This document shows, piece after piece, positions 1-64,000 of a stretch of DNA of 64,000 nucleotides; within the stretch, counting starts at the first letter, position 1, and the number at the start of each line of letters is the position of its first letter. The stretch lies in the NCBI GenBank assembly GCA_964517865.1, contig CAZFDW010000001.1, positions 82-64,081 on the forward strand. The letters are read 5' to 3'. Origin of the DNA: an uncultured Chitinophaga sp. Its GTDB lineage: Bacteria > Planctomycetota > Planctomycetia > Planctomycetales > Planctomycetaceae. The notes beneath the pieces were generated by a model. That model saw only the letters and a list, made by a program, of their open reading frames with translations. It did no database searches and was not told where the DNA came from. Made by a program: the position numbers and the translations under genes.

Positions 1-59
1 CCAGCATCGTTGCTCGCCTGAAAGAACAACTCGAATGCCGTCGCCCGGAATTCGGCTGA
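1..59 (+). CDS. 3' terminal fragment of an unidentified CDS entering from upstream of the window
   Basis: Frame is open from the window edge (...SIVARLKEQLECRRPEFG) to TGA at 57-59. An intrinsic terminator follows. Confidence 0.3.
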   Translation, partial: SIVARLKEQLECRRPEFG

Positions 60-94
60 TTGTGAATTCAGGGCAGATCATGAAACACGCACAC

Positions 95-129
95 GCCCGG
101 CACAGTCTTCTGTGCCGGGCGTTTTTTCG
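95..129 (+). terminator. Rho-independent terminator
   Basis: Perfect 10-bp stem GCCCGGCACA/TGTGCCGGGC (95-104 / 111-120) with a 6-nt loop, followed by GTTTTTTCG. Confidence 0.75.
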
Positions 130-369
130 TTGATGCGGCGAGGTGTGCGGCGTCAGCGAAAACCCAACCCCGGAAAATGATCGGCAATCAAGCCCGAGAG
201 ACGTGTTATTGGCTGGGATCAGCTCACGGCAGGTTCTGGTTTTCAGAAAAACATGAAGATGCAGGATTAGGTCGCTGGTTAGGACAGGGGGTTTTGGGTA
301 ATTTGAGTCAGGCGAAGCTGTTCGCGAATTCCGCAGTTGTGGTGACTACTGCGAATCGGTCGGCGGTTT

Positions 370-1428
370 GTGCATCACACTGAAGCTCAGGATTACGACA
401 GAATCGGGAGACTGATCACGATGCATGTGCTACGAGATTTGATTGCGAACGCACTTGGCCGTACTCTCATGGGCCGCAGCCGACGATGTCGTCCTGGCAC
501 TCATGTGGCTGCAATGGTTTCGCGTGCCGAGAGTCTTGAATCCAGAGCGATGTTGAGTGGTGTGTCAGCATCACTTGCGGGTTGGAGCCATTTGCTACAT
601 CATCAGCCTGCGGTGCACGGCGTGCTGACAGATGGTATCAGTGATTTGATCCGAAATTCTGTCCCGGCACGCTATCAGTCTCAATTAAACAGCCTTCTTT
701 CGTCAGCAGAGCCAACTCAACCATTGCCAGCCTGGCATACTAAGTTGACCGAGCGCATTGACAATTTCATTGATGCTGCCGTTCCTTCGAATTATCGGTC
801 AGCAGTTCACAACGCTGTTGATTCTGTCGTTGAAGAATTTCACGATGATTTCGTGGCGGCGATTCCTGCACCGGTCTTGACTCTACTGAACAGACTTTCC
901 GGTTATAGTGCGGCTGCGCCTGTGACAGCGAGTGTCACGCCACAGGTGAACTCGCAGACTGAGACACTGACATCAGTTCCCGAATGGCACGAACCGCTGA
1001 CCGAAGTGCTCGATGATGTCGTGAGTTCGATTTCCGATGCTGACGGATCCGATACACAGCAATTTGTTGATGATTTCGTCGAACAAAATCACGAGTGCCA
1101 GGTCGAATCACTTCCGCCGGGGATTGAGAGCATTCTGAGCGGGCCTGAAAGCGTCAATACTTCAATCGTTGATGACTCCGCCAGTCCGACAGCGGACGAG
1201 TCCGGTTCTTTGCCTGCATGGCATGATGCGATAACCGAAACGATCTCCGATGTGATTGATCGCCTGCCTTCCCAATATCGCGAGCAGGCGGTGGAGGTGG
1301 TTGATCATTTCGTGGCCAAGTATCATGATGAACTTGTCACCGCTGTCGATCGACTGCCTGCGGGATTGCTGGACGAAGTGTTTTCCTTCGTTGGCCGCCG
1401 TCGAGGCTGGCTGGGCTTGTTTGCCTGA
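370..1428 (+). CDS. Hypothetical exported repeat protein with three LP[AE]WH..LTE repeats; true start is probably ATG 421 or 469
   Basis: 352-aa ORF. An R-rich N-terminus is followed by ESLESRAMLSG. Three internal repeats lie at about 721-903, 976-1143 and 1210-1390. No family recognised. Confidence 0.6.
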   Translation: MHHTEAQDYDRIGRLITMHVLRDLIANALGRTLMGRSRRCRPGTHVAAMVSRAESLESRAMLSGVSASLAGWSHLLHHQPAVHGVLTDGISDLIRNSVPARYQSQLNSLLSSAEPTQPLPAWHTKLTERIDNFIDAAVPSNYRSAVHNAVDSVVEEFHDDFVAAIPAPVLTLLNRLSGYSAAAPVTASVTPQVNSQTETLTSVPEWHEPLTEVLDDVVSSISDADGSDTQQFVDDFVEQNHECQVESLPPGIESILSGPESVNTSIVDDSASPTADESGSLPAWHDAITETISDVIDRLPSQYREQAVEVVDHFVAKYHDELVTAVDRLPAGLLDEVFSFVGRRRGWLGLFA

Positions 1429-1511
1429 CAGCGGGATTTTGCATTCATCCCGTTGATGAATTCCACACGCCACGCCGGTGAACGTGCCGTACTGTTGACC
1501 GGACCCGGTTC

Positions 1512-2342
1512 TTATGAGAGCCAAAAGCTTGTCATCGCTACGGTGCAGGCCGCTGCCAGCCCCACCCGAAGGTTGTCAGTGAGTTTCACATCCAGCGATT
1601 CGGCAATCGCCCCGGCGATAGCGGCAGAGAAGCCACACGCAGCTGCGGTCATGATGGAGACTTGCGGCTTGGCTTCCAGCCAGAAGGCCAGAGATGCTAC
1701 CGGTCCGGAAAAGACGATAAAGCCCAACGATCCGAGCCAGGTCTTCTGCCTGTTCCAGGGCAGCCGCGTTTTTCCGAACAAACGGCCACACAACCAGGCA
1801 AACCCATCCCCAAATGCCAGAATGGTGACTACCACACAGGCATACTCCAGGTTGGCAGGGAACAACACGATCGTCCCGACCACGGTTGCCGGATAGCTGA
1901 GCGCAGCGCTGAGCAGATTGCGTTCTCCCGGGCGGCGAACCAGGCGAAATACGGCCAGAAAAATGATGGTCAGCACGAGACTCACCACGGTGAGAAACAC
2001 CAGTGCAGCCTTGTCTAAAGGATCAAGGTGGGGCATATCCTTCATCAGGAACGGGATAAGTCCGGGCGACATGTGCAGTGATTTTCGCAGTATTTCTCCT
2101 CGTGGCAATCGCGGTTGCGGTTCATCTGCGTAGTCGAGGGCCATACGGGGACTGCTTTCAGTTTTGTTCACCATTCCTGCATTGGAACTCATCAATGTGA
2201 TTCGGGCAGTCAAGTTCCCGCCAGACCCTCCGAGGGCAGCGATTGCAATACTTTTGGGTCTGCTACACACGGCGCGACGGCCAATGTGGCAAATTGTTAC
2301 GTCAATCTGACGCCACACACGAATCAATGCCTGAACGTTCAA
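1512..2342 (-). CDS. Integral membrane protein of the CTP-dependent lipid kinase / cytidylyltransferase superfamily (dolichol/phytol kinase-like); start uncertain
   Basis: Multi-TM ORF. It carries the signature ILAFGDGFAWLCGRLFGKTRLPWNRQKTWLGSLGF (GD..A..G..GK....KT..GS) typical of the phytol/dolichol kinase-CdsA superfamily. Several internal Met start candidates exist. Confidence 0.55.
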   Translation of the reverse strand: MNVQALIRVWRQIDVTICHIGRRAVCSRPKSIAIAALGGSGGNLTARITLMSSNAGMVNKTESSPRMALDYADEPQPRLPRGEILRKSLHMSPGLIPFLMKDMPHLDPLDKAALVFLTVVSLVLTIIFLAVFRLVRRPGERNLLSAALSYPATVVGTIVLFPANLEYACVVVTILAFGDGFAWLCGRLFGKTRLPWNRQKTWLGSLGFIVFSGPVASLAFWLEAKPQVSIMTAAACGFSAAIAGAIAESLDVKLTDNLRVGLAAACTVAMTSFWLS

Positions 2343-2795
2343 TGCTGCAAATCCTTCAGTGGAATGATCTTGCTCCGTTCTTTACAGCGTTCAAGATAGC
2401 CTGAGTGCCGATCTCGTTGCATGAATAAGATGTAAAACCGGGAATAATGAGATGTTTGAGATGGACTGATGGCGGGTTGGGAGGACAGAAATGTCCTCCC
2501 TATGGAAATATGCGATCATGCGGGATTGTACGGCACTCTGATGTCACAATGGGAGGCAGTGGTTAAAGGGGGTGAATTTTATTGATAGTCTGCGAATGCT
2601 ACGCTAGCTTGCAGCCAGTGAACAAATTCAAATCTTGGCGATTGTTGATCGGTACGTGGAAAAATGCCGTCTTTTTGAATGAATTCAGTCCAAATGAATG
2701 CAGTCAATCTGTGTGATCATGGCGGAGTGAAAATCAGGTGCCACTCCTGGGAATCCTCGCGGGCAGATTATTGCTGGTAGCATTGGGATATTGAT

Positions 2796-4358
2796 ATGAG
2801 TTATCTGTTTCTCTCAGGTTCTACAGGGCTCCTTGGAGCTTACTTACTTCGCGATTTAATGCGATCCAGGGTCAATCTGGCCGTGTTGACGAGGTCAACA
2901 CGCATGGAGTCCGCTCAACAGCGCATGGAGTCCCTGATCGGACGTTGGGAGAAGGAAGCTGGATATGCTTTACCCCGTCCGGTCATTCTTGAGGGTGATT
3001 TGAAACGTGCCGACCTTGGCCTGTCCGCCCGAGATACAGAATGGGTGCAGACACATTGTCATGCGTTTATGAACAACGCTGCGAGCCTGACTTTTTACGG
3101 CAACGGGCGGGACGAAGAGCCTTACCTTTCGAATCTGAATGGGACTCGAAACGTCCTGGAATTCTGCAGTAAGACTGATATACGTGAATTCCACCACGTT
3201 TCAACAGCCTATGTCTGCGGCACCCGTCGCGGTCGAATCCTCGAGTCAGAGCTCGACGTCGGGCAGGAGCACGGCAACGACTATGAAATCAGTAAATTTG
3301 AATCCGAGAAACTGGTTCGTGCGGCAGATTTCCTGACCGACCTGACGGTCTATCGTCCCGGCATTATTGTGGGCGATGCAAAGACTGGATTCACGACGAC
3401 GTTTCATGGTTTCTACGTTCCTCTGAAGCTTGTCTCAACGCTGATGGCCAGGACCGGGGCGGTGGGAGTAAGCCGGGATGAACTGGAAATTGGCGTTCGG
3501 ACGGCGGGTTCGCACCTGATGCGGCACGTACTCAACACAACCGGGCACGAAAAGAAGAATCTGGTGCCAGTGGACTGGGTCGCTGCGGTAATGAGTCACA
3601 TCTACTGTCAGTCCAGGCATCACGGCCAGACATATCATCTGACACCGAAGCAGTCCGTGCCTGTCGCGGTGATGCAGCAAGCCATAGAAGATTCTTTCAT
3701 CAAGTACACATCAATGACGAGCAAGGCTGCTCAGACATCAATCGATTTTGACAAATTCGGTGAGTACTTTTATGAGCAGATGCTGGTCTACCGTTCGTAT
3801 TGGGGGGACGATCCGGAATTTGATTGTGCTAACACGCTGGCCGCCGCGCCACATTTACCGTGCCCGGAAGTTGATGCCGAGTTGCTTCAGCGGCAGTGCA
3901 AATTTGCGATTGAATCGAATTTCGGATGGCCGAAGCCTCGAGCCGCAAAGTTGAATACGGATGTGGATTCCTGTCTGTTGCCAATGTTGAATGCCGAGCG
4001 AAATTCAGATGAGTCAGGATCTCACACAGCAGTTGTCGGTCTGAGTGTCAGTGGAAATGGTGGCGGTCAATGGCAACTCGGGATTCAGAACGGTCGTGTC
4101 GTCAACGCTGAAGTGGGAATCAGTGACAGCTGCACCGCGATTATTTATCTGAATACATCATGTTTTGCCGAATTGCTGTCCGGATTGAAAACTGTGGAAC
4201 AGGCGGTGCATCTTGGATCTGTTCACATCGAGGGAGCCGAGGCGCATATGTCTCAGATTCTGCACGGAATGCAGGACCTGATTTCCGGTAACAGACTCAG
4301 CCAGAGGGGTACGGCGGAGTCAGCTTGTTGCGGAGATCCTGTGAGTACGCAGGTTTGA
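2796..4358 (+). CDS. Thioester/fatty-acyl reductase (extended SDR, NAD_binding_4 type) fused to a C-terminal SCP2-like lipid-binding domain
   Basis: Rossmann motif LSGSTGLLGAYLL and catalytic Y-x3-K (NDYEISKFESEKLV). The C-terminal region at about 4020-4290 (VVGLSVSGNGGGQWQLGIQNGRV...FAELLSGLKTVEQAVHLGSVHIEGA) fits the SCP2 pattern. Confidence 0.8.
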   Translation: MSYLFLSGSTGLLGAYLLRDLMRSRVNLAVLTRSTRMESAQQRMESLIGRWEKEAGYALPRPVILEGDLKRADLGLSARDTEWVQTHCHAFMNNAASLTFYGNGRDEEPYLSNLNGTRNVLEFCSKTDIREFHHVSTAYVCGTRRGRILESELDVGQEHGNDYEISKFESEKLVRAADFLTDLTVYRPGIIVGDAKTGFTTTFHGFYVPLKLVSTLMARTGAVGVSRDELEIGVRTAGSHLMRHVLNTTGHEKKNLVPVDWVAAVMSHIYCQSRHHGQTYHLTPKQSVPVAVMQQAIEDSFIKYTSMTSKAAQTSIDFDKFGEYFYEQMLVYRSYWGDDPEFDCANTLAAAPHLPCPEVDAELLQRQCKFAIESNFGWPKPRAAKLNTDVDSCLLPMLNAERNSDESGSHTAVVGLSVSGNGGGQWQLGIQNGRVVNAEVGISDSCTAIIYLNTSCFAELLSGLKTVEQAVHLGSVHIEGAEAHMSQILHGMQDLISGNRLSQRGTAESACCGDPVSTQV

Positions 4359-4442
4359 ACCGGGTGTCGGCGTTCCAGAGGAACCTCTCGGGCGGCGAAG
4401 AACTGTCGATAGAGGAAAACAAAAAAGCGGGGGAGGAGAATT

Positions 4443-5957
4443 GTGATCTCAGCATTTAAGAGTCAGAGCTCAGGTGCCGCTTTGTCGGGGGACAGCAGTG
4501 GTCAGCCTGAAATCGTCCATTTTGATGCAACGACGCGACGCAAAGAAAAGATGCGCCACCTGGCGGGCCAGGAACGGCCCGACAGCGTTGCAGTCGCTGC
4601 GAACGGTGGAAAGGAAGCGCTGCGTGCAGATTTGCGGACTGCCGTTCGGGCCACAGATCCAGAACTTAGTCGGCGGCAGGCCATGACCAGGGTCACTGAT
4701 CCCGCTGCCAGGTCGGCTGCGTCATCAGCACCGGTGCAGCGACAACCAGCCCCAGGCAACAATGGGATCGCACGGGCGGTGAATTCAAAACCGCCTCAGA
4801 CCATTGCGCCTGCGGCAGAAAAGCCTGAGGCAGAGACAATTTCTGCAGTGACTTCAGCATCGCCTGAAAAACTGAATATTGACATCTCTCAACTCGAAGC
4901 TGTTCTGGTCAACTTCGTCGTCGAGCAAACAGGTTATCCAGAGGAGATGGTTGAGCTGGACGCAGACCTTGAGGCTGATCTGGGTATCGACAGTATCAAA
5001 AAAGCACAGATGCTTGGCGAACTGGCCGAGCAGTTGAATGTGAAGATCAATATCAGCGAAGACATGTCGCTCGATGATTTTCCGACGCTGCGACACATCA
5101 CAGAATTTCTCAGGAAAGCCGCGAACGAAACGGACGCTTCGGCCGCGATCGAGAATACCGAAGTGGCCTCCTCGCCAGCATCGACAATTGCACCGGAGAC
5201 GCCGATTCGCACGACCACGACTACAACATCAAAACTTAACTCTCCCGATCTTCAGCATTTGCTGGTGAATTTTGTGGTAGAACAAACCGGCTATCCGCCC
5301 GAAATGGTGGAAATGGATGCCGACCTTGAGGCTGATCTTGGGATCGACAGTATTAAAAAGGCCCAGATGTTTGGTGAGCTGGCCGAACAACTGAATATTC
5401 AGATCAGAATCACGGAAGAGATGTCTCTGGATGACTTCCCGACTCTGCGTCACGTTCTCCAGGCCCTTGAATCCGCTGCGACTGACTCAGCGGCGGCAGA
5501 GCAGGTCGCGGTACCGCAAATTCCACTGTCGGCCAGGTCATTTTCGGCGGACTTAAAGCGTGAGGAACCACGACAAAACGTGCCTTCAGGTGCAACTCCT
5601 GTCGCGACCGTCACGGGCGCTGCCATGGCCGCACCGATTCGAGCTTCTGTTTCTGCTGCGACAGGACAGGATGTCAGTGATTCGACAAAGCCGTCGGCGT
5701 CCAGTCTGACGCGTGAAGAGCTGGAAGCATTCCTTGTAAACTTTGTCGTCGAACAAACCGGTTACCCGCAGGAAATGGTGGAACTGGATGCGGACCTTGA
5801 AGCTGATCTTGGAATCGACAGCATTAAGAAGGCTCAGCTGTTCGGCGAACTTGCTGAAAATCTGGACGTGCAGATTCAGATCACGGACGATATGTCACTC
5901 GACGACTATCGGACACTGCGGGATGTTCTGAACCTTCTCGCGCAGGAAAAGAATTAG
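4443..5957 (+). CDS. Stand-alone triple acyl carrier protein (three tandem PP-binding domains) with a ~145-aa low-complexity N-terminus
   Basis: GTG start preceded by the GGGGGAGGAG Shine-Dalgarno. Three near-identical modules each carry DADLEADLGIDSIKKAQ, separated by Ala/Pro/Thr-rich linkers. Confidence 0.85.
   Translation: MISAFKSQSSGAALSGDSSGQPEIVHFDATTRRKEKMRHLAGQERPDSVAVAANGGKEALRADLRTAVRATDPELSRRQAMTRVTDPAARSAASSAPVQRQPAPGNNGIARAVNSKPPQTIAPAAEKPEAETISAVTSASPEKLNIDISQLEAVLVNFVVEQTGYPEEMVELDADLEADLGIDSIKKAQMLGELAEQLNVKINISEDMSLDDFPTLRHITEFLRKAANETDASAAIENTEVASSPASTIAPETPIRTTTTTTSKLNSPDLQHLLVNFVVEQTGYPPEMVEMDADLEADLGIDSIKKAQMFGELAEQLNIQIRITEEMSLDDFPTLRHVLQALESAATDSAAAEQVAVPQIPLSARSFSADLKREEPRQNVPSGATPVATVTGAAMAAPIRASVSAATGQDVSDSTKPSASSLTREELEAFLVNFVVEQTGYPQEMVELDADLEADLGIDSIKKAQLFGELAENLDVQIQITDDMSLDDYRTLRDVLNLLAQEKN
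4872..5120 (+). other. ACP domain 1
   Basis: VNFVVEQTGYPEEMVELDADLEADLGIDSIKKAQMLGELAEQL. The attachment Ser codon AGT is at 4992-4994. Confidence 0.85.
5247..5470 (+). other. ACP domain 2
   Basis: VNFVVEQTGYPPEMVEMDADLEADLGIDSIKKAQMFGELAEQL. The Ser codon is at 5349-5351. Confidence 0.85.
5707..5945 (+). other. ACP domain 3
   Basis: VNFVVEQTGYPQEMVELDADLEADLGIDSIKKAQLFGELAENL. The Ser codon is at 5820-5822. Confidence 0.85.
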
Positions 5958-6102
5958 GCTGGACATTCTCACCTGTGGAATGCTCAGCTCCCTGCGATTC
6001 CGAGACACGCTGCGCGCCGGTTCATCGAATGGATGATGGTGCGCGCGTCTCTGCTGAGACGCGGAGTCGGCGTTCCGATATTTTTACAGTAGAGGAAATC
6101 AG

Positions 6103-9100
6103 ATGAGTCGTTTCTCCGAAAAGCCAGTTGCCATTATCGGAATGGGTTGTCGCCTTCCGGGTGCAGACAATGTGGATGAGTTCTGGCAACTGCTGATCGA
6201 AGGCCGAAGTGCGTTGGGAGAACTGCCGCCGGATCGCATGGATCGCGAACTGCAGTACGCGCCTCAAAAGGGAATTCGTACGCGATCATATTCCTGCCTG
6301 GGAGGTGTGGCTCAGGAGCAGCAGTTTTCGCAGATCGATTGTCCGGTTTCTCAATCGCTCATCGACCAGTCTCATTCAGCACACATTACGCTGTGCACCG
6401 TCGCGGCATCGGCCTGCCGGGATGCAGGACTCAATCCCTATGCCTTGCCAAATCGGAATGTGGGGGTTTACGTTGGGCACACGCCACCCAGCGCCCACAT
6501 CGGGCAGGTTGTTTACGCCCGCATGATCGCGCAGACAGCGGAGTATCTCCGGGAGATTCGGGAGCTGGATCAGTTACCACCCGGTGAAAAGGATGCCATC
6601 ATTCGGGAGATCGTGCACTCTGTGCGCAAGGACTACAAGGCTGGAGATCCGCTGACAAGGATGCGATCCTATGCGAATCATGGCCCGGGTTTGATTTCGC
6701 AGGCGTTTGGCCTGGATGGACCTTCAATCGCTTTCGACGCAGCATGTGCTTCCTCGTTTCGAGCGCTGGGGCACGGCATTCGCGCTTTGCAGCGAGGTGC
6801 CGTTGACATGGCACTCATTGGCGGTGCATCGTATGTTCACGGCGACACACTCGTGGTTTTTTCACAGGCTCAGACTCTGAGTGCGGTTGGCTCAATGCCC
6901 TTCGACGAGAAGGCCGCAGGGTTAGTCGCTGCAGGCGGATACGTCGTGCTGGCGTTAAAAACACTGGAGCGGGCGATGGCCGACGGCGACAGCATTCAGG
7001 CGGTCATCTGCGGTCTGGGAGTGTCGTCGGACGGCAAAGGAAAAAGTCTGTGGGCACCCCGACAGGAGGGGCAGATTGAAGCCATCTCGCGAGCCTATGG
7101 TCACGGAATCGAATTTCGTGATCTGCAGTATCTGGAGATGCATGCCACCTCAACGCAGGTCGGCGACGCGACCGAATTGGCAGCCATGGCAAAGTCCGCT
7201 CATGGACAGTTTCCACCGCATACGAAGATTCCGATTGGCAGTGTGAAGGCGAATATTGGTCATACTCTCGAGACAGCAGGGATTGCCAGTCTGCTGAAGA
7301 CTGTGCTGGCGATGAAACACGGGAAAATCCCACCGCAGATCAATGTGCAGCAGCTCAACAGCACCGTGAATTGGGAGGAGCTCCCCTTCTTTGTTCCGAC
7401 ACAGGCGCTGGAATGGAAACGTCCTGCCCCGAACATTCCCCGCATGGCGGCCGTTAACGCATTCGGGATTGGCGGGTTGAACGTCCATATTGCCGTGCGT
7501 GAACATCTTCCCGTGGCAACTTCCACACATCCCGTCAGCTCGCCGCCAGTGAAGCAACTGATTGCCGCAACGGACGACAATCTGAGTGACGAAGGAGCAC
7601 TGGCGATCGTTGGAATGGGAGCAATCTATCCAGGCGCACGAACGATAGATCATTTATGGGACGTGTTTCGTGAAGGACGCGACCAAAAATCTGAAGTTGC
7701 TCCGCAACGCTGGAAAAAAAATCTGGCGTACGATGCTGCGTCGCATGAACTTTGGAAAGTACCGACCGCAACAGGCGGTTTCATCAATGACTATGAATAC
7801 GACTGGAAGCGTCACAAAGTTCCTCCAAAACAGATCGCCAGTGCCGACCCGTTGCAGTTCATGTTACTGGATGCTGCGGATCAGGCCCTGAAAGATTCCG
7901 GCTATGATGCTAAGCCATTCGATCGAAATCGGACCGGCGTCATTGTCGGGATTGTGTTCGGAGGCGAATTCGCCGATCAGCTGCAGGCCGGCCTGCGCTT
8001 AACGGATTTTCAGAAACGGTTGTCAGAGGCGCTGCAGAATCGCGGCGTGGCCACAGAAAAGATCAATCAGATCTGCGCAGAATATGAAAACATCCTGTTA
8101 GAGCACATGCCAGCGCTCATTGATGAAACCGGCAGCTTTACGGCCAGTACGCTGGCATCACGAATTACAAAGACGTTCAACCTGATGGGAGGAGCAGTCG
8201 CACTGGACGCTGGCGACTGCTCGTCCTTGTCCGCGATTGAGTGTTGTGCAGACGTCCTGCTGGCTGGCGACTGCGATATGATGATTTGTGCGTCCGGGCA
8301 GCGCGCGATGGGAATTCCCACATTCGAAGGCCTGAAGCAACACGAACTGCTGTCGGTCGGCGAACCGCACGCTCCATTTGATTCGCGCGCGACGGGATCT
8401 GTTCCTGGAGAAGGCGTCGGCGCGGTCATTCTGAAGCGTCTCGCTGATGCACAACGTGATGGAGACCGGATTCATGGCATCATTCGCGGACTTGGCGTCG
8501 CTCGTTCAGATTCACGACGTGAGGCGCTGCGTAATGCCTTGAGTCGCGGACTGCATTCTGCCGGACTGACCCCGCAGGATATTGCATTTATTGAAGCCGG
8601 TTCAAGCGGCGTACCCGATCGGGACAGAGATGAGATTCTGGCGATCGCTGACGTCTATGGAGCCGAATCCCGTCCGGAGCCGCTGCCCATCGGAAGCGTC
8701 GCCGGCCAGATGGGGAACATCGGCGGTGGCTCCGGGATGGCCTCACTCATCAAAGCCGTCTCGCAACTGAATCATGCCGAAATGTCCGCATCTGTGGGGC
8801 TTGAGTCACCGATTTCAGAACTGGGAGATAACGCAAAGATTGTGCGCCCGTGCAACGCACCCAGCCGAATTCCACCAGTGAATGTCAACGGAAGAATGTT
8901 TGCAGGCATCACTTCGTACGCAAATCATCATGTCGCATACCATTTGATTGTGGAAGGGGCGACACGTGTCCCGATGCCAGCTCCTTCGGTAAAGCGTCCG
9001 TCACTGATGGCCAGGCCCGCTGCTCAGCCGTGTGAACTTCGGTCGCCTGCGGTCTCGCCGGCCTCACCGCGTGTGTCGTCGGCATGGCAGCCTGAATCTT

Positions 9101-12100
9101 CGCGCTGGAGAATTGTCCGGTGGAGTGGGAATTCGCTTTCGGAGCTCCAGCAGCAAGCCACGGCTTCAGCAGTGAATCCGACATTTGCATTTGAGGCTGC
9201 CATCAACTCCTGTTACGACGTGAAACAGCGATATCGCCTTGCAATCGTGGCCGAGAATGCAGAAACGCTGAGCACAAAGCTTACGCTTGCCGCAAAGCAG
9301 CTGGCAAACTCAGGTGCTCAGGCCGTGCTGGCTGAGAAGGGGATTTTTGTCGGCGAAATCCCGGAAGTGAAGCCGCTGGTGGCTTTCCTGTTTCCGGGTC
9401 AGGGGTCTCAGTATGAAGGCATGCTGAAGTCACTGACGGATGAGTGTCCGGCAGCGGCAGCAACGTTGCGGGAAATCGACAGCATCCTGGCGCGACTTCA
9501 GTTGCCATCGTTCGCTGATTTGGCATGGAATGTGAGCAATGAACTGGGCGACGATGTCTGGAAAACACAGCTTTCGCTGCTGATCGCGGATACGATTGTC
9601 TATTCCGCTGTAATTTCTGCAGGAATACGCGCTGATCGTGTAGCAGGGCACAGCTTTGGCGAACTCGCCGCATTGGTTGCCGCTGGCAGCTGGACGTTTG
9701 AAGACGCACTTATTGCCACGAGTGGTCGCTGCGCTGCGATCAACGCCTGCAGAAATGCCAACGGTCTCCTCGTCTCGACTAACGCCGGAGCGTCAATCGC
9801 AGAGAACATCTGCAGCGAAAACTCGGGGCAGGTGTCAGTTTCTCACTTCAACGCGCCGGAGCAAACCGTCATCGGCGGTGAGGCGTCCGCGATTCAGCAG
9901 GTCGCGGAAGCACTGAAGGCACAGGGCTTCCTTGCGAAGATTCTCAACGTTCCGGCAGCATTCCACACGCCGTTGATGGAAGAAGTCAAAATCCCGTTTG
10001 GGCGATTTCTGCAGGACATTCCGCTGAGTCCGCCATCGATCCCGCTGTTGAGCAGCGTGACAAATCGCTACGTGGCAGATCCTGTGGACATTCGGGATAA
10101 CCTTGTCCTGCAAATGACCAGACCGGTCAACTATGTGGACCTCGCGACAAGATTGGCAGATGAAGGAATTGCCGCAATGGTCGAAGTCGGCCCGCGTCAG
10201 GTGCTGACCGGGCTGCATCGCCAGATTCTGAATGGCCGCACAATTGCGATTGTCGGCTGCGATCATCCCAAACGAAATGGAATGGAGCAACTGCTCTACG
10301 TCAGAGTCTGTCTGGAAGTTATTGGAGCCACTGATGTGTGGCCTGAAAAAACTCTTCCACAAATATTCGCCAACGCCGCACCTGCGATTGAGCTGCCTTT
10401 GAATGATCAGGCGGCAATGGGACAGACAGAGCCAGTCTCGGTGAACATTGATCGAAGCAATCCGGAGACAAGCCCTGCTGCGAGCGACAGGCAGATCGTT
10501 GATCACTTTGCACCGTCAGCAATGACGATGACCGGAACTTCTTTTGAGATGGGCCAACAACACGGTGTAGCCTATGCAAAATCGATTCGAACGGTGCTGC
10601 GTCGCTGTGCGGATCTTGCCGGATCGGCGTGGGATGAACTCGCCAGGATTGACGACGCTGTCGCTCAGGCGGAACAGTACTTTGGCGCATCAGGACTGGA
10701 GGAAATTCGCGGAATTGCTGACGGTGCGGGCGTTGCCGTTGGCGGCCTCATTGCACTCAACCTGAGGTTGTATCTCAACGCTTGTGCCGGAGGACTGCAT
10801 TTCGCTGTGTCCACTCAGGCGAATCCCGCTGGTGAAATGCTGCATGCGATGAATGAAGATCTGGCACGTGGCCTGAAGTTGAAAGATTGTCTTGTACGCA
10901 GCATTCAACTCCGGCGTCCTGTTACCGGAATTGCTCACATGACATTCGGTATCGCAGGACAAGTTGGAACTCTCAGCGGCATCAATGCGCATGGACTTGC
11001 TGTCAGCACGGCATCATTGGTGGATGTCGCACCGGAAAATATTCAGACGTCCGGACTACTCATTACCGTCGTCATCAGAAACATCCTTGAGCAGACAGCC
11101 GATCTGGATTCTGCTGTGGCCCTGCTGCGATCATCACGGCTCACCGGCGCCTGGACGTTGTGTCTCAGCCATCTGGCAACAGATCGAGTGTGTTTTGTCG
11201 AGTATGATGGCCAGGGAATGCGTGTTCAGCCACAATTGCAGCGGGCCATGGCTGCAAACCATCAGCAGTTAATGAACCACACCCGTCAATCATTTACGGA
11301 AAATGCACCTGCTCATTCAAGCAATCGATTGAATCGACTCCGGGAATTGCTGGACGCCACCACAGCGGTCGGAATGACTGTGGATAAAGCAAAGACAGTC
11401 CTGCGAGATCGCTTTGATCAGTCAGCGCCAAGAGAGGCCGAGTTACCAGGCCTGCATACCATTCAGCGGATCGATACGCAGATCAGCCTCGTGATGCAGC
11501 CTGCCAAGGCAGCTGTGTGGGTGACTGGTGGGCCGACTTCCAACGGCTTCCAGAATCAATTCACAAGGATCAGTCTGCAGAATCTGCTGCTTCAGTCTCC
11601 TGCTGAACCATTTGTTGTGCATGCACCATCAACACCCTCAGGAAAGAATCGTGCAGGTGTGAACAGTGAAATCCAACAAAAACAATTGTCGGAGGACTTT
11701 GCAAATGCAGCGGATCCTGTCCTGCCAGACGGAACAGTCGGTGTCTGCAGCCGATTTGTGATGCGAATGGTTCGGCAACCACTGGCGGCGGGCGAAAATA
11801 AGTCATTGGGGCCAGTCGGCAATGTCATCATTCTTGGACACAACAGGGCTGGTCAGGCATTGCATGCCAAACTCACTTCGCAGGGAGTCACAGCGTGTCT
11901 GCTGCCAGTGACTGAAGATCCGAGTGTCACAATCGCAGCCCTCGAAAATCTCTGGAAATCCGCCCCTGCTCCACATTTGTTCCTGATGACCGCCATGGAT
12001 GAACAGGCACAGACAGCGCTTGAGTCCGAAGTTTGGCGATCCCGTACGTCTCAGGGCGTAATGCTGCCGTATCTGGTTTGCCAGAGATGGTTTCAACTGA

Positions 12101-14211
12101 TGTCAGGAGCACGCCTTCTGAGTCAGGGATCATTGATTGCAGCCACATCATTGGGGGGTGACTTTGGATTCTCGGGCAACATTCGCGGGGTCGAAGGTGG
12201 TGCATTGACAGGGTTGGTCAAGGGCGTGCATCTGGAACTGGAGATGGGCCACCACGAAACACAATTTCATGCCAGAATTGTGGACAGTGCGAACTCCACA
12301 TCGCCGGAGGAACTCGCCCGATACCTTTGTCGGGAACTTGCCGTGCGTGATGACGAAATCGAAGTCGGCTACATGAATGGAATGCGGTATGTGGTGCGGC
12401 CGGTGGTTGAAACTGTCGGAAAATTAACGTCGAGGAAAATCTCTCCAGGTGCAAACGTCCTCATTACCGGCGGGGCTCGAGGAATCACGGCCGTTGTGGC
12501 GCGGGAACTTGGATTGCAGTTTGGCGCAAGACTGCAGTTGATCGGGTCATCACCGATTCCCGAAATTCCGGATGCGTTCCGTAACTCCTCCGAAGAACTG
12601 CGGCGCGAACTGAAAGCGATTGTCATGAAGGAGGCGCTGGCAGACCGCAGGAAGCCAATCGAGGCATGGGAACACTACGAGAAGGCGCTGGAACTTGACC
12701 GAACTCTCCGCGATTTCTCCGATGCCGGTATTCACGCCACATATCACGCCTGTGATATCAGCGATCGAGCCGCACTGTCGTGTCTGCTGGAGACCATCCG
12801 ATCCACTGACGGTCCGATCCAGGGCGTCATTCACGGCGCCGGTTTTGAACGGGCTACTCGATTCGACAAAAAGAAACCTGAACTTGTGGCGCGCACCGTA
12901 GCGGTTAAAGTTGATGGTGCCGCCAATCTGATGGCACTGACTCTCAATGATCCGGTGGAATTCTTTGCGGCATTCGGGTCTGTGAGTGGACGATTTGGCG
13001 GAGTCGGACAGACAGACTATTGTGTCGCCAATGATATGCTGGCCAAGTTAGTTGACTGGTATCGTCAGACACGTCCGGGAACAGTTGCCTCCACATTTCA
13101 TTGGCATGCGTGGGACGATGTGGGTATGGCTATGCGGCCTGAATCGAAGCATATCCGCAAAATGCATGACATTCGGTTCATGCCATCGCGTGAAGGAACA
13201 ATGCATCTGGTCGGAGAACTGCGAGCCGGCTTGCCGGAAGGTGAGATTCTGGTTACAGAACTGAAAACTTGTCGGGATCGATATACCCGCATCGCGCCAG
13301 CAACCGAAGGAGCGACATCAACGACGCCGGCAAAACTTCCGTTGATTGATGCGGTCATCTCCGAAATCCCTGGGAAAGAATTACTTGCGGAGTTGATACT
13401 CGATCCGTGCCAGGATGTATTCCTGAAACAGCACTTGTTCAAAGGCAAGCCATTGCTGCCTGTTGTGGTCGCAATCGAAGCACTTGTCGAAGCCGCAATT
13501 GAGCTCACTGGAAAATATGGCAAAGTTGCAGCTCTGCACAACATTGAGATTGTCAACGGTCTGCGATTCACCACAGACGAACCACAAACTGCACACGTGC
13601 GGGCAGTTGCTGATGGCGATCAGGTTCGCTGCGAATTGATGTGTGACTTCCGCAATCGTCGTGGCATTGTCCTTCAGCCCAACCGCCCCTATCTGCGAGC
13701 TGATGTTGTCTTTATGGAGACGCCCCCCAAACTGGCTTCCTGTACGACTCCATCGGTCTCAGAATGGCATGATGTCTGGTATCCGGAAGAAGACGTCGTC
13801 ATTTACCATGGACCGGTGTTCCGGAATCTGCGTCAGATCACCGTGGATGAACGCAGTGATGGCTGGGCGCGGCTGGTGGCTCCCTCACCGGACAACGTTG
13901 CCGGGGTTCGAGGCGGGGCGGGCTGGTGCGTGCCGTCAGCACTTCTGGATGGCTGCTTTTTCGCGTGTGGTGCTTTCCTTTGGTTTCTGCTCGAAGGTGT
14001 GGTTGCGATCCCGGCCGGGATCGGTGAAATCCGATTCGGTCGCCAGGCACGGGTTGGGGAGCAATGTCTGGCCCATATCCGATTTCGCGATCGCAAAGAT
14101 GACCAGGGGATATTTGACGTTGATTTGTATGGCGAAGACGGAGAGGCCATCCTGCAGGTAGAAGGATATCGAAACATGATTGTGGCGCAGGCGATTTCAA
14201 ATGTCCGTTGA
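6103..14211 (+). CDS. Iterative type I PKS / PUFA-synthase-like megasynthase: KS - CLF - AT - peptidase C45/AAT-like domain - KR - PS-type DH (no ACP)
   Basis: 2702-aa ORF with a GAGGAAA SD before the ATG. Domain motifs are listed in the sub-features. The stop overlaps the PPTase start. Confidence 0.9.
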   Translation: MSRFSEKPVAIIGMGCRLPGADNVDEFWQLLIEGRSALGELPPDRMDRELQYAPQKGIRTRSYSCLGGVAQEQQFSQIDCPVSQSLIDQSHSAHITLCTVAASACRDAGLNPYALPNRNVGVYVGHTPPSAHIGQVVYARMIAQTAEYLREIRELDQLPPGEKDAIIREIVHSVRKDYKAGDPLTRMRSYANHGPGLISQAFGLDGPSIAFDAACASSFRALGHGIRALQRGAVDMALIGGASYVHGDTLVVFSQAQTLSAVGSMPFDEKAAGLVAAGGYVVLALKTLERAMADGDSIQAVICGLGVSSDGKGKSLWAPRQEGQIEAISRAYGHGIEFRDLQYLEMHATSTQVGDATELAAMAKSAHGQFPPHTKIPIGSVKANIGHTLETAGIASLLKTVLAMKHGKIPPQINVQQLNSTVNWEELPFFVPTQALEWKRPAPNIPRMAAVNAFGIGGLNVHIAVREHLPVATSTHPVSSPPVKQLIAATDDNLSDEGALAIVGMGAIYPGARTIDHLWDVFREGRDQKSEVAPQRWKKNLAYDAASHELWKVPTATGGFINDYEYDWKRHKVPPKQIASADPLQFMLLDAADQALKDSGYDAKPFDRNRTGVIVGIVFGGEFADQLQAGLRLTDFQKRLSEALQNRGVATEKINQICAEYENILLEHMPALIDETGSFTASTLASRITKTFNLMGGAVALDAGDCSSLSAIECCADVLLAGDCDMMICASGQRAMGIPTFEGLKQHELLSVGEPHAPFDSRATGSVPGEGVGAVILKRLADAQRDGDRIHGIIRGLGVARSDSRREALRNALSRGLHSAGLTPQDIAFIEAGSSGVPDRDRDEILAIADVYGAESRPEPLPIGSVAGQMGNIGGGSGMASLIKAVSQLNHAEMSASVGLESPISELGDNAKIVRPCNAPSRIPPVNVNGRMFAGITSYANHHVAYHLIVEGATRVPMPAPSVKRPSLMARPAAQPCELRSPAVSPASPRVSSAWQPESSRWRIVRWSGNSLSELQQQATASAVNPTFAFEAAINSCYDVKQRYRLAIVAENAETLSTKLTLAAKQLANSGAQAVLAEKGIFVGEIPEVKPLVAFLFPGQGSQYEGMLKSLTDECPAAAATLREIDSILARLQLPSFADLAWNVSNELGDDVWKTQLSLLIADTIVYSAVISAGIRADRVAGHSFGELAALVAAGSWTFEDALIATSGRCAAINACRNANGLLVSTNAGASIAENICSENSGQVSVSHFNAPEQTVIGGEASAIQQVAEALKAQGFLAKILNVPAAFHTPLMEEVKIPFGRFLQDIPLSPPSIPLLSSVTNRYVADPVDIRDNLVLQMTRPVNYVDLATRLADEGIAAMVEVGPRQVLTGLHRQILNGRTIAIVGCDHPKRNGMEQLLYVRVCLEVIGATDVWPEKTLPQIFANAAPAIELPLNDQAAMGQTEPVSVNIDRSNPETSPAASDRQIVDHFAPSAMTMTGTSFEMGQQHGVAYAKSIRTVLRRCADLAGSAWDELARIDDAVAQAEQYFGASGLEEIRGIADGAGVAVGGLIALNLRLYLNACAGGLHFAVSTQANPAGEMLHAMNEDLARGLKLKDCLVRSIQLRRPVTGIAHMTFGIAGQVGTLSGINAHGLAVSTASLVDVAPENIQTSGLLITVVIRNILEQTADLDSAVALLRSSRLTGAWTLCLSHLATDRVCFVEYDGQGMRVQPQLQRAMAANHQQLMNHTRQSFTENAPAHSSNRLNRLRELLDATTAVGMTVDKAKTVLRDRFDQSAPREAELPGLHTIQRIDTQISLVMQPAKAAVWVTGGPTSNGFQNQFTRISLQNLLLQSPAEPFVVHAPSTPSGKNRAGVNSEIQQKQLSEDFANAADPVLPDGTVGVCSRFVMRMVRQPLAAGENKSLGPVGNVIILGHNRAGQALHAKLTSQGVTACLLPVTEDPSVTIAALENLWKSAPAPHLFLMTAMDEQAQTALESEVWRSRTSQGVMLPYLVCQRWFQLMSGARLLSQGSLIAATSLGGDFGFSGNIRGVEGGALTGLVKGVHLELEMGHHETQFHARIVDSANSTSPEELARYLCRELAVRDDEIEVGYMNGMRYVVRPVVETVGKLTSRKISPGANVLITGGARGITAVVARELGLQFGARLQLIGSSPIPEIPDAFRNSSEELRRELKAIVMKEALADRRKPIEAWEHYEKALELDRTLRDFSDAGIHATYHACDISDRAALSCLLETIRSTDGPIQGVIHGAGFERATRFDKKKPELVARTVAVKVDGAANLMALTLNDPVEFFAAFGSVSGRFGGVGQTDYCVANDMLAKLVDWYRQTRPGTVASTFHWHAWDDVGMAMRPESKHIRKMHDIRFMPSREGTMHLVGELRAGLPEGEILVTELKTCRDRYTRIAPATEGATSTTPAKLPLIDAVISEIPGKELLAELILDPCQDVFLKQHLFKGKPLLPVVVAIEALVEAAIELTGKYGKVAALHNIEIVNGLRFTTDEPQTAHVRAVADGDQVRCELMCDFRNRRGIVLQPNRPYLRADVVFMETPPKLASCTTPSVSEWHDVWYPEEDVVIYHGPVFRNLRQITVDERSDGWARLVAPSPDNVAGVRGGAGWCVPSALLDGCFFACGAFLWFLLEGVVAIPAGIGEIRFGRQARVGEQCLAHIRFRDRKDDQGIFDVDLYGEDGEAILQVEGYRNMIVAQAISNVR
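6124..7500 (+). other. Ketosynthase (KS) domain, catalytically intact
   Basis: VAIIGMGCRLPGA; active-site FDAACASSF (Cys codon 6745-6747); EMHATSTQVGD; GSVKANIGHTLETAG. Confidence 0.9.
7600..8958 (+). other. Chain-length-factor-like (KS-beta) domain
   Basis: Thiolase-fold paralog of the KS (LAIVGMGAIYPGA...). The Cys position reads ALDAGDCSS (Asp at the aligned Cys position). Both catalytic His motifs are replaced (IEAGSSGVPDRD; GSVAGQMGNIGGGSG). Confidence 0.8.
9379..10215 (+). other. Acyltransferase (malonyl-CoA:ACP type) domain
   Basis: FLFPGQGSQYEGM; GHSFGE (Ser codon 9652-9654); AFHTPLM. Confidence 0.9.
10500..11560 (+). other. Peptidase C45 / acyl-CoA:6-aminopenicillanic-acid acyltransferase (AAT)-like Ntn-hydrolase-fold domain embedded in the PKS
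   Basis: MTGTSFEMGQQHGVAYA...EEIRGIADGAGV...LNACAGGLHFAV...MLHAMNEDL...GIAGQVGTLSGINAHGLAVSTASL...VVIRNILEQTADLDSAVALL follows the C45/AAT family pattern. The candidate nucleophile Cys codon is at 10783-10785. Confidence 0.7.
11800..13150 (+). other. Ketoreductase (KR) domain including the N-terminal structural subdomain, catalytically intact
   Basis: VLITGGARGITAVVA Rossmann motif (about 12456-12490); GVIHGAGF; AVKVDGA (Lys); GSVSGRFGGVGQTDYCVAN (Tyr codon 13018-13020). Confidence 0.85.
13340..14208 (+). other. PKS-type (PS-DH, double hot-dog) dehydratase domain
   Basis: H-x3-G-x4-P motif HLFKGKPLLP (His codon 13432-13434); downstream ALLDGCFF motif. Confidence 0.8.
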
Positions 14212-14926
14212 GCAAACTGCCGTTCGATACGCATCATTCGAAGCGTTAAGGGCAACAGGTATCGACAATGCGTTGCCATGGCTGCGCGGTACAAATGAGC
14301 GTGCGGAACTGGAACGTCTGACTGCGGAATCACGCCAGCAGAACTGGAAGTGGGGCCGCATTCTCAGCAGGCAGCTTTTGCGGGATCACGGCGTGGTTCG
14401 CGAGTCTTCGAGCGAGCAGTTGGAAATCCTGTCCATCAACGCATTCGGGCAGAATGATCGCCCTGCTGTCTACATTGATGGAGTGCTGCAGGCCGTGTCG
14501 CTCTCAATTTCTCATTCTGACCGTGGCCTTCTGGTCGCGCTTAGCGCTGCGACGAGAGTTGGTGTTGATCTGGTAGACCTTGAACAGGAGCCGTTTGGTT
14601 CACTTTGGGTCTGGATGACGAATGCAGAGCGAGCCTGGATGAACCGAAACGATTTGCGGCAACAGGCCACGGTCTGGGCCGTGAAGGAGGCTGTGTATAA
14701 GGCACTGAACGAGGGTGAGTCATTCTCGCCGCTCAGTGTTGCGGTGGTGCGGGAAGTACACGGTCGATACTCGTGCTTTTACAAAGACAGGGATATGAGG
14801 TCGATTTGTCAAATACACATCCGTGAATTGGACAGCCACCTTGCCGCCGTCGTTGAATACGGAATTCCATTAGACAACGCAGATCGAGAGATGCGTCAGA
14901 AACTCGATGTCGATACTGCTGAGTGA
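14201..14926 (+). CDS. 4'-phosphopantetheinyl transferase (Sfp-type)
   Basis: RVGVDLVDLE and WAVKEAVYKAL motifs. ATG 14201 overlaps the PKS stop (14209-14211) by 11 nt. The ORF track begins at an in-frame TTG at 14180. Confidence 0.8.
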   Translation: MSVEQTAVRYASFEALRATGIDNALPWLRGTNERAELERLTAESRQQNWKWGRILSRQLLRDHGVVRESSSEQLEILSINAFGQNDRPAVYIDGVLQAVSLSISHSDRGLLVALSAATRVGVDLVDLEQEPFGSLWVWMTNAERAWMNRNDLRQQATVWAVKEAVYKALNEGESFSPLSVAVVREVHGRYSCFYKDRDMRSICQIHIRELDSHLAAVVEYGIPLDNADREMRQKLDVDTAE

Positions 14927-14989
14927 ACGGCGAATTGATGTGGACGCCGTTGTTTCCTGTCCTCAAACAAAGATTTGATAAAAACGCCG

Positions 14990-15940
14990 ATGAGTTTGCT
15001 GGAAGTCAATCGATTAAAGAAGTCCTTTGGCACGCATCTGGCGGTCGATGAAGTCAGCTTCACTGTCGGAAATGGCGAAATTCTCGGACTGCTGGGGCCG
15101 AACGGTGCCGGAAAGTCCACGACGATCATGATGCTGGCCGGACTCATTGAACCCGATTCAGGCAACATTGTGCTGGACGGTCACACACTGAGTCATTCGG
15201 ATCGGAAGTCGCGTCAGCAAATGGGAATTGTTCCTCAGGATCTGGCCATCTACCCCAATCTGACGGCCCGTGAAAACCTTCGTTTTTTTGGCGGACTCTA
15301 TGGACTCACCGGCTCTGACCTGCGAAGCCGCATTACCGAAGTGTTGTCACAAACAGGCCTGGCAGATCGGCAGAACGACCTGACGTGTGAATATTCCGGC
15401 GGCATGAAACGCAGGTTGAATTTCGGCGTCGCATTGTTACACCGTCCCCGACTGTTGATTCTGGATGAGCCAACGGTCGGTGTCGATCCGCAATCACGGG
15501 CGCATCTGCTGGATTGTGTGAGGCAACTTGCCAGCGGGGGAATGTCCGTCATCTACTGCAGCCACTACATGGAAGAAGTTCAGGAATTATGTGATCGCGT
15601 TGCCATTGTGGATCGTGGTCAGTTGCTGGCATGTGATCGCATTGATCGACTGCTTGGGGAACTGGGCTCGACGCTGCGGCTACATCTGGTTGATGCCTCC
15701 GGAGAACTGCGTGCCAGCCTGACAGGCATTCCGGGAGTCACTTTTCAGCAGTGCAAGGATCGCATAATTGCATCAATTGCGAGACGCAATCCGGATGAGA
15801 ATCAAACTCTGCTTAACACGCTGACAGCTGCATTGCAGGCTGTTAGGGACGCTGGCGGGCAACTGACGACTGTTGAGTCGGACGAACCAGACCTTGAACG
15901 ACTCTTCCTGCAAATGACCGGCACACGGCTGCGAGAATAA
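14990..15940 (+). CDS. ABC transporter ATP-binding protein (ABC-2/DrrA-like)
   Basis: Walker A GPNGAGKST, signature YSGGMKRRL, Walker B LLILDEPT. ATG at 14990; an in-frame TTG at 14975 is also possible. Confidence 0.9.
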   Translation: MSLLEVNRLKKSFGTHLAVDEVSFTVGNGEILGLLGPNGAGKSTTIMMLAGLIEPDSGNIVLDGHTLSHSDRKSRQQMGIVPQDLAIYPNLTARENLRFFGGLYGLTGSDLRSRITEVLSQTGLADRQNDLTCEYSGGMKRRLNFGVALLHRPRLLILDEPTVGVDPQSRAHLLDCVRQLASGGMSVIYCSHYMEEVQELCDRVAIVDRGQLLACDRIDRLLGELGSTLRLHLVDASGELRASLTGIPGVTFQQCKDRIIASIARRNPDENQTLLNTLTAALQAVRDAGGQLTTVESDEPDLERLFLQMTGTRLRE

Positions 15941-15942
15941 CG

Positions 15943-17226
15943 ATGCGATTCTGGAACATTGTACAAAAGGATGTCATCCTGCTGGTTCGTGACAGCCGCG
16001 CGCTGTTCGTCCTGGTCATATTTCCGCTCGTGTTCATCACGATCATCGGCTTGACGACCGGTAAGCTGCTGGGGTGGAAGAATGAGAATCAAATTTTGAA
16101 AATCGGTGTCATCGACAGGACGAATTACGCCGCATTGGAGGACGAAACCGATCGTCACCGGGCGCGCAACATGGCCATGAAGATGGTAAACGGAGTCCGC
16201 CGTGGAAAAAACCAGCGCGGCGAAATGCTCGATTCCAACTGTAAATTTCAGGAGTCACTGGAGAACGGCAGTCTGGATGCAGTGCTGGAGATCGGACCGG
16301 AGTTCTACGGTATTTATCAGACGCTGGAACCTGAAGATGCATCTTCCAGTGGTTCCGGAGTTCTGACGAAGGGACTTTTCGGCCTGGGAATGACATTACA
16401 TTCAAATCTGCCAGAGACTTCCGGCACACGTTCGATCATTGAACAGTTATTATTTGATCAGGCAATCAAAACCGTGTTGCCTTATGTGTTGTGTGACAAG
16501 TTTCACACGTCGAACGTGATGGTGAATGTCCAGATTCAGCGAAAACTGAATTGCCAGCAGTTGCGAACGGAAGTCGTAGAACTCCTTCCTCCCTCGGAAG
16601 AAACTGCTGATTCCTCCGGTGGCGACGACATGCTGTACACCGTTCTGATTCCTTCCTACACCGTGATGTTTGTGTTTTTCCTGATCAACATCATGGCACG
16701 TTCGTTCTTACAGGAGCGCGACCTCGGCACACTGCGCAGACTGCGATTTGCACCGATTTCCGATCCCGGACTTGTCGCCGGAAAAACTCTCCCCTTCCTG
16801 TTTATTTCCCTTGTCCAGACTGGACTGTTGTTTGTGAGCGGGAAGTTGCTTTTTGGAATGATCTGGGGGCCTGCGCCCTGGATGCTGATTCCTGTTATCT
16901 GTGCCACATCGCTGTCTGCAACTTCTCTGGGACTGCTTGTCGCTACGATAGTTCGCAGTGACTCGCAGGTCTCGGCCTACGCGAACATCATTGTTATTTC
17001 GATGGCAGGGTTTAGTGGTTGCTTCATGCCGCGTGTCTGGTTACCCGGGCCCATGCAGACCGGAAGTTTGATTTTTCCGCATGCGTGGGCGCTGATGGCG
17101 TATGAACAGTTGCTGGTCAAAAGAGTTCCTGATCTTGGTCTTGTATGGCAGTACTGCGGCGTACTTTTGCTCTTCTCTGCTGTCTGCTTTGTGGCCGGGT
17201 GCTGGCGGTTTCGGCATAATGACTAA
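15943..17226 (+). CDS. ABC-2 type transporter permease
   Basis: Starts 2 nt after the ATPase stop. One N-terminal TM, a large loop and a C-terminal cluster of TM helices are typical of ABC-2 permeases. Confidence 0.8.
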   Translation: MRFWNIVQKDVILLVRDSRALFVLVIFPLVFITIIGLTTGKLLGWKNENQILKIGVIDRTNYAALEDETDRHRARNMAMKMVNGVRRGKNQRGEMLDSNCKFQESLENGSLDAVLEIGPEFYGIYQTLEPEDASSSGSGVLTKGLFGLGMTLHSNLPETSGTRSIIEQLLFDQAIKTVLPYVLCDKFHTSNVMVNVQIQRKLNCQQLRTEVVELLPPSEETADSSGGDDMLYTVLIPSYTVMFVFFLINIMARSFLQERDLGTLRRLRFAPISDPGLVAGKTLPFLFISLVQTGLLFVSGKLLFGMIWGPAPWMLIPVICATSLSATSLGLLVATIVRSDSQVSAYANIIVISMAGFSGCFMPRVWLPGPMQTGSLIFPHAWALMAYEQLLVKRVPDLGLVWQYCGVLLLFSAVCFVAGCWRFRHND

Positions 17227-17294
17227 CCTCGACTCTGAATGCTCCCCGGACAGCCAGCAGCAGTGTGATGCCGCCTGACGATAAGCCGTTAAAA

Positions 17295-20200
17295 CTACTG
17301 GCGAGGCGGGTTCAAGGTGGTAGCATGGAATCCCTGTGTCCAAAGAATGGCGGTCCCATCTTCTGCCAGAAGCCAGATATCCCAGGTGAGTCGGCGACCA
17401 TTGCGGCCGCGAAAAATGACTCTGGCCAGACATTTCTCACCGGCGGCCGGCAATCGACCAAAGTCAATCTGGTCGATCACATGTGGCAACTGTCGCGTTC
17501 CCAGGTTGTGCGTGGCGAACAGGTCGCACAAAAACAGACAGCCATCCAGCAACGCAGCCGGGGTGTGCCAGCGTGATCCGGGCCGTGAACCTCCCAATTC
17601 AGAAACTGGCGGGGCGATCATCCGCCCCCAGGAACCGTGCGCGTCGTGGTGGACAGATTTCAGAGTTCTCAGTTGTGGACCGTAAAACACAGTGCCACTT
17701 TCCGCAGCTCCCATGTCATGCCAGTCATTCGGATACGGTACCGCTGTCCAGGCATTCGACTCTGGCGGAGTACCGATATCCGGGGGCAAAATCTGCTGTG
17801 GATCATCCGCCATATTCAGTATGCAGGTTTGATACAAACGGAATGGATCGATCAGCAGACCCTGCTTCTCAAAGAAGTCTCCCGTCAGCTGACACGTCAA
17901 TTCCTGTTGAGTGCCGGTAAGTAGTATCCGCGCATGATGAAGGCGAGGGCTGGCCATGCGAAATCCGTTCTGGATTTGCAGATTGCGGAGCCGGCTGACG
18001 AACCGGCCGCCGCTCCAGATGAACGCAGCCTGCACACAGGTTTCAATGCCAACGACGGCTGGCAACAGCGGAACTCCGTCGTTCAGATGTCCATTGAGAA
18101 ACGGATCGGTATCCGGGGAAAATCGAATTTCAGCAATGCCCTGCTGTCCGATTCCCGAAAAAATATGATCGATTAATGGGGATTCGGAGATCAGATCCGT
18201 CAACTTCTCTCGCTGATGACATTCGATTTCGGAGGGCATCAGCCTGTTCAGAGCATCGCTGGAACTGATGTCCGGCCAGATCAGAATCTCCGTGTCGGCG
18301 GAGTCGGTGCTCAATTCTGCAATGACATGTGCAGTCGCTTCGTCCATCGCTGTCAAATGTTCACGCGCGCCAGCATCGGTATCCTGATTCACTTCACTGG
18401 TGATGACATCATTTTCAGCCCATGCCGGGCACAGGATTGTGACGGCACGGAATCCGTCCCGTCGTTCTGCCGCCACGCGCTGCAAAATCAGAGTCAGCAT
18501 TTCGTCGCCGAGCGCGAGTGCAGTCTGCAGTGCCGAACCAAACCTTCCCGCCGCCGAGGAAGTACAGATCAAATGGGAAAGTGGATCGCTGGCGGTCAGT
18601 TTCAGGAGGGCATCGGTGCATTCAACCCTGAGTCGCAACTGGTCTGCGACGTTCAGGGGATCAGTCTTCAAAAACTGTCCCGCCAGTGTCAGTTCCGCCC
18701 CGTGAAGAATGCCCTCAATTTTAACGTCCTGCCGACGTATCGCTGTCAGTACTTTTTCCAGTTGAGTCCTGTCACAGAGATCACACTGGTGGCAGGTATA
18801 CTGAATCCCGGCGTTGGTCAGAGCGACGAGTGTCCTGTCCAGAGGCAGATCTGCATCAATCAAGTGCAGTCGTAACCCATGCTGTCGCCCCAACTGCAGA
18901 GCCAGAGATGCGATATGACTACGACACACGCCCGTGACAATCCATGTTGTGCCACGACGAATGTTCCGCTGCGGAAGCTCTGAGACCGGCTGGAAAGTCG
19001 GTCTGGTCGTATATCTTTTCCCACGAACCGATGCCGTCTCGATGATGGTGGTATCGGTTGCCAGTTCGCGGCAAACGGCGGCAGCGATCATTTTCGGCGG
19101 TTCATTTTCTGGTGCATCGATCACTCGGATTCGCAGCACACCTTCGGTTTCGCGGCTAAGTGACTTCAACAACCCCGCCATTCCACCACGATACGGTGAC
19201 GCAAACAGACCACGGCATCCCCCGTCTCCCCCGAATAAACTGACTGCTGCAAGAGACGCCCGGTGGATGAGTTTTGCGTCACAAACATGCTGATACCATC
19301 GCTGGCAGATGCAAAATCCTGTGACGGCTGCATCAGAGGGTCTGCTCCCCGGTGAACTCAGGTCACTGTTCTCGCTGTTGCCTTCATCGCAGCCGGTCAT
19401 CAGGAACAAATGTGGCGTTGGAGCATGTGCCCAGATGTCGTCTAACTCCTGCAGTAAACTATCGGTGCTGGCGAAGTCTGTCAGCTGATGGACGGAAATC
19501 TGCAGGCTCTCCAATTTTTCTTTCAGCGCTGCAGCTGCCGCGTTATGGCCAAGGATCAGTGCCGCACCGGAAAACACACTGACCGGTGAAACAGACGTCG
19601 GTGATGTTGCTTCCACGGTGCGAAAGACGTACCTCCGCATCGTCCGCGATTGTGAAGAATTCGTCGATGCATCGTGCGGTTTAACAGCCGAGTGTGGCCC
19701 AACGGCATCTGCAGATTCAGCTGCAGGCTGCAGCATGGATGCTGATGGAGTCCGCATCGTCCATTCAATCAACTGTTCCAGGCACGCGAAGTCTGTTGGA
19801 GCATTTTCCTTTCGTGTGGGCAGATCGGGGAATTCCCGGAACATTAAGTCCAAAAGGTATTGCCGGGCAGCTTTATTGAGGCCGAGATCACCTCTGAGGT
19901 CTGAGTTCAGCAGGATCAGGTCTGATGGATAGCCGGTCAGATCGATCACCGCCTGGACCAACCGCTGGACCAGCCGACGCCGATCCGGAGACTTCAACGT
20001 CGGCCCAACGCTGCTGGCTGCGTTTTCTGCTGGAGCCGCCAGATCCATGGTCATGGCGGGTGCTGCCACAGGAACGATGCTCTGGTCAGAGTCGCTCCGT
20101 GGTGGTGTGCCTGGCGATGTGTGAGTCTGTGACTTTAATGGTATCGACAATTCCCAGGCAATGTCAGCTGGCAATACAGTTCTGATTGTATCGCCTGCAC

Positions 20201-22439
20201 TCTGAGCGTCACTCAATCGCTTCAGGATGATGGCGGCCGCGCCTGTCCCGAGAGCGCATCCTGCCGGGCCTTTTCCGGCCGCCAGCATCTGCTGGAAGGA
20301 CACATCTGTCATGCGTTGTCCCACCGCACAGAGGACCATGTCGCAGGTTCCGCTGTGCAGGAGGTCAACGGCGGTGAGCAATGCTGCCTGTGCGGAGTAT
20401 GCACCGCCCTCCACTGTCAGTGCACCACCCATCAGATCCAGATGCTTTGCGATCATCGATGACAGAGTACTGCTGGAAAGACTCCCTGTGACATCCAGAC
20501 TGGCTGGTTTCCGGGTCAGCAATGTGTTCCTGAAGGAATCTATGACTTCGGCAATTTCAACGTCAGCCACGTTTTCGCGTTGCAGCACACTGGCAATCGC
20601 TTCGCGGATCTCGGGCATTCGAACACCGACAAGGGCGTCGCACGAAAAATCACTCGTGAAGTACGTGCCCACAACCGTGCCGACACGCGAACGATCAAAA
20701 TCCCGTGTGGAATAGTTGCCGTCTGCAAGTGCATCAACAGCAGCATCCAGCAGCATATATTGTAATGGATTGGCATTGGCAATCTGGCGAGGAGGAATGC
20801 GGTGTTTCCTCCAGTCGAAGACATAATCGTCCGCAGTGACACTGGATGCTGTCGGCTGGCGACGTGCATTTGATACAGCAACACCGGCGAGCTGAAGAAA
20901 CTCCCGCACCAGGCTGGAGTTGGTGAGCGGCTGTCCAATTCCAATGACAGCAATCTGGTCATGAGCGAGCCTGTTTTCGGGCAGCGGAAGTGAAATCACA
21001 CTGGAGTCTGAAAAACTATTCGTAATCGGCGGAGATTCCTGATCGACGACCATATGAACATTGAGGCCGCCGATTCCAAAGGCGTCAATACCGGCTCTGC
21101 GTGGATGCCCGTCCCCGGGGGCAGGCCAGGGCAATGGTTCCGTGGTGACTCGAAATGGGATCTGATCCCAGTGAATTTGCTGATTGAGCGGCCTGCCATG
21201 CATCGCCGGAGGAATCGTTTCAAATTGCATGGCCAGCAATGTCTTGATCAGACCCACCATTCCGGCGGCTTCCAGAGTGTGTCCCACATTGGCCTTTGCG
21301 CTGCCGATGGGAATCCCTGGTGAAACGATTTCCGCTAGTGTTTCGGTCAGTGATGCGATTTCAGTGGCGTCGCCAAGCTGAGTGGAAGTTGCATGGGCTT
21401 CGATGTACTGCAGACGGGTGGGATCAATTCCGGATGAATAAGCTCTTCGAATCGCTGCCACCTGTCCTTCCTGCCGTGGCGCCCAGAAGGTTTTACCGCG
21501 TCCGTCCGATGAGACTCCCATAGATCTTATGATGCCCAGGATCTGGTCTCCGTCCAGCCGAGCGCGGTGAAGTGTCTTGATCATCACCGCTGCATATCCA
21601 TCCGAGGGTACCATCCCGTCGGCGTCGGATGAAAACGGCGAAGAATGAGTAGCGCTCATCGTTTGTGTGGGTGAGAGCAACACCATCTCCCACCAGTTAC
21701 GATACGAAAAGGCGCCGACAACAGCGGCATCAGTTCTTCCCCGGTGGAGTGACATTGCGGCCAGATGAATTGCGACAAACGAAGATGCACACGCTGCGTC
21801 CAACGCGATCGCGGGGCCGGAAAGATTCAGTGCGTGCTGGATGAGTTTCGCGGCGGCGGCCGGTGTGACCACATTCACCCCAGACTCTTTCCACGACGTT
21901 GTCGTCGTCCGAATCTGCTGAATCAATCCGGCGGCGGCCTTTTCCATAACCCGAGGATCAATCGGCTTTTGTGAACCTGCTTCCCGAAGCAGTTGTGACA
22001 GTTCTTCGGCATGACTGTGGTAAACAAATTCCGCTTCCAGGTTACTGCCGGTGCAGTTGCCTACAAACACTGCGGTGTCGGGTAAAGACCTGAGTCCCGG
22101 CCCGTAACCGGCATGCTGCACTGCAGCGCATGCCACTTCACACATTGTCAGATGTGTGGGATCGGCACGGAGCGCGTCATCCGGCGAAACCGGGCAGGCT
22201 TTGTGATCCCGAGTGCTTGCGCGTACGGTTCCGGCGATTCGAGAATAAGATTTTTCTGCGGTTTCCCGGTCTTCGCTGTAATACAGCCGCTGGTTCAGGC
22301 GATCCGGTGGCAGAATTGAGATTCCATGCCGTCCTTCGACCAGCAACTTCCAGAAATCATCCAGGTTATCTGCACCGGCCAAGCGGCAGGCCATACCGAC
22401 AACAGCAAGGGGAGTTGTCCGAAAGTCATCAGCAGACAT
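17295..22439 (-). CDS. Second PUFA-synthase-like megasynthase, paralog of 6103-14211: KS - truncated CLF - Ser-less ACP-like - degenerate KR - PS-DH
   Basis: 1714-aa ORF with a GGGAGG SD upstream of ATG 22439. Shares collinear motifs with the first synthase (for example DWRKHRIPPRQIANANPLQYMLLDAA versus DWKRHKVPPKQIASADPLQFMLLDAA). Confidence 0.9.
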   Translation of the reverse strand: MSADDFRTTPLAVVGMACRLAGADNLDDFWKLLVEGRHGISILPPDRLNQRLYYSEDRETAEKSYSRIAGTVRASTRDHKACPVSPDDALRADPTHLTMCEVACAAVQHAGYGPGLRSLPDTAVFVGNCTGSNLEAEFVYHSHAEELSQLLREAGSQKPIDPRVMEKAAAGLIQQIRTTTTSWKESGVNVVTPAAAAKLIQHALNLSGPAIALDAACASSFVAIHLAAMSLHRGRTDAAVVGAFSYRNWWEMVLLSPTQTMSATHSSPFSSDADGMVPSDGYAAVMIKTLHRARLDGDQILGIIRSMGVSSDGRGKTFWAPRQEGQVAAIRRAYSSGIDPTRLQYIEAHATSTQLGDATEIASLTETLAEIVSPGIPIGSAKANVGHTLEAAGMVGLIKTLLAMQFETIPPAMHGRPLNQQIHWDQIPFRVTTEPLPWPAPGDGHPRRAGIDAFGIGGLNVHMVVDQESPPITNSFSDSSVISLPLPENRLAHDQIAVIGIGQPLTNSSLVREFLQLAGVAVSNARRQPTASSVTADDYVFDWRKHRIPPRQIANANPLQYMLLDAAVDALADGNYSTRDFDRSRVGTVVGTYFTSDFSCDALVGVRMPEIREAIASVLQRENVADVEIAEVIDSFRNTLLTRKPASLDVTGSLSSSTLSSMIAKHLDLMGGALTVEGGAYSAQAALLTAVDLLHSGTCDMVLCAVGQRMTDVSFQQMLAAGKGPAGCALGTGAAAIILKRLSDAQSAGDTIRTVLPADIAWELSIPLKSQTHTSPGTPPRSDSDQSIVPVAAPAMTMDLAAPAENAASSVGPTLKSPDRRRLVQRLVQAVIDLTGYPSDLILLNSDLRGDLGLNKAARQYLLDLMFREFPDLPTRKENAPTDFACLEQLIEWTMRTPSASMLQPAAESADAVGPHSAVKPHDASTNSSQSRTMRRYVFRTVEATSPTSVSPVSVFSGAALILGHNAAAAALKEKLESLQISVHQLTDFASTDSLLQELDDIWAHAPTPHLFLMTGCDEGNSENSDLSSPGSRPSDAAVTGFCICQRWYQHVCDAKLIHRASLAAVSLFGGDGGCRGLFASPYRGGMAGLLKSLSRETEGVLRIRVIDAPENEPPKMIAAAVCRELATDTTIIETASVRGKRYTTRPTFQPVSELPQRNIRRGTTWIVTGVCRSHIASLALQLGRQHGLRLHLIDADLPLDRTLVALTNAGIQYTCHQCDLCDRTQLEKVLTAIRRQDVKIEGILHGAELTLAGQFLKTDPLNVADQLRLRVECTDALLKLTASDPLSHLICTSSAAGRFGSALQTALALGDEMLTLILQRVAAERRDGFRAVTILCPAWAENDVITSEVNQDTDAGAREHLTAMDEATAHVIAELSTDSADTEILIWPDISSSDALNRLMPSEIECHQREKLTDLISESPLIDHIFSGIGQQGIAEIRFSPDTDPFLNGHLNDGVPLLPAVVGIETCVQAAFIWSGGRFVSRLRNLQIQNGFRMASPRLHHARILLTGTQQELTCQLTGDFFEKQGLLIDPFRLYQTCILNMADDPQQILPPDIGTPPESNAWTAVPYPNDWHDMGAAESGTVFYGPQLRTLKSVHHDAHGSWGRMIAPPVSELGGSRPGSRWHTPAALLDGCLFLCDLFATHNLGTRQLPHVIDQIDFGRLPAAGEKCLARVIFRGRNGRRLTWDIWLLAEDGTAILWTQGFHATTLNPPRQ
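17298..18180 (-). other. PS-type dehydratase domain
   Basis: HLNDGVPLLP (H-x3-G-x4-P) and ALLDGCLF motifs are conserved. Confidence 0.8.
18410..19575 (-). other. KR-like domain with degenerate cofactor and catalytic motifs
   Basis: The Rossmann motif reads TWIVTGVCRSHIA (versus ITGGARGIT). The Lys motif reads RLRVECT (versus AVKVDGA). The Tyr motif reads GSALQTALALGDEML (versus GVGQTDYCVANDML). Confidence 0.7.
19762..19990 (-). other. ACP-like domain lacking the phosphopantetheine attachment serine
   Basis: LVQAVIDLTGYPSDLILLNSDLRGDLGLNKAARQYLL aligns with [33 protein letters not shown]. The D-S dipeptide is replaced by N-K (codons 19877-19872). Confidence 0.7.
20175..20962 (-). other. Truncated CLF-like domain (~260 aa versus ~450 aa in the paralog)
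   Basis: IAVIGIGQ...LMGGALTVEGGAYSAQAAL (no Cys). It ends after ...AAAIILKRLSDAQSAGDTIRTVL. The C-terminal half of the thiolase fold is absent. Confidence 0.7.
21040..22412 (-). other. KS domain, catalytically intact
   Basis: LAVVGMACRLAGA; LDAACASSF (Cys codon 21789-21791); IEAHATSTQLGD; GSAKANVGHTLEAAG. Confidence 0.9.
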
Positions 22440-22477
22440 GTTATCGACGCCTCCCGGCGGACGCTCACACAGGATCG

Positions 22478-23242
22478 TTACACATGGATTGCGGATCCGC
22501 CATCCACGGTCAGCGTTTCTCCCTGCACAAGATCACTCAAACGGCTGGCCAGAAACAGCACAACATCGGCAACGTCGTCCGGCATCAGTTCTCGTTCTCC
22601 GACCATGCTCTTGTTCTTTCGTTCGGCGAACATGACGCCGGAATACGGGATTCGACGAGTGGAGTCTGTTTCAACAAGTCCGGCTTTAACAACGTTGACG
22701 TTAATTCCCTTGTCTCCAACTTCCAGAGTCAGATGTCGCGCGATACTCTCGAGCGCTGCTTTGGATCCGCCAATCAGACCGTACATCGGCAACGCCATAT
22801 GAGATCCATGGCTGGAAATTGCAATCACCTTGGCGCGCCCGACACTTCGCTCAAGCAGTGGCAATGCTTCTCGCACCAAAAACACGAGTGACAATACATT
22901 GATGTTCATTGTGGCATGGAAATGCTTCGTGTTTGACGCCAGCAGTGGACGAAAGCCACCCGTGGCAGCGTTGCTGACGATAATTTCCAGCTGTCCGATT
23001 TCCTCCTTAATGAAATCGATAAGCGAAATGACGTCTACCTCTTCCCCGACATCAGCCTTAACCACATAGGCTCTCCGGCCCATGGCTGTAATCTGATCAG
23101 CCACTTCCATGGCTGCGGCACGCGACGTGACATAATTAATGATCACATCAGCGCCTGCCTCTGCCAGTCGCAATGCACATGCTTTTCCAATCCCGCGGGA
23201 GCTTCCCGTAACCAGTGCGACTTTTCCAGCCAAGTTGATCAT
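22478..23242 (-). CDS. fabL: Enoyl-[acyl-carrier-protein] reductase, FabL type (SDR)
   Basis: KVALVTGSSRGIGKACALRLAEAGADVIINY...VKADVG...NAATGGFRP...TMNIN...ISSHGS...YGLIGGSKAALE...TVDGG is collinear with Bacillus FabL as I remember it. It lies 38 nt upstream of the second synthase. Confidence 0.75.
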   Translation of the reverse strand: MINLAGKVALVTGSSRGIGKACALRLAEAGADVIINYVTSRAAAMEVADQITAMGRRAYVVKADVGEEVDVISLIDFIKEEIGQLEIIVSNAATGGFRPLLASNTKHFHATMNINVLSLVFLVREALPLLERSVGRAKVIAISSHGSHMALPMYGLIGGSKAALESIARHLTLEVGDKGINVNVVKAGLVETDSTRRIPYSGVMFAERKNKSMVGERELMPDDVADVVLFLASRLSDLVQGETLTVDGGSAIHV

Positions 23243-23709
23243 TCTACAACCTTTGAATTACGACCAGCCGATCAGTCGGTAATACCGTGCATCCATCGCA
23301 GTACCGCCCCAAAGTCCAGTCAGCCGATCGCGTGTTTCTGGAATCGTCTTTGCGGCCACGTCGCTGCATCAGAAAGCATACTTCGTGGTGTTCCTCCTGA
23401 CCCTCATCTGTTTCCGAATCTCACCATAGATTTGTGGCTGTGCCAAGCGGAAACTTGATGAAATCGTCAAAGGCAGCACGTTCGTAAGAACAGGCGTCAT
23501 AAACTGAATGACCGGAACCAGATTCAGCAGTCGAGAGGCATGGTACGCAGAGTTCAGGCGTTTCATGCATCGACTTCGCCTGAGACATGGAAGTCTGTTT
23601 TCAGGAATTCGCTGCTCGGGCACCTACGCCAGAGTTTACAAATGTGCCAGCCACGAACACCCTGTGCGATTCCGCACAAGTTCGATGCCCAGCACAACTT
23701 TGACGCGAA

Positions 23710-24108
23710 TTATCCGCAGATTTCCAGCCAGGCAGTGTTCAGCGTCGTTGGTGATTTACAGTCGGCCGATCTGAACAACACACTCAGTTGATTGAACTCT
23801 GCAATTCGGTCCGTGACTTCGAATGCAAATTCCGCATCCTGACCGGCCGGACATTCCGCAATGTCCACCCCGTTCATCCGTAAGACATCGGGGCATTTGC
23901 TTGCCTGCAACACAATCCGGAGCGTGGTGGTGTCGTCGATGCCTGTCGGGCAATGAAAACCACGATTCAGCATGACACCAGATTCCGGTTGTGATTCTGG
24001 CAGCGTAAACGGCAACTGACAGCGGATCAGCTCTCCGACAGGCTGTCCGTCGTCGCCAATGAATTGCGATTCCCATGGCCCAGCCAGGCGAATTCTGTGA
24101 TTCTTCAT
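23710..24108 (-). CDS. Small hypothetical protein, possibly with a galactose-binding-domain-like beta-sandwich
   Basis: 132-aa ORF. The pattern LAGPWESQF...NRGF...LRIVLQAS...VLRMNGVDI...FAFEVTDRI...NQLSVLF resembles GH2 N-terminal sugar-binding domains. Weak. Confidence 0.4.
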   Translation of the reverse strand: MKNHRIRLAGPWESQFIGDDGQPVGELIRCQLPFTLPESQPESGVMLNRGFHCPTGIDDTTTLRIVLQASKCPDVLRMNGVDIAECPAGQDAEFAFEVTDRIAEFNQLSVLFRSADCKSPTTLNTAWLEICG

Positions 24109-24136
24109 AACGCGGTATCTGTCATGTCCAGTTCGG

Positions 24137-24706
24137 TTAACTGCCGGAAATCAACTGAGTCAGGAACAACTCGGGATTATCGACGGGTTTTGGTTTGTCG
24201 CCATTCCATTCGACAAGCCCTGTTTGCTCGATCACAAACATTGCTGGCCGAATGACTGCGACAGCACCCTTTGAAGGAAGTATCGCCGTGCCCCACCTGA
24301 CCGAACTGGAATCCGGGTATCCGGAACGGGTGTCGTGCAACACAGGGAACGGGAAATTCTCAGTCTGCAATTTGAATTCAGGAGTCAGCGGCGTCGAAAT
24401 CGCGATGAGTTTGATACCCGTTCGTTTGATCGCCTCAGCAAACTCCCGAATTTGCCGCATCAGGGGATCACCGTCGAGTCCTTGACGGGCGTCGAAGAAA
24501 ACCAGCACAATTCGATGCCGATGCAGATAGCTCTGCAAGTTCGCCTGTCGGCCATTTTGATCGAGCAATTGAAATGTTGGTGCGGGCCGTTCATCGACAA
24601 ATGTCGCCGTGACCTTCACCGCATCACGAGGTGTCAGGATTCTCCAGCACGTCGCTGTGGCGACTAACAGAAGAACGCTGCCGAAAATTTTTTCACGAAG
24701 TTTCAT
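24137..24706 (-). CDS. Membrane-anchored thioredoxin-fold (AhpC/TSA-like) protein lacking the peroxidatic cysteine
   Basis: N-terminal TM. FQLLDQNGRQANLQSYLHRHRIVLVFFDA...IAIS...FPFPVLHD...MFVIEQTGLV follows the AhpC/TSA layout, but the T-P-x-C position reads ARQGLDGDP. Confidence 0.55.
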   Translation of the reverse strand: MKLREKIFGSVLLLVATATCWRILTPRDAVKVTATFVDERPAPTFQLLDQNGRQANLQSYLHRHRIVLVFFDARQGLDGDPLMRQIREFAEAIKRTGIKLIAISTPLTPEFKLQTENFPFPVLHDTRSGYPDSSSVRWGTAILPSKGAVAVIRPAMFVIEQTGLVEWNGDKPKPVDNPELFLTQLISGS

Positions 24707-25487
24707 GATGCTGATCTCGCGTCAGTTTCTGCCGAAGACGCTGAAAGCCGCGAATCCAGCGATCGTAGTTGTCAGTTTTCATCGCGAAGAATTCGGCCAC
24801 CTGAGCCTGAGGCAGAATCAGGAATTCTTCCCTTCGAATTCCGTCCAGAACACTTCTCGCCGCATCGTCGGCGGTGATCGAATGCAGGTGCAGATAGCGA
24901 TGGATCGGATCGGATTCGTCGAGCATATCGGTTTCGACGCCCAATGGGCAGACGACCGAGACTCGGATACCACTGCGTCCGTAACAGACTGACAGCCATT
25001 CCGCCATCGCGACGTCGGCATGCTTTGTCACAGAATAGGATGCGGAACCAATCTCCATCAGGAGCCCGGCTGCCGATGCCGTATGAATCAGATAGCCCTC
25101 ACTCCGTTCCTGCATGTGCGGCACAACGGCTCGCGCGGCAAACAGACGCGACATCACATTGACGTCCCACATTCGCTGCCAGTCCGAGTTGGTCGATTCC
25201 AGGCCGCCCTTTACTGTGATTCCCGCATTCGAACAGAAGATATCCACACGGCCAAACTGTGCCATCGTGTTCGCGACGAGCTGCTGCACATCCGCTTCGA
25301 TCGCCACATTGCAGCGATTGGCGACGGCCTGCGGACCAATTTCCCGCGCAACGGTGGCGGCCGCAGACTCATCGCGATCAGAAACCACAACGGCTTTACA
25401 GCCGGCCTCCGCAAAGGCTCGACACATCGCCGCTCCGATTCCGCGACCAGCGCCGGTGACGATGATCACACGATCTTTGACTTCCAT
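24693..25487 (-). CDS. SDR family oxidoreductase
   Basis: IIVTGAGRGIGAA Rossmann motif, NAG motif (CSNAGI), catalytic YSVTKHA. Confidence 0.85.
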   Translation of the reverse strand: MEVKDRVIIVTGAGRGIGAAMCRAFAEAGCKAVVVSDRDESAAATVAREIGPQAVANRCNVAIEADVQQLVANTMAQFGRVDIFCSNAGITVKGGLESTNSDWQRMWDVNVMSRLFAARAVVPHMQERSEGYLIHTASAAGLLMEIGSASYSVTKHADVAMAEWLSVCYGRSGIRVSVVCPLGVETDMLDESDPIHRYLHLHSITADDAARSVLDGIRREEFLILPQAQVAEFFAMKTDNYDRWIRGFQRLRQKLTRDQHHETS

Positions 25488-25529
25488 GATGTATTCATTC
25501 TTCGGAGTTCATAAAGCTTCCGGCGTCTT

Positions 25530-25608
25530 GTAGGCCGGACCAAGCGCAGCGCAGTTCCGGCAGGTGTCTGGCCATTGCCGGAACTTCGCTGCGCTTGGTC
25601 CGGCCTAC
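25530..25608. repeat. REP-like 33-bp inverted repeat, family GTAGGCCGGACCAAGCG...TTCCGGCA, copy 1
   Basis: Arms at 25530-25562 and 25576-25608 with 1 mismatch and a 13-nt loop. It lies between the MATE stop and the SDR start. Confidence 0.85.
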
Positions 25609-25640
25609 TCTAAAATTCAAACATCGACGTCGCGCCATTG

Positions 25641-27050
25641 TCATTCTCTGCAGTCGGCCACTTCTGCTGTCAGATGAATCCTTTGCCACCGCCCCGACAG
25701 ATATCGAAACAGCATACAGATCCCGCTCAGCGAAATATGCGCCGTGCAGGTCAGCCACAGTGCCAGCACCGATGCATGTCTGGACTGAATAATGATCAAT
25801 GCCGGTACGACCATAATCAGCCAGCTCGAAAGCAGTGTAATCACCATTGGAAATATGGTATCCCCCGCCCCGCGGAGGGCGGACGAAAAGACAACCGCCA
25901 ACGAATCGAACACCGAATACGCAGCGACGAAATTGAGCAGATACGCGGCCGTTTTGGTGAGCGTTGCGATATCCGCACCGCCAATAGACTCAGGATTGGC
26001 CAGCAGAAAGAACGGGCGCAACAGCCATTCGGGGAACAACACCAGGATGGCTCCCGTCGTTCCGGTCCACAGAACGCCCATGATTGCCGCGTTTCTTGTC
26101 GTTACCCGTGCCGCATCAATGCGACCCGCACCGATGTGGTGGCCGACTACCGTCTGAATGGCTGTCCCGAATCCCAGGAGTGGAACGAAAATCAAACCGT
26201 TAATACTGAAGGCGATATTTGTCGCAGCCAGAGCCTGGTTATTCAGGTTTCCGACAATCAGCAGAAACATCGTGAAACCGGAAATATCGACAAAATAATG
26301 CAGTCCGCTCGGGACTCCATATCGCAGGAACTGCTTCAGCAATCCAAGATCGACCGCACACATCGACCACAACGGCAGATCGTCGCGTCGCGCTTCGCGC
26401 AGAATACAGACGATATAGACGGCCAATTCAACGCACCGTGCGACCACGGTCCCGATCGCCGCACCGCGAATGCCCATTGCAGGAATCGGGCCGGCTCCGT
26501 AGGTGAGTATGTACGCGACGACACCGTTCACGATAACGGCTGTCATGCTGTTGAGCATCACAACCGTTGTCCGGCGGCGACCGCTGAAGAAACAACTCAA
26601 TGCCGTCCCCAGCATATGAATGGGAGCCCCAGCGCAGAGAATATTGAAATACTGAGCTTCCAGCTCGACGACATTCGGCGAATGCCCCGAAAGCGGCAGG
26701 AGTATACGACTGAGCGGTAAAAACATCAAAAGCAGGAACCCGCTGACGATCGCCAGCCAGACGGCCTGCCAGAATGAACTCACCATCCGATCCTTTTGCC
26801 CCGCACCGTCGAACTGCGAGATAAACGTGTTCGCGTAGAGCACCGTGCCCATCGGCACACAGACAATCGTCCAGTGCAGCATCGAAGCCGGAGTCACGGC
26901 CGCCAATGCGTCCTCCGAACAGCCCGCGAGAATGATGCGATCGGCAGCATTCATCAACGATTGCGTCCCCGCACTCAGCATCAGCGGCAACGCAACTCGT
27001 GTCAGCTCCCTGAGGTTACTGAAACTATCGGTTGGAGTCTCCCGCATCAC
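25641..27050 (-). CDS. MATE family efflux transporter
   Basis: 469 aa, about 12 TM helices, N-terminal ELTRVALPLMLSAGTQSLMNAADRIILAG typical of NorM/MATE. The start overlaps the U32 stop by 4 nt. Confidence 0.85.
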   Translation of the reverse strand: MMRETPTDSFSNLRELTRVALPLMLSAGTQSLMNAADRIILAGCSEDALAAVTPASMLHWTIVCVPMGTVLYANTFISQFDGAGQKDRMVSSFWQAVWLAIVSGFLLLMFLPLSRILLPLSGHSPNVVELEAQYFNILCAGAPIHMLGTALSCFFSGRRRTTVVMLNSMTAVIVNGVVAYILTYGAGPIPAMGIRGAAIGTVVARCVELAVYIVCILREARRDDLPLWSMCAVDLGLLKQFLRYGVPSGLHYFVDISGFTMFLLIVGNLNNQALAATNIAFSINGLIFVPLLGFGTAIQTVVGHHIGAGRIDAARVTTRNAAIMGVLWTGTTGAILVLFPEWLLRPFFLLANPESIGGADIATLTKTAAYLLNFVAAYSVFDSLAVVFSSALRGAGDTIFPMVITLLSSWLIMVVPALIIIQSRHASVLALWLTCTAHISLSGICMLFRYLSGRWQRIHLTAEVADCRE

Positions 27051-29551
27051 AGGATCGCCAGCGGATTGCGTCGGGATTCCAGCGTACCGCGCGTGACACC
27101 GACACGGTTCATTGCGTTCAGAGTTCTCCAGACATGTTCGCCGGAGACATCTCCCGTCAGCAACTGAGCGTACAGTGAATACAGTTTCCGGATCTGATCT
27201 GCATCATCGCGCAGCAGCTCAATCCGAAATCGACGCACACCAGACATCAGCAGGTCAGCGACGACCTCGGCTGAACTCTGCGCTACCGCATTGAATAACG
27301 TATTTCGGCAGCCAACGTCCGCCACCAGTGGATGATCAACACCCGTCCGATCCCGCAGTTCGACCTGATGAAAATCGCACGGTCGTCCGCAATTCGTCTT
27401 GTTCGTGCCCGGCGACAGCATCGCGCAGAACACGCAATGCTCCATGTGAAACATCGGCATGTGCTGATGCACGACAACTTCCAGCCACTGCGGCGGGACC
27501 GACTGCACAAGTTCCATCAACTGATCACGATTCAAATCGTATGACGGCGTCAGCCATTGCAGCTTCTGCTCCATCAGGAACGCAGCTGTCAGTTCGTTGG
27601 TAACATTCAGAGAGTAATCGCCAACGAGCGGAACGCCGTGATCGTGAAAGAACGCCAGCCCGCTGAGATTTCGCACCAGGACTCCGTCTGGCTGATGTTT
27701 CAACATGGCTCGAAACAGTCCCATTTCATCGGGCTTCTGAATGCGCGGTGTTGCCAGCAGCATCGTCTGATCAGATCCGCGTGCAATCTCAACCGCGTCC
27801 CGGTATTCGCGAATGTCCTGAAAGTCGGCGATCAGGCGATCGACTTTCAACTCGACACAGGCACGCACCTGATCCAGTGTTCGGCACAGCACAGTCAGCA
27901 GCGGCGCAGTCGTCGGAGTTTCACGAATTGGCAGCTGATGCCGAAGCCGAACCAGCGCGTTATCGCGGCAGAGCACAACTTCCGGCATCGGCAGCGAACG
28001 ATCAAGCTGCTCAACCATCTGTTTCCGCATCTTCCCGAGCACACTCAGCGGCACCATCGGCGTACCGACAATTGTCGCCGTCAGATCGAAAAGTTCGAAG
28101 ACTGTGCCGCCAAGTCGCGACAGCTGCTCACGCAAGACTTCAGCCGTAATCGCGTGCTTTTGAGCGACCTCAAGCGATTGTTCCGATTCAACCCGACACT
28201 CACAGCCGTTCTTCGCAACGCCCTCAACAAGCAAAGGGCGACCCGGCTCCGCATGAACCGTCAGTATCAACGGCACGCGGCGTTGGGGATCTGCAGTTTC
28301 ATATGTTCGCCGCAGTTGCTGTGTCAGTCGCGGATCGTCGGTCTTCCATACCCTTTGTCCGGCGTACAATCGGCTGAGATTGATATTGCTGCGATCAAAT
28401 GTGAGGTCAACCATGCCGGAATCGACGGATTCACTGATGGGCGTACGTCCCTGAAACACCTGAAATACGCGACCGCCCTGTTCATCAGCGTTGGCTCGAT
28501 CGCCGTCAAACACGACGCCGTCGCCCGCCTGAACTGCATACTCCAGTTGCACAGTCACGCGATCAAAACGCACGGTTTCAATGCGTCCCAGCAATACGCC
28601 GCGTTTCGCGGAACTTGTTGCCGGAACGAGCATCTTATGATCGCACCCCTGAAGCCAGCCCGGTGAGAAGCCGCGTGAAAACGACTGTTCCATCTGCTGA
28701 ATCTGCCGGCGGGTAAACTGCACCGGATGTCCAGCCACAGCGCTGTCGATCGCTTCGCGATAGTGCCGCGTGATGTTCGCCACGTACTCAGGCGTTTTCA
28801 GCCGCCCCTCGATTTTGAAGCATCGCACGCCAGCCTCAATCAATTGTGGCGTCAGTGCGAATGCAGCCAGATCCTGTGGACTGAGCAGATACTTCTGATC
28901 GCCGAAGTCACGCAATTCGCCGTCGCATAACAGTTCATAGGGCAATCGACACGCCTGAGCACACTGACCACGATTCGCGCTGCGACCACCGAGAGATTCG
29001 CTGGTCAGACACTGACCGGAATATGCCACGCACAGTGCTCCATGCACAAACGCTTCCAGTTCAATTTTCGTCGCAGCGTGAATCTGCCGAATCTCATCGA
29101 TCGAAAGCTCACGCGGGAGCACGACACGCTGAATGCCAAGCTGCTCCGCGACGGCAATACATTCGGCACTTGTCAGCGTCATCTGTGTCGATGCATGAAT
29201 TGCGAGGTCGTGCGTGATCTCACGAATCATTCTGGCCACGCCCAGATCCTGAACGAGTACGGCATCGACCGGTGCCAGTGCGAGGCGTCGAATAATGGTC
29301 TGCAACTGAGGCAGCTCGTCCGAAAACGCAAGTGTGTTCAGCGTGACATAGCCTTTGACACCGCGTCGATGCAGAAACTGCATGATGTCAGCGATGTTGT
29401 TCAGATCAAAATTTGTGGCTCGGGCGCGAGCGTTGAATCCATCTTCCAGGCCAAAGTAGACCGCATCCGCACCATTTTCCACCGCCGCACGAATGCAGTC
29501 CCAATCTCCAGCCGGAGCGAGCAATTCAGGTGCGGGATTTCTCGTATTCAT
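27047..29551 (-). CDS. Peptidase U32 family protein (long YegQ-like form)
   Basis: N-terminal ELLAPAGDWDCIRAAVENGADAVYFG and GALCVAYSGQCL Cys-rich motifs typical of U32; 834 aa. Confidence 0.85.
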   Translation of the reverse strand: MNTRNPAPELLAPAGDWDCIRAAVENGADAVYFGLEDGFNARARATNFDLNNIADIMQFLHRRGVKGYVTLNTLAFSDELPQLQTIIRRLALAPVDAVLVQDLGVARMIREITHDLAIHASTQMTLTSAECIAVAEQLGIQRVVLPRELSIDEIRQIHAATKIELEAFVHGALCVAYSGQCLTSESLGGRSANRGQCAQACRLPYELLCDGELRDFGDQKYLLSPQDLAAFALTPQLIEAGVRCFKIEGRLKTPEYVANITRHYREAIDSAVAGHPVQFTRRQIQQMEQSFSRGFSPGWLQGCDHKMLVPATSSAKRGVLLGRIETVRFDRVTVQLEYAVQAGDGVVFDGDRANADEQGGRVFQVFQGRTPISESVDSGMVDLTFDRSNINLSRLYAGQRVWKTDDPRLTQQLRRTYETADPQRRVPLILTVHAEPGRPLLVEGVAKNGCECRVESEQSLEVAQKHAITAEVLREQLSRLGGTVFELFDLTATIVGTPMVPLSVLGKMRKQMVEQLDRSLPMPEVVLCRDNALVRLRHQLPIRETPTTAPLLTVLCRTLDQVRACVELKVDRLIADFQDIREYRDAVEIARGSDQTMLLATPRIQKPDEMGLFRAMLKHQPDGVLVRNLSGLAFFHDHGVPLVGDYSLNVTNELTAAFLMEQKLQWLTPSYDLNRDQLMELVQSVPPQWLEVVVHQHMPMFHMEHCVFCAMLSPGTNKTNCGRPCDFHQVELRDRTGVDHPLVADVGCRNTLFNAVAQSSAEVVADLLMSGVRRFRIELLRDDADQIRKLYSLYAQLLTGDVSGEHVWRTLNAMNRVGVTRGTLESRRNPLAIL

Positions 29552-29963
29552 GAAGTTTTCAAGTCGATTGGAAGGGCGATGCAGCTCAAGAGCAATATGG
29601 CAGAATCATACCATTCTGTCGTCACAATGGCACGGCACCGGGATTTCGCCTCATTGCCAGGCGTTGTTTCGATATTTCAAAGAAGGGCACCCTTGTCAGA
29701 GTGCGAGCCCATTTTTATACACGGACCGGTGGTGGCGCTTTGCTTACCACCGGCTAATTTCTTAAACCCCTTCGCGGTGAAACATAAGAAGCAATACGAA
29801 AACCAACAAATGACAAAATCTGATTCCGAATGAACTCTCGCACACGATTCGTCGGTAAACCCTGTAACGATGGCAACAGTTTTTGGAAGGTGTTCGCGGA
29901 GGTGTCCATTTACAATCAAGTCGCATGGTCTGCCGAAAATGTTTCTACCACGTGATATGCTCT

Positions 29964-30245
29964 TCAATCAGCCCACGCCTCCTGTGTGCCTTTTTGAAAT
30001 ACCTCGTCGATACCAAAGTTAAATTTGTCAGAACCTTTCTTCGCCCACACCTGCAAAGCCAGATCTTCACGTCCTTTTATCAACTCCGTTTTTTTCAGAA
30101 TGTTTGTAGTAACCTGAACGGCCTGATCGTAGGTCAGATAAATGTTGAGGCTCGTCTCACCTACATAAATCGCATTGGTGTGAATCGGAAGTTGACCCTG
30201 TTTTTTGTGGTCCTTCAACGATGGTACTGGTTTGCGTTTAGCCAT
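29964..30245 (-). CDS. Hypothetical protein (93 aa) in the AT-richer islet
   Basis: ORF is translationally coupled (TAATG) to the upstream small ORF. No family recognised. Confidence 0.4.
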   Translation of the reverse strand: MAKRKPVPSLKDHKKQGQLPIHTNAIYVGETSLNIYLTYDQAVQVTTNILKKTELIKGREDLALQVWAKKGSDKFNFGIDEVFQKGTQEAWAD

Positions 30246-30505
30246 TAAAATGGTCCTTGAATGTCAGTCCTTCCCCCATCAACTTCTCCGCTGCGATGTC
30301 GCTGAAGGTCAATTCTTACATTGCGGAGGGACTTGATCTGCACTGCGAGAACGCCGACCTGTTTCAAGAACCGTTGGAGGAGCATTGGGCACTGCTGAAA
30401 GGTGTAGCCCAAGGCAAATGTCAACGCATTTTCATCAGTGCCGAGCAGCCCGAATGGCGTCGTCACTGAACGCTTGTTGATATGAAGAGAAAGCGAACTG
30501 TTCAT
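30245..30505 (-). CDS. Hypothetical protein (~86 aa from ATG 30505; the ORF is open to 30604)
   Basis: MNSSLSLHINKRS...GLLGTDENALTFALGYTF...GGRTDIQGPF. The AT-rich part starts at 30505. The stop overlaps the next ATG. No family recognised. Confidence 0.35.
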   Translation of the reverse strand: MNSSLSLHINKRSVTTPFGLLGTDENALTFALGYTFQQCPMLLQRFLKQVGVLAVQIKSLRNVRIDLQRHRSGEVDGGRTDIQGPF

Positions 30506-30680
30506 CTTCTTAATTTCCAATGTTTGATTCCAGCCCGACCCGGCTGCGTCTTCCGCCGCGAAGGTTCGACACCTCGGTGCGAGTGAGATGCTGTAAGCTG
30601 ACATGTTGCAAAAGTGCTAACGCACGCAGGTTGCGAGACTAGATCTTCGAGGAATTCCGAGACAGCCGTGTGTCATTCCA

Positions 30681-31067
30681 TTACCAAAGTCGAGTGATCG
30701 GGTAGGCTCTGAATTCCTTGTCGGAACTAACGACAGTCATCTGCTCGACGATTGCCTGAGCAATGATCAGTCGATCAAATGGGTCCCGGTGATAATGTGG
30801 CAGAGAGCAAACCTCAGCGACATGTTTCGGCTCAATCGCCAGAATCTGGAATTGATTTCCGTCAATAGCGTTTCTGATGAACGTTTCGAACGGAACCGAG
30901 AGTGGATATTTCCCGATGCTGACTTTGATCGCCAGTTCCCAATAGCTGGCTGGACTGACAAAAACTTCGTTCTGCGAGTCGGCGATCACGCTGTCGGCGG
31001 TGCGGCTCAGCTGAGCGTCGTTCGTGGCGAACCACAGCAGAGCGTGTGTGTCGAGGAGCAGTTTCAA
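30681..31067 (-). CDS. vapC: Type II toxin, PIN-domain VapC family
   Basis: MKLLLDTHALLW..., SYWELAIK, DPFDRLIIAQA and VVSSD acidic PIN residues. 4-nt overlap with the upstream antitoxin. Confidence 0.9.
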   Translation of the reverse strand: MKLLLDTHALLWFATNDAQLSRTADSVIADSQNEVFVSPASYWELAIKVSIGKYPLSVPFETFIRNAIDGNQFQILAIEPKHVAEVCSLPHYHRDPFDRLIIAQAIVEQMTVVSSDKEFRAYPITRLW

Positions 31068-31294
31068 GGCATGTACTCCTCGAAGTCCTTCAGATGTTCA
31101 TCATCTTCGACAAGTATCGTGATCATGCCTTTGCAGTTGCCCGCTTTGCGGGTTGTGCGAACGGGTGATGCTGCCACCAACTTTGCCACGGGTTTGTGGT
31201 CCTTCACAATCACGACCTCGTCATCCGGCTGAAGTCCAGCGACCAGATCATTCAACGTAGTCTTGTCGATATCAATGTCGATGACCTTATTCAT
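31064..31294 (-). CDS. Type II antitoxin (Phd/YefM-like N-terminus) paired with VapC
   Basis: 76 aa; DLVAGLQPDDEVVIVKDHKPVAKLV pattern; overlaps the vapC start. Confidence 0.75.
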   Translation of the reverse strand: MNKVIDIDIDKTTLNDLVAGLQPDDEVVIVKDHKPVAKLVAASPVRTTRKAGNCKGMITILVEDDEHLKDFEEYMP

Positions 31295-31334
31295 GCCAAT
31301 GGGTCTCCTGCAACTTGTGGGATTTCAATTTGCC

Positions 31335-31574
31335 TCACGGCATGTACTCCTCAAAGTCCTTCAGATGATCATCATCCTCGGCAAGCACGGTCAGCTTTCC
31401 CTTCATCAACCCCGGTATGCGAGGCGGACGGAGTTTATCCGGCGAAACGATGCGAGCTGTTGCCTTCTGGTTCTGCACAATTAGTACCTCATCGTCCGGC
31501 TTCAATCCGGCGATCAGTTCGCCGAGAGTGGCTTGTGCCTCGTCCAGTTTCACAGTTTTCGTGATCATAGCCAC
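31335..31574 (-). CDS. Orphan paralog of the VapC antitoxin (no cognate toxin)
   Basis: 79 aa, collinear with 31064-31294. The C-terminal EDD[DE]HLKDFEEYMP is identical, and DNA similarity is visible (CATGTACTCCTC[AG]AAGTCCTTCAGATG). Confidence 0.7.
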   Translation of the reverse strand: MAMITKTVKLDEAQATLGELIAGLKPDDEVLIVQNQKATARIVSPDKLRPPRIPGLMKGKLTVLAEDDDHLKDFEEYMP

Positions 31575-31658
31575 TCCCTGGATCGTCCTTTGACTCGATT
31601 GTACTCAAACTGTTACAACTATTCTTCCGCACCCAATTCCAATTTGATTCGCACGAGT

Positions 31659-32225
31659 ATGACACCTATGCATCAAGCCCAGCACCTGACGGAAACAGAA
31701 ATTATGGCTGGTTTGGAGGAGGTAAGAAAGTCTCCGCAGGACAATGGCTCACTCAACGCCATCGTTATCCGACCGGCATCCGAAGAAAGGCTCAGTTTAC
31801 AGCAATGTCGTCTCAGTACCGAAGGAGGAACGGAAGGCGATGCGTGGGCACGTAGTTGTTGGTTGAAGCTCCCGGATGGCGGTCCTCATCCTGATGTTCA
31901 AATCTGCATCATGAATTCCCGGATGATCGATCTCGTGGCCGGGGAGAAAAATCGGTGGGAATTGGCTGGAGATAACCTGTTTGTTGATCTGGATCTCAGT
32001 CGAAACAACCTTCGAGCGGGCCAATTGTTGTCTATCGGCGAATGCGTCATTGAGATCACAGAGCAATCCCACAACGGTTGTGCCAAATTCAGCCATCGCT
32101 TTGGGGCTTCCGCTCTCAAAGTCGTAAATTCTCCGATCGGAAAGGAACTGCGACTCCGTGGAATCTACGCCAAAGTCATCAAGGCTGGCGATGTTCGAGT
32201 CGGGGATCAGATCACGAAGTTATGA
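31659..32225 (+). CDS. MOSC domain-containing protein
   Basis: GDNLFVDLDLS...LSIGECVIEITEQSHNGCAKF...GIYAKVIKAGDVRVGDQI follows the MOSC/YiiM layout. ATG 31659 was chosen within ORF 31533-32225. Confidence 0.7.
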   Translation: MTPMHQAQHLTETEIMAGLEEVRKSPQDNGSLNAIVIRPASEERLSLQQCRLSTEGGTEGDAWARSCWLKLPDGGPHPDVQICIMNSRMIDLVAGEKNRWELAGDNLFVDLDLSRNNLRAGQLLSIGECVIEITEQSHNGCAKFSHRFGASALKVVNSPIGKELRLRGIYAKVIKAGDVRVGDQITKL

Positions 32226-32270
32226 CCGCTAAAATCAGTTGACCTCGGTTTCGCGCTGACCATGTGTTGT

Positions 32271-32495
32271 TCATTTGCCGCGTAACCGAGCGGCGGCCAT
32301 AACTTCTGCATGTGTCCCTCCGACGACGATGCCTGAAGTCAGTTCCGCGTCCCGTCGAACTGCGTCACGAATTGCTTCTTCCGGGGCAATCTCCGGCAAT
32401 CCACAGTCGATGCTCTGCCACAATGTCTGGGCCAGTTCAATTCGCTGGGCCAAGGGGAGTGCCAGTGCTTCGGTGGTGAGTTGTTGAGTGGTCAT
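32271..32495 (-). CDS. Putative addiction-module antitoxin component (orphan)
   Basis: MTTQQLTTEALALPLAQRIELAQTLWQSI...PEEAIRDAVRRDAEL matches the small addiction-module-component family pattern. No toxin ORF is adjacent. Confidence 0.55.
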   Translation of the reverse strand: MTTQQLTTEALALPLAQRIELAQTLWQSIDCGLPEIAPEEAIRDAVRRDAELTSGIVVGGTHAEVMAAARLRGK

Positions 32496-32541
32496 CGTAT
32501 GGATCCGGAACGCCGTGATCGTCATCGACTTGCGCACACGT

Positions 32542-33531
32542 TTACATCTTCACTTTCACACAATAAAGCTCGCCGCCCGCTGTGATATACAGTGTTTCCG
32601 CATCATGCCCGGCCCCGAGGCAACAATTTGACGGCAGGGTGGGTGTCTTGAGAAAGGCCAACTCACTGCCGGTCGGACTGTAGACCCCGATACCGAATCG
32701 CTTTTCCGATCGCACGGCCGCGAAAATGCGTCCACTGGCATCGACCGTCATTCCGTCAATCCCATCTTCTTCTCCAAAATCCACGAGTGTCATTCGATGC
32801 GTCAACGTCCCGTCATGGGCGATGTTGAACGCTTCGAGTGTCATTCGCTTTTTTGACCCGCTTGGTGTATCCGGCAATCCGACGGAGCCATTGTCTGTGT
32901 TGGCGACGTAGATCGTCTTGCCATCCGGCGAAATACCAATCCCGTTCGGTTTCGATGTGAACTTTGTGGCGACGGTTGTAGCACCCGTCTTCGGATCGAA
33001 GCGGAACACCCACATTCCCGGCAGTGCCAATGGTTCAAAGCCAACGTAGCGCGGATCGCTGAAGTAGACACTGCCGTTCGGATGAATTGCCAGATCGTTC
33101 GGTGAGTTGAACGGCTTCTTTTCAAACAACTCGGAGACACCACGTACCAGTCCGTCTTCCGTCACTTCGCACAACGCTCGAAGGCCACCGTTGGCTCCGC
33201 AACATGCGAGCATCCTGTCTCCGGAATCGAATTCCAGGCCATTACTCTTGCTGCTGTTTGCGCAGAGAACCTCTGTTCTTCGGGTCGCTGGATTGAAAAC
33301 CAGGATCCGACCGGGCGTCACTGGATCGCTGGGAATATCGCTGAAGAAAACCATACCGTCCGACCTCGCCGCAACTCCTTCCGTAAATTCACCGCCGTTC
33401 CAGAGCAGTTCCGGTTCTGCATCGATGGCAAAAACGCCGTCGTCGGCGTGCATTGAAGAACTCGTAGCCGAGATCAACGCGATGCTGATAATGCTGATAC
33501 AAAATGACTGGACGCAGAATGGTCGCAACAT
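32542..33531 (-). CDS. SMP-30/gluconolactonase/LRE family protein, secreted
   Basis: Signal peptide MLRPFCVQSFCISIISIALISATSSSMHA from ATG 33531. Beta-propeller motifs: PNGIGISPDGKTIYVA, FNSPNDLAIHPNGSVYFSD. Confidence 0.8.
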   Translation of the reverse strand: MLRPFCVQSFCISIISIALISATSSSMHADDGVFAIDAEPELLWNGGEFTEGVAARSDGMVFFSDIPSDPVTPGRILVFNPATRRTEVLCANSSKSNGLEFDSGDRMLACCGANGGLRALCEVTEDGLVRGVSELFEKKPFNSPNDLAIHPNGSVYFSDPRYVGFEPLALPGMWVFRFDPKTGATTVATKFTSKPNGIGISPDGKTIYVANTDNGSVGLPDTPSGSKKRMTLEAFNIAHDGTLTHRMTLVDFGEEDGIDGMTVDASGRIFAAVRSEKRFGIGVYSPTGSELAFLKTPTLPSNCCLGAGHDAETLYITAGGELYCVKVKM

Positions 33532-33726
33532 CAAAAATCTCCGTGAGCGGATTGATGCGGGTACGAAGTCGGTGCGGATAGTGTAAACTCTGTGCAGGAT
33601 TTTTTCTCTGGTCGGCTTGTTCCTGAACATCACTCTTTCATTTCGGTGGTGGGCCGGCGCTCGCAAAGCTCGCTGGTCCCACCCTACGACATCGTATCGT
33701 TCGCCCCACAGAATGACAGGTCTTTC

Positions 33727-35562
33727 ATGAATCCTCAACTGTTGTCGCTTGTTGCTTTGCTTCTGGTGTCCGCTCAATCCCTCGCTGCGGATCGACCGAA
33801 TATTCTCTGGATCAGCTGCGAAGACATCAGTCCGCGACTCGGGTGTTACGGCGATACCACAGCCACCACTCCGAATCTGGATCACCTGGCCACTGAAGGC
33901 ATTCGCTTCACTCACGCATTTTCCTGCCACGGCGTATGTGCTCCAAGCCGCACGGGGATCATCACGGCCAGCTACCCGATCTCAATCGGGGCCAATCACA
34001 TGCGGTCAAAGGCGATACTGCCGCCGCATATCCATCCGTTTCCGCAATACCTCCGAGAGGCCGGTTACTATTGCACCAACAACAGCAAGACAGACTACAA
34101 CCTGCACTGGGATGAGACAGCAACGTGGGACGAGACATCCGGGAAAGCCCATTGGAGGAATCGGAAGGGCAACGACCAGCCGTTCTTCGCCGTCTTCAAT
34201 CTGACGATGACACATGAAAGCAAAGTGTGGCAGAAAGGCTGGAAAGACGTCGCTTCAGTCCTGAGAGAATCAGAACGCCATCGTCCCGAAGCCATGATCG
34301 TGCCGCCTTTGTATCCGGATACGCTGGCAGTCCGTGAAGACATCGCTCGGCTGACCGATATCGTCATGGTGATGGATCGCCAGGTCGGGAAGATCCTTTC
34401 GGAACTTGACGAGGCCGGCCTGACGGATGATACGATCGTCTTCTTCTGGTCGGATCATGGCAACGGTCTGCCCCGAGCAAAGCGCTGGACGTACGATTCC
34501 GGGTCGCGCGTACCGATGATCGTGCGTGTTCCTGAGAAATACAGAAGCATCGCCACTGCCGCCGCAGCCGGATCGACCGATCATCGGATGATCAACCTGA
34601 TCGATCTTGGCCCTACTGTGCTGGCGCTGACGGGTGTCGCCATTCCCGATGGAGTTGATGGTCAGCCTTTTATTGGCAAGTCGCAGGGCCGCGATCGCGA
34701 ATTCATCTACGGGGCCCGTGACCGCATTGATGAACGCTTCGACATGGTCCGTACGGTGCGATCGAGAGACTTCCGCTATGTCCGCAATCTCATGCCCTGG
34801 CGGCCGGCCCTGCAGCATGTCTCGTACGGCGAACAGAACGCCATCATGCAGGAGTTGCGAAAGCTGCTGGCTGCGGGAAAACTGCCTCCACAGTCCGCTC
34901 AATGGTTCGCAAGTCCCCGTGCTGCAGAGGAATTGTACGACCTGAATGCAGATTCCTGGGAGCTAGTGAATCTCGCCAAAGATCCAGCACATGCAGCGAC
35001 GTTGAAAGCACTCTCCGCAGAATGTGATCGCTGGCAGATTGAGACGCGCGACGCGCACTTGCTTCCGGAAATCATGCTGGATGCCGGAGAAACCGCAGCC
35101 GGTAGTCGCTGGCAGATTCTGCAGGGTCCTGACGGTTTGCAGCGCACTGAGAAACTGCTCGCAGCAGCGAAATCAACGGCACAAAGTATCGCCGCGCAAT
35201 CAGACGTCTCCATGCCACAACTCGACGCCGATCCAGCCGTCCGCTGGTGGCAGGTGATGGCGTGCAGCAAAGCGTCCAATGTGGCAGACTTCCGAGAGTT
35301 ACTAAAGAAGGAATCAACTTCCGAAGAACCTGCGATTCGCATCGCAGCTGCGGGCGGATCGGCACGCGCGGGCGACCTCAAAACAGCCGCCGCAACACTT
35401 GGCGTACTACTCGGCCATGAAAACCACTTTGTGCAGCACGCGGCGGTCCTGGAAATTGATGAAGCCGGACCGGACCTGATTGAACTTACAAAGGTGCAGA
35501 TTGAGGCAATAGGTGAGGACGAATACTGTCAGCGCCTGGCCGCTCATGCTCTGAATCGCTGA
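33727..35562 (+). CDS. Sulfatase (arylsulfatase A family) with a C-terminal HEAT-like extension
   Basis: Signal peptide from ATG 33727; PNILWISCED; formylglycine motif CAPSRTG; SDHG. Confidence 0.85.
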   Translation: MNPQLLSLVALLLVSAQSLAADRPNILWISCEDISPRLGCYGDTTATTPNLDHLATEGIRFTHAFSCHGVCAPSRTGIITASYPISIGANHMRSKAILPPHIHPFPQYLREAGYYCTNNSKTDYNLHWDETATWDETSGKAHWRNRKGNDQPFFAVFNLTMTHESKVWQKGWKDVASVLRESERHRPEAMIVPPLYPDTLAVREDIARLTDIVMVMDRQVGKILSELDEAGLTDDTIVFFWSDHGNGLPRAKRWTYDSGSRVPMIVRVPEKYRSIATAAAAGSTDHRMINLIDLGPTVLALTGVAIPDGVDGQPFIGKSQGRDREFIYGARDRIDERFDMVRTVRSRDFRYVRNLMPWRPALQHVSYGEQNAIMQELRKLLAAGKLPPQSAQWFASPRAAEELYDLNADSWELVNLAKDPAHAATLKALSAECDRWQIETRDAHLLPEIMLDAGETAAGSRWQILQGPDGLQRTEKLLAAAKSTAQSIAAQSDVSMPQLDADPAVRWWQVMACSKASNVADFRELLKKESTSEEPAIRIAAAGGSARAGDLKTAAATLGVLLGHENHFVQHAAVLEIDEAGPDLIELTKVQIEAIGEDEYCQRLAAHALNR

Positions 35563-36431
35563 ATCGCATCGGCAAACCGTGCGGCAGAATCGTCATCGTA
35601 GGACAGATACAGTGACGGTTCAATGAGCTCCAGTTCCATCACGGCAGGCTGTCCGTTCGGCAATTCCACAAGGTCCACACGTCCGTACAGAATTCGCTGC
35701 GGTATCGGCACAAGGGCCAGCTTTGCAAATGCGATCAGGGCCGGATCTGGTGGAATAGAGCAAATGCGACTGCCATGTTCTTCCTGAACTCGAAAGTCGC
35801 CTGCCTTTGGTGTCTTTAACACGCTGTGGCTGTACTCTCCATCAAAGAACACCAGCGACGTTTCTCCGTATTCAATGACGCTGGGAATGAACGGTTGAAG
35901 CAGGGCCAGACGCCCGGAGTAAAGTAACTCGATCTGCTGCAGTTCCGAAGGTGACGATTCCGGTCGCAGCCAGTATGTGTCATCCGCATTTGCACCGACA
36001 GCGGGTTTGATGACGATCTGGTCCGAATCGAAAGCTTCAAACATACCGCGAATCTGCGACTCGGTCGGGCTTTGCAAAAACTGAGTCGGCACGATCGTAA
36101 TTCCGCGATCGTGCAGTTCCTGAAGATACGTCTTGCGGACGTTCCAGCGCACCACATCGACAGGATTCAGGAGCACCGCTGTCGATGCGTCGATTGCCCC
36201 GAGGACGGTCATGAACTCGTCCGCCGCCTGCTGATAATCCCAAGGCGAACGAATGATGACCATTTCATAGTCATCCCATTTCACCGTCCGACTTCGCCAC
36301 GACACATTGTCCACTTTGACGCCGCGCGCCTCCAGGCAGTCCGCGACCAGCGCATCGTAAGACACGAAATCGTCGAGACTGTCCATGGTGAGAAATGCAA
36401 GGGGTTTCATAGTACGGCAGTCATTGCGCAT
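35544..36431 (-). CDS. ATP-grasp fold ligase (RimK / glutathione-synthetase-like)
   Basis: WDDYEMVIIRSPWDY...NPVDVVRWNVRKTYL...IVIKPAVGA...YGETSLVFFDGEYSH...GDFRVQEEHG...YGRVDLV. Start is ATG 36431 (overlapping the upstream ORF) or 36410. Confidence 0.6.
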   Translation of the reverse strand: MRNDCRTMKPLAFLTMDSLDDFVSYDALVADCLEARGVKVDNVSWRSRTVKWDDYEMVIIRSPWDYQQAADEFMTVLGAIDASTAVLLNPVDVVRWNVRKTYLQELHDRGITIVPTQFLQSPTESQIRGMFEAFDSDQIVIKPAVGANADDTYWLRPESSPSELQQIELLYSGRLALLQPFIPSVIEYGETSLVFFDGEYSHSVLKTPKAGDFRVQEEHGSRICSIPPDPALIAFAKLALVPIPQRILYGRVDLVELPNGQPAVMELELIEPSLYLSYDDDSAARFADAIQRFRA

Positions 36432-36645
36432 CTTCCTGTGACCCGGTCTGCCGATAATCCTGCATGCCTTCTTCTGCTAGCTCGCGATCTTCCTTCTCAA
36501 ACTCGTGATAAAGTGAGGCCAAACGTGCGTCACTCATAGTTGTGCGAGAACGGAACTTGAGAAATGACACGTATTCCGCAACATCCTGCAGATCACTCTC
36601 TTGAAGTGTTTCAACTTCGTGAGTGACAAATTCTTTCAGAGACAC
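36421..36645 (-). CDS. Small acidic hypothetical protein (74 aa) coupled to the ATP-grasp gene
   Basis: ORF ends 10 nt before, or overlaps, the ATP-grasp start. N-terminal LQESDLQDVAEYVSFLKFR is antitoxin/DUF2281-like. The C-terminus is rich in E/D/T/S/K. Confidence 0.4.
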   Translation of the reverse strand: MSLKEFVTHEVETLQESDLQDVAEYVSFLKFRSRTTMSDARLASLYHEFEKEDRELAEEGMQDYRQTGSQEDAQ

Positions 36646-36798
36646 CGTCTACCTCCACATTTACGTTTGCCACATCTTCTGGCTGATCGGACGGCAGTTT
36701 ATCGGGTGCTGCCAGCTTTGTCACCACGACCTGGTGCGTTGCGCGAACTCCGATTGCCGCCGTGGTTCGTCCCGCCGTATCGAATGACAGAGCGCGGT

Positions 36799-38205
36799 CT
36801 ACAGAATCTCGCGGATTCCCTCAGCCTTATCCACGAGTACGACCGGGCGTCCGGAAAAGTCCAGGAAGTGAGTCGTGGGATCAATTTCAAGGGCTCGATA
36901 GACGGTCGCCAAAAGATCATGCGGAGCAACCTCGCGTTCGACGGGATATTCGGCCTTTGAACTGGTAGCCCCGACCACGACACCTTGCTGCAAGCCGCCG
37001 CCAGCAAGCATTACGGAGAACGCATCGCCCCAGTGATCGCGACCGGGAATTGGAATACCGGCCTGCCCTTCGTTGATGCGCGGCGTGCGTCCGAATTCAC
37101 CCATCACGATCACCATGACCTGATCGAGAAGTCCTCGATCAACGAGGTCCGTCATCAGCGCCCCAACGCACTGGTCCATCGCGCGCATGTTCGGAGCATG
37201 GCCTTCGACAAGTTGAGAATGATGATCCCAATGTGGCATATCCACGGTTACAAATGTGACTCCGGCTTCGACCAGACGTCTGGCCATCAACGTGTACTGG
37301 CCCCACGGATTTTTGCCGTATCGTTCCGCGACTTCCGGCGCTTCCTTTGAAATATCAAACGCGTCGATTGCCGCACCGCCAAACACGAGTGACATTGCGG
37401 ACTGATGATGAGCATCCATCACATCCATCACGCCTGTGTTGTCAACGTCTCGCCGCAATCGATCCAGTGAAGCCAGCAGGCTGCTGCGATCCTGTGCCCG
37501 CGACTGATCAAGACCAGCGGGAGCGTTAAAACATGTCGGTGCTTCGACCTTGATGTTGTAGCTGTGGTGCAGATAGCGAGACTCGTTGTTCACGGCGAAC
37601 GGATCATGCTCGCCGCCGAGGTACGAAGCCCCCATGTAGCCGGGGTACACGTAAACGCTTTCTGCCGAAGGCAGGCCGACATAAGCCGGCAGTCCTGGCT
37701 GATTGGCACCTTTCAGCTTTGAGACGCACGATCCAAGTGATGGATAGCGTATACCTTTGGATGCCGTGGTCGCTCCGAACCGGCCGGTCAGCATCCAGTG
37801 CGCACCGGCGAAATGGTCGCCCGTCCCGTGGCGCATGGATCGAATGACGCACATCTTATCCGCAAATTTTGCCTGCTGCTGCATCAGTTCAGAAAACTGA
37901 ATGCCAGGCACATTGGTACTGATGGTTCCAAACGGGCCGCGAAATTCTGACGGAGCCTCCGGCTTCGGATCGTAGGATTCTAACTGACTGGGCCCGCCGT
38001 CGAGCCAGATCAGGATGACACTCTTGTTGTTCTTCTTCGCAGAGCCATCCGCGATCAGTCGCTGCTGAGTTGCCAGATTCAGCCCGGCAATACTCAACAC
38101 GCCCGCCTTCAGGACAGCTCGTCGGCCCCGATGTTTCGGACTTTGAATTTCCAGCATGACGGTGTCCAGTACGGCGGCCAAAGGATTGATCACATCACAC
38201 ATCAT
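36799..38205 (-). CDS. DUF1501 domain-containing protein (sulfatase-like fold, Tat signal)
   Basis: HRGRRAVLKAGVLSIAGLNLA twin-arginine region; RSMRHGTGDHFAGAHWMLTG; GRDHWGDAFSVMLAGGG. Confidence 0.85.
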   Translation of the reverse strand: MMCDVINPLAAVLDTVMLEIQSPKHRGRRAVLKAGVLSIAGLNLATQQRLIADGSAKKNNKSVILIWLDGGPSQLESYDPKPEAPSEFRGPFGTISTNVPGIQFSELMQQQAKFADKMCVIRSMRHGTGDHFAGAHWMLTGRFGATTASKGIRYPSLGSCVSKLKGANQPGLPAYVGLPSAESVYVYPGYMGASYLGGEHDPFAVNNESRYLHHSYNIKVEAPTCFNAPAGLDQSRAQDRSSLLASLDRLRRDVDNTGVMDVMDAHHQSAMSLVFGGAAIDAFDISKEAPEVAERYGKNPWGQYTLMARRLVEAGVTFVTVDMPHWDHHSQLVEGHAPNMRAMDQCVGALMTDLVDRGLLDQVMVIVMGEFGRTPRINEGQAGIPIPGRDHWGDAFSVMLAGGGLQQGVVVGATSSKAEYPVEREVAPHDLLATVYRALEIDPTTHFLDFSGRPVVLVDKAEGIREIL

Positions 38206-38246
38206 CTTAATATCAATTGTGATGATTTCACAGATTACGTGTCGTG

Positions 38247-39155
38247 TTATGGCTTCGCGGGGTTGCCCTTTTGACCTCCAATTCGCACGTGTTTCTTAAG
38301 CTCTTCGAGCGTCTTTGGACCGATGCCTTTGACGTTGCCGAGCTGCTGAATGTTTGCGTAGGGACGGTCCGCAATGATTAGGTTGGCCGTTTTTTCCCCA
38401 ACTCGAGGAATCATCATAAGTTCATCTCGAGCGGCAGTATTCAAATCAAAAATTGTGCCCGGCGGGATCTTCTTTGGTCCTTGTCCGATGCCGAGCTCGT
38501 CATCTTCCTTACGTTCGAGTTCGCGTTCCTTCGGAAGCTTTTCGCAGTCCGTTTCCACCCAAATGCCGCTCTCCATCCGGCATGCGATCAGCTCCAGGTC
38601 TCGAAGTTTTTCCTCATAGACGTCCCTGTGTTGTCCATCGGGTGTTTCCCGGTAGAGGCCATGGGCGCGTGCAAGACCCTTACGCACCAGGAGTTCCCCG
38701 AGATCTTCACCGTCGGCGGTCTTGACAAACGCATAGATCCGTGGGAACCGTGGGTCACCGCGGCCGTCGGCAAACGTGGTATGGATCGTAAAGGGTTCAG
38801 CCAACGCTTTGGCCGTTTCCGCAGCGGCGCGCTTGCCGTATTCCAGGGCAAGTTCAATCGATTTTTCTGAAGAACCGCCCGCTTCTGAGATCCCGAAGTA
38901 ACGGCGTTGCTCACGCAATCGGCGTGCATCATTGTCATCAGTGAGTGTTGTTTCGAGACAATCGACCCAGTACAAGCGAATCCTGTGTTCAACGCCGTGA
39001 CTGGTTCTGATGAAAAAGCTGTCACCGTCCGCCCAAGCGGCCTGAATCATCGTGCAGTCCGGGATTTTTTCCAGTGCCTTTCCTCGAACCTGAGCATTGA
39101 GGATCGTCGGCGTTGCGGCAAGTAGTACCGTTATGGTGAATAGAAGAGTTTTCAT
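38247..39155 (-). CDS. Secreted thermonuclease (SNase)-like protein with a C-terminal ComEA-type helix-hairpin-helix domain
   Basis: Signal peptide MKTLLFTITVLLAATPTILNAQ. ADGDSFFIRT...IRLYWVDCLET...LVRKGLARAHG follows the SNase layout. C-terminal DLNTAARDELMMIPRVGEKTANLII...VKGIGPKTLEEL is the HhH. Confidence 0.65.
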   Translation of the reverse strand: MKTLLFTITVLLAATPTILNAQVRGKALEKIPDCTMIQAAWADGDSFFIRTSHGVEHRIRLYWVDCLETTLTDDNDARRLREQRRYFGISEAGGSSEKSIELALEYGKRAAAETAKALAEPFTIHTTFADGRGDPRFPRIYAFVKTADGEDLGELLVRKGLARAHGLYRETPDGQHRDVYEEKLRDLELIACRMESGIWVETDCEKLPKERELERKEDDELGIGQGPKKIPPGTIFDLNTAARDELMMIPRVGEKTANLIIADRPYANIQQLGNVKGIGPKTLEELKKHVRIGGQKGNPAKP

Positions 39156-39256
39156 ACGCCATCCATCATTGCCAGGTAAGAACAAGGTCAAGATTCATCA
39201 TCAGAGAATGTCCGCAGAGTAGTACCTTGTCAAGACAACGAATTGGGGTTGAATCA

Positions 39257-39333
39257 GTAGGCCGGACCAAGCGAAGCGCCGTTCCGGCAAGTGGGTGAAG
39301 TGCCGGAACGGCGCTTCGCTTGGTCCGGCCTAC
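39257..39333. repeat. REP-like 33-bp inverted repeat, same family as 25530-25608, copy 2
   Basis: Perfect arms at 39257-39289 and 39301-39333 with an 11-nt loop, downstream of the NtrC-like stop. Confidence 0.9.
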
Positions 39334-39410
39334 TCCGAAATCAAGTCTTTACAAGGCAGCCGTTGGAAAATGAATGAGGGAACGCATACACACCTCAATC
39401 ACCAGCCCCG

Positions 39411-40829
39411 TTATTTCCTTAGTTCGTACTCTTTGATTTTGCGATAGAGCGTGCGTTCGCCGATTTCGAGCATTCTCGAAGCTTCTTCGCGGTTGCCGTC
39501 GGTCAGATCGAGTGCCCGCTGGATGTAATATTTTTCGACTTCTGTCATGGGCCTGCCGATCAGACCATCGACACCCGATGGCATTTCCTCGTCGGCGTCA
39601 GGCAATTGATCTTTGACCAGCACTGCGATTTCCGGCGGCAGGCCGTCGATATCAAGTACACCGTCGTTGTCCAGCACCAGCATACGTTCGATCGTGTTTC
39701 GCAGCTGACGAATGTTGCCCGGCCAGTGATATGCAAATAAAGCCTTGCGTGCCGCACGGGAAAACCCTTGCGCGTCTCGCCCCGTGCGTTTCGTCAGATC
39801 GCGGAGGAAGTGTTCCATCAGCAGCGGAATATCTCCGGAACGCTCGCGCAGTGGAGGCAGGTTGATCGAGACGACGTTGATTCGATAATACAGGTCCTCC
39901 CGAAATTTTCCGTCCTGCACAAACTTCTGCAGATCCGCATTGGTCGCTGCAACCAGTCGCACGTTGATCGGTAGTTCGTCGTTTGCCCCCAGACGTGTGA
40001 TCTTGCGTTCTTCCAGCACACGCAGCAGTTTGACCTGCGTGTCCATGGGCATTTCGCCGACTTCGTCAAGGAACAGTGTGCCTCCGTTGGCGTGTTCAAA
40101 CTTTCCGATGCGTCGCCCCATAGCCCCCGTAAACGCGCCGGCTTCGTGGCCGAACAGTTCACTTTCCAGAATACTGTCCGGCAATGCGGAAATGTTGAGC
40201 GGTACGAACGGCTTATTCTTGCGTGGACTGTTTTGATGCAGCGCGCGAGCCACCAGCTCTTTCCCGGTCCCGTTTTCGCCATGAATCAATACGGTGCTGT
40301 CGGTGGGTGCCACGCTCTTCAGGATATCGATAATGCTGTGCATCTGAGGACTGTTGCCGATTACGCCCTCAAAGCCAAAACGTTCGTCCAGCGATTGCCG
40401 GAGTTCGGCGTTGCGGCGAATCAGCCTCAGACGCGCCGATGCTTTTTCTACGGCGGAACGCAATTCGCCGATGTCGAGCGGCTTGGTGAGATACGTGTAG
40501 GCACCGTGCTGCATCGCCGTCACTGCAGACGCGATTGAACCGTGGCCCGTGAGCACAATCACTTCAGCATCGGGAAGCTCTTCCTTTGTGAGCCTCAGAA
40601 TTTCAAGACCGTCCACTTCACCCATTCGCAGATCGGTGACGACGACGTCCCAGGATTCTGAATGAATCAACTGAGCCCCGCGTTCGCCCGATCCCGCAAC
40701 CTTGCAGTCGCAGTTGATCCGCGCAAGCGAATCGGCGACCGCCTGAGCGTGTCCTTCGTCATCATCGACGATCAGAACTCGCACAGAAATGGTCGAAAGA
40801 TCAGCGGAATCGTTTTTAGGGTCGGACAT
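39411..40829 (-). CDS. Sigma-54-dependent response regulator (NtrC family)
   Basis: Receiver domain ([11 protein letters not shown]...[13 protein letters not shown]), AAA+ domain ([29 protein letters not shown]) and a C-terminal Fis-type HTH. Confidence 0.9.
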
Positions 40830-41126
40830 GTATTGAGGAAGAAAACTCGGACGGGATCAGCCAAGGTGGCCGGATTTCTGTAGAATTGACTCGTGAGGGT
40901 AATCAAGAAGCCGTTCGATTCAAAATGTGATGGCCGTTTATTGCTCAATCTGGGACGCAACGTGTTGTCTTTATGCTCTGGACATGATCTTGAGGGACAG
41001 GAACGGGCCGTAATTCAGCAATTTATGACGAAATGTCGTTTGACCAGAGATCCGATCGAAAGTTCGGACCGCAAATGCAATAATACAGAATAGTCGAGCC
41101 CTCCGGGCCTGAAACTGTATTAAGGA

Positions 41127-42122
41127 ATGAAAGTCATGTCATTGCCGGTCCTCGCCGCACCAGTCGTCGTCGAAGAAGATCCACTCGATCTGATGGACGA
41201 AATCGATGCGCTCAAGAAGGAAAAGGATGCCACCATCCTGGCGCATTTTTATGTCGATGGGGATATCCAGGACATCGCGGACTTCACAGGAGACAGTTTG
41301 AAACTGGCACGCGATGCCACTCGTGTCACGACGTCCACGATTGTATTTGCCGGCGTCCACTTTATGGGCGAATCGGCAAAGATCATGAATCCAGAGAAAC
41401 GAGTGCTCATTCCCGACATGCTTGCAGGCTGTTCGCTCGCGGATAGCTGTCCTCCTGAACAACTTGCCGCATTTCAGGAACAACTGCGTTCACAGGGCCG
41501 TGACTTTCAGACGGTCGCCTACATCAATACTTCCGCCGCTGTCAAGAGCCTGTGCGACTGGATCGTAACCAGCGGAAACGCGCGGGAGATCATCGACCGA
41601 GTTCCAAAGGAAAAAGAAATCCTGTTCGTGCCCGATCAGCATTTGGGCCGTTATCTCGTCGAAATCACCGGCCGCAAGATGATCCTGTGGCCGGGTTCGT
41701 GCATGGTGCATGAGATTTTCAGTATTCAGGACCTGATCCGGGCCAGAAAGAATAACCCCGGATCGATTGTGATTGCGCATCCGGAGTGTCCGCAGAATAT
41801 TCTGGAAATCAGCGACGTTATTGGCGGCACGGAAAAAATGAGGCAATATGTGATGTCCCTGAAGGAGCCGACCACGTTTCTGGTCGCCACAGAAGCCGCC
41901 ATGATTCATCCGCTGACGAAAGCGGCACCACAGCACACGTACATTCCGGTTCCTGGCATTATGGCCTCGTCCGGTGAAACGTGCGCCTGCAATCGCTGCC
42001 CACACATGGCACGCAACACCCTGCAGAAAGTCCGCGACTGTCTGCGGGACGGCCGACCGGAGATCGAATGGAAAGACTATTTCCAGCAGGCGAGAGCTGT
42101 GCTGGACAAGAGCCTGTTGTAG
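41127..42122 (+). CDS. nadA: Quinolinate synthase
   Basis: [47 protein letters not shown] and HPECP motifs. Confidence 0.9.
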
Positions 42123-42149
42123 TAGACTCTTCGCGGCCAGGAGAGGATA

Positions 42150-42226
42150 GTTTAACCGCGTGCCCATCGGGCCGCGATTGTCCGTCGCCGGCCCAGGAAC
42201 GCGGCCCGTTGGGCACGCGGTTAAAC
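42150..42226. repeat. 27-bp inverted repeat with GTTTAACC...GGTTAAAC termini
   Basis: Arms at 42150-42176 and 42200-42226 with 1 mismatch and a 23-nt spacer, between nadA and recR. Confidence 0.85.
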
Positions 42227-42291
42227 GAGTGAAAGCTCAATCAGACTGGAAAACTTTAACCCTAAACTACGCACGGAGAGCGATTCGTTCC

Positions 42292-42909
42292 ATGAAAACG
42301 GAGACACAAGATCATCCCTACGGCAAGGCTGTTGCCAAGCTGATTGAAGAATTTGGCAACCTGCCGGGCATCGGACGGAAGTCAGCGGAACGCCTCGCGA
42401 ACCACATATTGTCCAGTTCCAGTGACGAAGCCAACGCCCTTGCCGATGCAATTCGCCAGGTAAAGGTCAGCGTCAGACGCTGTTCGATGTGTTTCAATCT
42501 CACCGAGGACACGCTTTGCCGAATCTGCCGCGACCCTCGACGTGATCAGCATGTCGTCTGCGTCGTTGAACAGCCCAAAGACGTCGTCGCGCTGGAATCA
42601 TCCGGTGCGTATTCAGGGCTGTATCATGTCCTTGGAGGCCGCATCGCACCGCTCGACGGAGTCGGTCCGGAGGATCTCACGATTCAACAACTGGTGCATC
42701 GCGTTCGCAAGCAGGGAATCACGGAACTGGTCATGGCAACCAACCCGACTCTGGAAGGCGACGGTACAGCGCTGTTCATTACCAATCTGCTGCAGAACGA
42801 CAACGTCCGCATCACGCGACTTGCCCGCGGCATCGCATCCGGCAGCGTCCTGGAATTCGCCAACCGCGAAATGCTGGCCGACGCATTGAAGGGGCGGCAG
42901 CAATTTTGA
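42292..42909 (+). CDS. recR: Recombination protein RecR
   Basis: [24 protein letters not shown] (HhH), C4 zinc finger [16 protein letters not shown], and a Toprim region. ATG 42292 lies within the longer ORF. Confidence 0.9.
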
Positions 42910-43040
42910 ACCCTTGCTGCTGAATCATGGCGATCGTCCCTGCCTTCGATCCGCATCGCGTGTGCTGTTGACAGGCGGATCCTGGCGGATGCCTTTTTCG
43001 AGAAGCGGCAGCTGCACCTGGCAAATTGAAGGAAGTCGTT

Positions 43041-44942
43041 TCAGGTTTCCGTTTCCGTTTCGTGTGACATCCACCATTCAGCGGACATACATTCTTCGGC
43101 CAATTTCTGGATCAAGCCTTCGGTTTCCGGCGTCATTGCGGGATTGACAGTTGGCGTGGAAAGCATTGCAATGGACTCGGAAGGAACACGGTCACTGTCG
43201 GCTGAAAAATCGGGAGTACCCGGGTCTGTGGACTTCCTCGCTGCAGCTTCAGCATCCGAATCGACTTGAATCTCGCCGGTTGTTGCCAGCAGTGCGGCCA
43301 GCAACTCAGGGACTGCCTCTGCGGACTGTTCCACGTCACTCGATGCGACGGTGAATGTCACAGGAGTGCTCCACGGAAGTTCCGTGCCGTCAGCTTTGAC
43401 CGCTCGAACCCACACGCGGTATGTCCCTGTCGGAAGTGGATCCGTCGGAGCAAACGTTGTCAGCGCGATGCCGCTGGCGCGAATGTAGTCGAAATCTTCC
43501 CCAACCCACGCGATCCAGACATCGTACGATTTTGCATCAGATACCGGTGTCCAGGTAATATCCGGAATCGGAAGCACGTTGGAGTCAGCGGCCGGCGATG
43601 TGATGATCGGAACGCCCCCGGTCGCTTCAAACGAGTAAGGCGTGCTCCAACCGGTCAGTTGACCGGTAGTGCTCACAGCCCGGATCCAGACCGAATACTT
43701 TCCGGGCTGGATGTCCTCTTCAAACTGATAAAAGTTTGTTGATGACGTTGTTCGCAGGTAGGGAGATTTTCCATCCGAACGTTCGACCCATACATCGTAG
43801 CGCGCCGCTTTGTCGATTGGCGTCCATTCGACAATCGGACGAACCGCGGTCACAATCCGTTTGGTTGGATCACTCGTTTCAATTCCGGCCGGGCCCGTCA
43901 CGACCGGAATACGGATTGTTGAAAAATTGCCCGGCAAGCTCCAGATGCCGACAGTCTCCGGACGCCCTGCTGTCCGCCGATGTGCACGAACCCAGAACAC
44001 ATAATCGCCATTCGCCAGTTTCCTCGGAATCTGGTACGAAGTGCCGGTACGGAACTTGAGATTGTAAAGCGGCACGTCGGGAGTCGCGGCATTGGCCAAA
44101 ACGACATCATAATCGGTGGCGCCCGGCGTCGCCTGCCATTCCAGCAGAGGTGGATTCTGAAAAGTTGTACCCACCGGACGCGTGATCGTCACCGGTGGCG
44201 CGACTTCGAAATTGAACGCCGTACTCCAGGCAGATGTTCGGCCACCGTCGTCCAATGATCGTACAAAAACGCGATAGTTTCCCATCAGCAGGTCGTTCGT
44301 CAGAGTGTAAGAACGCACTTCCTGACGCAGCACATCGCCGTTGCCATCTGGCTGTGTATTGCCATCGGCATCCAGGATCGGGGTATGGTTTGCGACAGGG
44401 ATTTTCCTGGATGTCAGGTTTGTCTGATCGCTGAAAAAGATCTCGAACCGGAAGGCACCCGGTGGACTTGTCCACGTGATTGTGGGTTTTGTCTCGACCA
44501 GCTTCTGCGGCGAATTGCTCAGCAGTGGGTTGACTGGCCCCGTCACCGTGGGTACGACCTGCACCACAAATTCCGTCGGTGCCGACCATGGCGATGACGG
44601 CCCGCTGACAAAGTTGGCGCGCACCCAAGCGCGAGTTCGACCAAGATTCAGCTCGGTTGCCGGAGTAAAGTTGGTAGCCAAAATGTTGCTTTGCACGAAC
44701 TGCACAGTTCGCTGTTCGGCGTCGGTCACCCACAGGTCATAGCTGGTCGCACTGTCAACTGCGTCCCATGTCATTGTGGGAGTCGCATCGTTGATCACCG
44801 GCGGTGGACCTTCGACGGGCCCCGTCAGAGCGATGACCGTCATGAGTGATCGAACTTCGAGTGATTCAACAACCGCCGGAGCCTGCAAGCTGGTCCTGCT
44901 GCGACGGGATCGTTGTTTGCCTGAGATGGATTCAAACTTCAT
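43041..44942 (-). CDS. Exported protein with five FN3-like repeats and an acidic C-terminal tail (ORF is open to 45152)
   Basis: N-terminus MKFESISGKQRSRRSRTSLQAPAVVESLEVRSLMT. Five repeats follow the pattern (I/L)(T/E)W..... (A/G).(S/R/D)YD(V/L)W ... Y(R/S)VW(V/I)RA ... WS.P..F. Confidence 0.7.
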   Translation of the reverse strand: MKFESISGKQRSRRSRTSLQAPAVVESLEVRSLMTVIALTGPVEGPPPVINDATPTMTWDAVDSATSYDLWVTDAEQRTVQFVQSNILATNFTPATELNLGRTRAWVRANFVSGPSSPWSAPTEFVVQVVPTVTGPVNPLLSNSPQKLVETKPTITWTSPPGAFRFEIFFSDQTNLTSRKIPVANHTPILDADGNTQPDGNGDVLRQEVRSYTLTNDLLMGNYRVFVRSLDDGGRTSAWSTAFNFEVAPPVTITRPVGTTFQNPPLLEWQATPGATDYDVVLANAATPDVPLYNLKFRTGTSYQIPRKLANGDYVFWVRAHRRTAGRPETVGIWSLPGNFSTIRIPVVTGPAGIETSDPTKRIVTAVRPIVEWTPIDKAARYDVWVERSDGKSPYLRTTSSTNFYQFEEDIQPGKYSVWIRAVSTTGQLTGWSTPYSFEATGGVPIITSPAADSNVLPIPDITWTPVSDAKSYDVWIAWVGEDFDYIRASGIALTTFAPTDPLPTGTYRVWVRAVKADGTELPWSTPVTFTVASSDVEQSAEAVPELLAALLATTGEIQVDSDAEAAARKSTDPGTPDFSADSDRVPSESIAMLSTPTVNPAMTPETEGLIQKLAEECMSAEWWMSHETETET

Positions 44943-45478
44943 GGTCTGCTCTGCCAATGTGCTCGACGGACGGGTGAAGAATGCGGCAGACAAGCCAGGT
45001 GTCGCAGCAGCAACCACACGCCGAACGATTGTGGAAGTTGCAGCGGCCCGAAGGAACGCTCGTCTCGTCAAGTTATCGCCCGTACGGAAAACGTGTTTTG
45101 ACGGAAGACTCATTACGACCGGAAGAACACGAAAAACACAGTCCTCACGCACGGTGCGAATTCACTAACCCAAAGACCCGCCGCAGCTTCCCTCCTTTGA
45201 CTGTGGTCTTTCCACCAGCAAATTCTGCCGGATCCCCTTTAAGACGGTCGGTTCGGTCTGTCCTAACAAGCGTCACAGGCTGATTCCGGCCGGACAACTG
45301 GAACAACCGTTCGAGGCGGCCTGGTCCTTACTCTGCACCCACAGTTTTCGTATCAGGTAAAAGATCCTGAAAAGCGAGTTCAGGAGGGCTACGTAAAATC
45401 GATAACCGGATCGAATTCAGTCCATTAGACTTCAGTCCCCTGTCCGGATCTTCCGTAGGGTGGCTGCCTGAGGCCGCA

Positions 45479-46282
45479 ATGTTACGATCCGCTGCGATCA
45501 GTCACTCCACCACGTCCGCACGGGGCGTAGGCCGCCTGCCGCATACTGAGATTTCCGTCTCCGTCTGTCTGGACTGCGGTACTCCCATCCCTGCTCGACT
45601 GGTCGAACTGGCTCACCTTGACGTCATGATTGTCACTGACCGACCGATGCGTTACGGGACGGTCGTCCAGCTGGCGTTGTTCGGTGATCTGGTTGCGACA
45701 GTCACCCAGAATCGAGGCATTGTGCATTGGTGCCGACCGCATCAACACGGCTGGCATGTCGGGGTCTTCCTGACGATGCCGCTCCCTGATCGATTGACCG
45801 AGCGGGAATGGAGCGATCTTCGCCACACGCTCCGTTACGAATGCAACTGGAAAGCCTGGGTTTTATGGGACGGCGACGGACAGCTCGAACCGGTCTGGAT
45901 CTCAGATTACTCCATCAAGGGCGTTTGTCTGACTTCACAGCGTAATGTGAAACAAGGCCGCAAGTTTACAATGTTCGGTTCCACCGGTACCAGAGACCGC
46001 GCGGTCCTGAATGGTGATGTCCAGTGGACTCGTCAGAATCCGGACGGCGTGCTGATTGGTTGCCATATTCAAGGACAACGCGGCCGCGACCTGCCAAAGA
46101 TGTTCGGAAATCTGGACGCAGTGCATGTCGCGTCTGAAGAAAGTCCAGGTCCCGTCCTGCCCTCAGACTCAATCGAAACTCAAAACTACGAACTCGCCGC
46201 CCACGAACGGTTTTTGCCCGCCGATACTGCCTATGCGAGAATTCCTTCCACCAGGTTTCCATGCACGTCGGTCAATCGATAA
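45479..46282 (+). CDS. PilZ domain-containing protein (putative c-di-GMP receptor)
   Basis: RxxxR (RHTLR, 45821-45835) is followed about 23 aa later by DxSxxG (DYSIKG, 45905-45922). Confidence 0.55.
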   Translation: MLRSAAISHSTTSARGVGRLPHTEISVSVCLDCGTPIPARLVELAHLDVMIVTDRPMRYGTVVQLALFGDLVATVTQNRGIVHWCRPHQHGWHVGVFLTMPLPDRLTEREWSDLRHTLRYECNWKAWVLWDGDGQLEPVWISDYSIKGVCLTSQRNVKQGRKFTMFGSTGTRDRAVLNGDVQWTRQNPDGVLIGCHIQGQRGRDLPKMFGNLDAVHVASEESPGPVLPSDSIETQNYELAAHERFLPADTAYARIPSTRFPCTSVNR

Positions 46283-47661
46283 CGTCGCCCCTGAAACTTG
46301 TAGGTGAGTCGTTCGTGGTCGATACCCAGCAGGTGCATCACAGTCGCGTGCAGGTCGTGAATGTGGAGTCCATCCGTGGCAATGTTGTAACCGAATTCAT
46401 CCGTGCTGCCGTAAACTGATCCGGACTTAATACCACCACCAGCCATCCAGATGCTGAAACAGCGAGGATGGTGATCGCGTCCGAAGTTGGGAGAAATTTT
46501 CCCCTGGCAGTAATTCGTGCGTCCGAACTCGCCGCCCCAGACCACCAGCGTGTCCTCCAGCAATCCGCAGCGTTTCAAATCTTTCACCAGCGCCGCCGCA
46601 GGTTGATCCGTTTCTTTGCAAATTGCCGGCAACGCACCGGGAAGTCCACCGTGATGATCCCAGTCCTGATGATACACCTGGATAAATCGCACGCCGCGCT
46701 CAGCCAGTCGGCGCGCCTGCAAACAGTTTGCTGCGAACGTGCCGGGCGTTGACACATCCGGCCCGTAATCATCCAGTACAGACTTTGGTTCGCCGGAGAT
46801 ATCCGTCGCTTCCGGCACACTTGTCTGCATCGAATATGCCATTTCGTAATGATCGATGCGGCTTTGAATTTCACTGTCAGCAGTTCCCTCCAACTGATGC
46901 TGATGCAGTTCCTTCAGTCGATCCAGCAACATCCGACGGCTCTCACTGCTGACACCATTCGGATTCCCCAGATACAGCACCGGATCTTTGGCAGCTCGAA
47001 ACAATACTCCCTGATGTCGTGTCGGCAGGAACCCACTGCCCCACAAATGAGCTCCCAACGGCTGGCCACCCTTGTCCTTCGTGATCAGCACGACAAACGA
47101 AGGCAGATTGGCGTTGTCCTGCCCAAGCCCGTAGCTCAGCCAGGCCCCCATGCTCGGACGCCCGGCGATCTGAGTCCCCGTCTGGAGAAACGTCACGCCC
47201 GGCCCGTGATTGATCGCTTCCGTGTACATCGAATTTACGACGCACAAATCATCGGCGATACTGGCCGTGTGCGGCAGCAATTCGCTGAACCAGGCACCGC
47301 CCTGACCATGTTGAGTGAACTTAAACGGTGAGCCAACCAGAGGAATCGACGACTGATTGCCGGACATTCCCGTCAGTCGCTGAGTCCCCCGGACCGAATC
47401 CGGCAATTGCTCACCATTCATCCTGTGCAACAGTGGCTTGTAATCCAGCAGGTCCAACTGCGACGGCGCGCCGGACATGAAAAGATAAATGATGCGTTTG
47501 GCCTTCGGCGCGAAATGCGGCTCGCCCAGCACACCATGATCCTGCGAGTCAGCTGCACCGGAAGTCTGTGCCAGCATGTCCGCCAGCGCGATGCTGCCCA
47601 GCCCGATGCCCGACCCACTGAGGAAATTTCGTCGCGTTTTTGTCGTGGGGAAGAAGTTCAT
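46231..47661 (-). CDS. DUF1501 domain-containing protein (Tat signal)
   Basis: TRRNFLSGSGIGLGSIALA; NSMYTEAINHGPG; GRDHHPRCFSIWMAGGG. Confidence 0.85.
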   Translation of the reverse strand: MNFFPTTKTRRNFLSGSGIGLGSIALADMLAQTSGAADSQDHGVLGEPHFAPKAKRIIYLFMSGAPSQLDLLDYKPLLHRMNGEQLPDSVRGTQRLTGMSGNQSSIPLVGSPFKFTQHGQGGAWFSELLPHTASIADDLCVVNSMYTEAINHGPGVTFLQTGTQIAGRPSMGAWLSYGLGQDNANLPSFVVLITKDKGGQPLGAHLWGSGFLPTRHQGVLFRAAKDPVLYLGNPNGVSSESRRMLLDRLKELHQHQLEGTADSEIQSRIDHYEMAYSMQTSVPEATDISGEPKSVLDDYGPDVSTPGTFAANCLQARRLAERGVRFIQVYHQDWDHHGGLPGALPAICKETDQPAAALVKDLKRCGLLEDTLVVWGGEFGRTNYCQGKISPNFGRDHHPRCFSIWMAGGGIKSGSVYGSTDEFGYNIATDGLHIHDLHATVMHLLGIDHERLTYKFQGRRYRLTDVHGNLVEGILA

Positions 47662-47980
47662 CGGAATGCAATCCGCTATCGCTGGTCTTACGAATCAAGG
47701 GTTTCCCATCGCCGCCTGGCTCGCAGTCATTTCAAGATCTGTCCAGCGCGGCGATCTGCTAACAGCGAATGTACACGAACAGCCATCCACGCGGAATACG
47801 ATCGTGTCGTGAATCGGTGTCAGGAAGCCTACGATCCCGCCGCAACGCCTGAGGAATCAAAGCGCGAGTATAGCGAGCTGTTCCCAAACACAAAGTATTT
47901 CACAAAAAAGTATTTTCAGCTGGCTGTGGACGATCCTGACAGTCTGTCTGCGTTGCAGAATCGTCGAGGACGCCACATCG

Positions 47981-48205
47981 TCACCACTCAGGATGCAGAC
48001 GCTTGCAGTCGATCGCCAGGTTGGGCACGTACATCGGGGACGAACCGCAGAGCACTGCAGCCGCACCTGCTTCAAAGAAATCTCCAACGTCTCCTGTTGT
48101 GGAGGCGCCACCGACTGCGGCCACTTCAACGAATTCGTCCGGAAATGTGGGTCCTCGCTCGCAGTTTGCTTCCCAGGTTCGCTGCAGGTCATCGGTTAAG
48201 TGCAT
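47981..48205 (-). pseudogene. Possible C-terminal remnant of a KDPG/KHG aldolase (Eda-like) expressed as a 74-aa ORF
   Basis: GPTFPDEFVEVAAVGGASTTGDVGDFFEAGAAAVLCGSSPMYVP resembles the Eda C-terminus (GPFP..F.PTGG(I/V)....DYL.....LC.GGSWLVP). No room exists for the N-terminal ~140 aa. A GAGGGG SD precedes the ATG. Confidence 0.3.
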
Positions 48206-48235
48206 TTTTCCCCTCGGAGCACGGTATCGGCGAAG

Positions 48236-49972
48236 TCACTTATTGTCAGTGGCTGGCAACTCCGGCTGCGCAGGCATTTCGACCGCGTCACCGTGGAGGC
48301 GGAATTTGGCATAGTCGAGCCAGTCTTCGAGTTCTTTTTCGCCATAACAGACTTCACGGAACAGATGAAAGATCTGTTGCGCCTCGTCTGTCTTTCCGTC
48401 CTTCAGCAATTCATTGGCAGCTGTCATGCGTTCGCTGATGATCTTGATGCGATCGGGATCGGACAGCAGGATCTGCTTGCCGGCATCACGTTTTTTTTCC
48501 GCGATGATCTTCCAGAATCGCGGCACAGAGATCATGTCATCCGACGCATCCGCTTCAGGATCCGTTTTGCTGTCAGCTGGTTTGACGGCAATGGCTTCCG
48601 CGACGTCGTCCTGTGGCAATGATTCAATCAGCGCCTGGAACATTTCCAGTGATTCCAGCGAATTGCGGTCTGAATCGGCCGCTGTCCGCATCGCTTTCAG
48701 GCAGGCCGTTTCGAAGCGATTTCGACCATCGTCCGGTCGCCGCACGCGTCGATCCAGTTGAGCTTCGATCAACGACACTTCGACATCATCCAGCCATCGC
48801 CGCATTTCTTCGGCATACTTGCCATCAGGGAATCGTTCTACATATGGACGCAGGTAACGACTGCGAGCGTTCTCGTGAGCGACCGGATCAGCCGTCGACA
48901 TCGCTTCTTTGGCTTTAATGTACAAGGTGTCCTCGCCCGCCGGCAGCGACAGCCACACACCTGCCCCAATCAATAGTCCCAGAACGGCCAGCAGAAACCA
49001 CGTCTTTTCATAAAACTGCGACTGGTCCTTTTTCTTCTTCTTTTTCTTCTTCACTGTCACATCGCCGGTGGCCGGGTCAACTGATACAGACACGGAAGCC
49101 GATGCTCCGGCAGACAGCAGCGCTTCCGGTGAAACATCCGCAACGGACTCGGCACCTGATTTCAGAATGTGTTCCAGTTCCGTGTTCACAGCCAGCGCGT
49201 CGAAGGGACGTTCATCCTGCTCCTTCTGCAGGAGACGTTCGACGAGCTGATCGAGTGCGAGAGGACATTCGACATCTTTTTCATGGAGGTTGTACGGATA
49301 GTCGTTCAGATGCATCATCAGCATCTCAGCCGGGTTGGCGGTCACAAACGGCGTTTCTCCGACCAGAAGTTCGTAGAGCAGACAGCCGGTGGCGTACAGA
49401 TCCGTCTTGCGTGAAATCGGGGCGTTCCCGTGAATCTGCTCGGGAGCCATATAAGCGTACGTACCAACAGTCTTGCCTGCCGCAGTGAGTGCCGTCGCTT
49501 CCGTGTCTCGCGCGATCCCAAAGTCGCCCAGCTTGATACGTCCATTCTTTGTGATGAACAGATTGCCCGGCTTGAGGTCGCGATGAATGATGCCCGCATT
49601 GTGAGCATGTTCCAGGGCCGCTGTCAGTTGCCGACCGACTTGAATTGCCTGATCCCAGGTGAGTCGTTTACGCTTTTTCAGAATGTCCTGCAGGGAGCCG
49701 CCATCGATGTACTCCATCGCGTACCAGCGTTCTCCGTGATGAGTGCCGCCGCCGTAGTATTTGACGATATTCGGATGTTTCATTCGTTTGAGGATGCCGA
49801 TTTCACGTTCAAATCGTTGCAGCAGTTTTTCGTCGTCTGACAACGCCGGTGGCAAAACTTTGAGCGCAACCTGTTTTCCGGATTCGATGTGCGTCGCCAG
49901 ATAAACAATACCCATCCCGCCTGCCCCGATCTGGCGTCCGAGGATAAATGGTCCGATCCTGCGTTCTGTCAT
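48236..49972 (-). CDS. Serine/threonine protein kinase with one TM and a C-terminal helical-repeat domain
   Basis: GAGGMGIVYLA...ALKVL, HRDLKPGNLF, DFGIARD, APE. Then K8-DQSQF and the TM WFLLAVLGLLIGAGVWLSL. ATG 49972 was chosen within the ORF extending to 50086. Confidence 0.9.
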   Translation of the reverse strand: MTERRIGPFILGRQIGAGGMGIVYLATHIESGKQVALKVLPPALSDDEKLLQRFEREIGILKRMKHPNIVKYYGGGTHHGERWYAMEYIDGGSLQDILKKRKRLTWDQAIQVGRQLTAALEHAHNAGIIHRDLKPGNLFITKNGRIKLGDFGIARDTEATALTAAGKTVGTYAYMAPEQIHGNAPISRKTDLYATGCLLYELLVGETPFVTANPAEMLMMHLNDYPYNLHEKDVECPLALDQLVERLLQKEQDERPFDALAVNTELEHILKSGAESVADVSPEALLSAGASASVSVSVDPATGDVTVKKKKKKKKDQSQFYEKTWFLLAVLGLLIGAGVWLSLPAGEDTLYIKAKEAMSTADPVAHENARSRYLRPYVERFPDGKYAEEMRRWLDDVEVSLIEAQLDRRVRRPDDGRNRFETACLKAMRTAADSDRNSLESLEMFQALIESLPQDDVAEAIAVKPADSKTDPEADASDDMISVPRFWKIIAEKKRDAGKQILLSDPDRIKIISERMTAANELLKDGKTDEAQQIFHLFREVCYGEKELEDWLDYAKFRLHGDAVEMPAQPELPATDNK

Positions 49973-50242
49973 GACTTCAACTCGGTACTTTTGCTGAACA
50001 TCCGCACGGGTGAGCGCCCCACCCCGATTTCCGGGAACATTAACGTGGAATCCACAGTGTAGCAGCGCGACGGACGACTGAGTCAAAGCAGACTGCTAAA
50101 ATCGCCGACAAGTTCGACCGTAAGCCGCCGAATTTTCGGTTTGCGGTTTTAGAGTGCTGCGTTAAAGCGGCGACGTGCCGGCTTGAGCTTAGACTCCGGC
50201 AAACAGCTGCCATTGAATTTCAGCGGAATTGGAATCTTCACA

Positions 50243-50701
50243 ATGAACGGACGAACGTGTTTGTGCCTGGCAGGTTGCCTCGGATTCCTCGCCGTGCTGC
50301 TGGGGGCTTTCGGAGCACATGGTCTGAAGGACACGAGATTTCTGAAGGACAAATACGCAGATCTGCCGCCGAAAATTGTCGCTGGTCATTCCATTCCGGC
50401 AAGCTACAAGTACGTTCAGGATTTCGAAACGGGCGTCGAGTATCACATGGTGCATGCGCTGGCGATGCTGGCAACGGGGCTGATGATACTGCGCCAGCCG
50501 TCCCGTTGCCTGAGTGTCGCCGCATGGTGTTTTCTCGGCGGCATCGTCCTGTTTTCCGGCGCATTGTACGTGCTCGTGATCGGCGGTCCTCGCTGGCTGG
50601 GCGTTCCATGGGGCATGGTGACTCCTGTCGGTGGAACTCTACAACTGATCGGCTGGCTGGCACTGACGTCCGGTGCTTTTCGAATGAAAGGTGACGCGTG
50701 A
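50243..50701 (+). CDS. DUF423 domain membrane protein
   Basis: FLAVLLGAFGAHGLKD, YHMVHALA, LFSGALY and four TM helices. The stop overlaps the next GTG (GTGA). Confidence 0.75.
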   Translation: MNGRTCLCLAGCLGFLAVLLGAFGAHGLKDTRFLKDKYADLPPKIVAGHSIPASYKYVQDFETGVEYHMVHALAMLATGLMILRQPSRCLSVAAWCFLGGIVLFSGALYVLVIGGPRWLGVPWGMVTPVGGTLQLIGWLALTSGAFRMKGDA

Positions 50702-53139
50702 CGATTTCTGCAGCACCATTCTGTTCCGCAGTGGTGTCGTGCGTCATGATCCTGATCGGAAATGAGGCAGTCGCTTTTCAAAGTCAGGCAACCACAGACG
50801 TGATCTCCAATCGCTATCAACGACCGCCCAGGGAAATTACCGACATCCTGGATGTGGGCCCCACGCCCGGAATATCATTGAGTCCAACGCGCGAATTTCT
50901 TCTGTTGATCGAACGTGCGAATTATCCGCCCATCGAAGATCTGGCAGTGCCGATGCTGAAACTGGCGGGCTTGCGAATCAATCCGCAGACAAACGGACCG
51001 CACCTCGCGCCACGCAGTACGGGTTTGATTCTGCAAACCATCGCGCGCGGTGAGCAGCGACGAATTGTTATTCCGGAAGGCGCTAATATTGGATTTCAGG
51101 GATGGTCGCCGGACGGACAGTCACTGGCATTCACCATTACGACAGACAACGCAATTCAGTTATGGCTCGCGTCTGTCAAAGATGTCATCGCGCACCAGAT
51201 CGTGGGACTGACAATCAACGGATCTTATGGCGTCCCCGTGCAATGGCTGCCTGACAGTACTGGACTCCTGGTGCAGGCGATTGTCAATGATCGCGGCACG
51301 CCACCGGTACAGCCAAAGGCTCCACTCGGGCCCGCGATTGAAGAAAGTTCCGGACGTTCCGGGCCGGTGCGGACGTATCAGGATCTGCTGCAAAATCTGC
51401 ATGATGAAGATTTGTTTGATTATTACGGTCGTTCTCAACTGGCAATTGTCGATCTGGCCGCGAAATCCGCCAAGCCGATTGGATCTGCAGCGTTGTTTGC
51501 GTCGGTTGAAATATCGCCGGATGGTGACCAGATTCTGGTAGTTCGGATCGAACGCCCGTTTTCGTATCTGTTTCCCGCCAGCCGCTTCCCACAGACGACC
51601 GAAGTCTGGAATCGTCGCGGCGAAACGACGTACGTCGTGGCAGCCCTTCCACTGCAGGACGACATCCCGATCGAAGGCGTTCCGACCGGTCCGCGTTCAG
51701 TCACATGGCAACCTAATCAGCCAGCGACACTGTCGTGGATGGAAGCTCTGGATGCAGGCGATCCGCGGAATATTGTGCCGCATCGGGATCGCGTGTTGAG
51801 CCTTGCAGCACCATTTGATTCTGCTCCGACGGAACTCGTCCGCACCGCACAACGCTGCACGGGAATCCTGTGGGGCGAAAAAGATGGCCTGGCGTTTGTC
51901 CGTGACTATGATCGCGACCGCCGCTGGACTCGCACCCTGCAGTTCAATACCGAACACCCCGATGAGACGCCGAAATTGATCTGGGAGCGGTCAGTCAACG
52001 ATCGCTACGGAGATCCCGGAACTCCGGTCTCCCGACTTCTGCCGAACGGTCAGAGTGTGATGTGGCAGCATGGCAATTCCCTGTTTCTGCGCAGCGCCGG
52101 CGCGACACCGGAAGGCGATCGACCGTTTCTGGATCGATTCGATCTGACAACTCGCGAGACAACTCGTCTGTTCGCCTGTGCAGCTGACAGTTACGAGTCT
52201 GTCGTGGCATTAATAGCTGATGACGGCTCGCAGTTTATCACACAGCATGAATCTCCGCTCAATCCTCCCAACGTGTTTCTGTACACCCACGGGCAGGCGC
52301 GGAAAGCATTGACAAACTTCCCGGACCCGATGCCGCAACTGAGGAGCATTCACAAAGAGTTGGTCACTTACGAACGCAGTGACGGCGTGCCGCTTTCGTT
52401 CACATTGTATCTGCCGCCCGGACATGAAAAAGGTAAGCCACTGCCGACGATCGTGTGGGCGTATCCACGTGAATTCAACGACCCATCGACGGCGGGTCAG
52501 GTGTCCGGTTCCACGAATCGTTTCACGTCGATCAGTGGCATTTCGCACCTGTTTCTGCTGACGCAGGGCTATGCCATTCTGGACGAAGCCACGATGCCGG
52601 TCGTAGGCAGTCCCGAACTTGCGAACGACACGTTTATCGAGCAGGTCGTCGCGAGTGCCCAGGCGGCGATCGATAAAGCTGTGGAAATGGGAGTGACCGA
52701 TCGAAATCGCGTCGGAGTGGGAGGGCACAGTTACGGAGCGTTTATGACGGCAAATCTGCTGGCTCATTCAGAAATGTTCAGGACCGGAGTCGCGCGCAGC
52801 GGGGCCTACAACCGCACACTCACACCGTTCGGTTTTCAAAATGAACGCCGCACGTTCTGGGAAGCTCCGGAAATCTATATGACCATGTCACCCTTCGCGG
52901 CGGCTGACAAAATCAAGGCCCCGATATTGCTCATCCATGGCGACGCTGACAACAATCCCGGCACATTTCCCATACAAAGTGAACGCCTTTACCACGCCAT
53001 TCGCGGCAACGGTGGCACTGTTCGCTATGTCACATTGCCTCATGAATCCCACGGCTACGTCGCACGCGAATCTGTGGAACACACTTTGTGGGAGATGGTG
53101 ACGTGGTTTGACCGGTACGTGAAGGCTGCGAAAGAATAG
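50698..53139 (+). CDS. Prolyl oligopeptidase (S9) family serine peptidase with an N-terminal beta-propeller
   Basis: GVGGHSYGAFMT (GxSxG), LLIHGDADNN (Asp), ESHGY (His), and a signal-like N-terminus. Confidence 0.85.
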   Translation: MTISAAPFCSAVVSCVMILIGNEAVAFQSQATTDVISNRYQRPPREITDILDVGPTPGISLSPTREFLLLIERANYPPIEDLAVPMLKLAGLRINPQTNGPHLAPRSTGLILQTIARGEQRRIVIPEGANIGFQGWSPDGQSLAFTITTDNAIQLWLASVKDVIAHQIVGLTINGSYGVPVQWLPDSTGLLVQAIVNDRGTPPVQPKAPLGPAIEESSGRSGPVRTYQDLLQNLHDEDLFDYYGRSQLAIVDLAAKSAKPIGSAALFASVEISPDGDQILVVRIERPFSYLFPASRFPQTTEVWNRRGETTYVVAALPLQDDIPIEGVPTGPRSVTWQPNQPATLSWMEALDAGDPRNIVPHRDRVLSLAAPFDSAPTELVRTAQRCTGILWGEKDGLAFVRDYDRDRRWTRTLQFNTEHPDETPKLIWERSVNDRYGDPGTPVSRLLPNGQSVMWQHGNSLFLRSAGATPEGDRPFLDRFDLTTRETTRLFACAADSYESVVALIADDGSQFITQHESPLNPPNVFLYTHGQARKALTNFPDPMPQLRSIHKELVTYERSDGVPLSFTLYLPPGHEKGKPLPTIVWAYPREFNDPSTAGQVSGSTNRFTSISGISHLFLLTQGYAILDEATMPVVGSPELANDTFIEQVVASAQAAIDKAVEMGVTDRNRVGVGGHSYGAFMTANLLAHSEMFRTGVARSGAYNRTLTPFGFQNERRTFWEAPEIYMTMSPFAAADKIKAPILLIHGDADNNPGTFPIQSERLYHAIRGNGGTVRYVTLPHESHGYVARESVEHTLWEMVTWFDRYVKAAKE

Positions 53140-53147
53140 TGGTTGTT

Positions 53148-55892
53148 ATGGAAAACCTGGACATCAGGACCGCCGAACTGCTCCGACTGGAACAGGAAGA
53201 AGCCCGCGCAGAAGGTGCAAACTGGAAACACTGGGGGCCGTATCTTTCCGAACGCCAGTGGGGCACAGTGCGTGAAGACTACTCGCACGACGGCACGCCG
53301 TGGTCGTCCTTTCCGCACGATCATGCTCGCGGCCGCGCCTACCGATGGGGGGAAGACGGTCTGCTGGGGATCAGCGACCGTCAGTGCCGCCTGTGTTTCG
53401 CGCTGGCGCTTTGGAACGGACGCGATCCGATTCTGAAGGAGCGATTGTTCGGGGTCAACGGGCACGAAGGCAATCATGGCGAAGACGTGAAGGAAGAATA
53501 CTTTTATCTGGATTCTACCCCGACTCATTCGTACATGAAGGCTTTGTACAAGTATCCGCAGGCCGAGTATCCTTATGCAAAGCTGGTCGCCGACAATCAG
53601 TATCGCAGTCGTCATCTGCCGGAACTGGAACTGGTTGATACGGGAGTTTTTGACCGCAGCCGATATTTCGACGTGTTTGCAGAATACGCAAAAGCGGCTC
53701 CGGACGACATCCTGATCCGCATCACGATCGCCAATCGTGGCCCGGCTCTGGCAACGATCCATGTGCTGCCGACGCTGTGGTTTCGGAATACCTGGACGTG
53801 GGGTTCAGAGTACGAAGGCGGCTGGCCCAGGCCTCAAATGTCTCTCGATGAACACAATCAGGTTGTCGCCGAACACCTGACTCTGGGACGGTATCATTTG
53901 GCTGCCGAGTCGAATTCGGCGGGCAAGGCCGTGCGTTGGTTGTTCACGGAAAACGAATCCAATCCCAGGTATCTGCATGATCCCGAGCTGGGCGGAAAGT
54001 ACTCCAAGGATGCGTTTCATAGTTACGTGGTCAACCGCAGAATCAATGCCGTCAATCCCGACGATGAAGGCACGAAAGCCGCTGCGATGTACCGCCTCAT
54101 GCTGCGCGCCGGTGAAGAAGTGACGCTGCAACTGCGACTGTGGAAGGCCGGTTCCGAGCCAGCCGAAGTTTTTGGATCGACATTTTCCGAGATCTTTGAC
54201 CTTCGAAGAGCAGAAGCAGACGGCTTTTACGCACACAAAATTCCCGCAAATCTGCCGGAAGAGTCGCGTCGCATTCTGCGGCAGGCGTATGCCGGTCTGA
54301 TGTGGACGAAGCAATTCTATTACTACGTCGTCAATGAATGGCTCAACGGCGACGCAAACATGCCTGCCGTTGCCGGTTCGCGACGCCCGATCCGCAACAG
54401 CGACTGGCAGCACCTGTTCAATCGCGACATCATTTCCGTCCCGGACAAATGGGAATACCCGTGGTACGCTGCATGGGATCTGGCATTCCACATGGTTCCA
54501 ATGGCGGACATCGACAATCGTTTTGCGCGTGATCAGCTCATCCTGTTTCTGCGTGAATGGTACATGCACGCGAACGGCCAGATTCCGGCCTACGAATGGA
54601 ATTTCAGCGACGTGAATCCTCCGGTTCATGCCTGGGCCTGCTGGCGAGTTTACAAACAAACAGGGCTTCCAGGACACCGCGACCGACTCTTTCTGGCCAG
54701 AACATTTCAGAAGCTGACCGTAAATTTCACATGGTGGGTCAATCGCAAGGATGTCCTTGGAAAGCATGTCTTCACCGGCGGATTCCTCGGGCTGGATAAC
54801 ATCGGCGTCTTTGACCGATCCAGGCCATTGCCGACAGGCGGGCATCTGCATCAGGCTGACGGCACGGCATGGATGGGGTTCTTCTGCGCGCGAATGCTGA
54901 CGATGGCACTCGAACTGGCAAGTCAGAATCCCGCGTACGCCGACATGGCATCGAAATTCTTTGAACACTACATCGAAATCGCCGACGCGATGAATGCCCA
55001 CTCGGATGTCGGCCTGTGGGACGAACAGGATGGGTTTTACTACGACCATCTCTACAACAACGGCGAACACATCCCCCTCCGCGTACGTTCCATGGTGGGA
55101 GTCATCCCTCTGTTTACGTCGATTATTCTGAGCGACCATGTGCTCGACAATCTGCCGGGATTCCGTCGGCGGATGGAATGGTTTTTGCAACACCGCAGCG
55201 AACGTCTGAAGAACATCACCTTTATGCAGCGCTCAGCGGCGGCTGATGAAACTCGCCCGGCTCGGGGATTAAGATTGCTGGCAATTCCGACCCGCGAACG
55301 CATGGAACGAATGTTGAAATATCTGCTGGACGAAAAAGAGTTCCTGTCGCCGTACGGAATCAGGTCTATGTCGCAGATTCATGAATCGCAGCCGTTCATA
55401 TTCTATGTGGACGGACACGAGCATCGAGTCAACTATGTCCCAGGCGACTCCGACTCATCCATGTTCGGTGGCAACAGCAACTGGCGCGGACCAGTCTGGT
55501 TTCCGCTCAACTATCTGCTCATTGAATCGCTCGAACGCTATGACGAATTCTACGGCGAGGACTTCAAGGTCGAATGCCCGACCGGTTCGGGCGTGATGAT
55601 GACTCTCGGGCAGGTGGCTGAAGAGCTGATGCGGCGTCAGATCAATCTGTTTCTGCCCGATGAAGCTGGCAATCGCCCGTGCCACGGAGACGACTCTCGA
55701 TTCCAGCGCGACGCACACTGGAAAGATCTGTTGCTGTTTCACGAGTACTTCCACGGCGAAACAGGTCAGGGCCTCGGAGCGACTCATCAGACCGGCTGGA
55801 CCGCGCTGGTCGCGAAACTGATCGGTAAACTGCATCGCCGCAATGCGGAAACCGCCGGAAGAGCAGCGGCTGCCGCATCAGCGGAATTGTGA
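53148..55892 (+). CDS. GH63-like / MGH1-like (alpha/alpha)6-barrel glycoside hydrolase
   Basis: DKWEYPWYAAWDLAFH and GGNSNWRGPVWFPLNYLLIESL motifs, typical of the ~900-aa bacterial glucosidase family as I remember it. Confidence 0.65.
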   Translation: MENLDIRTAELLRLEQEEARAEGANWKHWGPYLSERQWGTVREDYSHDGTPWSSFPHDHARGRAYRWGEDGLLGISDRQCRLCFALALWNGRDPILKERLFGVNGHEGNHGEDVKEEYFYLDSTPTHSYMKALYKYPQAEYPYAKLVADNQYRSRHLPELELVDTGVFDRSRYFDVFAEYAKAAPDDILIRITIANRGPALATIHVLPTLWFRNTWTWGSEYEGGWPRPQMSLDEHNQVVAEHLTLGRYHLAAESNSAGKAVRWLFTENESNPRYLHDPELGGKYSKDAFHSYVVNRRINAVNPDDEGTKAAAMYRLMLRAGEEVTLQLRLWKAGSEPAEVFGSTFSEIFDLRRAEADGFYAHKIPANLPEESRRILRQAYAGLMWTKQFYYYVVNEWLNGDANMPAVAGSRRPIRNSDWQHLFNRDIISVPDKWEYPWYAAWDLAFHMVPMADIDNRFARDQLILFLREWYMHANGQIPAYEWNFSDVNPPVHAWACWRVYKQTGLPGHRDRLFLARTFQKLTVNFTWWVNRKDVLGKHVFTGGFLGLDNIGVFDRSRPLPTGGHLHQADGTAWMGFFCARMLTMALELASQNPAYADMASKFFEHYIEIADAMNAHSDVGLWDEQDGFYYDHLYNNGEHIPLRVRSMVGVIPLFTSIILSDHVLDNLPGFRRRMEWFLQHRSERLKNITFMQRSAAADETRPARGLRLLAIPTRERMERMLKYLLDEKEFLSPYGIRSMSQIHESQPFIFYVDGHEHRVNYVPGDSDSSMFGGNSNWRGPVWFPLNYLLIESLERYDEFYGEDFKVECPTGSGVMMTLGQVAEELMRRQINLFLPDEAGNRPCHGDDSRFQRDAHWKDLLLFHEYFHGETGQGLGATHQTGWTALVAKLIGKLHRRNAETAGRAAAAASAEL

Positions 55893-55907
55893 GTCTGCGC
55901 AATCAGA

Positions 55908-56106
55908 GGCGAGCGGCAGGGCGTCAGCCCTCCGTGTCCGTCTCAGCGTCTCAGCAAATCATCCCACCCCTCGCCAAATGCGAGACGACGGCTTCGCCAC
56001 CAACCGAAAAGTCGTAGACAGATTTCGCTGAAATCTGTTGCGCCGACTTCGGCGAAGTCGGCCTACACCGATTGCAGCACGGAGGGCTGACGCCCAGCCG
56101 CTCGCC
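55908..56106. repeat. 29-bp inverted repeat flanking a 141-bp segment that holds two 9-bp hairpins
   Basis: Arms GGCGAGCGGCAGGGCGTCAGCCCTCCGTG at 55908-55936 and 56078-56106 (1 mismatch). Inner hairpins ACAGATTTC/GAAATCTGT (~56019-56040) and GCCGACTTC/GAAGTCGGC (~56042-56062). Lies between convergent genes. Confidence 0.8.
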
Positions 56107-56118
56107 AAACGTCCCCAA

Positions 56119-57063
56119 CTACCCGCATTCCAGAATCCACACCGACAGGTGGCAGGAATCTTTGAGTTGATCGGCGACCGACTGTGCATCAAGGCGGCTC
56201 GTGGCGACAACGTACACCGTTGATCCGCTACCGGACATGAACGCGGGACGGTGGACGGACTGGGGAATGCGCTTGAGCAACGCGGCCATGGCCGGATTGA
56301 GGTCCGACGCGGCGTCCGTCAGCCGATTGAAGATCCGTGATGGCAGATTCCCGGTACCGTTCGCGACAGAGTCGACCAGTGCCGTCGACGAACGGGAGGT
56401 CGTTGGAATTACCGTCTGTCGAAAGACGGCCGCGGTGGAATTTCCGGCACGTGGCCGGAGTGCGACGAAATACAGCTTCCGGGCGACCCGGATCGGCTCA
56501 ATGATTTCACCTCGACCGCGACACACGGCAGCTGGCGCACCGCTGAGCAGAAAATTGATGTCGCTGCCCAGGGTGGCGGCGATCGCATGCAATTGGTCGT
56601 CGGAAATGTCCGCGTTCCAGAGTTGACGGCATCCAAGCAACGTGGTCGCAGCGTTGCTCGAGCCGCCTCCGAGTCCCGATTCGGGCGGGATGCGTTTGTG
56701 CAGAATGATGTGGGCACCGAACAATGTGCCGGTAGATTTCTGGAGGGCTCGGGCAGCTTTCAGAACGAGATTTGTGTCATCGAGCGGAATACCGGAACGC
56801 ATGTCGGCCGGAGTCGCATCGCTCAGGCTGAGCGTCAATTCGGACGACGACGCTGGCTGAAACGTCAACTGGTCGCTGAATTGTGTGCGCAGCATGACGG
56901 TTTCCAGCTCGTGAAAACCATCGTGGCGTTTCCCCAGTACCTCAAGAAAGATGTTGAGCTTTGCAGGACTACTGAGCGTGAAATGCGGCGTAATTCGTGC
57001 CGGAGAGCCGTCGCAACCTGCGATGTGACCATCTCGGCACGATCCCTGTAGATTTGGCTTCAC
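56119..57063 (-). CDS. ispE: 4-diphosphocytidyl-2-C-methyl-D-erythritol kinase
   Basis: SPAKLNIFLEVLGKRHDGFHELETVM and IPPESGLGGGSSNAATTL (GHMP kinase motif). Confidence 0.85.
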   Translation of the reverse strand: MKPNLQGSCRDGHIAGCDGSPARITPHFTLSSPAKLNIFLEVLGKRHDGFHELETVMLRTQFSDQLTFQPASSSELTLSLSDATPADMRSGIPLDDTNLVLKAARALQKSTGTLFGAHIILHKRIPPESGLGGGSSNAATTLLGCRQLWNADISDDQLHAIAATLGSDINFLLSGAPAAVCRGRGEIIEPIRVARKLYFVALRPRAGNSTAAVFRQTVIPTTSRSSTALVDSVANGTGNLPSRIFNRLTDAASDLNPAMAALLKRIPQSVHRPAFMSGSGSTVYVVATSRLDAQSVADQLKDSCHLSVWILECG

Positions 57064-57161
57064 TGCAATTCCTGCGCAAGCGATTTATTTATTGGACTGG
57101 AAGACAAGGTTGACCACAGAGTAGTACATCCGTGGTTAAAACTTCTTTCCCGCCCCTTCTT

Positions 57162-57182
57162 GGGTTGCGGGCGAAGCCCGCG
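57162..57182 (+). repeat. GGGTTGCGGGC-GA-AGCCCGCG hairpin motif, copy 1
   Basis: 6-bp GC stem GCGGGC/GCCCGC with a 3-nt loop. Same 21-mer family as 57360-57380. Confidence 0.7.
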
Positions 57183-57359
57183 CTGGGTCCTCTGTGACTT
57201 TTCGTGGCCAGCAAAACCGCGATTGCGCGTGCCTTTGCTTCTAGCCACAAAGAGACACAAGATACACAAAAAAGAACAGTGACAGAGACTACGTCGTTTT
57301 TCGGATCAGGATGCAACCTCGTCTCAACGTCTTCCCGGCACGGAGTGACGGGCAACTAT

Positions 57360-57380
57360 GGGTTGCGGGCAGAGCCCGCG
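57360..57380 (+). repeat. GGGTTGCGGGC-AG-AGCCCGCG hairpin motif, copy 2
   Basis: Direct repeat of the 57162-57182 motif, 198 bp downstream in the same intergenic region. Confidence 0.7.
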
Positions 57381-57501
57381 TTAAGAATTTTCCAGGTCTG
57401 ACTCGCTCTCTCAGAGCGGCTTGAGCAATGGACCGTTCGGCCAGATGTGTTGTGTGTGGTGCGGGCGTTGACAGGAATGCGAGACGGCGGAGCAACGTCG
57501 C

Positions 57502-58545
57502 CTACGTTAACAGACCGGTGTCGGGTGAAGATGATCGGGCATAGTCCTGCATCTCCTGCAACGCTTCGTGGACGGTGCGGACTTCGATGTCATCAAAAGT
57601 GGCTCGCACTGGCAGCGTCGTCAGTTGATGGGTTCGCGTCTCTCGAAAACGGCTGTCGGCAATCTGAAACTGCCATACCAGGAGCATGACGCCGCAACAG
57701 ACCCCAATCCCGATCCATGTCATCCACGGATTCATCTCCGACGCTCGGGATACAAATTTCTGAGGTGGCAGATAATGAATGCGACCGGCAAGAAACAACG
57801 CCGTGAGTCCAAGTTCGCCTTCACCAGATTTTCCATTCGCGGCGTATCCCTCACGCTTGAAAAAATATCCTGTCATTTCGACATCCGGCGCTTCGACACC
57901 GCCTGATTCCGGATTCGGAAGACCAGCATCGGCTGAAACTGCGACGACATGCACTACCTGGTTGCCTGAATCGCGTGTTGAAATCCATGCATCGTAAGCC
58001 GACTTAAGCCCGAACGACTCAGACGACTGATCAATCGCAAACGGCGTCAGACGACGCAACCGACCTCGCAATGTGAAAGCACGGCCACGACAGGACTGCG
58101 GCGAATCCATAAACAACGTAAACTGAGCGTTGGGCAACGTCTGCAAATCACTCGTCTTCAGCTTCTGTGACATCCGCAGAGTGCCGTACCACGCCGGCAT
58201 CTCTGATGACAACACGCCGAGCACATCGTCGCGAATCGTGCGAGTTAACACCTGAGGAATCATGGCAACTCCAGTGACATCCGTCTGCACTCCGGATTCC
58301 ATTTCTGCGACGCCTGCCTTATCCAGCAGCGACGAATACTTGCTGGCAATTTCGTTCGCTTCGGTCGGCACGACTCGGAATTCATCGGAACGCAGCGTGT
58401 TCGCTGCCAGCAGACTTTCACTGATCGCTGGTGGCTGCGGGACGGTAGCGGCAGTGTTCGAAAACAAGTCGAACAGGAATCCGGATTTGCCAGTGACCGA
58501 CAGCAACAACACGACCAGTCCGATGCCAACGACAATAAAGGTCAT
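57502..58545 (-). CDS. Hypothetical membrane protein (N-terminal and C-terminal TM helices)
   Basis: ATG 58545 gives MTFIVVGIGLVVLLLSV (TM). A second TM is WMTWIGIGVCCGVMLLVW. No family recognised. Confidence 0.5.
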   Translation of the reverse strand: MTFIVVGIGLVVLLLSVTGKSGFLFDLFSNTAATVPQPPAISESLLAANTLRSDEFRVVPTEANEIASKYSSLLDKAGVAEMESGVQTDVTGVAMIPQVLTRTIRDDVLGVLSSEMPAWYGTLRMSQKLKTSDLQTLPNAQFTLFMDSPQSCRGRAFTLRGRLRRLTPFAIDQSSESFGLKSAYDAWISTRDSGNQVVHVVAVSADAGLPNPESGGVEAPDVEMTGYFFKREGYAANGKSGEGELGLTALFLAGRIHYLPPQKFVSRASEMNPWMTWIGIGVCCGVMLLVWQFQIADSRFRETRTHQLTTLPVRATFDDIEVRTVHEALQEMQDYARSSSPDTGLLT

Positions 58546-58967
58546 GCGACGTTGACTGCGTGCGAGCGACTCTCCACCGGTTTTCCCTCGTGATCGAAAT
58601 CTCACGGCATGACTCCTGTTGATGCATGGCAGACATGCTGCGGCAAATTCTGACCCGCAGCAACCAAGACCATCCTGGCGTTGCTTTCGGCCTGCCGCTA
58701 ACAATACAGCACAAGCGGATTGTATGCTGGTTTCGGTGGTAGACTCAAGCCAATCCCCCCATTGTACTGCCAATGCCCTGAGAACGTCTGACGAAGCCAG
58801 CGCCTTCCGCTACCTTCTGTTCAGAACACTTCATTTGTCGATGGACCGGAATCAATGTTGGTGTGACGTTGGCAACAAAGCTACAATTCCTCTCGTACGG
58901 CGCAGATTCTGAACCTTATTAGTGGTACGGAATCCCAAGTGAACTCAGACTGGATACGGAAACCAAC

Positions 58968-59354
58968 ATGGCCATGAAACATGGGGTGCGGTTCGAACGG
59001 ATTGTGGATGCCGTTCGGCCGCAGATTACGGAATGTACGATTGCGGACGTTGTCGTTCGGCAAAAGCGCGGGGATCAATTTGTCCTGGTCGATGTGCGCG
59101 AGGAAAGCGAATTTAACGCCGCGAGGATTCCTGGGGCCGTTCATATCGGTAAGGGAGTGATTGAACGCGACATTGAAGCAAAGATCCCCGACACGGCAGC
59201 GCCAATTGTGCTGTACTGCGGCGGCGGATATCGGTCGGCCCTGGCGGCATTGAATCTGCAGCAGATGGGCTATACCAATGTGATCTCAATGGACGGTGGA
59301 TTTCGTAGCTGGAAGGAAGCGGGTCTTGCAGTGGATGCAACTTCCGGTGTCTGA
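58968..59354 (+). CDS. Rhodanese-like domain protein (sulfurtransferase)
   Basis: FVLVDVREESEFNAARIPGAVHI and active-site loop YCGGGYRS. Confidence 0.85.
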   Translation: MAMKHGVRFERIVDAVRPQITECTIADVVVRQKRGDQFVLVDVREESEFNAARIPGAVHIGKGVIERDIEAKIPDTAAPIVLYCGGGYRSALAALNLQQMGYTNVISMDGGFRSWKEAGLAVDATSGV

Positions 59355-59373
59355 TTCGATCTGGAGCAAATTG

Positions 59374-60372
59374 ATGTACAACAAGAGCATGGAACCATCA
59401 GAACAGGGAAGATCCGGCATCCGATACTCGGTCGCACTGGGGCTGATGCTGGCGGCTGCTGGCTGCGGTGGTGATACACCTTCCGCCACACCCCGGACGG
59501 ATTCCGCCACGCCGTCGATATCCGCCGCTGCCGAACCTGTCGCTGCGAAACCGGTAACAACTTCGCCGCAAAATGAGAAAGCTGCTGCGAACCCGGAAAA
59601 AACATTCGACTTCAAGCCCCTCGCGCTGAGTGCCATCGGGGGAGCAACTGCCGATGCAACAACCGCCGGGTCGAAACCGGACCCGGAGCAGCAGATTCGG
59701 ACCGTCATTACCAGACTGCAGCCGTTGCAGATTTTGCTCGGGCAATGGCGCGGCACCACGCGGCGGGAATACGAAAACTTTAAGGCAGTGGACATTCACG
59801 AATGGGTGTGGGATCTTCGTACTAATCCTGCACAACCGGCGTTGACGATTCAGTCTGACAAGAGTCCCTACGTAAAAACTGGCCGTCTGACATGGGATTC
59901 GGAGCAGAACAGGTTTGCCATGACAGTCTCAGATCCTGGCGGTACGGCACGACAGTTCACGGGTGACTTCACCGAACCTGTCCACGAAATTGTCGGCAGC
60001 GACGACAAACTGCACAGAGTCTTTCGCCTCGAATTCAATCAGATCGAAAACGGCGAAAGCGGTGAACTCTGGCAGCTTGCGTTCGCACAGCAGGAAAACA
60101 ATCGGTATCTACTGGAAGTCGGCAAACGGCGAGGTAAAGCCGATTTCACGCGTTTTGATACCGTTTCCACACAACGCGAAGGGACTTCGTTTGCGGTCAG
60201 TGATACCGGGTACGCGGAAAAAACCTGCATCATTTCCGAAGGACTCGGCACCACGGAAGTCACATACAAGGGCCGATCGTACTGGGTGTGCTGCACCGGC
60301 TGCAAAGCGGCGTTCGAAGAAGATCCTGACACCTGGATCGCTCGTGCGGCGAAAAAGAATGTGCCAAAGTAG
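59374..60372 (+). CDS. Lipoprotein with a C-terminal YHS/TRASH-type metal-binding domain
   Basis: Lipobox LMLAAAGC. C-terminal TYKGRSYWVCCTGCKAAFEEDPDTWI is YHS-like. Confidence 0.6.
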   Translation: MYNKSMEPSEQGRSGIRYSVALGLMLAAAGCGGDTPSATPRTDSATPSISAAAEPVAAKPVTTSPQNEKAAANPEKTFDFKPLALSAIGGATADATTAGSKPDPEQQIRTVITRLQPLQILLGQWRGTTRREYENFKAVDIHEWVWDLRTNPAQPALTIQSDKSPYVKTGRLTWDSEQNRFAMTVSDPGGTARQFTGDFTEPVHEIVGSDDKLHRVFRLEFNQIENGESGELWQLAFAQQENNRYLLEVGKRRGKADFTRFDTVSTQREGTSFAVSDTGYAEKTCIISEGLGTTEVTYKGRSYWVCCTGCKAAFEEDPDTWIARAAKKNVPK

Positions 60373-60463
60373 AGTGGAACCAGCGTATTGCGGGCCAGCG
60401 CATCGGCCCTCGATTTGATCGCAACTTGTATCAGCCGCAGTGCGCTAGCGGGGTGTTGATTTT

Positions 60464-60529
60464 ATACCAACCCGAAGCGCCAGCGAGGCGGAAAAGGCCG
60501 AAATCCTCGCTGGCGCTTCGGGTTAGTAT
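60464..60529. repeat. 25-bp inverted repeat (ATACCAACCCGAAGCGCCAGCGAGG)
   Basis: Arms at 60464-60488 and 60505-60529 with 1 mismatch and a 16-nt loop, about 90 nt downstream of the lipoprotein stop. Confidence 0.8.
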
Positions 60530-60695
60530 GAGTTTCGGTTCGAAAACAAGACTAAATCAACAGACGGCTGATCGAAGAAATCGAGTGCCATTATACCTCA
60601 CCCGGCCATGAGTGACACGTTTTTGAAAACCTGAAAAGCGACATGTTCGAGGAGCGTTCTCATTTGCTTTCCGTTGCGTTGTTTTTCGTGTGTTT

Positions 60696-60767
60696 CATTC
60701 GGTTGTCCCCATTCGGTTGTCTCCCGGCGTCGCGTGAAATGGACAACCGAATAGGGACAACCGAATG
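60696..60767. promoter_or_regulatory. Four copies of the 12-mer CATTCGGTTGTC arranged as 2 direct + 2 inverted (26-bp arms, 20-bp spacer); candidate operator or structured RNA
   Basis: Left arm at 60696-60721 is CATTCGGTTGTC-CC-CATTCGGTTGTC. Right arm at 60742-60767 is its reverse complement with 1 mismatch. It lies 215 bp upstream of coaX. Confidence 0.6.
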
Positions 60768-60981
60768 CACAGAATTGCCGGGAACACCGGGGCGGAACAC
60801 TCGCCATCGGCGTGAACGGCGCGTGTCGATTCTTGAAGACGTTGACGCAGATAGTGTCCAATTGTGTCATTCCAGCCCGCGCGCGGTATGTACTACACGC
60901 GGTCGAAAGTGACATGAACCCGAAGCGTCACAATCCAGTACTCGCAAAAGTGTCATTTTGGACCGCGCGGAGTGTAATTCC

Positions 60982-61791
60982 ATGAATCACCCTTTCAACG
61001 TCCTCGCGATCGACATCGGCAACACTCGCGCGAAGTTTGGTATTTTTCACGTCAATCACGAGAACTCCGTTAAGCCCGGCAGTATCGTGGCGTGTGTGCC
61101 GTGTCAGACAACGAGCCTTGCGGACGAACTGCTGGCGTGGTGGCGGACGCAGCAGTTGCCCGCTCCGATTCAGGCAGTGATTGCCGGTAGTGACCCTGAA
61201 ACCCGGGATCAGTTGATTCGTGCGTGGCCGTTGGCGGAATGCCGACCTGCTGCTGTTGTCAGCTTTCAACAGATTCCGATCACGGTCGATGTTGACGTTC
61301 CCGCCCGAGTCGGCATTGATCGTTTGTTGAATGTATTCGCTGCCGGTCGGCTGCTGGCAAAGGATCGCTCAGTCATTGTTGTCGATTCCGGCACCGCGAC
61401 AACCGTTGATCTGATGACAGCAGACCAGACCTTTCGCGGCGGCAGTATACTTCCGGGACTGCGACTTTCGGCGTACGCGATGCACGACTACACCGCCAGA
61501 CTGCCGTTGATTAACGTCGATGATGAACCTGCCCAACTTCCCGACGTCCCTGGGCGCAACACGGAAGACGCGATGCGGGCAGGACTGTTCATCGGGCAGT
61601 TGGGAGCCGTGCGAGAACTTGTCAATCGGTTGACTGTTGCCGCCATTGATCAATTCGGGGAACCAGATCCTCCAACGATTGTCGTCACCGGAGGCGGCGG
61701 TCGCCAACTGGTGCATCACCTTGCCGGAGCCACATTTATTGACAGCCTCGCCCTGCATGGGCTGGCCTCGCTCGCCCACCTGCCGACGTAG
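60982..61791 (+). CDS. coaX: Type III pantothenate kinase
   Basis: VLAIDIGNTRAKFGIF, VVDSGTATTVD and GGSILPG motifs. Confidence 0.85.
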   Translation: MNHPFNVLAIDIGNTRAKFGIFHVNHENSVKPGSIVACVPCQTTSLADELLAWWRTQQLPAPIQAVIAGSDPETRDQLIRAWPLAECRPAAVVSFQQIPITVDVDVPARVGIDRLLNVFAAGRLLAKDRSVIVVDSGTATTVDLMTADQTFRGGSILPGLRLSAYAMHDYTARLPLINVDDEPAQLPDVPGRNTEDAMRAGLFIGQLGAVRELVNRLTVAAIDQFGEPDPPTIVVTGGGGRQLVHHLAGATFIDSLALHGLASLAHLPT

Positions 61792-61860
61792 CTCAGTCGC
61801 TCCGACAGCGTTGCATGGCGATACGACGGACAAGAATGTCCATCCTGTGGAACTGCAGGT

Positions 61861-63339
61861 TCACCCCATGCTCATCGTCACGGTCTTCAGTTCGGTATAA
61901 TTTGCCAGCCCTGCTGCACCCAATTCCCGTCCGATACCGCTCATTTTAAAACCACCAAACGGTGCGGCGGCATCAAAGACGTCGTAGCAGTTCACCCAGA
62001 CAGTTCCGGCCCGAACACTTGCGGCGACCTGATGGGCTTTCTTCACGTCGCGCGTCCAGACGGCGGCGGCAAGTCCGTAGCAGGTATCATTGGCACGCTT
62101 GATCACTTCGGCAGCACTCCTGAACTTCAGGACGCTCAGCACCGGGCCAAAGATTTCTTCGCGCGCAATATCCATCGTGTCGGAAACGTCAGTAAACACG
62201 GTGGGTTCGACGAAGAATCCGCGTCGGCCGTATCGTCTGCCTCCGGTGACGCAGTTTGCACCCTGTGCCTGACCGCGATCGATGTAGCTCATAATTTTGT
62301 CGAGTTGAGCCTGATCAATTTGAGGGCCCTGATTCGTTTCCACATCGAACGGATTTCCCAGCACGCGTTGTTGAGCGCGCTGCACGATGCGTTCGACAAA
62401 TTCGTCGTGGATAGATTCTTCAACGAACAATCGACTGCCGGCACAGCAGCATTGGCCCTGATTGAAGAACAGGCCAAACTCTGCTCCGGCAGCTGCAGCG
62501 TCCAGATCGGCATCAGCGAATACGATGTTCGGGCTCTTGCCACCGAGTTCAAACGTGAGCCGCTTCAACGTGTCGGCCGCTTCGCGCATAATGATTTTTG
62601 CCGTCAATCCTTCGCCCGTGAACGCAATCTTATCGACTTGCAGATGCTTCACCAGTGCGGCACCGGCAGTTGGGCCGTAACCTGGGACAACATTGATCAC
62701 GCCGGGAGGAAAGCCGGCTTCCAGCGCCAGCTCGGCCAGACGCAGACAACTCAGCGGCGTTTGTTCAGCAGGTTTCATGACGATCGTATTGCCGGTCGCC
62801 AATGCGGGGCCCCACTTCCACGCGACCATCAGCAGTGGAAAATTCCATGGGATAATCTGGCCGCAGACGCCGATCGGTTCTCGTCGTGTATAACAGAAAT
62901 AATCACCACGAATCGGAATCGTGTCGCCGTGAATCTTGTCCGCCCAACCCGCGTAGTAGCGCAGACAATCGATGGCCAGCGGCAAATCTGCAGCGCGAGA
63001 ATCGTTGATGGGCTTGCCGTTGTCCAGAGTTTCCAGTGCGGCAAGTTCGTCCAGATGCTGCTCTGCCAGATCGGCCAGTTTGTGCAGTAAGCGACCACGA
63101 TCACGAGCATCCATGCGTGACCACGGCCCGGTTTCAAATGCTGCCCGTGCCGCATGAACGGCAAGATCCACGTCGGCGGCATCACCCTCGGCCACTTCGC
63201 AGATAACTTCTTCCGTGGCGGGATTGATCGTCTTGAAAGTCTTTCCGCTGACTGACGACCGAAACTCGTCACCGATCAGAATGCCCGTCTGACGAATTTT
63301 CGGGGCGGCGACGTGGGTAGCTTCGACAATTGTGGACAT
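61861..63339 (-). CDS. NAD(P)+-dependent aldehyde dehydrogenase
   Basis: [23 protein letters not shown] (catalytic Glu) and [13 protein letters not shown] (catalytic Cys). ATG 63339 (MSTIVEATH) lies within the longer ORF. Confidence 0.9.
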
Positions 63340-63602
63340 GCTCGTGCTCCTGAAATGTGACCGGAATTCGAGAGCGTGCCCGATTCGCATTCTTCCGTCG
63401 GGCACGCGACTGCAGTGTTCGTAGTATGCCCTCGGCAAATCAAAATTGCTATGCAACAGCGAAGGAGACGCGGAACACATTTCCATCCCGTGGCCGCATG
63501 CGACACAGGCACGGCGCGAGGATCTGCAGCAGGAACTGCCGGAGATGATCGTCGCGTAATCTGCACACTCGAGACCACGGGCGTCGGATCTGCAACTCTG
63601 GC

Positions 63603-63666
63603 GTTTAACCCTGAGCCGCAGGCGACGGCTTCCGACCACTCCGTCGCCTGCGGCTCAGGGTTAAAC
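63603..63666. repeat. Perfect 26-bp inverted repeat with GTTTAACC...GGTTAAAC termini
   Basis: Arms at 63603-63628 and 63641-63666 with a 12-nt loop. Shares its 8-bp termini with 42150-42226 but has a different interior. Confidence 0.9.
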
Positions 63667-63676
63667 GATTAAGCCA

Positions 63677-63928
63677 TCAGTTCACTGATTCCATACCCCG
63701 GATGTACGCAGTCCAGCTATCCTGCAACGTGCTGATTTTAACGATTCTGCCGAAAGTCCTGATCCTAAGGGGGTCTGCGAGCCGATTTAAAAACCTGTCA
63801 ATGGAATATCTGAAGTCATCTGACGAGTCTCGGCATTGCGGACATGAGTCTGTTTCCGGGGGCGATTTGAGACAGTTTCGACTGTCGAACTGATCGGTCC
63901 GTTTTGCCGAGACTTCGTCCAGATTCAA
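63677..63928 (-). CDS. Questionable small ORF (83 aa), hypothetical
   Basis: ORF only; no motif, no clear SD. Confidence 0.2.
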   Translation of the reverse strand: MNLDEVSAKRTDQFDSRNCLKSPPETDSCPQCRDSSDDFRYSIDRFLNRLADPLRIRTFGRIVKISTLQDSWTAYIRGMESVN

Positions 63929-64000
63929 GTGCCGGTGTCAACCACGACACCGGCATGGAGCCATCGATCGTCGGGACCAGCAAGCCCGGCGATCGAATTT

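What the first reader, a model, noticed from the sequence alone, without database searches (positions are those of the whole stretch)
2796..23242. Convergent two-operon pfa/hgl-like lipid megasynthase cluster with a non-canonical parts list and no assignable product
Seen: the plus operon encodes reductase-SCP2, a triple ACP, KS-CLF-AT-C45-KR-DH, a PPTase (11-nt overlap), an ABC ATPase and an ABC-2 permease. The minus operon encodes FabL and KS-CLF(truncated)-ACP(no Ser)-KR(degenerate)-DH. The two operons converge with a 68-bp gap. Established: tandem ACPs with LGIDS, KS-CLF pairs and PS-type DH are hallmarks of PUFA synthases and heterocyst-glycolipid synthases. Hgl systems also use a terminal reductase and a dedicated exporter. 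Inference: I see no FabA-type DH/isomerase domain and no PfaD-type ER. The product is therefore more likely a saturated, hydroxy or keto very-long-chain aldehyde or alcohol exported to the envelope than a PUFA. The combination of a trans-only ACP, a C45 domain, a degenerate partner synthase and FabL matches no described system I know.
Basis: partly seen in the sequence, partly recalled or inferred. Interest (0 to 1): 0.85.

Follow-up and report, generated by a model that had tools for sequence, protein, structure and literature searches.

The report
Planctomycete two-synthase long-chain lipid cluster
This is a real, intact gene cluster for an iterative fatty-acid/polyketide-type machine that most likely makes and exports a reduced very-long-chain lipid (aldehyde or alcohol); it belongs to a large family of such machines that carry an odd built-in "C45" domain and that nobody appears to have studied experimentally.

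Summary
The cluster is not a one-off. KS-CLF-AT-[ACPn]-C45-KR-DH synthases form a large family: 101 clusters at 50% identity with E<1e-30, in Planctomycetota, Acidobacteriota and a MAG labelled Deltaproteobacteria, including cultured Planctopirus limnophila. Seven of eight loci with readable context also have a PPTase next to the synthase and a FabL-like SDR nearby; these SDRs are 64-91% identical to the window's. The convergent SDR-plus-partner-synthase operon recurs in three other loci at 37-53% identity. In all eight partner orthologues the KS Cys/His/His and DH His/Asp are invariant, the CLF is a half-domain, the ACP lacks Ser in 7 of 8, and the KR lacks its motifs. dN/dS is 0.15-0.32, so the partner is a maintained KS+DH supplier, not a relic. 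One new point: the window's C45 domain has Gly where the family's Gly|Cys nucleophile sits. This variant occurs only in synthases without in-cis ACPs, and in all seven loci that have a partner synthase. No FabA-type DH or PfaD-type ER is in the window. The reductase models as a thioester-release R domain fused to an SCP2-like domain. The product is unknown and I found no paper on this family. Verdict: new variant of a known kind.

The parts
2796..4358 (+). Stand-alone thioester reductase (aa 1-~380) fused to a C-terminal SCP2-like lipid-binding domain (aa ~410-500). Proposed chain-release enzyme.
   Evidence: PF07993 E=3e-42; TIGR01746 126 bits, below its cutoff of 213. GxxGxxG, Y163 and K167 are invariant in 41 orthologues. 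AF2 model pLDDT 85; best PDB matches are the myxalamid MxaA terminal R domain (4w4t, E=4e-19) and the S. coelicolor PKS thioreductase. SCP2 is hit in 29/41 orthologues and Alkyl_sulf_C in 22/41.
4443..5957 (+). Carrier protein with three tandem ACP domains (about aa 147-226, 270-345, 422-503), each with DLGIDS, after a low-complexity N-terminus.
   Evidence: PF00550 with 3 stretches; best NCBIfam hit is the ACP region of PfaA (TIGR02813, E=5e-48).
6103..14211 (+). Main synthase, 2702 aa: KS-CLF-AT-C45-KR-DH.
   Evidence: Orthologues with the same architecture in L003 (domains 56-77% identical), L005, L013, L015 and L016.
6103..7542 (+). KS domain, catalytic Cys-His-His present (DAACASS, EMHATST, NIGHT).
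7588..8982 (+). Full-length CLF: KS-like, with Asp at the Cys position (LDAGDCSS) and both catalytic His absent.
   Evidence: Across the family, Asp/Glu at this position is the commonest pattern.
9358..10347 (+). Acyltransferase (GQGSQ, GHSFG, AAFH), malonyl-type.
   Evidence: PF00698 E=1e-36; FabD TIGR00128 E=3e-52.
10513..11592 (+). C45 (Ntn-hydrolase / IAT-like) domain. It has Gly1564 (nt 10792-10794) where the family and P. chrysogenum IAT have the Gly|Cys nucleophile. Probably not an Ntn-type catalyst, but still under constraint.
   Evidence: NF040521 140 bits (cutoff 85); PF03417. Alignment to IAT 2x1c/2x1d and to 115 homologues: 96 of 117 aligned sequences have Cys, the window has Gly. 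dN/dS 0.15 against L005.
11743..13287 (+). KR: structural subdomain plus catalytic subdomain (ITGGARGIT, GQTDY). The only intact KR in the cluster.
   Evidence: PF08659 E=2e-30.
13318..14208 (+). PS-type dehydratase (HLFKGKPLLP; LLDGCF).
   Evidence: PF21089 and PF14765.
14201..14926 (+). Sfp-type PPTase. Its ATG overlaps the synthase stop codon by 11 nt.
   Evidence: PF01648 E=4e-11. Sequence read. The same 11-nt overlap occurs in L005. A PPTase lies directly after the synthase in L005, L006, L008, L010, L013, L014 and L015; in L011 it lies just upstream.
14975..15940 (+). ABC ATPase of the DrrA/NodI type. The true start is probably the ATG at 14990.
   Evidence: PF00005 E=2e-35; TIGR01188 269 bits. 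The L005 and L015 orthologues are 316 aa.
15943..17226 (+). ABC-2 family permease (exporter membrane subunit).
   Evidence: PF12698, PF01061, PF12679. Conserved in L005, L012 and L015.
17227..17294 (.). 68-bp gap between the two convergent stop codons.
   Evidence: The consensus scan found no terminator here.
17295..22439 (-). Partner synthase, 1714 aa. Active KS (21000-22439); N-terminal-half CLF (20160-20942); Ser-less pseudo-ACP (19740-19994); pseudo-KR including its structural subdomain (18270-19634); active PS-type DH (17298-18188).
   Evidence: Eight orthologues at 37-80% identity keep KS C/H/H and DH H/D, and all lack the KR motifs; 7 of 8 lack the ACP Ser. dN/dS: KS 0.17, DH 0.15, pseudo-domains about 0.3, linkers 0.6-0.8.
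22478..23242 (-). FabL-like SDR. Proposed trans-acting enoyl reductase and first gene of the minus-strand operon.
   Evidence: PRK08063 FabL 255.8 bits (cutoff 328). Y-x6-K motif (YGLIGGSK). 64-91% identical to the SDR next to the synthase in L007, L008, L010, L011, L013, L014 and L015; an SDR of the same size is also present in L016.

Best explanation
The region is one functional biosynthetic unit. It is an iterative, highly reducing type I FAS/PKS of the PUFA-synthase / heterocyst-glycolipid-synthase kind, belonging to an uncharacterised family defined by a KS-CLF-AT-[ACPn]-C45-KR-DH synthase, usually with a PPTase beside it and a FabL-like SDR nearby.

Proposed mechanism (the domains and motifs are shown; the order of events is inferred):
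1. The PPTase, translationally coupled to the synthase, activates the three ACPs of the free-standing carrier protein.
2. The single AT loads malonyl units.
3. Two active ketosynthases extend the chain. One is paired with a full CLF in the main synthase, the other with a half-CLF in the partner. By analogy with the two KS domains of PUFA synthases, they would serve different chain-length or structure windows.
4. The single intact KR reduces the beta-keto group.
5. Two PS-type DH domains, one per synthase, dehydrate.
6. The FabL-like SDR reduces the enoyl intermediates in trans.
7. The thioester reductase-SCP2 protein releases the finished acyl-ACP as an aldehyde or primary alcohol. Its SCP2-like domain holds the hydrophobic chain.
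8. The DrrAB/NodIJ-type ABC-2 transporter moves the product out of the cytoplasmic membrane.

The product is therefore predicted to be a long or very-long, largely saturated alkyl aldehyde or alcohol, possibly keeping one or a few hydroxy, keto or trans-ene positions. It is not predicted to be a methylene-interrupted cis-PUFA.

The pseudo-ACP and pseudo-KR of the partner act as scaffold. The C45 domain has lost the family's nucleophile in this clade and most likely serves a structural or acyl-binding role.
For: - Domains and catalytic motifs.
- Family size and architecture: 860 hits, 101 of them clusters at E<1e-30, nearly all embedded in 2.3-3.5-kaa synthases.
- Synthase, PPTase and SDR recur together in seven of the eight loci with readable context, including Planctopirus limnophila.
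- The reductase is adjacent in L003, L005, L007 and L008. It belongs to a family of about 500-aa TR-SCP2 proteins, mostly from Planctomycetaceae. Structurally it matches release R domains.
- The convergent SDR-plus-partner operon is conserved in L013, L014 and L015, and is colinear in L016. In L005 and L012 only the convergent partner gene is visible.
- Purifying selection acts on all domains.
- No FabA or PfaD-type domain was found in any ORF of the window that I scanned.
- PUFA synthases are distinguished by having two KS and two DH domains used differentially (PMC11962503).
- In L007 the same reductase + synthase pair sits beside a glycosyltransferase, Rieske oxygenases and UDP-galactopyranose mutase. 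This fits a fatty-alcohol aglycone, as in heterocyst glycolipids.
Against: - No chemistry, expression or genetics exists for any family member that I could find, so chain length, oxidation pattern and destination are pure inference.
- The FabL-like SDR scores below NCBIfam's FabL equivalog cutoff and could be a ketoreductase or something else.
- The reductase scores below the TIGR01746 cutoff.
- The role of the C45 domain, which defines the family, is unexplained. In Cys-bearing relatives it may do something essential (priming, off-loading, self-cleavage) that this model does not account for.
- The half-CLF lacks half of a thiolase fold, so the partner KS may not work as a normal KS-CLF pair.
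- The starter unit is unknown. A relative (L008) has an AMP-ligase and the window does not.
Confidence: 0.7

Rival explanations
1. The minus-strand partner synthase is a decaying duplicate with no role. The plus operon plus the SDR alone make the product.
For: The partner has a truncated CLF, a Ser-less ACP and a KR without cofactor or catalytic motifs.
Against: Full-length orthologues exist at 37-80% identity. KS Cys/His/His and DH His/Asp are invariant in them, and the same 'defects' are present in nearly all, so the defects are old and stable. Linkage with the SDR is conserved in L013, L014, L015 and L016. dN/dS is 0.15-0.2 for KS, CLF and DH and about 0.3 for the pseudo-domains, against 0.6-0.8 for the linkers. 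L016 shows an intermediate state with a full CLF and an intact KR Gly motif but Tyr changed to Ser.
Confidence: 0.05
2. The cluster makes a polyunsaturated or polyene chain (PUFA-like or olefin precursor, for example towards the planctomycete n-C31:9 hydrocarbon), not a mostly saturated one.
For: Two KS and two DH domains are the PUFA-synthase hallmark. Tandem LGIDS ACPs are present. Many planctomycetes contain n-C31:9 (PMC3327967). Shulse & Allen proposed pfa-like clusters as olefin precursors.
Against: There is no FabA-type DH/isomerase to set cis double bonds, no PfaD-type ER and no ole genes in the window. A dedicated FabL-like reductase is the most conserved accessory protein. Release by a thioester reductase gives an aldehyde or alcohol, not the acyl thioester that OleA would need.
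Confidence: 0.1
3. The C45 domain is still catalytic in this clade, using another residue. It would act as the chain-loading or chain-off-loading acyltransferase/hydrolase, with the reductase acting later or on another substrate.
For: The domain is under purifying selection as strong as the AT and KR (dN/dS 0.15). The downstream N-E-D motif is retained. A Cys lies three residues upstream in the window's closest relatives.
Against: The nucleophile and autoproteolysis position is Gly in 27 synthases of this clade. The -3 Cys is present only in the nearest sub-group (CAGG) and is Gly, Ser, Ala, Glu or Asn in the rest, so it is not a relocated nucleophile. Ntn hydrolases of this family need the N-terminal Cys exposed by self-cleavage (established for IAT; alignment).
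Confidence: 0.1
4. The alkyl chain is not the exported end product. It would be a building block for a larger conjugate (glycolipid, aminolipid or ether lipid) finished by enzymes encoded elsewhere, and the ABC-2 pump would export that conjugate.
For: Relatives carry different tailoring sets next to the same core: GT + Rieske + GLF (L007), Asn-synthase / ATP-grasp / AMP-ligase (L008), GH3 amido-synthetase (L010), aminotransferase-synthase + MMPL (L011), sulfotransferase-like + MBOAT (L016).
Against: No tailoring gene is conserved with the window's two-operon form. The flanks differ between the window, L013, L014 and L015.
Confidence: 0.3

Closest known systems
Heterocyst glycolipid synthase island of Nostocales (hglE/F/G/D/C/A/B, hglT, hgd genes; Shulse & Allen 'Type F')
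   Same: Iterative pfa-like synthase with a fused KS-CLF-AT. No FabA-type DH/I domains. Chain release by a thioester reductase to a fatty alcohol or diol. A PPTase is present, and ABC transporter genes sit in the island. A relative of the window cluster (L007) even has a glycosyltransferase next to the reductase + synthase pair.
   Different: No glycosyltransferase in the window cluster. The ACPs are on a separate protein. There is a C45 domain between AT and KR. The ER is a FabL-type SDR. The reductase is stand-alone and fused to SCP2 rather than to an ACP. The exporter is a two-gene DrrAB/NodIJ-like ABC-2 pair. The organism is a planctomycete with no heterocysts.
Bacterial PUFA synthase PfaABCDE
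   Same: Tandem ACPs with the LGIDS motif (best NCBIfam hit is the PfaA ACP region). A KS-CLF pair. Two active KS and two active DH domains spread over two polypeptides. KR followed by a PS-type DH. A dedicated Sfp-type PPTase.
   Different: No FabA-type DH/isomerase, no PfaD (FMN/NMO-type) ER and no PfaB. Both KS domains carry a CLF. Release is reductive. A C45 domain is present.
Shulse & Allen (2011) 'Type R' secondary lipid synthase (Koribacter, Solibacter, Elusimicrobium, Roseiflexus); product unknown
   Same: Described as a single large pfaA homologue with KS, MAT, CLF, 3-6 ACPs and KR, followed by a PPTase gene. The family found here also has in-cis-ACP members in Acidobacteriota.
   Different: The paper lists no C45 domain, no DH and no SDR, and gives a different domain order. 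I could not fetch those genomes, so identity of the two classes is untested.
Acyl-CoA:6-aminopenicillanic acid acyltransferase (IAT) and the C45 family of autoproteolytic Ntn acyltransferases/hydrolases
   Same: The inserted domain matches the whole C45 profile (positions 1-310 of 313) and aligns with IAT over about 275 residues. Most family members keep the Gly|Cys pair.
   Different: Here the domain is embedded in a megasynthase, and in the window's clade the Cys is replaced by Gly.
Terminal reductase (R) domains of PKS/NRPS, e.g. myxalamid MxaA; carboxylic acid reductase
   Same: Best structural matches of the modelled reductase (E=4e-19 to 1e-12). GxxGxxG and Y-x3-K are conserved.
   Different: It is stand-alone rather than the last domain of an assembly line, and it carries a C-terminal SCP2-like domain.
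Bacillus subtilis FabL enoyl-ACP reductase
   Same: Best NCBIfam hit. Y-x6-K catalytic spacing typical of SDR-type enoyl reductases (the motif rule is from my own knowledge).
   Different: It scores below the equivalog cutoff (255.8 against 328). It is dedicated to the synthase cluster rather than to housekeeping type II FAS.

Membership tests
PUFA synthase (Pfa) | FabA-type DH/isomerase domains (PfaC) | tested here: not met
   No FabA-family hit in any cluster protein or in the other ORFs of the window that I scanned. Both DH domains are PS-type (PF14765/PF21089).
PUFA synthase (Pfa) | PfaD-type (NMO/FMN) enoyl reductase | tested here: not met
   No such hit in the window. The only ER candidate is a FabL-like SDR.
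PUFA synthase (Pfa) | Tandem ACPs, KS-CLF pair, KR-DH(PS), dedicated PPTase | tested here: met
Heterocyst glycolipid (Hgl) synthase | Fused KS-CLF-AT and thioester-reductase release | tested here: met
.
Heterocyst glycolipid (Hgl) synthase | HglT glycosyltransferase in the island | tested here: not met
   No glycosyltransferase among ORFs 1-36 kb. PMC11804610 reports that hgl-like islands outside heterocytous cyanobacteria also lack hglT.
Heterocyst glycolipid (Hgl) synthase | Orthology of the synthase genes to hglE/F/G/D/C/A/B (phylogenetic placement) | not tested
Only the architectures were compared.
C45 autoproteolytic acyltransferase/hydrolase family | Match to the family profile above the curated cutoff | tested here: met
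   NF040521 140.4 bits (cutoff 85), profile positions 1-310 of 313; PF03417 43.7 bits (cutoff 23.2).
C45 autoproteolytic acyltransferase/hydrolase family | Gly|Cys self-cleavage site / N-terminal Cys nucleophile | tested here: not met
   The window has Gly1564 at the column of IAT Cys103; 96 of 117 aligned sequences have Cys there.
FabL enoyl-ACP reductase | NCBIfam equivalog score and Y-x6-K motif | tested here: inconclusive
   255.8 bits against a cutoff of 328. The Y-x6-K motif is present and invariant in all the cluster-linked orthologues aligned. Activity cannot be tested here.
Thioester reductase (terminal R) domains | Profile, cofactor and catalytic motifs, and fold | tested here: met
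   PF07993 145 bits. TIGR01746 is below its cutoff (126 against 213). G8/G11/G14, Y163 and K167 are invariant. The top Foldseek hits are R domains.
Unnamed family: C45-bearing KS-CLF-AT-[ACPn]-C45-KR-DH secondary-lipid synthases | Domain order, PPTase gene beside the synthase, highly conserved FabL-like SDR nearby | tested here: met
   This definition is my own, derived here.
Two-synthase sub-clade of that family | Gly-for-Cys C45, ACPs in trans, partner KS-(half)CLF-pseudoACP-pseudoKR-DH linked to the SDR | tested here: met
   Window, L005, L013, L014, L015 and L016 show all of these features as far as their contigs reach. L003 shows the Gly variant and trans ACPs, but the contig ends before the partner position.

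The most novel reading that the evidence does not exclude
C45-bearing synthases would be a distinct, widespread and unstudied class of bacterial secondary-lipid machines. In most members the embedded Ntn-hydrolase domain, with its intact Gly|Cys site, would self-cleave the megasynthase or transfer the acyl chain. In the window's clade that chemistry became dispensable when a duplicated partner synthase supplying a KS and a DH was recruited. The products would be envelope lipids such as very-long-chain 1,(omega-1)-diols or (omega-1)-hydroxy chains. That would give a genetic basis for orphan planctomycete lipids like the residually bound C26-C32 (omega-1)-hydroxy fatty acids.
Probability: 0.2. 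Interest if true: 0.8.

Novelty: new variant of a known kind. Interest (0 to 1): 0.6.

Why it matters
Pfa/hgl-like 'secondary lipid' synthases are widespread, but only a handful have known products. This window gives a clean, complete example of a family with 101 sequence clusters at 50% identity (E<1e-30). The family has three features not described for the known systems:
- an Ntn-hydrolase (C45) domain built into the synthase;
- a dedicated FabL-type reductase in place of PfaD;
- in one clade, a partner synthase that supplies only a KS and a DH on a scaffold of dead domains.

Cultured planctomycetes carry relatives: Planctopirus limnophila has the synthase, and Polystyrenella longa and Symmachiella dynata have the reductase. 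Product and mechanism are therefore experimentally reachable. They could explain unusual envelope lipids of planctomycetes and show what a C45 domain does inside a megasynthase.

Tried and rejected
- Word-indexed homology search with the C45-linker segment returned nothing, although relatives exist. This is a tool limitation; the exhaustive HMMER search replaced it.
- Exact-sequence look-ups of the window reductase and of P0173 (100% identical partner synthase from an NCBI contig of 64,452 bp) found no record. The source genome is therefore known only as Planctomycetaceae-like, from L001-L003.
- 'The conserved Cys three residues upstream is a relocated C45 nucleophile': rejected. It is confined to the nearest sub-group of the Gly clade.
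- 'The partner synthase is a pseudogene': rejected by conservation and dN/dS.
- 'PUFA product': judged unlikely, because FabA and PfaD-type domains are absent.
- The promoter/terminator consensus scan gave counts no higher than shuffled sequence and nothing in the 68-bp gap.
- Base composition is even across the window, so there is no sign of a recently acquired island. I did not pursue this further.
- Literature searches for a C45 or Ntn-hydrolase domain in PKS/PUFA synthases, for Planctopirus PKS products, for hglE-KS in Planctomycetota and for follow-ups of 'Type R' found no characterisation.
- I did not model the C45 domain. Its profile match was already unambiguous, and coordinates cannot be inspected with these tools.

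Full report

Yes. Pfam and NCBIfam profile searches reproduce every domain call.

The plus strand encodes:
- a NAD_binding_4 / thioester-reductase-like protein (2796-4358);
- a 504-aa protein with three PP-binding domains, each with DLGIDS (4443-5957);
- a 2702-aa synthase (6103-14211);
- a PPTase whose ATG at 14201 overlaps the synthase stop by 11 nt;
- a DrrA/NodI-type ABC ATPase;
- an ABC-2 permease.

The synthase carries an active KS (DAACASS, two His) and a CLF with Asp in place of Cys and no catalytic His. It also carries a malonyl-type AT (GHSFG), a C45 domain (NF040521, 140 bits against a cutoff of 85), a KR (ITGGARGIT, GQTDY) and a PS-type DH (HLFKGKPLLP).

The minus strand encodes a FabL-like SDR (22478-23242) and a 1714-aa synthase (17295-22439). 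The two operons end 68 bp apart.

**2. The partner synthase is maintained, not decaying**

A database search found full-length orthologues at 80, 53, 53, 48, 47, 42 and 37% identity.

In an alignment of all eight:
- the KS Cys and both His, and the DH His (HxxxGxxxxP) and Asp, are invariant;
- the CLF-like part is only the N-terminal half of a thiolase fold, without Cys;
- the ACP-like segment (BLASTP E=4e-9 to a true ACP) has Asn, Thr, Asp or Ala where the phosphopantetheine Ser should be in 7 of 8;
- the KR lacks both the Gly-rich cofactor motif and the catalytic Tyr in all eight.

The 'defects' are therefore old and stable. Against the 80% orthologue (L012), dN/dS is 0.17 for KS, 0.20 for CLF and 0.15 for DH. 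It is about 0.3 for the pseudo-ACP and pseudo-KR, and 0.6-0.8 for the linkers.

L016 shows an intermediate form. Its partner is 1943 aa with a full CLF, a Ser-less ACP, and a KR that keeps TGGARGIT but has Ser for the Tyr. It is encoded colinearly as ACPs, main synthase, SDR, partner.

The partner is thus best read as a supplier of a second KS and a second DH on a scaffold of dead domains. Functionally this parallels PfaC. PUFA synthases are distinguished by having two KS and two DH domains that are used differentially (PMC11962503).

**3. The cluster belongs to a large family**

An exhaustive HMMER search with the C45 domain against 1.84 billion representatives gave 860 hits, 101 of them at E<1e-30. 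Almost all long hits have the architecture KS-CLF-AT-[0-4 ACP]-C45-KR-DH. Some have a doubled KR or DH.

Named members come from Planctomycetaceae, Acidobacteriota and a MAG labelled Deltaproteobacteria. They include the cultured Planctopirus limnophila, P. hydrillae and P. ephydatiae (WP_013109934.1 and relatives).

Gene neighbourhoods were read for 11 distinct loci other than the window:
- A PPTase lies beside the synthase in eight of these loci. It is directly downstream in L005, L006, L008, L010, L013, L014 and L015, and just upstream in L011. L007 and L016 lack one next to the synthase; L003 and L012 were not fully annotated.
- A roughly 254-aa SDR accompanies the synthase in L007, L008, L010, L011, L013, L014, L015 and L016. 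Seven of these were aligned and are 64-91% identical to the window's, far more conserved than the synthases themselves at about 40-50%. All aligned copies carry the Y-x6-K spacing typical of SDR-type enoyl reductases (the motif rule is from my own knowledge).

The tailoring and release genes vary:
- NAD_binding_4 reductase: window, L003, L005, L007, L008.
- Glycosyltransferase + four Rieske oxygenases + UDP-galactopyranose mutase: L007.
- AMP-ligase + Asn-synthase: L008.
- GH3: L010.
- A KS-CLF-aminotransferase-ACP synthase + MMPL: L011.
- Sulfotransferase-like + MBOAT: L016.

**4. The two-operon form is a conserved sub-clade**

The arrangement SDR, then partner synthase, converging on the PPTase, main synthase and ACP genes recurs in L013 (42% partner identity), L014 (37%) and L015 (53%, with the same ABC and ABC-2 pair). 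L005 and L012 (80%) show the partner converging on the plus operon, but their contigs end before the SDR position.

In L014 the main synthase is split into a KS-CLF-AT gene and a C45-KR-DH gene.

**5.

Alignment with P. chrysogenum IAT (2x1c/2x1d) and 115 homologues places the IAT Gly102|Cys103 self-cleavage and nucleophile pair in a column that is Gly-Cys in 96 of 117 aligned sequences. The window has Gly-Gly there (C-A-G-G1564-L-H-F).

Among full-length synthases with a recognisable motif:

| C45 residue | ACPs in cis | Count |
|---|---|---|
| Cys | yes | 46 |
| Cys | no | 19 |
| Gly | no | 27 |
| Gly | yes | 0 |

In every locus where context is known, the Gly variant goes with a partner synthase (window, L005, L013, L014, L015, L016; L003 ends too early to tell). 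The Cys form goes without one (L006, L007, L008, L010, L011). These loci are related, so this is one or a few evolutionary events, not 12 independent ones.

The Cys three residues upstream in the window is confined to its nearest relatives. It is therefore not a relocated nucleophile.

The domain is nevertheless under purifying selection as strong as the AT and KR (dN/dS 0.15), so it keeps some role. I favour a structural or acyl-binding role. What the Cys-bearing version does is open; candidates are self-cleavage of the megasynthase, priming and off-loading.

**6. The reductase**

An AlphaFold2 model built from 41 orthologues has mean pLDDT 85 and pTM 0.87. Its best matches are the myxalamid MxaA terminal R domain (E=4e-19), a Streptomyces coelicolor PKS thioreductase, NRPS T-R didomains and carboxylic acid reductase.

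GxxGxxG, Y163 and K167 are invariant.

The C-terminal ~100 residues give only a weak SCP2-fold hit in the window protein. However, 29 of 41 orthologues hit SCP2 and 22 of 41 hit Alkyl_sulf_C. The family of about 500-aa proteins is common in Planctomycetaceae, including Polystyrenella longa and Symmachiella dynata.

**7. What is absent**

No FabA-type DH, PfaD-type ER, glycosyltransferase or ole gene was found in any of the window ORFs that I scanned (all of at least 180 aa that look like genes, plus a few smaller ones).

**8. Mechanism proposed**

Shown: the domains, motifs, conservation and linkage. Inferred: the order of events and the product.

- The PPTase activates the free tandem ACPs.
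- The AT loads malonate.
- The two KS domains divide the elongation cycles.
- The single KR, the two DH domains and the trans FabL-like ER process each cycle.
- The TR-SCP2 protein releases an aldehyde or alcohol.
- The ABC-2 pump exports it.

A mostly saturated long or very-long chain, possibly with retained hydroxy or keto positions, is the most economical prediction.

Some planctomycetes (Gemmatales) contain orphan C26-C32 (omega-1)-hydroxy fatty acids (PMC3327967). That oxidation pattern is also found in heterocyst glycolipid aglycones (the aglycone structure is from my own knowledge). It makes an attractive target for this kind of synthase. It is not evidence, and those organisms are not Planctomycetaceae.

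**9. Comparison with known systems, and novelty**

The system works like a hybrid of Hgl (KS-CLF-AT, reductive release, exporter, no FabA) and Pfa (tandem LGIDS ACPs, two KS, two DH). It fails defining tests for both: no FabA or PfaD for Pfa, and no HglT for Hgl.

Shulse & Allen's uncharacterised Type R (a single pfaA-like gene plus a PPTase in Acidobacteria, Chloroflexi and Elusimicrobia) may be the same superfamily. I could not test this.

Seven literature searches and the papers I opened found no paper that describes a C45 domain in a PKS or PUFA-like synthase, or assigns a product to any member. NCBI's pipeline simply names some of these 2.7-kaa proteins 'C45 family autoproteolytic acyltransferase/hydrolase'.

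I rate it a new variant of a known kind: real, coherent and conserved, with several unexplained features, but of a familiar general type. Interest 0.6.

Noticed in passing
L014:16041-24216 (also P0004/P0021); family-wide: In most family members the embedded C45 domain keeps the IAT-like Gly|Cys autoproteolysis site, so these megasynthases might cut themselves into a KS-CLF-AT(-ACP) half and a C45-KR-DH half. L014 encodes these two halves as separate adjacent genes and also has a stand-alone 358-aa C45 gene nearby (L014:7222-8298).
   Followed up: partly
L007:8502-29514: A relative in which the reductase and a synthase with four ACPs are followed by a GT28/UDPGT glycosyltransferase, four Rieske oxygenases, the FabL-like SDR, UDP-galactopyranose mutase and a methyltransferase. 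This looks like a cluster for a hydroxylated alkyl glycolipid.
   Followed up: no
L011:469-19339: Another relative pairs the C45 synthase with a KS-CLF-ACP-aminotransferase-ACP synthase, an MMPL transporter and a polysaccharide pyruvyl transferase. It is reminiscent of amino-alkyl (zeamine-type) chain synthesis.
   Followed up: no
L016:1-22482: Colinear version (ACPs, main synthase, SDR, 1943-aa partner). The partner has a full CLF and a KR that keeps the cofactor motif but has lost the Tyr, which looks like an evolutionary intermediate. It is followed by sulfotransferase-like, cupin, M20/M28 peptidase, aldo-keto reductase and MBOAT genes.
   Followed up: partly
L010 (Planctopirus limnophila DSM 3776, CP001744: 2149526-2180109): A cultured planctomycete carries a family member (WP_013109934.1, 3527 aa, four ACPs, Cys-bearing C45, two DH) followed by a PPTase, the FabL-like SDR and a GH3 amido-synthetase. 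It is a practical entry point for experiments. It is not the 'Type J' cluster that Shulse & Allen listed for this organism.
   Followed up: partly
L001 vs L002: The closest genome hits to the window reductase carry conflicting bin labels: 'Candidatus Kuenenia sp.' at 97% identity and 'Planctomycetaceae bacterium' at 95%. The Kuenenia label is probably a binning or classification error.
   Followed up: no
P0151-P0154 (Logan assemblies, cluster of P0001): The orthologue of the main synthase also occurs as two gene calls of 925 + 1778 aa (= 2703), split just after the CLF. This could be a frameshift, an assembly artefact or a real split; I did not examine it.
   Followed up: no
window 24693-29551 (-): Downstream of the cluster on the minus strand lie a second, unrelated SDR (28% identical to the FabL-like one), a MatE efflux protein and a large U32 peptidase with DUF3656. 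There is no evidence that they belong to the lipid cluster, and they are not conserved next to it in relatives.
   Followed up: partly
window 36799-38205 and 46231-47661 (-): Two DUF1501 proteins are present. A sigma-54 response regulator (39411-40829), a Ser/Thr kinase (48236-50086) and sulfatase-family genes also lie in the window. In my experience this gene content is typical of planctomycetes, which fits the taxonomic assignment.
   Followed up: no
window 1512-2342 (-): Divergently upstream of the reductase is a weak CTP_transf_1 (cytidylyltransferase-family) membrane protein, E=1e-7. A lipid-head-group enzyme next to the cluster could be relevant, but I did not see it next to the cluster in the relatives I inspected (L007, L008/L009).
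   Followed up: no

Follow-up and report, generated by a model that had tools for sequence, protein, structure and literature searches.

A megasynthase gene within the 64-kb stretch of planctomycete DNA analysed here (64,000 nucleotides, hereafter the window) encodes a genuine C45 domain, at residues 1477-1802, with the Ntn fold of isopenicillin N acyltransferase (IAT), embedded in a PKS-like polypeptide. The residue that serves as the nucleophile of IAT is replaced by glycine and, judging from its sequence, this copy is probably neither self-cleaving nor active in canonical acyl transfer. We give somewhat better than an even chance to the reading in which the domain is a non-cleaving, non-canonical pseudo-enzyme, kept for binding or scaffolding, with a reductase releasing the chain.

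The gene, from a Planctomycetaceae bacterium, appears to encode an iterative 'secondary lipid' megasynthase that resembles PUFA synthases (Table 1). The components of a Pfa-type secondary-lipid set are present in the window, namely KS-CLF, malonyl-AT, tandem ACPs, KR, a PKS-type DH and a dedicated PPTase, and the repeats of the separate ACP protein match the ACP region of the PfaA model TIGR02813. On the megasynthase ORF, this model scores 661 bits, below its cut-off of 1010. A FabA-type DH/isomerase (PfaC) was not found, Pfam giving dehydratases of the PS-DH/PKS_DH_N type only, and the ER of the cluster is a FabL-like SDR rather than a PfaD-type enzyme. The synthase is a relative of the canonical omega-3 PUFA synthases and not one itself. 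A contig scan returned one locus, from a Planctomycetaceae MAG at 96% identity, which forms the basis for the synteny and dN/dS comparisons.

Table 1. Features of the megasynthase locus and its neighbours, with positions in the window
Feature	Position	Strand	Basis or remark
Thioester reductase (TR), NAD_binding_4 / TIGR01746-like	2796..4358	+	likely chain-release enzyme
Separate carrier protein, three tandem ACP domains	4443..5957	+	PfaA-type ACP repeats
Megasynthase ORF, 2,702 aa, KS-CLF-AT-C45-psiKR/KR-DH	6103..14211	+	ORF and domain profiles
KS domain, residues 1-470	6103..7512	+	active-site Cys215 in DAACASS; both His present
CLF-like second KS, residues 495-930	7585..8892	+	Cys in DAGDCSS kept; lacks both catalytic His
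Malonyl-type acyltransferase (AT), residues 1086-1412	9358..10338	+	FabD model, 178 bits
C45 / IAT-like Ntn-hydrolase-fold domain, residues 1477-1802	10531..11508	+	profiles, AF2, Foldseek
Cys1561 (tgt), earlier candidate nucleophile	10783..10785	+	variable loop column, three residues before strand
Gly1563-Gly1564 (gga gga) at the IAT Gly102-Cys103 position	10789..10794	+	nucleophile missing; family HMM alignment
psiKR + KR, residues about 1881-2395	11743..13287	+	profile matches
PKS-type dehydratase (DH), residues 2400-2702	13300..14208	+	Pfam
Phosphopantetheinyl transferase (PPTase)	14180..14926	+	profile match
ABC transporter	14975..17226	+	ATPase 14975-15940; ABC-2 permease 15943-17226
Paralogous synthase: KS, truncated CLF, ACP-like segment without Ser, psiKR/KR, DH	17295..22439	-	lacks AT and C45
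FabL-like enoyl-ACP reductase (trans ER)	22478..23242	-	conserved beside family members

An earlier note, made from the DNA letters, had proposed a C45/AAT-family insert between the AT and the KR, and both profiles and structure bear this out. NCBIfam NF040521 (C45_proenzyme) matches at 140-144 bits (144.3 at best; cut-off 85; E 5e-42) and spans profile positions 1-310 of 313, a full-domain match, while Pfam PF03417 (AAT) scores 43.7-47.9 bits against a gathering threshold of 23.2. The domain lies between the AT, which spans residues 1095-1408 by domain profile, and the psiKR/KR, and the six motif strings that had been picked out all lie in frame inside the ORF. In the AF2 model (pLDDT 86, pTM 0.89) the domain adopts the alpha-beta-beta-alpha Ntn-hydrolase fold. 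Foldseek places the IAT of Penicillium chrysogenum at the top (2x1c/2x1d/2x1e, E 2e-18, TM 0.72), followed by acid ceramidase and NAAA (TM about 0.69); 2x1c is described in the structure match list as the precursor form.

Compared directly, the sequence shows only weak similarity to the IAT of known structure (E about 1e-3, ~21% identity), as might be expected of a spurious match or of an ordinary linker running from AT/ACP to KR in PUFA synthases, the outcome that the note had named as fatal to its proposal. The curated profile score is, however, far above cut-off. TIGR02813 gives no match to the C45 region scanned alone, and it is therefore not an ordinary PUFA-synthase linker. Canonical architectures lack the domain, as does the paralogous synthase: with filters off, the family HMM detects the domain just once across all six reading frames of the window, in agreement with what had been claimed for the paralogue. 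The NF040521 score, the AF2 model and the Foldseek match together refute the spurious-match or linker reading, to which we attach almost no probability.

IAT becomes active only once it is cleaved between Gly102 and Cys103, and the IAT-C103S variant is an unprocessed preprotein (PMC2692852). With the family HMM, this dipeptide falls exactly on the Gly-Cys column of the embedded domains, where the nucleophile position is Cys in 83 of 97 aligned family domains and Gly1564 in the window, so that the start of the first beta-subunit strand here carries Gly-Gly in place of Gly-Cys. The alignment has no indel from N1553 to H1566; a direct phmmer search against the PDB had put Cys103 ambiguously on L1565 or A1568, and it was the family HMM that resolved the placement. 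The gga gga codons are the same in an independent MAG (L001), and GGA is two substitutions from TGY. Because Gly1564 occupies the column of IAT Cys103, canonical Cys self-cleavage and Cys-thioester acyl transfer are not expected in this copy, and as it has no nucleophile, autoproteolysis into alpha and beta chains is predicted to be absent.

The earlier note had cast Cys1561 in this role. An active C45 acyltransferase would cleave itself at that residue, dividing the synthase into two chains, and the resulting N-terminal Cys would serve either to load a starter or to release the chain onto an amine or hydroxyl. The codon does specify Cys, the domain is a real member of C45, and the residue sits three positions upstream of the canonical site and is common to the window, P0001, L001 and P0017. 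Its column is nevertheless variable (G18/V16/A10 of 97) and is Gly in other members of the Gly clade (P0002, P0003, P0018, P0035, L004 and L038), and the profile places IAT Cys103 on Gly1564 without an indel. The nucleophile has to stand at the head of its strand, and in the AF2 model that strand begins at G1563, leaving Cys1561 in the preceding loop. On the strength of the variable column and the loop position, Cys1561 was rejected as a shifted nucleophile, and we consider self-cleavage there highly improbable. A search for newly fixed Cys, Ser or Thr residues in the Gly clade gave only T1636 (Ser in the Cys clade) and T1655, and no clear relocated nucleophile.

The domain had been treated as unique to this synthase. 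Instead, it is a conserved feature of a large family. In an exhaustive search of representatives, 843 reached E<=1e-3, of which 101 reached E<=1e-30; as for the insert sought in relatives, C45 occurs together with PKS domains in 122 of the best 150 matches, with the full KS-CLF-...-C45-KR-DH arrangement in 47 of these best 150. The typical architecture, seen for instance in Planctopirus limnophila and Bremerella, is KS-CLF-AT-(ACP)n-C45-KR-DH with an adjoining PPTase and FabL-like ER, and the same cassette with both neighbours recurs in metagenome loci (43 loci). Beyond this core, conserved neighbours are sub-clade-specific only (GH3 amido synthetase, Rieske oxygenase, AMP-binding enzyme, FkbM methyltransferase). 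The window belongs to the family in that its C45 domain lies between AT/ACPs and psiKR-KR, with a PPTase and a FabL-like ER adjacent, but it departs from it in three respects: the nucleophile position is Gly, the ACPs are encoded by a gene of their own, and the paralogue lies between the synthase and the ER. The profile search also matched at least nine short stand-alone C45 proteins; for the stand-alone protein P0152, a TPR protein is the only neighbour shown.

Cys-type relatives are annotated merely as 'type I polyketide synthase'. The earlier note knew of no described PKS or FAS with this domain, and the open-access literature likewise yielded no description of a C45, Ntn or IAT-like domain in PKS or PUFA synthases. 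The embedded-C45 family is defined here and is taken to be undescribed, with the proviso that absence from the open-access literature is not proof.

In the domain alignment, the main Gly clade comprises 15 sequences, all 15 of which are monophyletic in an NJ tree; with four scattered sequences, the number having Gly in the nucleophile column rises to 19. Sister-group relatives P0069 and P0091 have Ser or Thr in this column. Identity within the main clade has fallen to about 40-50%. Its members show neither deletions nor frame disruption and have conserved residues of their own (W1510, R1555, L1558, H1566, T1636 and T1655). Of the 51 columns that the Cys clade conserves, all 19 sequences keep about 35, and about 16 are relaxed, among them P1588, H1654, H1738, T1783, N1785 and N1792. 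The other conserved polar residues are almost all kept: N-E-D, N-H, H-S, R1742, R1745, D1769, D1772, R1789, D1791 and S1795. Against L001, dN/dS is 0.24 for the C45 domain and 0.15 for the whole ORF, and the rate of the C45 domain relative to that of the KR is about 1.2x in the Gly clade and about 1.0 in the Cys clade. By our own tally, an upstream TR with a separate ACP gene is found at all four assessable Gly-type loci, as against three of about 17 Cys-type loci, an association that rests on a single clade and so counts as one evolutionary event. Since Cys-type loci L007, L014 and L041 also have a TR, its presence does not make C45 chemistry redundant.

In the pseudo-enzyme reading that we favour, the C45 domain would have been inherited from the megasynthase family, where it lies immediately after the ACPs or the AT and before the KR and where, in the majority of members that keep Gly-Cys, it may be the only candidate for acyl off-loading. 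Without the Cys, which is replaced by Gly in the monophyletic sub-family of the window, neither the N-to-S acyl shift of C45 proenzyme cleavage nor a Cys acyl-thioester would be possible, and the window synthase would stay a single chain. The domain, which purifying selection nevertheless retains, would then have a non-catalytic role, for example binding the acyl chain or the tandem-ACP protein, or chain hand-over. Release of the chain by the upstream thioester reductase would yield an aldehyde or alcohol, for which the adjacent ABC transporter is, speculatively, a possible export route. A fixed C45-KR scaffold finds no support in a two-domain AF2 model, in which each domain is confident (pTM 0.60 overall), the linker is disordered and no fixed contact is predicted.

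As almost all of the other conserved polar residues are kept, residual or altered catalysis is possible rather than pure binding. The Gly-type domain might thus still be an enzyme of a non-canonical kind. It could be an uncleaved hydrolase or transferase whose conserved Asn, His, Arg and Ser residues activate water, or an acceptor, to attack the thioester of the ACP-bound chain, or else it could act as an editing enzyme or chain-length gate. Purifying selection and the fixation of H1566, T1636 and T1655 around the site are consistent with such an enzyme, and the Ser or Thr in P0069 and P0091 indicates that the chemistry of the site can change. However, IAT variants at Cys103 remain unprocessed, no case is known to us in which an Ntn-type enzyme works without its N-terminal nucleophile, and the six relaxed positions named above, together with the higher rate relative to the KR than in the Cys clade, argue in the other direction; on balance we hold continued catalysis to be unlikely. 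Loss of the catalytic Cys, the relaxed columns and the somewhat raised rate would also suit a decaying, functionless relic, tolerated as a long linker after the TR took over release, as would the lack of a predicted fixed contact with the KR. Such decay is hard to square with the low dN/dS, the confidently predicted fold, and a clade that at its present divergence retains an intact frame and has acquired invariant residues of its own, and it appears less probable still.

For the ~85% of relatives that keep Gly-Cys, self-cleavage and Cys-thioester acyl transfer are possible on the evidence of their alignment. Such a synthase would consist of two non-covalently held chains, KS-CLF-AT-ACPn-C45alpha and C45beta-KR-DH, and the acyl chain, once complete, would move from the adjacent ACP to the exposed Cys. 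A thioesterase is absent from three full-length Cys-type members. It may tentatively be suggested, though we rate the whole as doubtful, that the Cys-type embedded C45 is a new chain-release module of PKS/FAS systems, self-cleaving at Gly-Cys and passing the chain via Cys to water, an amine or a hydroxyl, and that the Gly-type domain of the window is the first such module to have turned pseudo-enzyme after takeover by the TR.

Off-loading chemistry decides the product of an iterative lipid or polyketide synthase, and release is known to be carried out by thioesterases, by reductases, by PfaB-type ATs or by the AGPAT domain of myxobacteria. If the suggestion is correct, a C45 Ntn domain in more than 100 megasynthase clusters, the cultivable Planctopirus and Bremerella included, adds a new off-loading route that may be self-splitting. 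The window copy represents a natural 'nucleophile knock-out' lineage, and comparison of Gly-type with Cys-type synthases offers an experimental handle on the role of the domain. It would also imply that a domain once catalytic can survive within a megasynthase as a pseudo-enzyme.

The closest characterised system is IAT itself (PenDE of P. chrysogenum, MEROPS C45, 2X1C/2X1D/2X1E), which is matched by the same profiles (PF03417/NF040521), has the same fold and has the motifs GTPxExG, EE(I/L)RGIA, N-x-D, T-N-H and S..R..R in common with the window domain. IAT is, however, a free-standing 40-kDa proenzyme with Gly-Cys, whereas the window domain, about 21% identical, forms part of a 2,702-aa polypeptide and carries Gly-Gly instead. 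The stand-alone C45 peptidases AzsT, Tri14 and DobA of the azaserine, triacsin and diazo pathways desuccinylate succinyl-HAA-CP (PMC10445470, PMC13061610). As they act on carrier-protein-tethered intermediates, they illustrate that C45 chemistry can take place on substrates bound to phosphopantetheine, although they are discrete proteins outside the PKS polypeptide and hydrolyse an amide, not a thioester.

Cys-type embedded domains of planctomycete and other megasynthases, such as those of Planctopirus limnophila (ADG67503.1/WP_013109934.1) and Bremerella (WP_224438666.1), occur in the same architecture with a PPTase and FabL-like ER and are 33-49% identical to the window domain, but they keep Gly-Cys, their ACPs are usually fused before C45, and most have no nearby TR. 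The P. limnophila protein ADG67503.1 probably corresponds to the pfaA homologue classed as 'Type J' in the secondary-lipid synthase survey by Shulse & Allen 2011, which gives KS-MAT-ACP3-KR; in that survey, as in the database annotation, the C45 domain goes unmentioned.

Acid ceramidase and NAAA belong to the Cys-Ntn hydrolases, bind long acyl chains and resemble C45 in fold, but they are eukaryotic lysosomal amidases of a different family, at 13-16% identity. The AGPAT domain of myxobacterial Pfa3 is an embedded off-loading acyltransferase. Its fold and that of the alpha/beta-hydrolase-like PfaB AT are unrelated to C45, and neither is an autoproteolytic Ntn enzyme. The off-loading acyltransferases of PUFA synthases nevertheless occupy conceptually the same slot, that of an extra acyl-transfer module deciding how the chain exits (PfaB terminal AT: PMC12895367).

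The Pfam domain order of the megasynthase is KS, second KS, AT (residues 1095-1408), AAT/PF03417 (1583-1776), KR (2118-2339) and PS-DH. An earlier note had placed a C45 domain, related to isopenicillin-N acyltransferase (IAT), between the AT and the KR, and this observation is confirmed. All of the motifs it named are present in the translation of 10402-11700, and residues 1477-1802 match NCBIfam NF040521 ('C45 family autoproteolytic acyltransferase/hydrolase') over profile positions 1-310 of 313, with scores of 140-144 bits where 85 is the cut-off. Scanned alone, the region matched no other model, the PfaA model included, which rules out an ordinary PUFA-synthase linker. An AlphaFold2 model of the domain, for which 22 family sequences served as input, has a pLDDT of 86 and a pTM of 0.89. 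In a Foldseek search against the PDB, P. chrysogenum IAT chains ranked highest (E 2e-18, TM 0.72), and acid ceramidase and NAAA came next. The profile scan and the structural search that the note had proposed thus both bear out its family assignment.

The embedded domain is a recurrent feature. When 1.84 billion representative proteins were searched exhaustively with HMMER, 843 passed E<=1e-3 and 101 reached E<=1e-30. When the window's own domains were mapped onto the best 150 of the 843, PKS domains accompanied C45 in 122, and 47 were complete KS-CLF-(AT)-(ACP0-4)-C45-KR(-KR)-DH(-DH) proteins, with C45 always directly behind the ACPs or AT and ahead of the psiKR. Named members (Planctopirus limnophila ADG67503.1, P. 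hydrillae, P. ephydatiae and Bremerella) are labelled merely 'type I polyketide synthase', and Pfam found no thioesterase in three full-length members. Across 43 metagenome loci the megasynthase, a PPTase and a FabL-like enoyl reductase form a recurrent cassette, which in some loci is preceded by a thioester reductase (TR) and a gene for a separate ACP; conservation of other neighbours is limited to sub-clades. A GH3-family acyl-acid amido synthetase lies downstream of the enoyl reductase, and is conserved, in one sub-clade of loci with the Cys-type domain (L008-L011, L013 and L019; e.g. L009 16127-17935), a hint that these synthases let their product go as a free acid, with conjugation to an amine as a later step.

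Some members are not called as single reading frames. In loci L036 (5505-13579) and L037 (1287-9361), KS-CLF-AT-ACP and C45-KR-DH appear as separate ORFs that overlap, with the break immediately before the C45 domain; either a frameshift or a genuine two-protein form of the megasynthase may account for this. A 2,703-aa orthologue (P0001 cluster) is called in some assemblies as two genes on the same contig, of 925 aa (P0159/P0160) and 1,778 aa (P0161/P0162). Here the split lies between CLF and AT, outside the C45 domain, and could be a frameshift or real. A 487-aa fragment, P0182 (CAE7431835.1, 'mas, partial [Symbiodinium sp. CCMP2456]'), falls into one cluster with the Bremerella megasynthase at >=90% identity and is probably bacterial contamination of the dinoflagellate assembly.

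IAT gains its activity only once the chain has been cut between Gly102 and Cys103 (PMC2692852). In an alignment of 97 embedded domains, the family dipeptide is Gly (92/97) followed by Cys (83/97), and the family profile HMM brings IAT 101-DGCTT-105 into exact register with this G-C column, at high posterior probability. The Cys column corresponds to window residue 1564, which is Gly, and the stretch from the near-invariant N1553 to the H/Q-F-A strand aligns without indels. The codons at 10789-10794 read gga gga, as they do in an independent Planctomycetaceae MAG (L001), and it would take two substitutions to turn GGA into a Cys codon; the Gly-Gly is therefore not a sequencing error. The earlier note had taken C1561 (tgt, 10783-10785) for the nucleophile. 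This fails for the window copy: the IAT Cys103 column holds Gly1564, and C1561 falls in a variable column (G18/V16/A10) where other domains of its sub-clade have Gly; the AlphaFold2 model puts it in a loop ahead of the strand beginning at G1563. Nor, to judge from the absent family nucleophile, would the proposed splitting of the synthase by self-cleavage apply to this copy, which is predicted to form no Cys acyl-enzyme either.

Gly occupies the nucleophile column in 19 of the 139 sequences of a domain alignment, and 15 of these are monophyletic in an NJ tree (the window, L001-L005, L032, L038, P0001-3, P0017, P0018, P0032 and P0035). In the sister group this residue is Gly, Ser or Thr. Ser and Thr are alternative Ntn nucleophiles; relatives P0069 and P0091, with Ser or Thr in place of Cys, have lost further conserved residues too. 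Of 51 reference columns, each >=85% conserved among 118 Cys-type domains, about 35 are kept by the 19 Gly-column sequences. N-E-D, R1604, N1719-H1720, S1739, R1742, R1745, D1769, D1772, R1789, D1791 and S1795 are among those kept, while P1588, H1654, H1738, T1783-N1785 and N1792 are among those relaxed; W1510, R1555, L1558, H1566, T1636 and T1655 are peculiar to the main Gly clade. Between the window and L001, C45 has a dN/dS of 0.24; the whole ORF has 0.15 and the other domains 0.06-0.30. With the KR of each protein as the yardstick, C45 evolves about 1.18 times as fast in the Gly clade and about 1.01 times in the Cys clade. Thus, the domain in the Gly clade is modestly relaxed, not decaying. 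Where the sequence extends far enough upstream, every Gly-type locus (four: window, L002, L004, L038) has both TR and a separate tandem-ACP gene; by our tally, TR occurs in only 3 of about 17 assessable Cys-type loci. As the Gly loci form one clade, this association represents a single evolutionary event.

Synthase genes and domains in the window
Feature	Position	Strand	Remarks
Thioester reductase	2796-4358		NAD_binding_4, TIGR01746-like; upstream of megasynthase
Three tandem PfaA-type ACPs	4443-5957		separate protein; upstream of megasynthase
Megasynthase ORF	6103..14211	+	2,702 aa
CLF-like second KS	7585-8892 (residues 495-930)	+	both catalytic His lost, Cys retained in DAGDCSS
Paralogous synthase	17295-22439	-	1,714 aa; KS, truncated CLF (about 250 aa), ACP-like segment without Ser, psiKR/KR, DH

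Cys215 and the two His residues are all present in the first KS of the main synthase; the second is classed as CLF-like on the loss of its His pair, and the Cys it retains is at the active-site position, where classical CLFs have a replacement. Downstream lie a PPTase, an ABC transporter and, both on the minus strand, the paralogue and a FabL-like enoyl reductase. The paralogue has 'DLGLNKAAR' at the phosphopantetheine site of its ACP-like segment (residues 814-903) and no AT, and it probably relies on the main synthase for AT activity and on the separate protein for its ACPs. As the earlier note had stated, it has no C45 domain: the family HMM, with filters off, found no second copy in any frame of the window. 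L001 has the same genes, with 97.6% protein identity over the ORF. The lipid pathway may include a CTP_transf_1 (CdsA-like cytidylyltransferase) gene that lies upstream of TR both in the window (1512-2342, minus strand) and in the 48% identical Gly-type locus L038 (863-1630, minus strand). Just past the cluster, on the minus strand (24693-27050), there are genes for a second SDR (24693-25487) and for a MatE efflux protein (25641-27050). The remainder looks like ordinary planctomycete chromosome (DUF1501, sulfatase, sigma-54 activator), and there are no Rfam matches in the window.

In Shulse & Allen 2011, the P. limnophilus cluster ('Type J') is given as KS-MAT-ACP3-KR, with C45 not listed. The open-access literature searched, including that paper and a 2026 overview of specialised-lipid synthases, nowhere describes a PKS, FAS or PUFA synthase with a C45 or Ntn domain; the suspected novelty survives to that extent. 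These proteins represent a large undescribed megasynthase family with an embedded C45 domain that is probably catalytic, and in one lineage, the window included, the domain has probably turned into a nucleophile-less pseudo-enzyme alongside TR. The window domain is conserved, has the C45 fold but not the family nucleophile, and is part of one continuous ORF; it probably survives as a binding, hand-over or scaffold module. In a two-domain AlphaFold2 model (C45 and KR) the individual domains are good, but the pTM is 0.60 and the linker is disordered, so the model speaks neither for nor against a rigid scaffold. Release by TR would give an aldehyde or alcohol, which the adjoining ABC transporter might, speculatively, export.

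Cys-type embedded domains, in contrast, keep the complete IAT catalytic signature. AzsT and DobA, stand-alone C45 enzymes of other pathways, act on carrier-protein-bound substrates (PMC10445470, PMC13061610). This precedent, together with the full signature, the position right behind the ACPs and the lack of another release enzyme, makes it plausible that the Cys-type domain is an off-loading or editing acyl-transferase/hydrolase; if matured like IAT, it would cut the synthase into two associated chains.

Follow-up and report, generated by a model that had tools for sequence, protein, structure and literature searches.

The second megasynthase gene of this cluster encodes a protein in which several domains are truncated or stripped of their catalytic residues, and it raises the question of whether such a protein still acts as an enzyme, serves as a structural companion of its intact neighbour or is a gene being lost. 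The gene (synthase 2; positions 17295..22439, minus strand) lies in a 64,000-nucleotide stretch of DNA, referred to here as the window. The first-pass annotation had called its product a partly decayed paralog of the first synthase and had offered two readings, a specialised KS/DH module using trans ACPs or a structural partner (pseudo-enzyme). As judged from the sequence comparisons presented below, synthase 2 is probably an active second subunit, comparable with PfaC, that condenses and dehydrates within a PUFA-synthase-like iterative lipid system made up of two synthases.

The window originates from an uncultured freshwater planctomycete (Planctomycetaceae). The synthase 2 gene was detected in 21 metagenomic DNA runs from freshwater sediment and lake water, no RNA run being listed among them, and a genome scan returned four loci, all in MAGs. 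Locus L012 (97% identity) carries the label Candidatus Kuenenia, a probable binning error.

Layout of synthase 2 and the surrounding cluster

The open reading frame of synthase 2 begins with ATG, with GGGAGG placed 10 nt 5' of the start codon, in agreement with the previously reported 1714-codon frame with an SD sequence. ORF analysis combined with Pfam and NCBIfam searches divided the 1714 aa product into KS, half-CLF, pseudo-ACP, pseudo-KR and DH. Synthase 1 (2702 aa; 6103..14211, plus strand) is built of KS, CLF, AT, C45, KR and DH, with every motif canonical. In BLASTP alignments, aa 6-756 of synthase 2 were 39% identical to aa 4-794 of synthase 1 (KS-CLF), and the segment from aa 931 to at least aa 1535 was 32% identical to synthase 1 from aa 1883 onwards (KR-DH). 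The AT and C45 domains, found by Pfam and NCBIfam in synthase 1 only, were skipped. The order KS, CLF, KR, DH is thus the same in both paralogs, and the proposed collinearity minus AT and C45 was borne out by both kinds of searches. Unlike synthase 2, synthase 1 has the AT, the C45, a full CLF and a canonical KR (TGGARGI, Lys, Tyr), and no ACP relic. Both synthases and the ACPs of the cluster match TIGR02813 (PfaA), but the scores of the synthases (307 bits for synthase 2 and 661 for synthase 1) fall far below the cut-off of 1010, and synthase 2 was not classified as a PfaA-type PUFA synthase. A scan of positions 17000-24800 for promoters and terminators gave counts no higher than chance.

The remaining genes fit a lipid pathway, and the cluster probably makes a long-chain lipid. 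A stand-alone 3xACP protein (4443..5957, plus strand) contains three PF00550 stretches with canonical DSI sites (three times DLGIDSIKKAQ), matches the ACP region of PfaA and is the likely carrier for both synthases. The phosphopantetheinyl transferase gene (14180..14926, plus strand; PF01648) adjoins synthase 1 here as well as in L001, L002, L003, L008 and L016. A thioester/fatty-acyl reductase of the NAD_binding_4 type (2796..4358, plus strand; PF07993, E 3e-42; TIGR01746 thioester-reductase domain), encountered also in L006/L007 and L018, likely releases the chain. An ABC transporter pair, ATPase and ABC-2 permease (14975..17226, plus strand; PF00005, PF12698), is convergent on synthase 2 and was kept in L001, L011 and L016. 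Neither a PfaD-type ER nor more lipid genes were found among the large ORFs at 25.6-55.9 kb of the window.

Age of the losses and selection on the individual domains

The orthologs of synthase 2, of 94-37% identity, have open frames of 1561-1750 codons in eight lineages. Seven of the orthologs are full-length (80-37% identity); every one of them has a truncated CLF and a KR devoid of glycine motif, Lys and Tyr, whereas the KS C/H/H and the DH His/Asp were invariant. Canonical residues in the orthologs would have pointed to a strain-specific lesion, as the first-pass annotation had reasoned; the orthologs turned out to be non-canonical too, a result in its favour. Since the same losses occur in all orthologs, they are old. 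The analysed family consisted of 121 members, 17 AT-less and 104 AT-containing, with 18 sequences in the motif table and eight in the core clade. In neighbour-joining trees, the AT-less synthases formed a distinct clade that comprised 16 of the 17 AT-less proteins examined, synthase 2 included, with bootstrap values of 100/100 on KS and 91/100 on DH; the core clade received 100/100.

Selection was estimated against the L001 ortholog (80% aa identity); the comparison with L011 (94% aa identity) held too few substitutions per domain, e.g., 14 non-synonymous vs. 8 synonymous in the DH. The overall dN/dS of synthase 2 was about 0.24-0.26, with the values of 0.14 for the DH, 0.16 for the KS, 0.20 for the half-CLF, 0.32 for the pseudo-ACP, 0.26-0.32 for the KR subdomains and 0.31-0.77 for the linkers. 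The proportions of invariant columns in the core clade ran in parallel: 31% in the KS, 29% in the half-CLF, 26% in the DH, 10.5% in the KR structural subdomain, 7% in the pseudo-ACP and 1.1% (2/190) in the KR catalytic subdomain. Purifying selection therefore acts throughout, most strongly on the KS, the CLF half and the DH, and its presence in every domain excludes a pseudogene, a reading against which the first-pass annotation had already argued.

It is extremely improbable that synthase 2 is a gene in decay, with a recent strain-specific lesion or a frame still open by chance. Several domains are visibly degenerate and erosion continues in the clade: the KR helical insertion was lost in the window, P0002, P0004 and P0006, and P0006 has been deprived of most of its KR catalytic subdomain as well. 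However, the frame has stayed intact in eight lineages, the overall dN/dS is low, and the ortholog comparison, with its old, shared losses and a fully supported core clade, refutes this explanation. Of the label "partly decayed paralog", the losses stand, every sequence statement behind it being accurate, and they are ancient and clade-wide. Because all its relatives have undergone the same losses, synthase 2 represents a stable arrangement rather than a damaged gene.

The KS (aa 1-470; 21030..22439, minus strand; PF00109 E 5e-61, PF02801 E 6e-30) contains Cys217 (DAACASS), His349 (EAHATST) and His387 (NVGH), the triad of type I PKS/FAS ketosynthases that had been read from the sequence before and is invariant in 121/121 family members. 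The PKS-type DH (aa 1419-1714; 17298..18185, minus strand), modelled as a double hotdog, matched its Pfam families weakly (PF14765 with 32.9 bits, above the cut-off of 23.7; PF21089 with 22.4 bits, below the cut-off of 27). It carries the catalytic His1451 in H(1451)LNDGVPLLP, i.e., the HxxxGxxxxP motif noted earlier, and the second-hotdog Asp in LLD(1632)G, as expected of a PKS dehydratase (PS-DH). The His is invariant in 121/121 family members and the Asp in 18/18 sequences of the motif table. Pfam returned no FabA match in synthase 2, which does not have the tandem FabA-type DH of PfaC.

Conserved catalytic residues of KS and DH do not prove activity. Yet together with the conservation of the whole domains (26-31% invariant columns) they match an active enzyme, which speaks for the specialised KS/DH module using trans ACPs and against the structural partner, the two readings proposed at the outset. 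A pure pseudo-enzyme, which would only scaffold or regulate synthase 1, e.g., as a heterodimer, with no active site turning over, is unlikely. Three of the five recognisable domains are dead or truncated, the KR structural subdomain carries a conserved, clade-specific patch on its surface through which it might bind a partner, and synthase 1 and synthase 2 occur in the same cluster in most loci. A scaffold, however, would not retain exactly the catalytic residues, and these are invariant down to 37% identity while KR and ACP residues drifted freely in the same proteins; the KS and the DH also have the lowest dN/dS in the protein. Moreover, in L015 the 10 kb flanking the reductase-synthase 2 pair on each side do not contain a synthase 1.

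The truncated CLF (approximately aa 495-757; 20169..20957, minus strand) corresponds to the N-terminal half of the thiolase fold only. It aligns to aa 501-794 of synthase 1, and its end coincides with that of the N-terminal Pfam half of a KS, in accordance with the reported stop after ~260 aa; the C-terminal half is missing in 8/8 core-clade members. The position of the active site is occupied by Tyr in synthase 2 and by Cys in synthase 1. The truncation predicted earlier is thus real, but what remains has not decayed, being as conserved as the KS. AlphaFold modelling was done in two parts, N-terminal (KS and half-CLF) and C-terminal (pseudo-ACP, KR and DH). The N-terminal part was modelled with pLDDT 90.7 and pTM 0.93, and the half-CLF region reached pLDDT ~87-97, values that may be inflated as the input alignment contained full-length CLFs. 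The best PDB match of this part was the KS-CLF of PfaC, 6RIW (query-normalised TM 0.75, 802 columns), while KS-only structures gave TM ~0.5, and the half-CLF packs on the KS in the model as in 6RIW.

These observations invite a speculative idea, which we consider possible but doubtful: the core clade may have evolved a minimal KS partner, an N-terminal half of the thiolase fold that keeps the KS-CLF interface and gates the acyl tunnel, with the relic ACP and KR perhaps filling or bracing the exposed face. In that case, the additional set of KS, half-CLF and DH would direct the synthesis of a distinct planctomycete lipid, perhaps one with a very long chain, and the family would be a natural deletion series (full, eroded or half CLF; intact, Tyr-less, dead or no KR) from which the dispensable parts of a two-KS iterative synthase could be read. 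A half-thiolase CLF that is conserved and apparently stable would be unusual in structural terms and useful in engineering chain-length control.

The truncated CLF partner and the lack of its own AT, as well as a KS clade distinct from that of the synthase-1 KSs, could also suit a priming or transfer KS that loads a starter acyl group or passes chains between carriers and does not elongate iteratively. We regard this as very unlikely: the Cys and both His residues needed for decarboxylative condensation are present, hence the domain is not a KSQ-type decarboxylase, and a module used for loading only would not need an intact DH.

The relic domains and the upstream reductase

The pseudo-ACP (aa 816-900; 19740..19994, minus strand) has N855-K856 in place of the D-S phosphopantetheine attachment site. 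Its motif GDLGLN(855)K(856)AARQ lines up with DLGIDSIKKAQ of the cluster ACPs, and the motif alignment agrees with the N-K for D-S exchange described before. No PF00550 match was obtained in synthase 2 at E<=0.01, and a conserved Ser was not found in the ACP-like motif among the seven full-length orthologs; the D-L-x-L portion is invariant in the core clade. The model of the C-terminal part (pLDDT 87.8, pTM 0.88) showed a four-helix pseudo-ACP with K856 at the start of helix II, a Rossmann KR and the double-hotdog DH. With its attachment Ser replaced, the segment is not a true acyl carrier protein despite the retained fold. Since synthase 1 has no ACP at the corresponding place and many synthase-1-type homologs keep PF00550, it is a relic of an ancestral in-line ACP.

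The KR region consists of a structural subdomain (aa 936-1155; 18975..19634, minus strand), aligning to aa 1883-2110 of synthase 1, and a dead catalytic subdomain (aa 1156-1345; 18405..18974, minus strand) with a partial PF08659 match at aa 1203-1341. The structural subdomain evolves at a dN/dS of 0.32, compared with 0.30 for its synthase 1 equivalent, and bears the clade-specific patch mentioned above (P1110, N1112-E-P1114, M1117 ... E1134, A1136, R1139-G-K1141). The catalytic subdomain has a dN/dS of 0.26 vs. 0.13 in the active KR of synthase 1 and is devoid of the helical insertion of ~50 aa present there. The motif table upheld the substitutions listed in the first-pass annotation: TGVCRSH for TGGARGI, Arg1271 for Lys and Leu1308 for Tyr. 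The NADPH motif, Lys and Tyr are likewise gone in all core-clade orthologs, and the domain does not qualify as a PKS ketoreductase (PF08659, SDR).

The Rossmann fold of the pseudo-KR was nevertheless modelled confidently and resembles solved PKS KRs (target-normalised TM 0.64-0.77, single-domain KR chains), among them the reduction-incompetent C2-type KR 3qp9 (target-normalised TM ~0.7). KRs of the C2 type are epimerase-only enzymes that have lost NADPH binding, keep the catalytic Tyr/Ser and act on an alpha-branched substrate. The pseudo-KR was rejected as such an enzyme; the Tyr is lost and the active-site residues are unconserved despite the 3qp9-like fold. More generally, it is rather improbable that the dead domains gained new functions, with the pseudo-KR acting as a non-reducing, C2-epimerase-like enzyme or binding domain, or the pseudo-ACP docking the 3xACP protein or synthase 1. 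The confidently modelled folds, the dN/dS of both domains below that of the linkers, the match to 3qp9 and the invariant D-L-x-L all agree with this idea. Against it, hardly any column of the KR catalytic subdomain is invariant in the core clade, where the former active site has not acquired a conserved motif of another kind; P0006 has lost most of the subdomain and P0044 all of it, and an unbranched malonyl-derived chain would offer no alpha-substituent for epimerisation. The pseudo-ACP may still have a docking role.

Within the AT-less clade, the KR is intact in P0008, P0013 and P0018, has Tyr replaced by Ser in P0009-11, is dead in the eight core members and P0032, and is deleted in P0044, whereas it is canonical in 104/104 AT-containing homologs. 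Because the KR was lost repeatedly in AT-less synthases and is canonical in all AT-containing ones, the pattern fits a redundancy with the KR of synthase 1.

While the anatomy of synthase 2 had been described correctly, a linked gene directly upstream had been missed. It encodes a FabL-like enoyl-ACP reductase (254 aa; 22478..23242, minus strand), lies 38 nt upstream of synthase 2 and probably shares an operon with it. Its best NCBIfam match was FabL (NF005975; 255.8 bits, below the cut-off of 328), the next family scoring 170, and the Y-x6-K motif (YGLIGGSK within PMYGLIGGSK in the window) is kept in the orthologs. The gene is directly upstream of synthase 2 in seven of 11 distinct loci (the window, L002, L003, L004, L011, L015 and L016), with 76-98% identity among orthologs in adjacent loci, while in L008 and L009 (70-74% identity) the two genes are 4-5 kb apart; it is better conserved than synthase 2. 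There is no adjacent reductase in P0008 and P0013, two AT-less synthases with an intact KR, therefore the linkage with synthase 2-type genes is not universal. A role of this SDR as a replacement for the dead KR was rejected: it is FabL-like with Y-x6-K and not FabG, and it also accompanies intact KRs (L008, P0018), Tyr-less KRs (L004, P0010) and the single-synthase cluster of Thalassoroseus (L018; 56% identity). Because of its presence in this last cluster, the reductase is evidently a part of the basic system rather than a companion of synthase 2 alone.

Proposed role of synthase 2 and known two-KS systems

The preferred reading, an active second subunit, would start with an old duplication of a KS-CLF-AT-(C45)-ACP-KR-DH synthase. 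One copy would then have lost whatever its partner supplies: the AT and C45 domains, the ACP Ser, the KR cofactor motif and catalytic residues, and the C-terminal half of the CLF. The working parts would be the KS with its C/H/H triad, for which the remaining N-terminal CLF half would be the partner in cis and the dimer interface, and the PKS-type DH, both acting on acyl chains attached to the stand-alone 3xACP protein. Synthase 1 would provide malonyl loading (AT) and beta-keto reduction (KR), and the FabL-like reductase encoded upstream the enoyl reduction; the pseudo-ACP and pseudo-KR may serve as folded spacers or a scaffold positioning KS and DH. We infer that the KS/CLF/DH of synthase 2 would handle a subset of elongation cycles, differing in chain length or unsaturation from those of synthase 1.

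In bacterial PUFA synthases, PfaC (KS-CLF-DH-DH) works with PfaA (KS-AT-ACPn-KR-DH) and PfaD (ER). The two KS domains of these systems are used differentially by chain length (PMC11962503), and by analogy a division of labour by chain length may apply here. Like PfaC, synthase 2 is a second subunit without AT or carrier, with a KS-CLF pair and a dehydratase, and it would rely on the AT, ACPs and single KR of the partner and on a separate enoyl reductase. Unlike PfaC, in which the KS is fused to a full CLF, it has no C-terminal CLF half, although its N-terminal part superposes best on the PfaC structure; relic ACP and KR separate its CLF from the DH, and tandem FabA-type domains are replaced by one double-hotdog DH of the PKS type (PF21089/PF14765). 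The system also differs from Pfa in its ER, a FabL-like SDR and not a PfaD-type flavoprotein, and in the partner synthase 1, which has its own CLF and a C45 domain.

The pseudo-KR resembles the C-type/KR0 KRs of modular PKSs (3qp9) and the pseudo-KR of animal FAS in that the fold is kept as a structure without NADPH-binding or catalytic residues. Unlike in these domains, its catalytic subdomain is nearly without conserved residues and is shortened or deleted in some lineages, and an epimerase role is implausible.

As far as the text descriptions of Shulse & Allen 2011 (PMC3098273) allow, the cluster is similar to heterocyst-glycolipid-type or "secondary lipid" pfa-like synthases in that a KS-CLF-containing iterative synthase of type I occurs together with several ACPs, a PPTase and a thioester reductase for chain release. 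Compared by these descriptions, none of the 20 cluster types was found to match; the Planctomycete types I and J differ in layout, and a C45/peptidase domain is not mentioned in them. Full-text literature searches turned up neither this cluster type nor a C45 domain within a PKS nor a "pseudo-ACP", and the cluster does not appear in a review on planctomycete metabolites from 2025. Synthase 2 is best read as an uncharacterised variant of the two-KS iterative lipid synthase, and the cluster, with its 3xACP protein, C45-containing synthase, FabL-like ER, thioester reductase and ABC exporter, as a hitherto uncharacterised pathway by which planctomycetes abundant in freshwater make a lipid. The programming of two-KS iterative lipid and polyketide synthases, i.e., which KS and DH act in which cycle, is poorly understood. 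Next to the PUFA synthases, the synthase 2 family would be another case, of independent standing, of a design with two KSs, and one in which evolution has already marked the dispensable parts: the KS, the CLF half and the DH are under strong selection, and the KR, the ACP and the rest of the CLF have repeatedly degenerated.

Domain composition and predicted structures of synthase 2

The megasynthase gene synthase 2 (17295-22439, reverse strand) is an ORF of 1714 aa with an ATG start and the sequence GGGAGG 10 nt 5' of it. Pfam/NCBIfam models recognized a complete KS (aa 10-414 with a C-terminal extension), a CLF-like stretch of which only the N-terminal KS half was matched, a partial KR (aa 1203-1341), and a PKS-type DH (aa 1422-1511 and 1582-1710). 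In its paralog synthase 1 (6103-14211, forward strand; 2702 aa), the domain order is KS-CLF-AT-C45-KR-DH. BLASTP aligned aa 6-756 of synthase 2 with aa 4-794 of synthase 1 (39% identity), and the part from aa 931 towards the C-terminus with synthase 1 from aa 1883 onward (32% identity, an alignment visible to about aa 1535). Both the AT and C45 domains were skipped, in agreement with the first-pass annotation, which described the two proteins as collinear except for these domains.

The motifs described there were all confirmed. Cys217, His349, and His387 of the KS were in place, and the DH kept His1451 within HLNDGVPLLP as well as Asp1632. The CLF-like domain, with a Tyr at the active-site position, stopped at ~aa 757. 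The ACP-like segment read GDLGLN855-K856 versus DLGIDS of the cluster's own ACPs, and in the KR TGVCRSH replaced TGGARGI, Arg1271 the catalytic Lys, and Leu1308 the catalytic Tyr.

The AlphaFold model of aa 1-763 (mean pLDDT 90.7, pTM 0.93; about 87-97 in the half-CLF) matched best the PfaC KS-CLF didomain 6RIW in PDB, with a query-normalised TM-score of 0.75 over 802 columns versus about 0.5 for KS-only structures. Hence, the prediction places the half-CLF on the KS in the manner of the N-terminal half of a complete CLF. In the model of aa 800-1714 (pLDDT 87.8, pTM 0.88), the pseudo-ACP formed a four-helix bundle with K856 in the serine's place at the start of helix II, the KR fold was complete with two subdomains, and the DH was a double-hotdog. 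The KR part resembled solved PKS KRs (target-normalised TM about 0.7), including the reduction-incompetent C2-type 3qp9. The confidence of these models may be inflated, as the alignments included full-length CLFs and active KRs.

Two features of synthase 1 were noted. Where a KS has its active site, its CLF carries a Cys (DAGDCSS, ~aa 700), but both His are missing; such a Cys occurred in 24/104 synthase-1-type homologs, with Ala, Thr, or others in the rest. The C45-family autoproteolytic acyltransferase/hydrolase domain between AT and KR (aa 1477-1802, about 10530-11510, forward strand; NF040521, 140 bits, cut-off 85) was present in about 79/104 of them, and the literature searched made no mention of such a domain within a PKS. 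At locus L003 (16041-24216), which is from a distant relative, two genes take the place of a single synthase 1 ortholog, encoding KS-CLF-AT (1455 aa) and C45-KR-DH (1224 aa), with a stand-alone C45-like gene nearby (7222-8298).

Conservation and selection in the AT-less clade

The homology search revealed seven full-length orthologs of synthase 2 (P0002-P0007 and P0015, 80-37% identity), and the genome scan added loci from MAGs with identities of 94% and 97%, which carry the label Planctomycetaceae or, probably in error, Kuenenia. One of the latter, a 6 kb contig (L012, JAYUVA010000501.1) that matches the C-terminal 867 aa with 97% identity, comes from a MAG labelled Candidatus Kuenenia (anammox), probably a binning error because all other relatives belong to Planctomycetaceae. 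The KS C/H/H and the DH His/Asp were identical in every ortholog, and the C-terminal half of the CLF was absent from all. The ACP-like motif pairs were NK, NQ, TQ, NS, SE, DR, TA, and AI, with no conserved serine; the KR had lost its glycine motif, Lys, and Tyr throughout, with replacements differing by lineage. Since no ortholog had the canonical KR or ACP residues, the substitutions are not strain-specific. The AT-containing homologs from the same search kept C/H/H, Lys, Tyr, and His in 104/104 cases.

Among the best 120 homologs, 16 lacked the AT. In neighbour-joining trees, all of them except P0093 formed, together with synthase 2, one clade of 16 sequences (bootstrap 100/100 for KS, 91/100 for DH, and 65/100 for the CLF half), in which the eight truncated-CLF proteins made up their own clade (100/100 on KS). 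This core clade is rare: the 1.84 billion representative proteins searched include only a handful of its members. Within the AT-less clade the KR was intact in P0008, P0013, and P0018, had Tyr replaced by Ser in P0009-11, was dead in the core eight and P0032, and was missing from P0044; the C-terminal half of the CLF was eroded to a varying degree. Such repeated, independent losses argue that both parts are redundant in an AT-less subunit. The KRs of P0009, P0010, and P0011 (L004/L005, 10001-15832), otherwise canonical (SGGARGI/TGGARGI, Lys, Ser), look like an intermediate stage of inactivation.

The pairwise Nei-Gojobori dN/dS against the ortholog at L001 (80% identical) was 0.24 for the whole gene. 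Values for KS, half-CLF, and DH were 0.16, 0.20, and 0.14, with 31%, 29%, and 26% of columns invariant among the eight core-clade proteins, a deeper divergence than that of the L001 pair. The pseudo-ACP (0.32; 7%), the KR structural subdomain (0.32; 10.5%), the KR catalytic subdomain (0.26; 1.1%, 2 of 190), and the linkers (0.31-0.77; 0-6%) were less conserved. The half-CLF, constrained as strongly as the KS, is a functional part rather than debris. In the active KR of synthase 1 from the same genome pair, the catalytic and structural subdomains gave 0.13 and 0.30; the dead catalytic subdomain is thus relaxed about two-fold, yet not neutral. A helical insertion of ~50 aa after the second KR strand was deleted in synthase 2 (~aa 1197, within 18405-18974, reverse strand), P0002, P0004, P0006, and P0013 and kept in synthase 1, P0003, P0005, P0007, P0015, and P0008. 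This patchy loss indicates that erosion is still going on within the clade; P0006 also misses most of the KR catalytic subdomain.

Altogether, the orthologs and dN/dS values back the earlier argument from the intact frame and exclude a pseudogene. A pure pseudo-enzyme, for which the dead KR and ACP might speak, is disfavoured: within the same proteins KS and DH have kept their catalytic residues without exception, whereas those of KR and ACP have drifted. Neofunctionalisation of the pseudo-KR, a fold under residual constraint, is likewise disfavoured, as hardly any of its residues are conserved.

The cluster and the FabL-like reductase

The forward strand encodes a thioester/fatty-acyl reductase (2796-4358), a protein with three canonical ACPs (3xACP, 4443-5957), a PPTase (14180-14926), and an ABC exporter (14975-17226); a CTP-transferase-like gene (1512-2342) lies on the reverse strand. 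Convergent on the rest of the cluster are synthase 2 and, 38 nt ahead of it, an SDR gene (22478-23242, reverse strand). FabL enoyl-ACP reductase was its best family at 255.8 bits (next family 170), which falls short of the curated cut-off of 328, and its active site shows the Y-x6-K spacing typical of enoyl reductases. Orthologs with 76-98% identity lie directly 5' of synthase 2 in L002 (9084-9848), L003 (9098-9859), L004 (9054-9818), L011, L015 (9171-9932), and L016 (8623-9420), and those in L008 and L009 (70-74%) are 4-5 kb away. No other protein of the system is as well conserved as this reductase; synthase 2 varies between 37% and 94% across the same loci (in L003, 76% for the reductase versus 37%).

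In the cultured Thalassoroseus pseudoceratinae (L018) there is one synthase gene, of the synthase-1 type and with an ACP in line, accompanied by a release reductase and a FabL-like gene (19191-19958; 56% identity); synthase 2 was not found within 10 kb. The reductase is therefore not specific to synthase 2, and the base system comprises one synthase, a FabL-type ER, and a release reductase. Synthase 2 is a paralog added in some lineages.

Rieske-type ring-hydroxylating oxygenase genes, absent from the window's cluster, recur beside related ones (L009 4113-5273; L016 6976-8091; L017 8105-9298; L018 18027-19160 and 25229-26356) and could be involved in modifying the lipid made by those lineages. 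The short basic motif FDAT-x-x-R(R/K)K at the N-terminus of the 3xACP protein was also seen between CLF and KR in P0018 and P0032, at the site of the pseudo-ACP in other AT-less synthases, and in the family consensus a related motif, DA-x3-R, stands ahead of the in-line ACP. The basic motif may serve for docking or recognition.

The uncultured host occurs in metagenomes from freshwater sediment and lakes; a search for transcript data gave no result. DUF1501 genes and sulfatases are common in planctomycete genomes, and the two DUF1501 genes (36799-38205 and 46231-47661, reverse strand) and a sulfatase (33592-35562, forward strand) agree with the taxonomic assignment from MAG matches.

Proposed role and relation to known systems

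From anatomy, conservation, and the analogy to PUFA synthases, we infer that synthase 2 most likely acts as a second subunit of the PfaC kind. Its KS with the half-CLF, and its DH, would act on chains carried by the separate 3xACP protein; synthase 1 would lend malonyl loading and keto-reduction, the FabL-like enzyme would supply enoyl reduction, and the pseudo-ACP and pseudo-KR would persist as a folded scaffold. A docking role of the pseudo-ACP is possible. That the KS serves priming only is unlikely, with C/H/H present and the DH intact. In type II KS-CLF pairs such as the actinorhodin KS-CLF, the residues that gate chain length belong to the N-terminal half and are located at the dimer interface, which would explain why exactly this half was retained.

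The two KS domains of PUFA synthases take different chain lengths (PMC11962503). Scores below the curated PfaA threshold and the lack of FabA-type DHs indicate that this is not a PUFA synthase proper. No paper on this cluster type was found in those parts of the literature that the search covered. It varies the two-KS design of iterative lipid synthases in a new way. Its more unusual features are the clade-wide half-CLF and the natural domain-loss series; dead KRs as such are well known.
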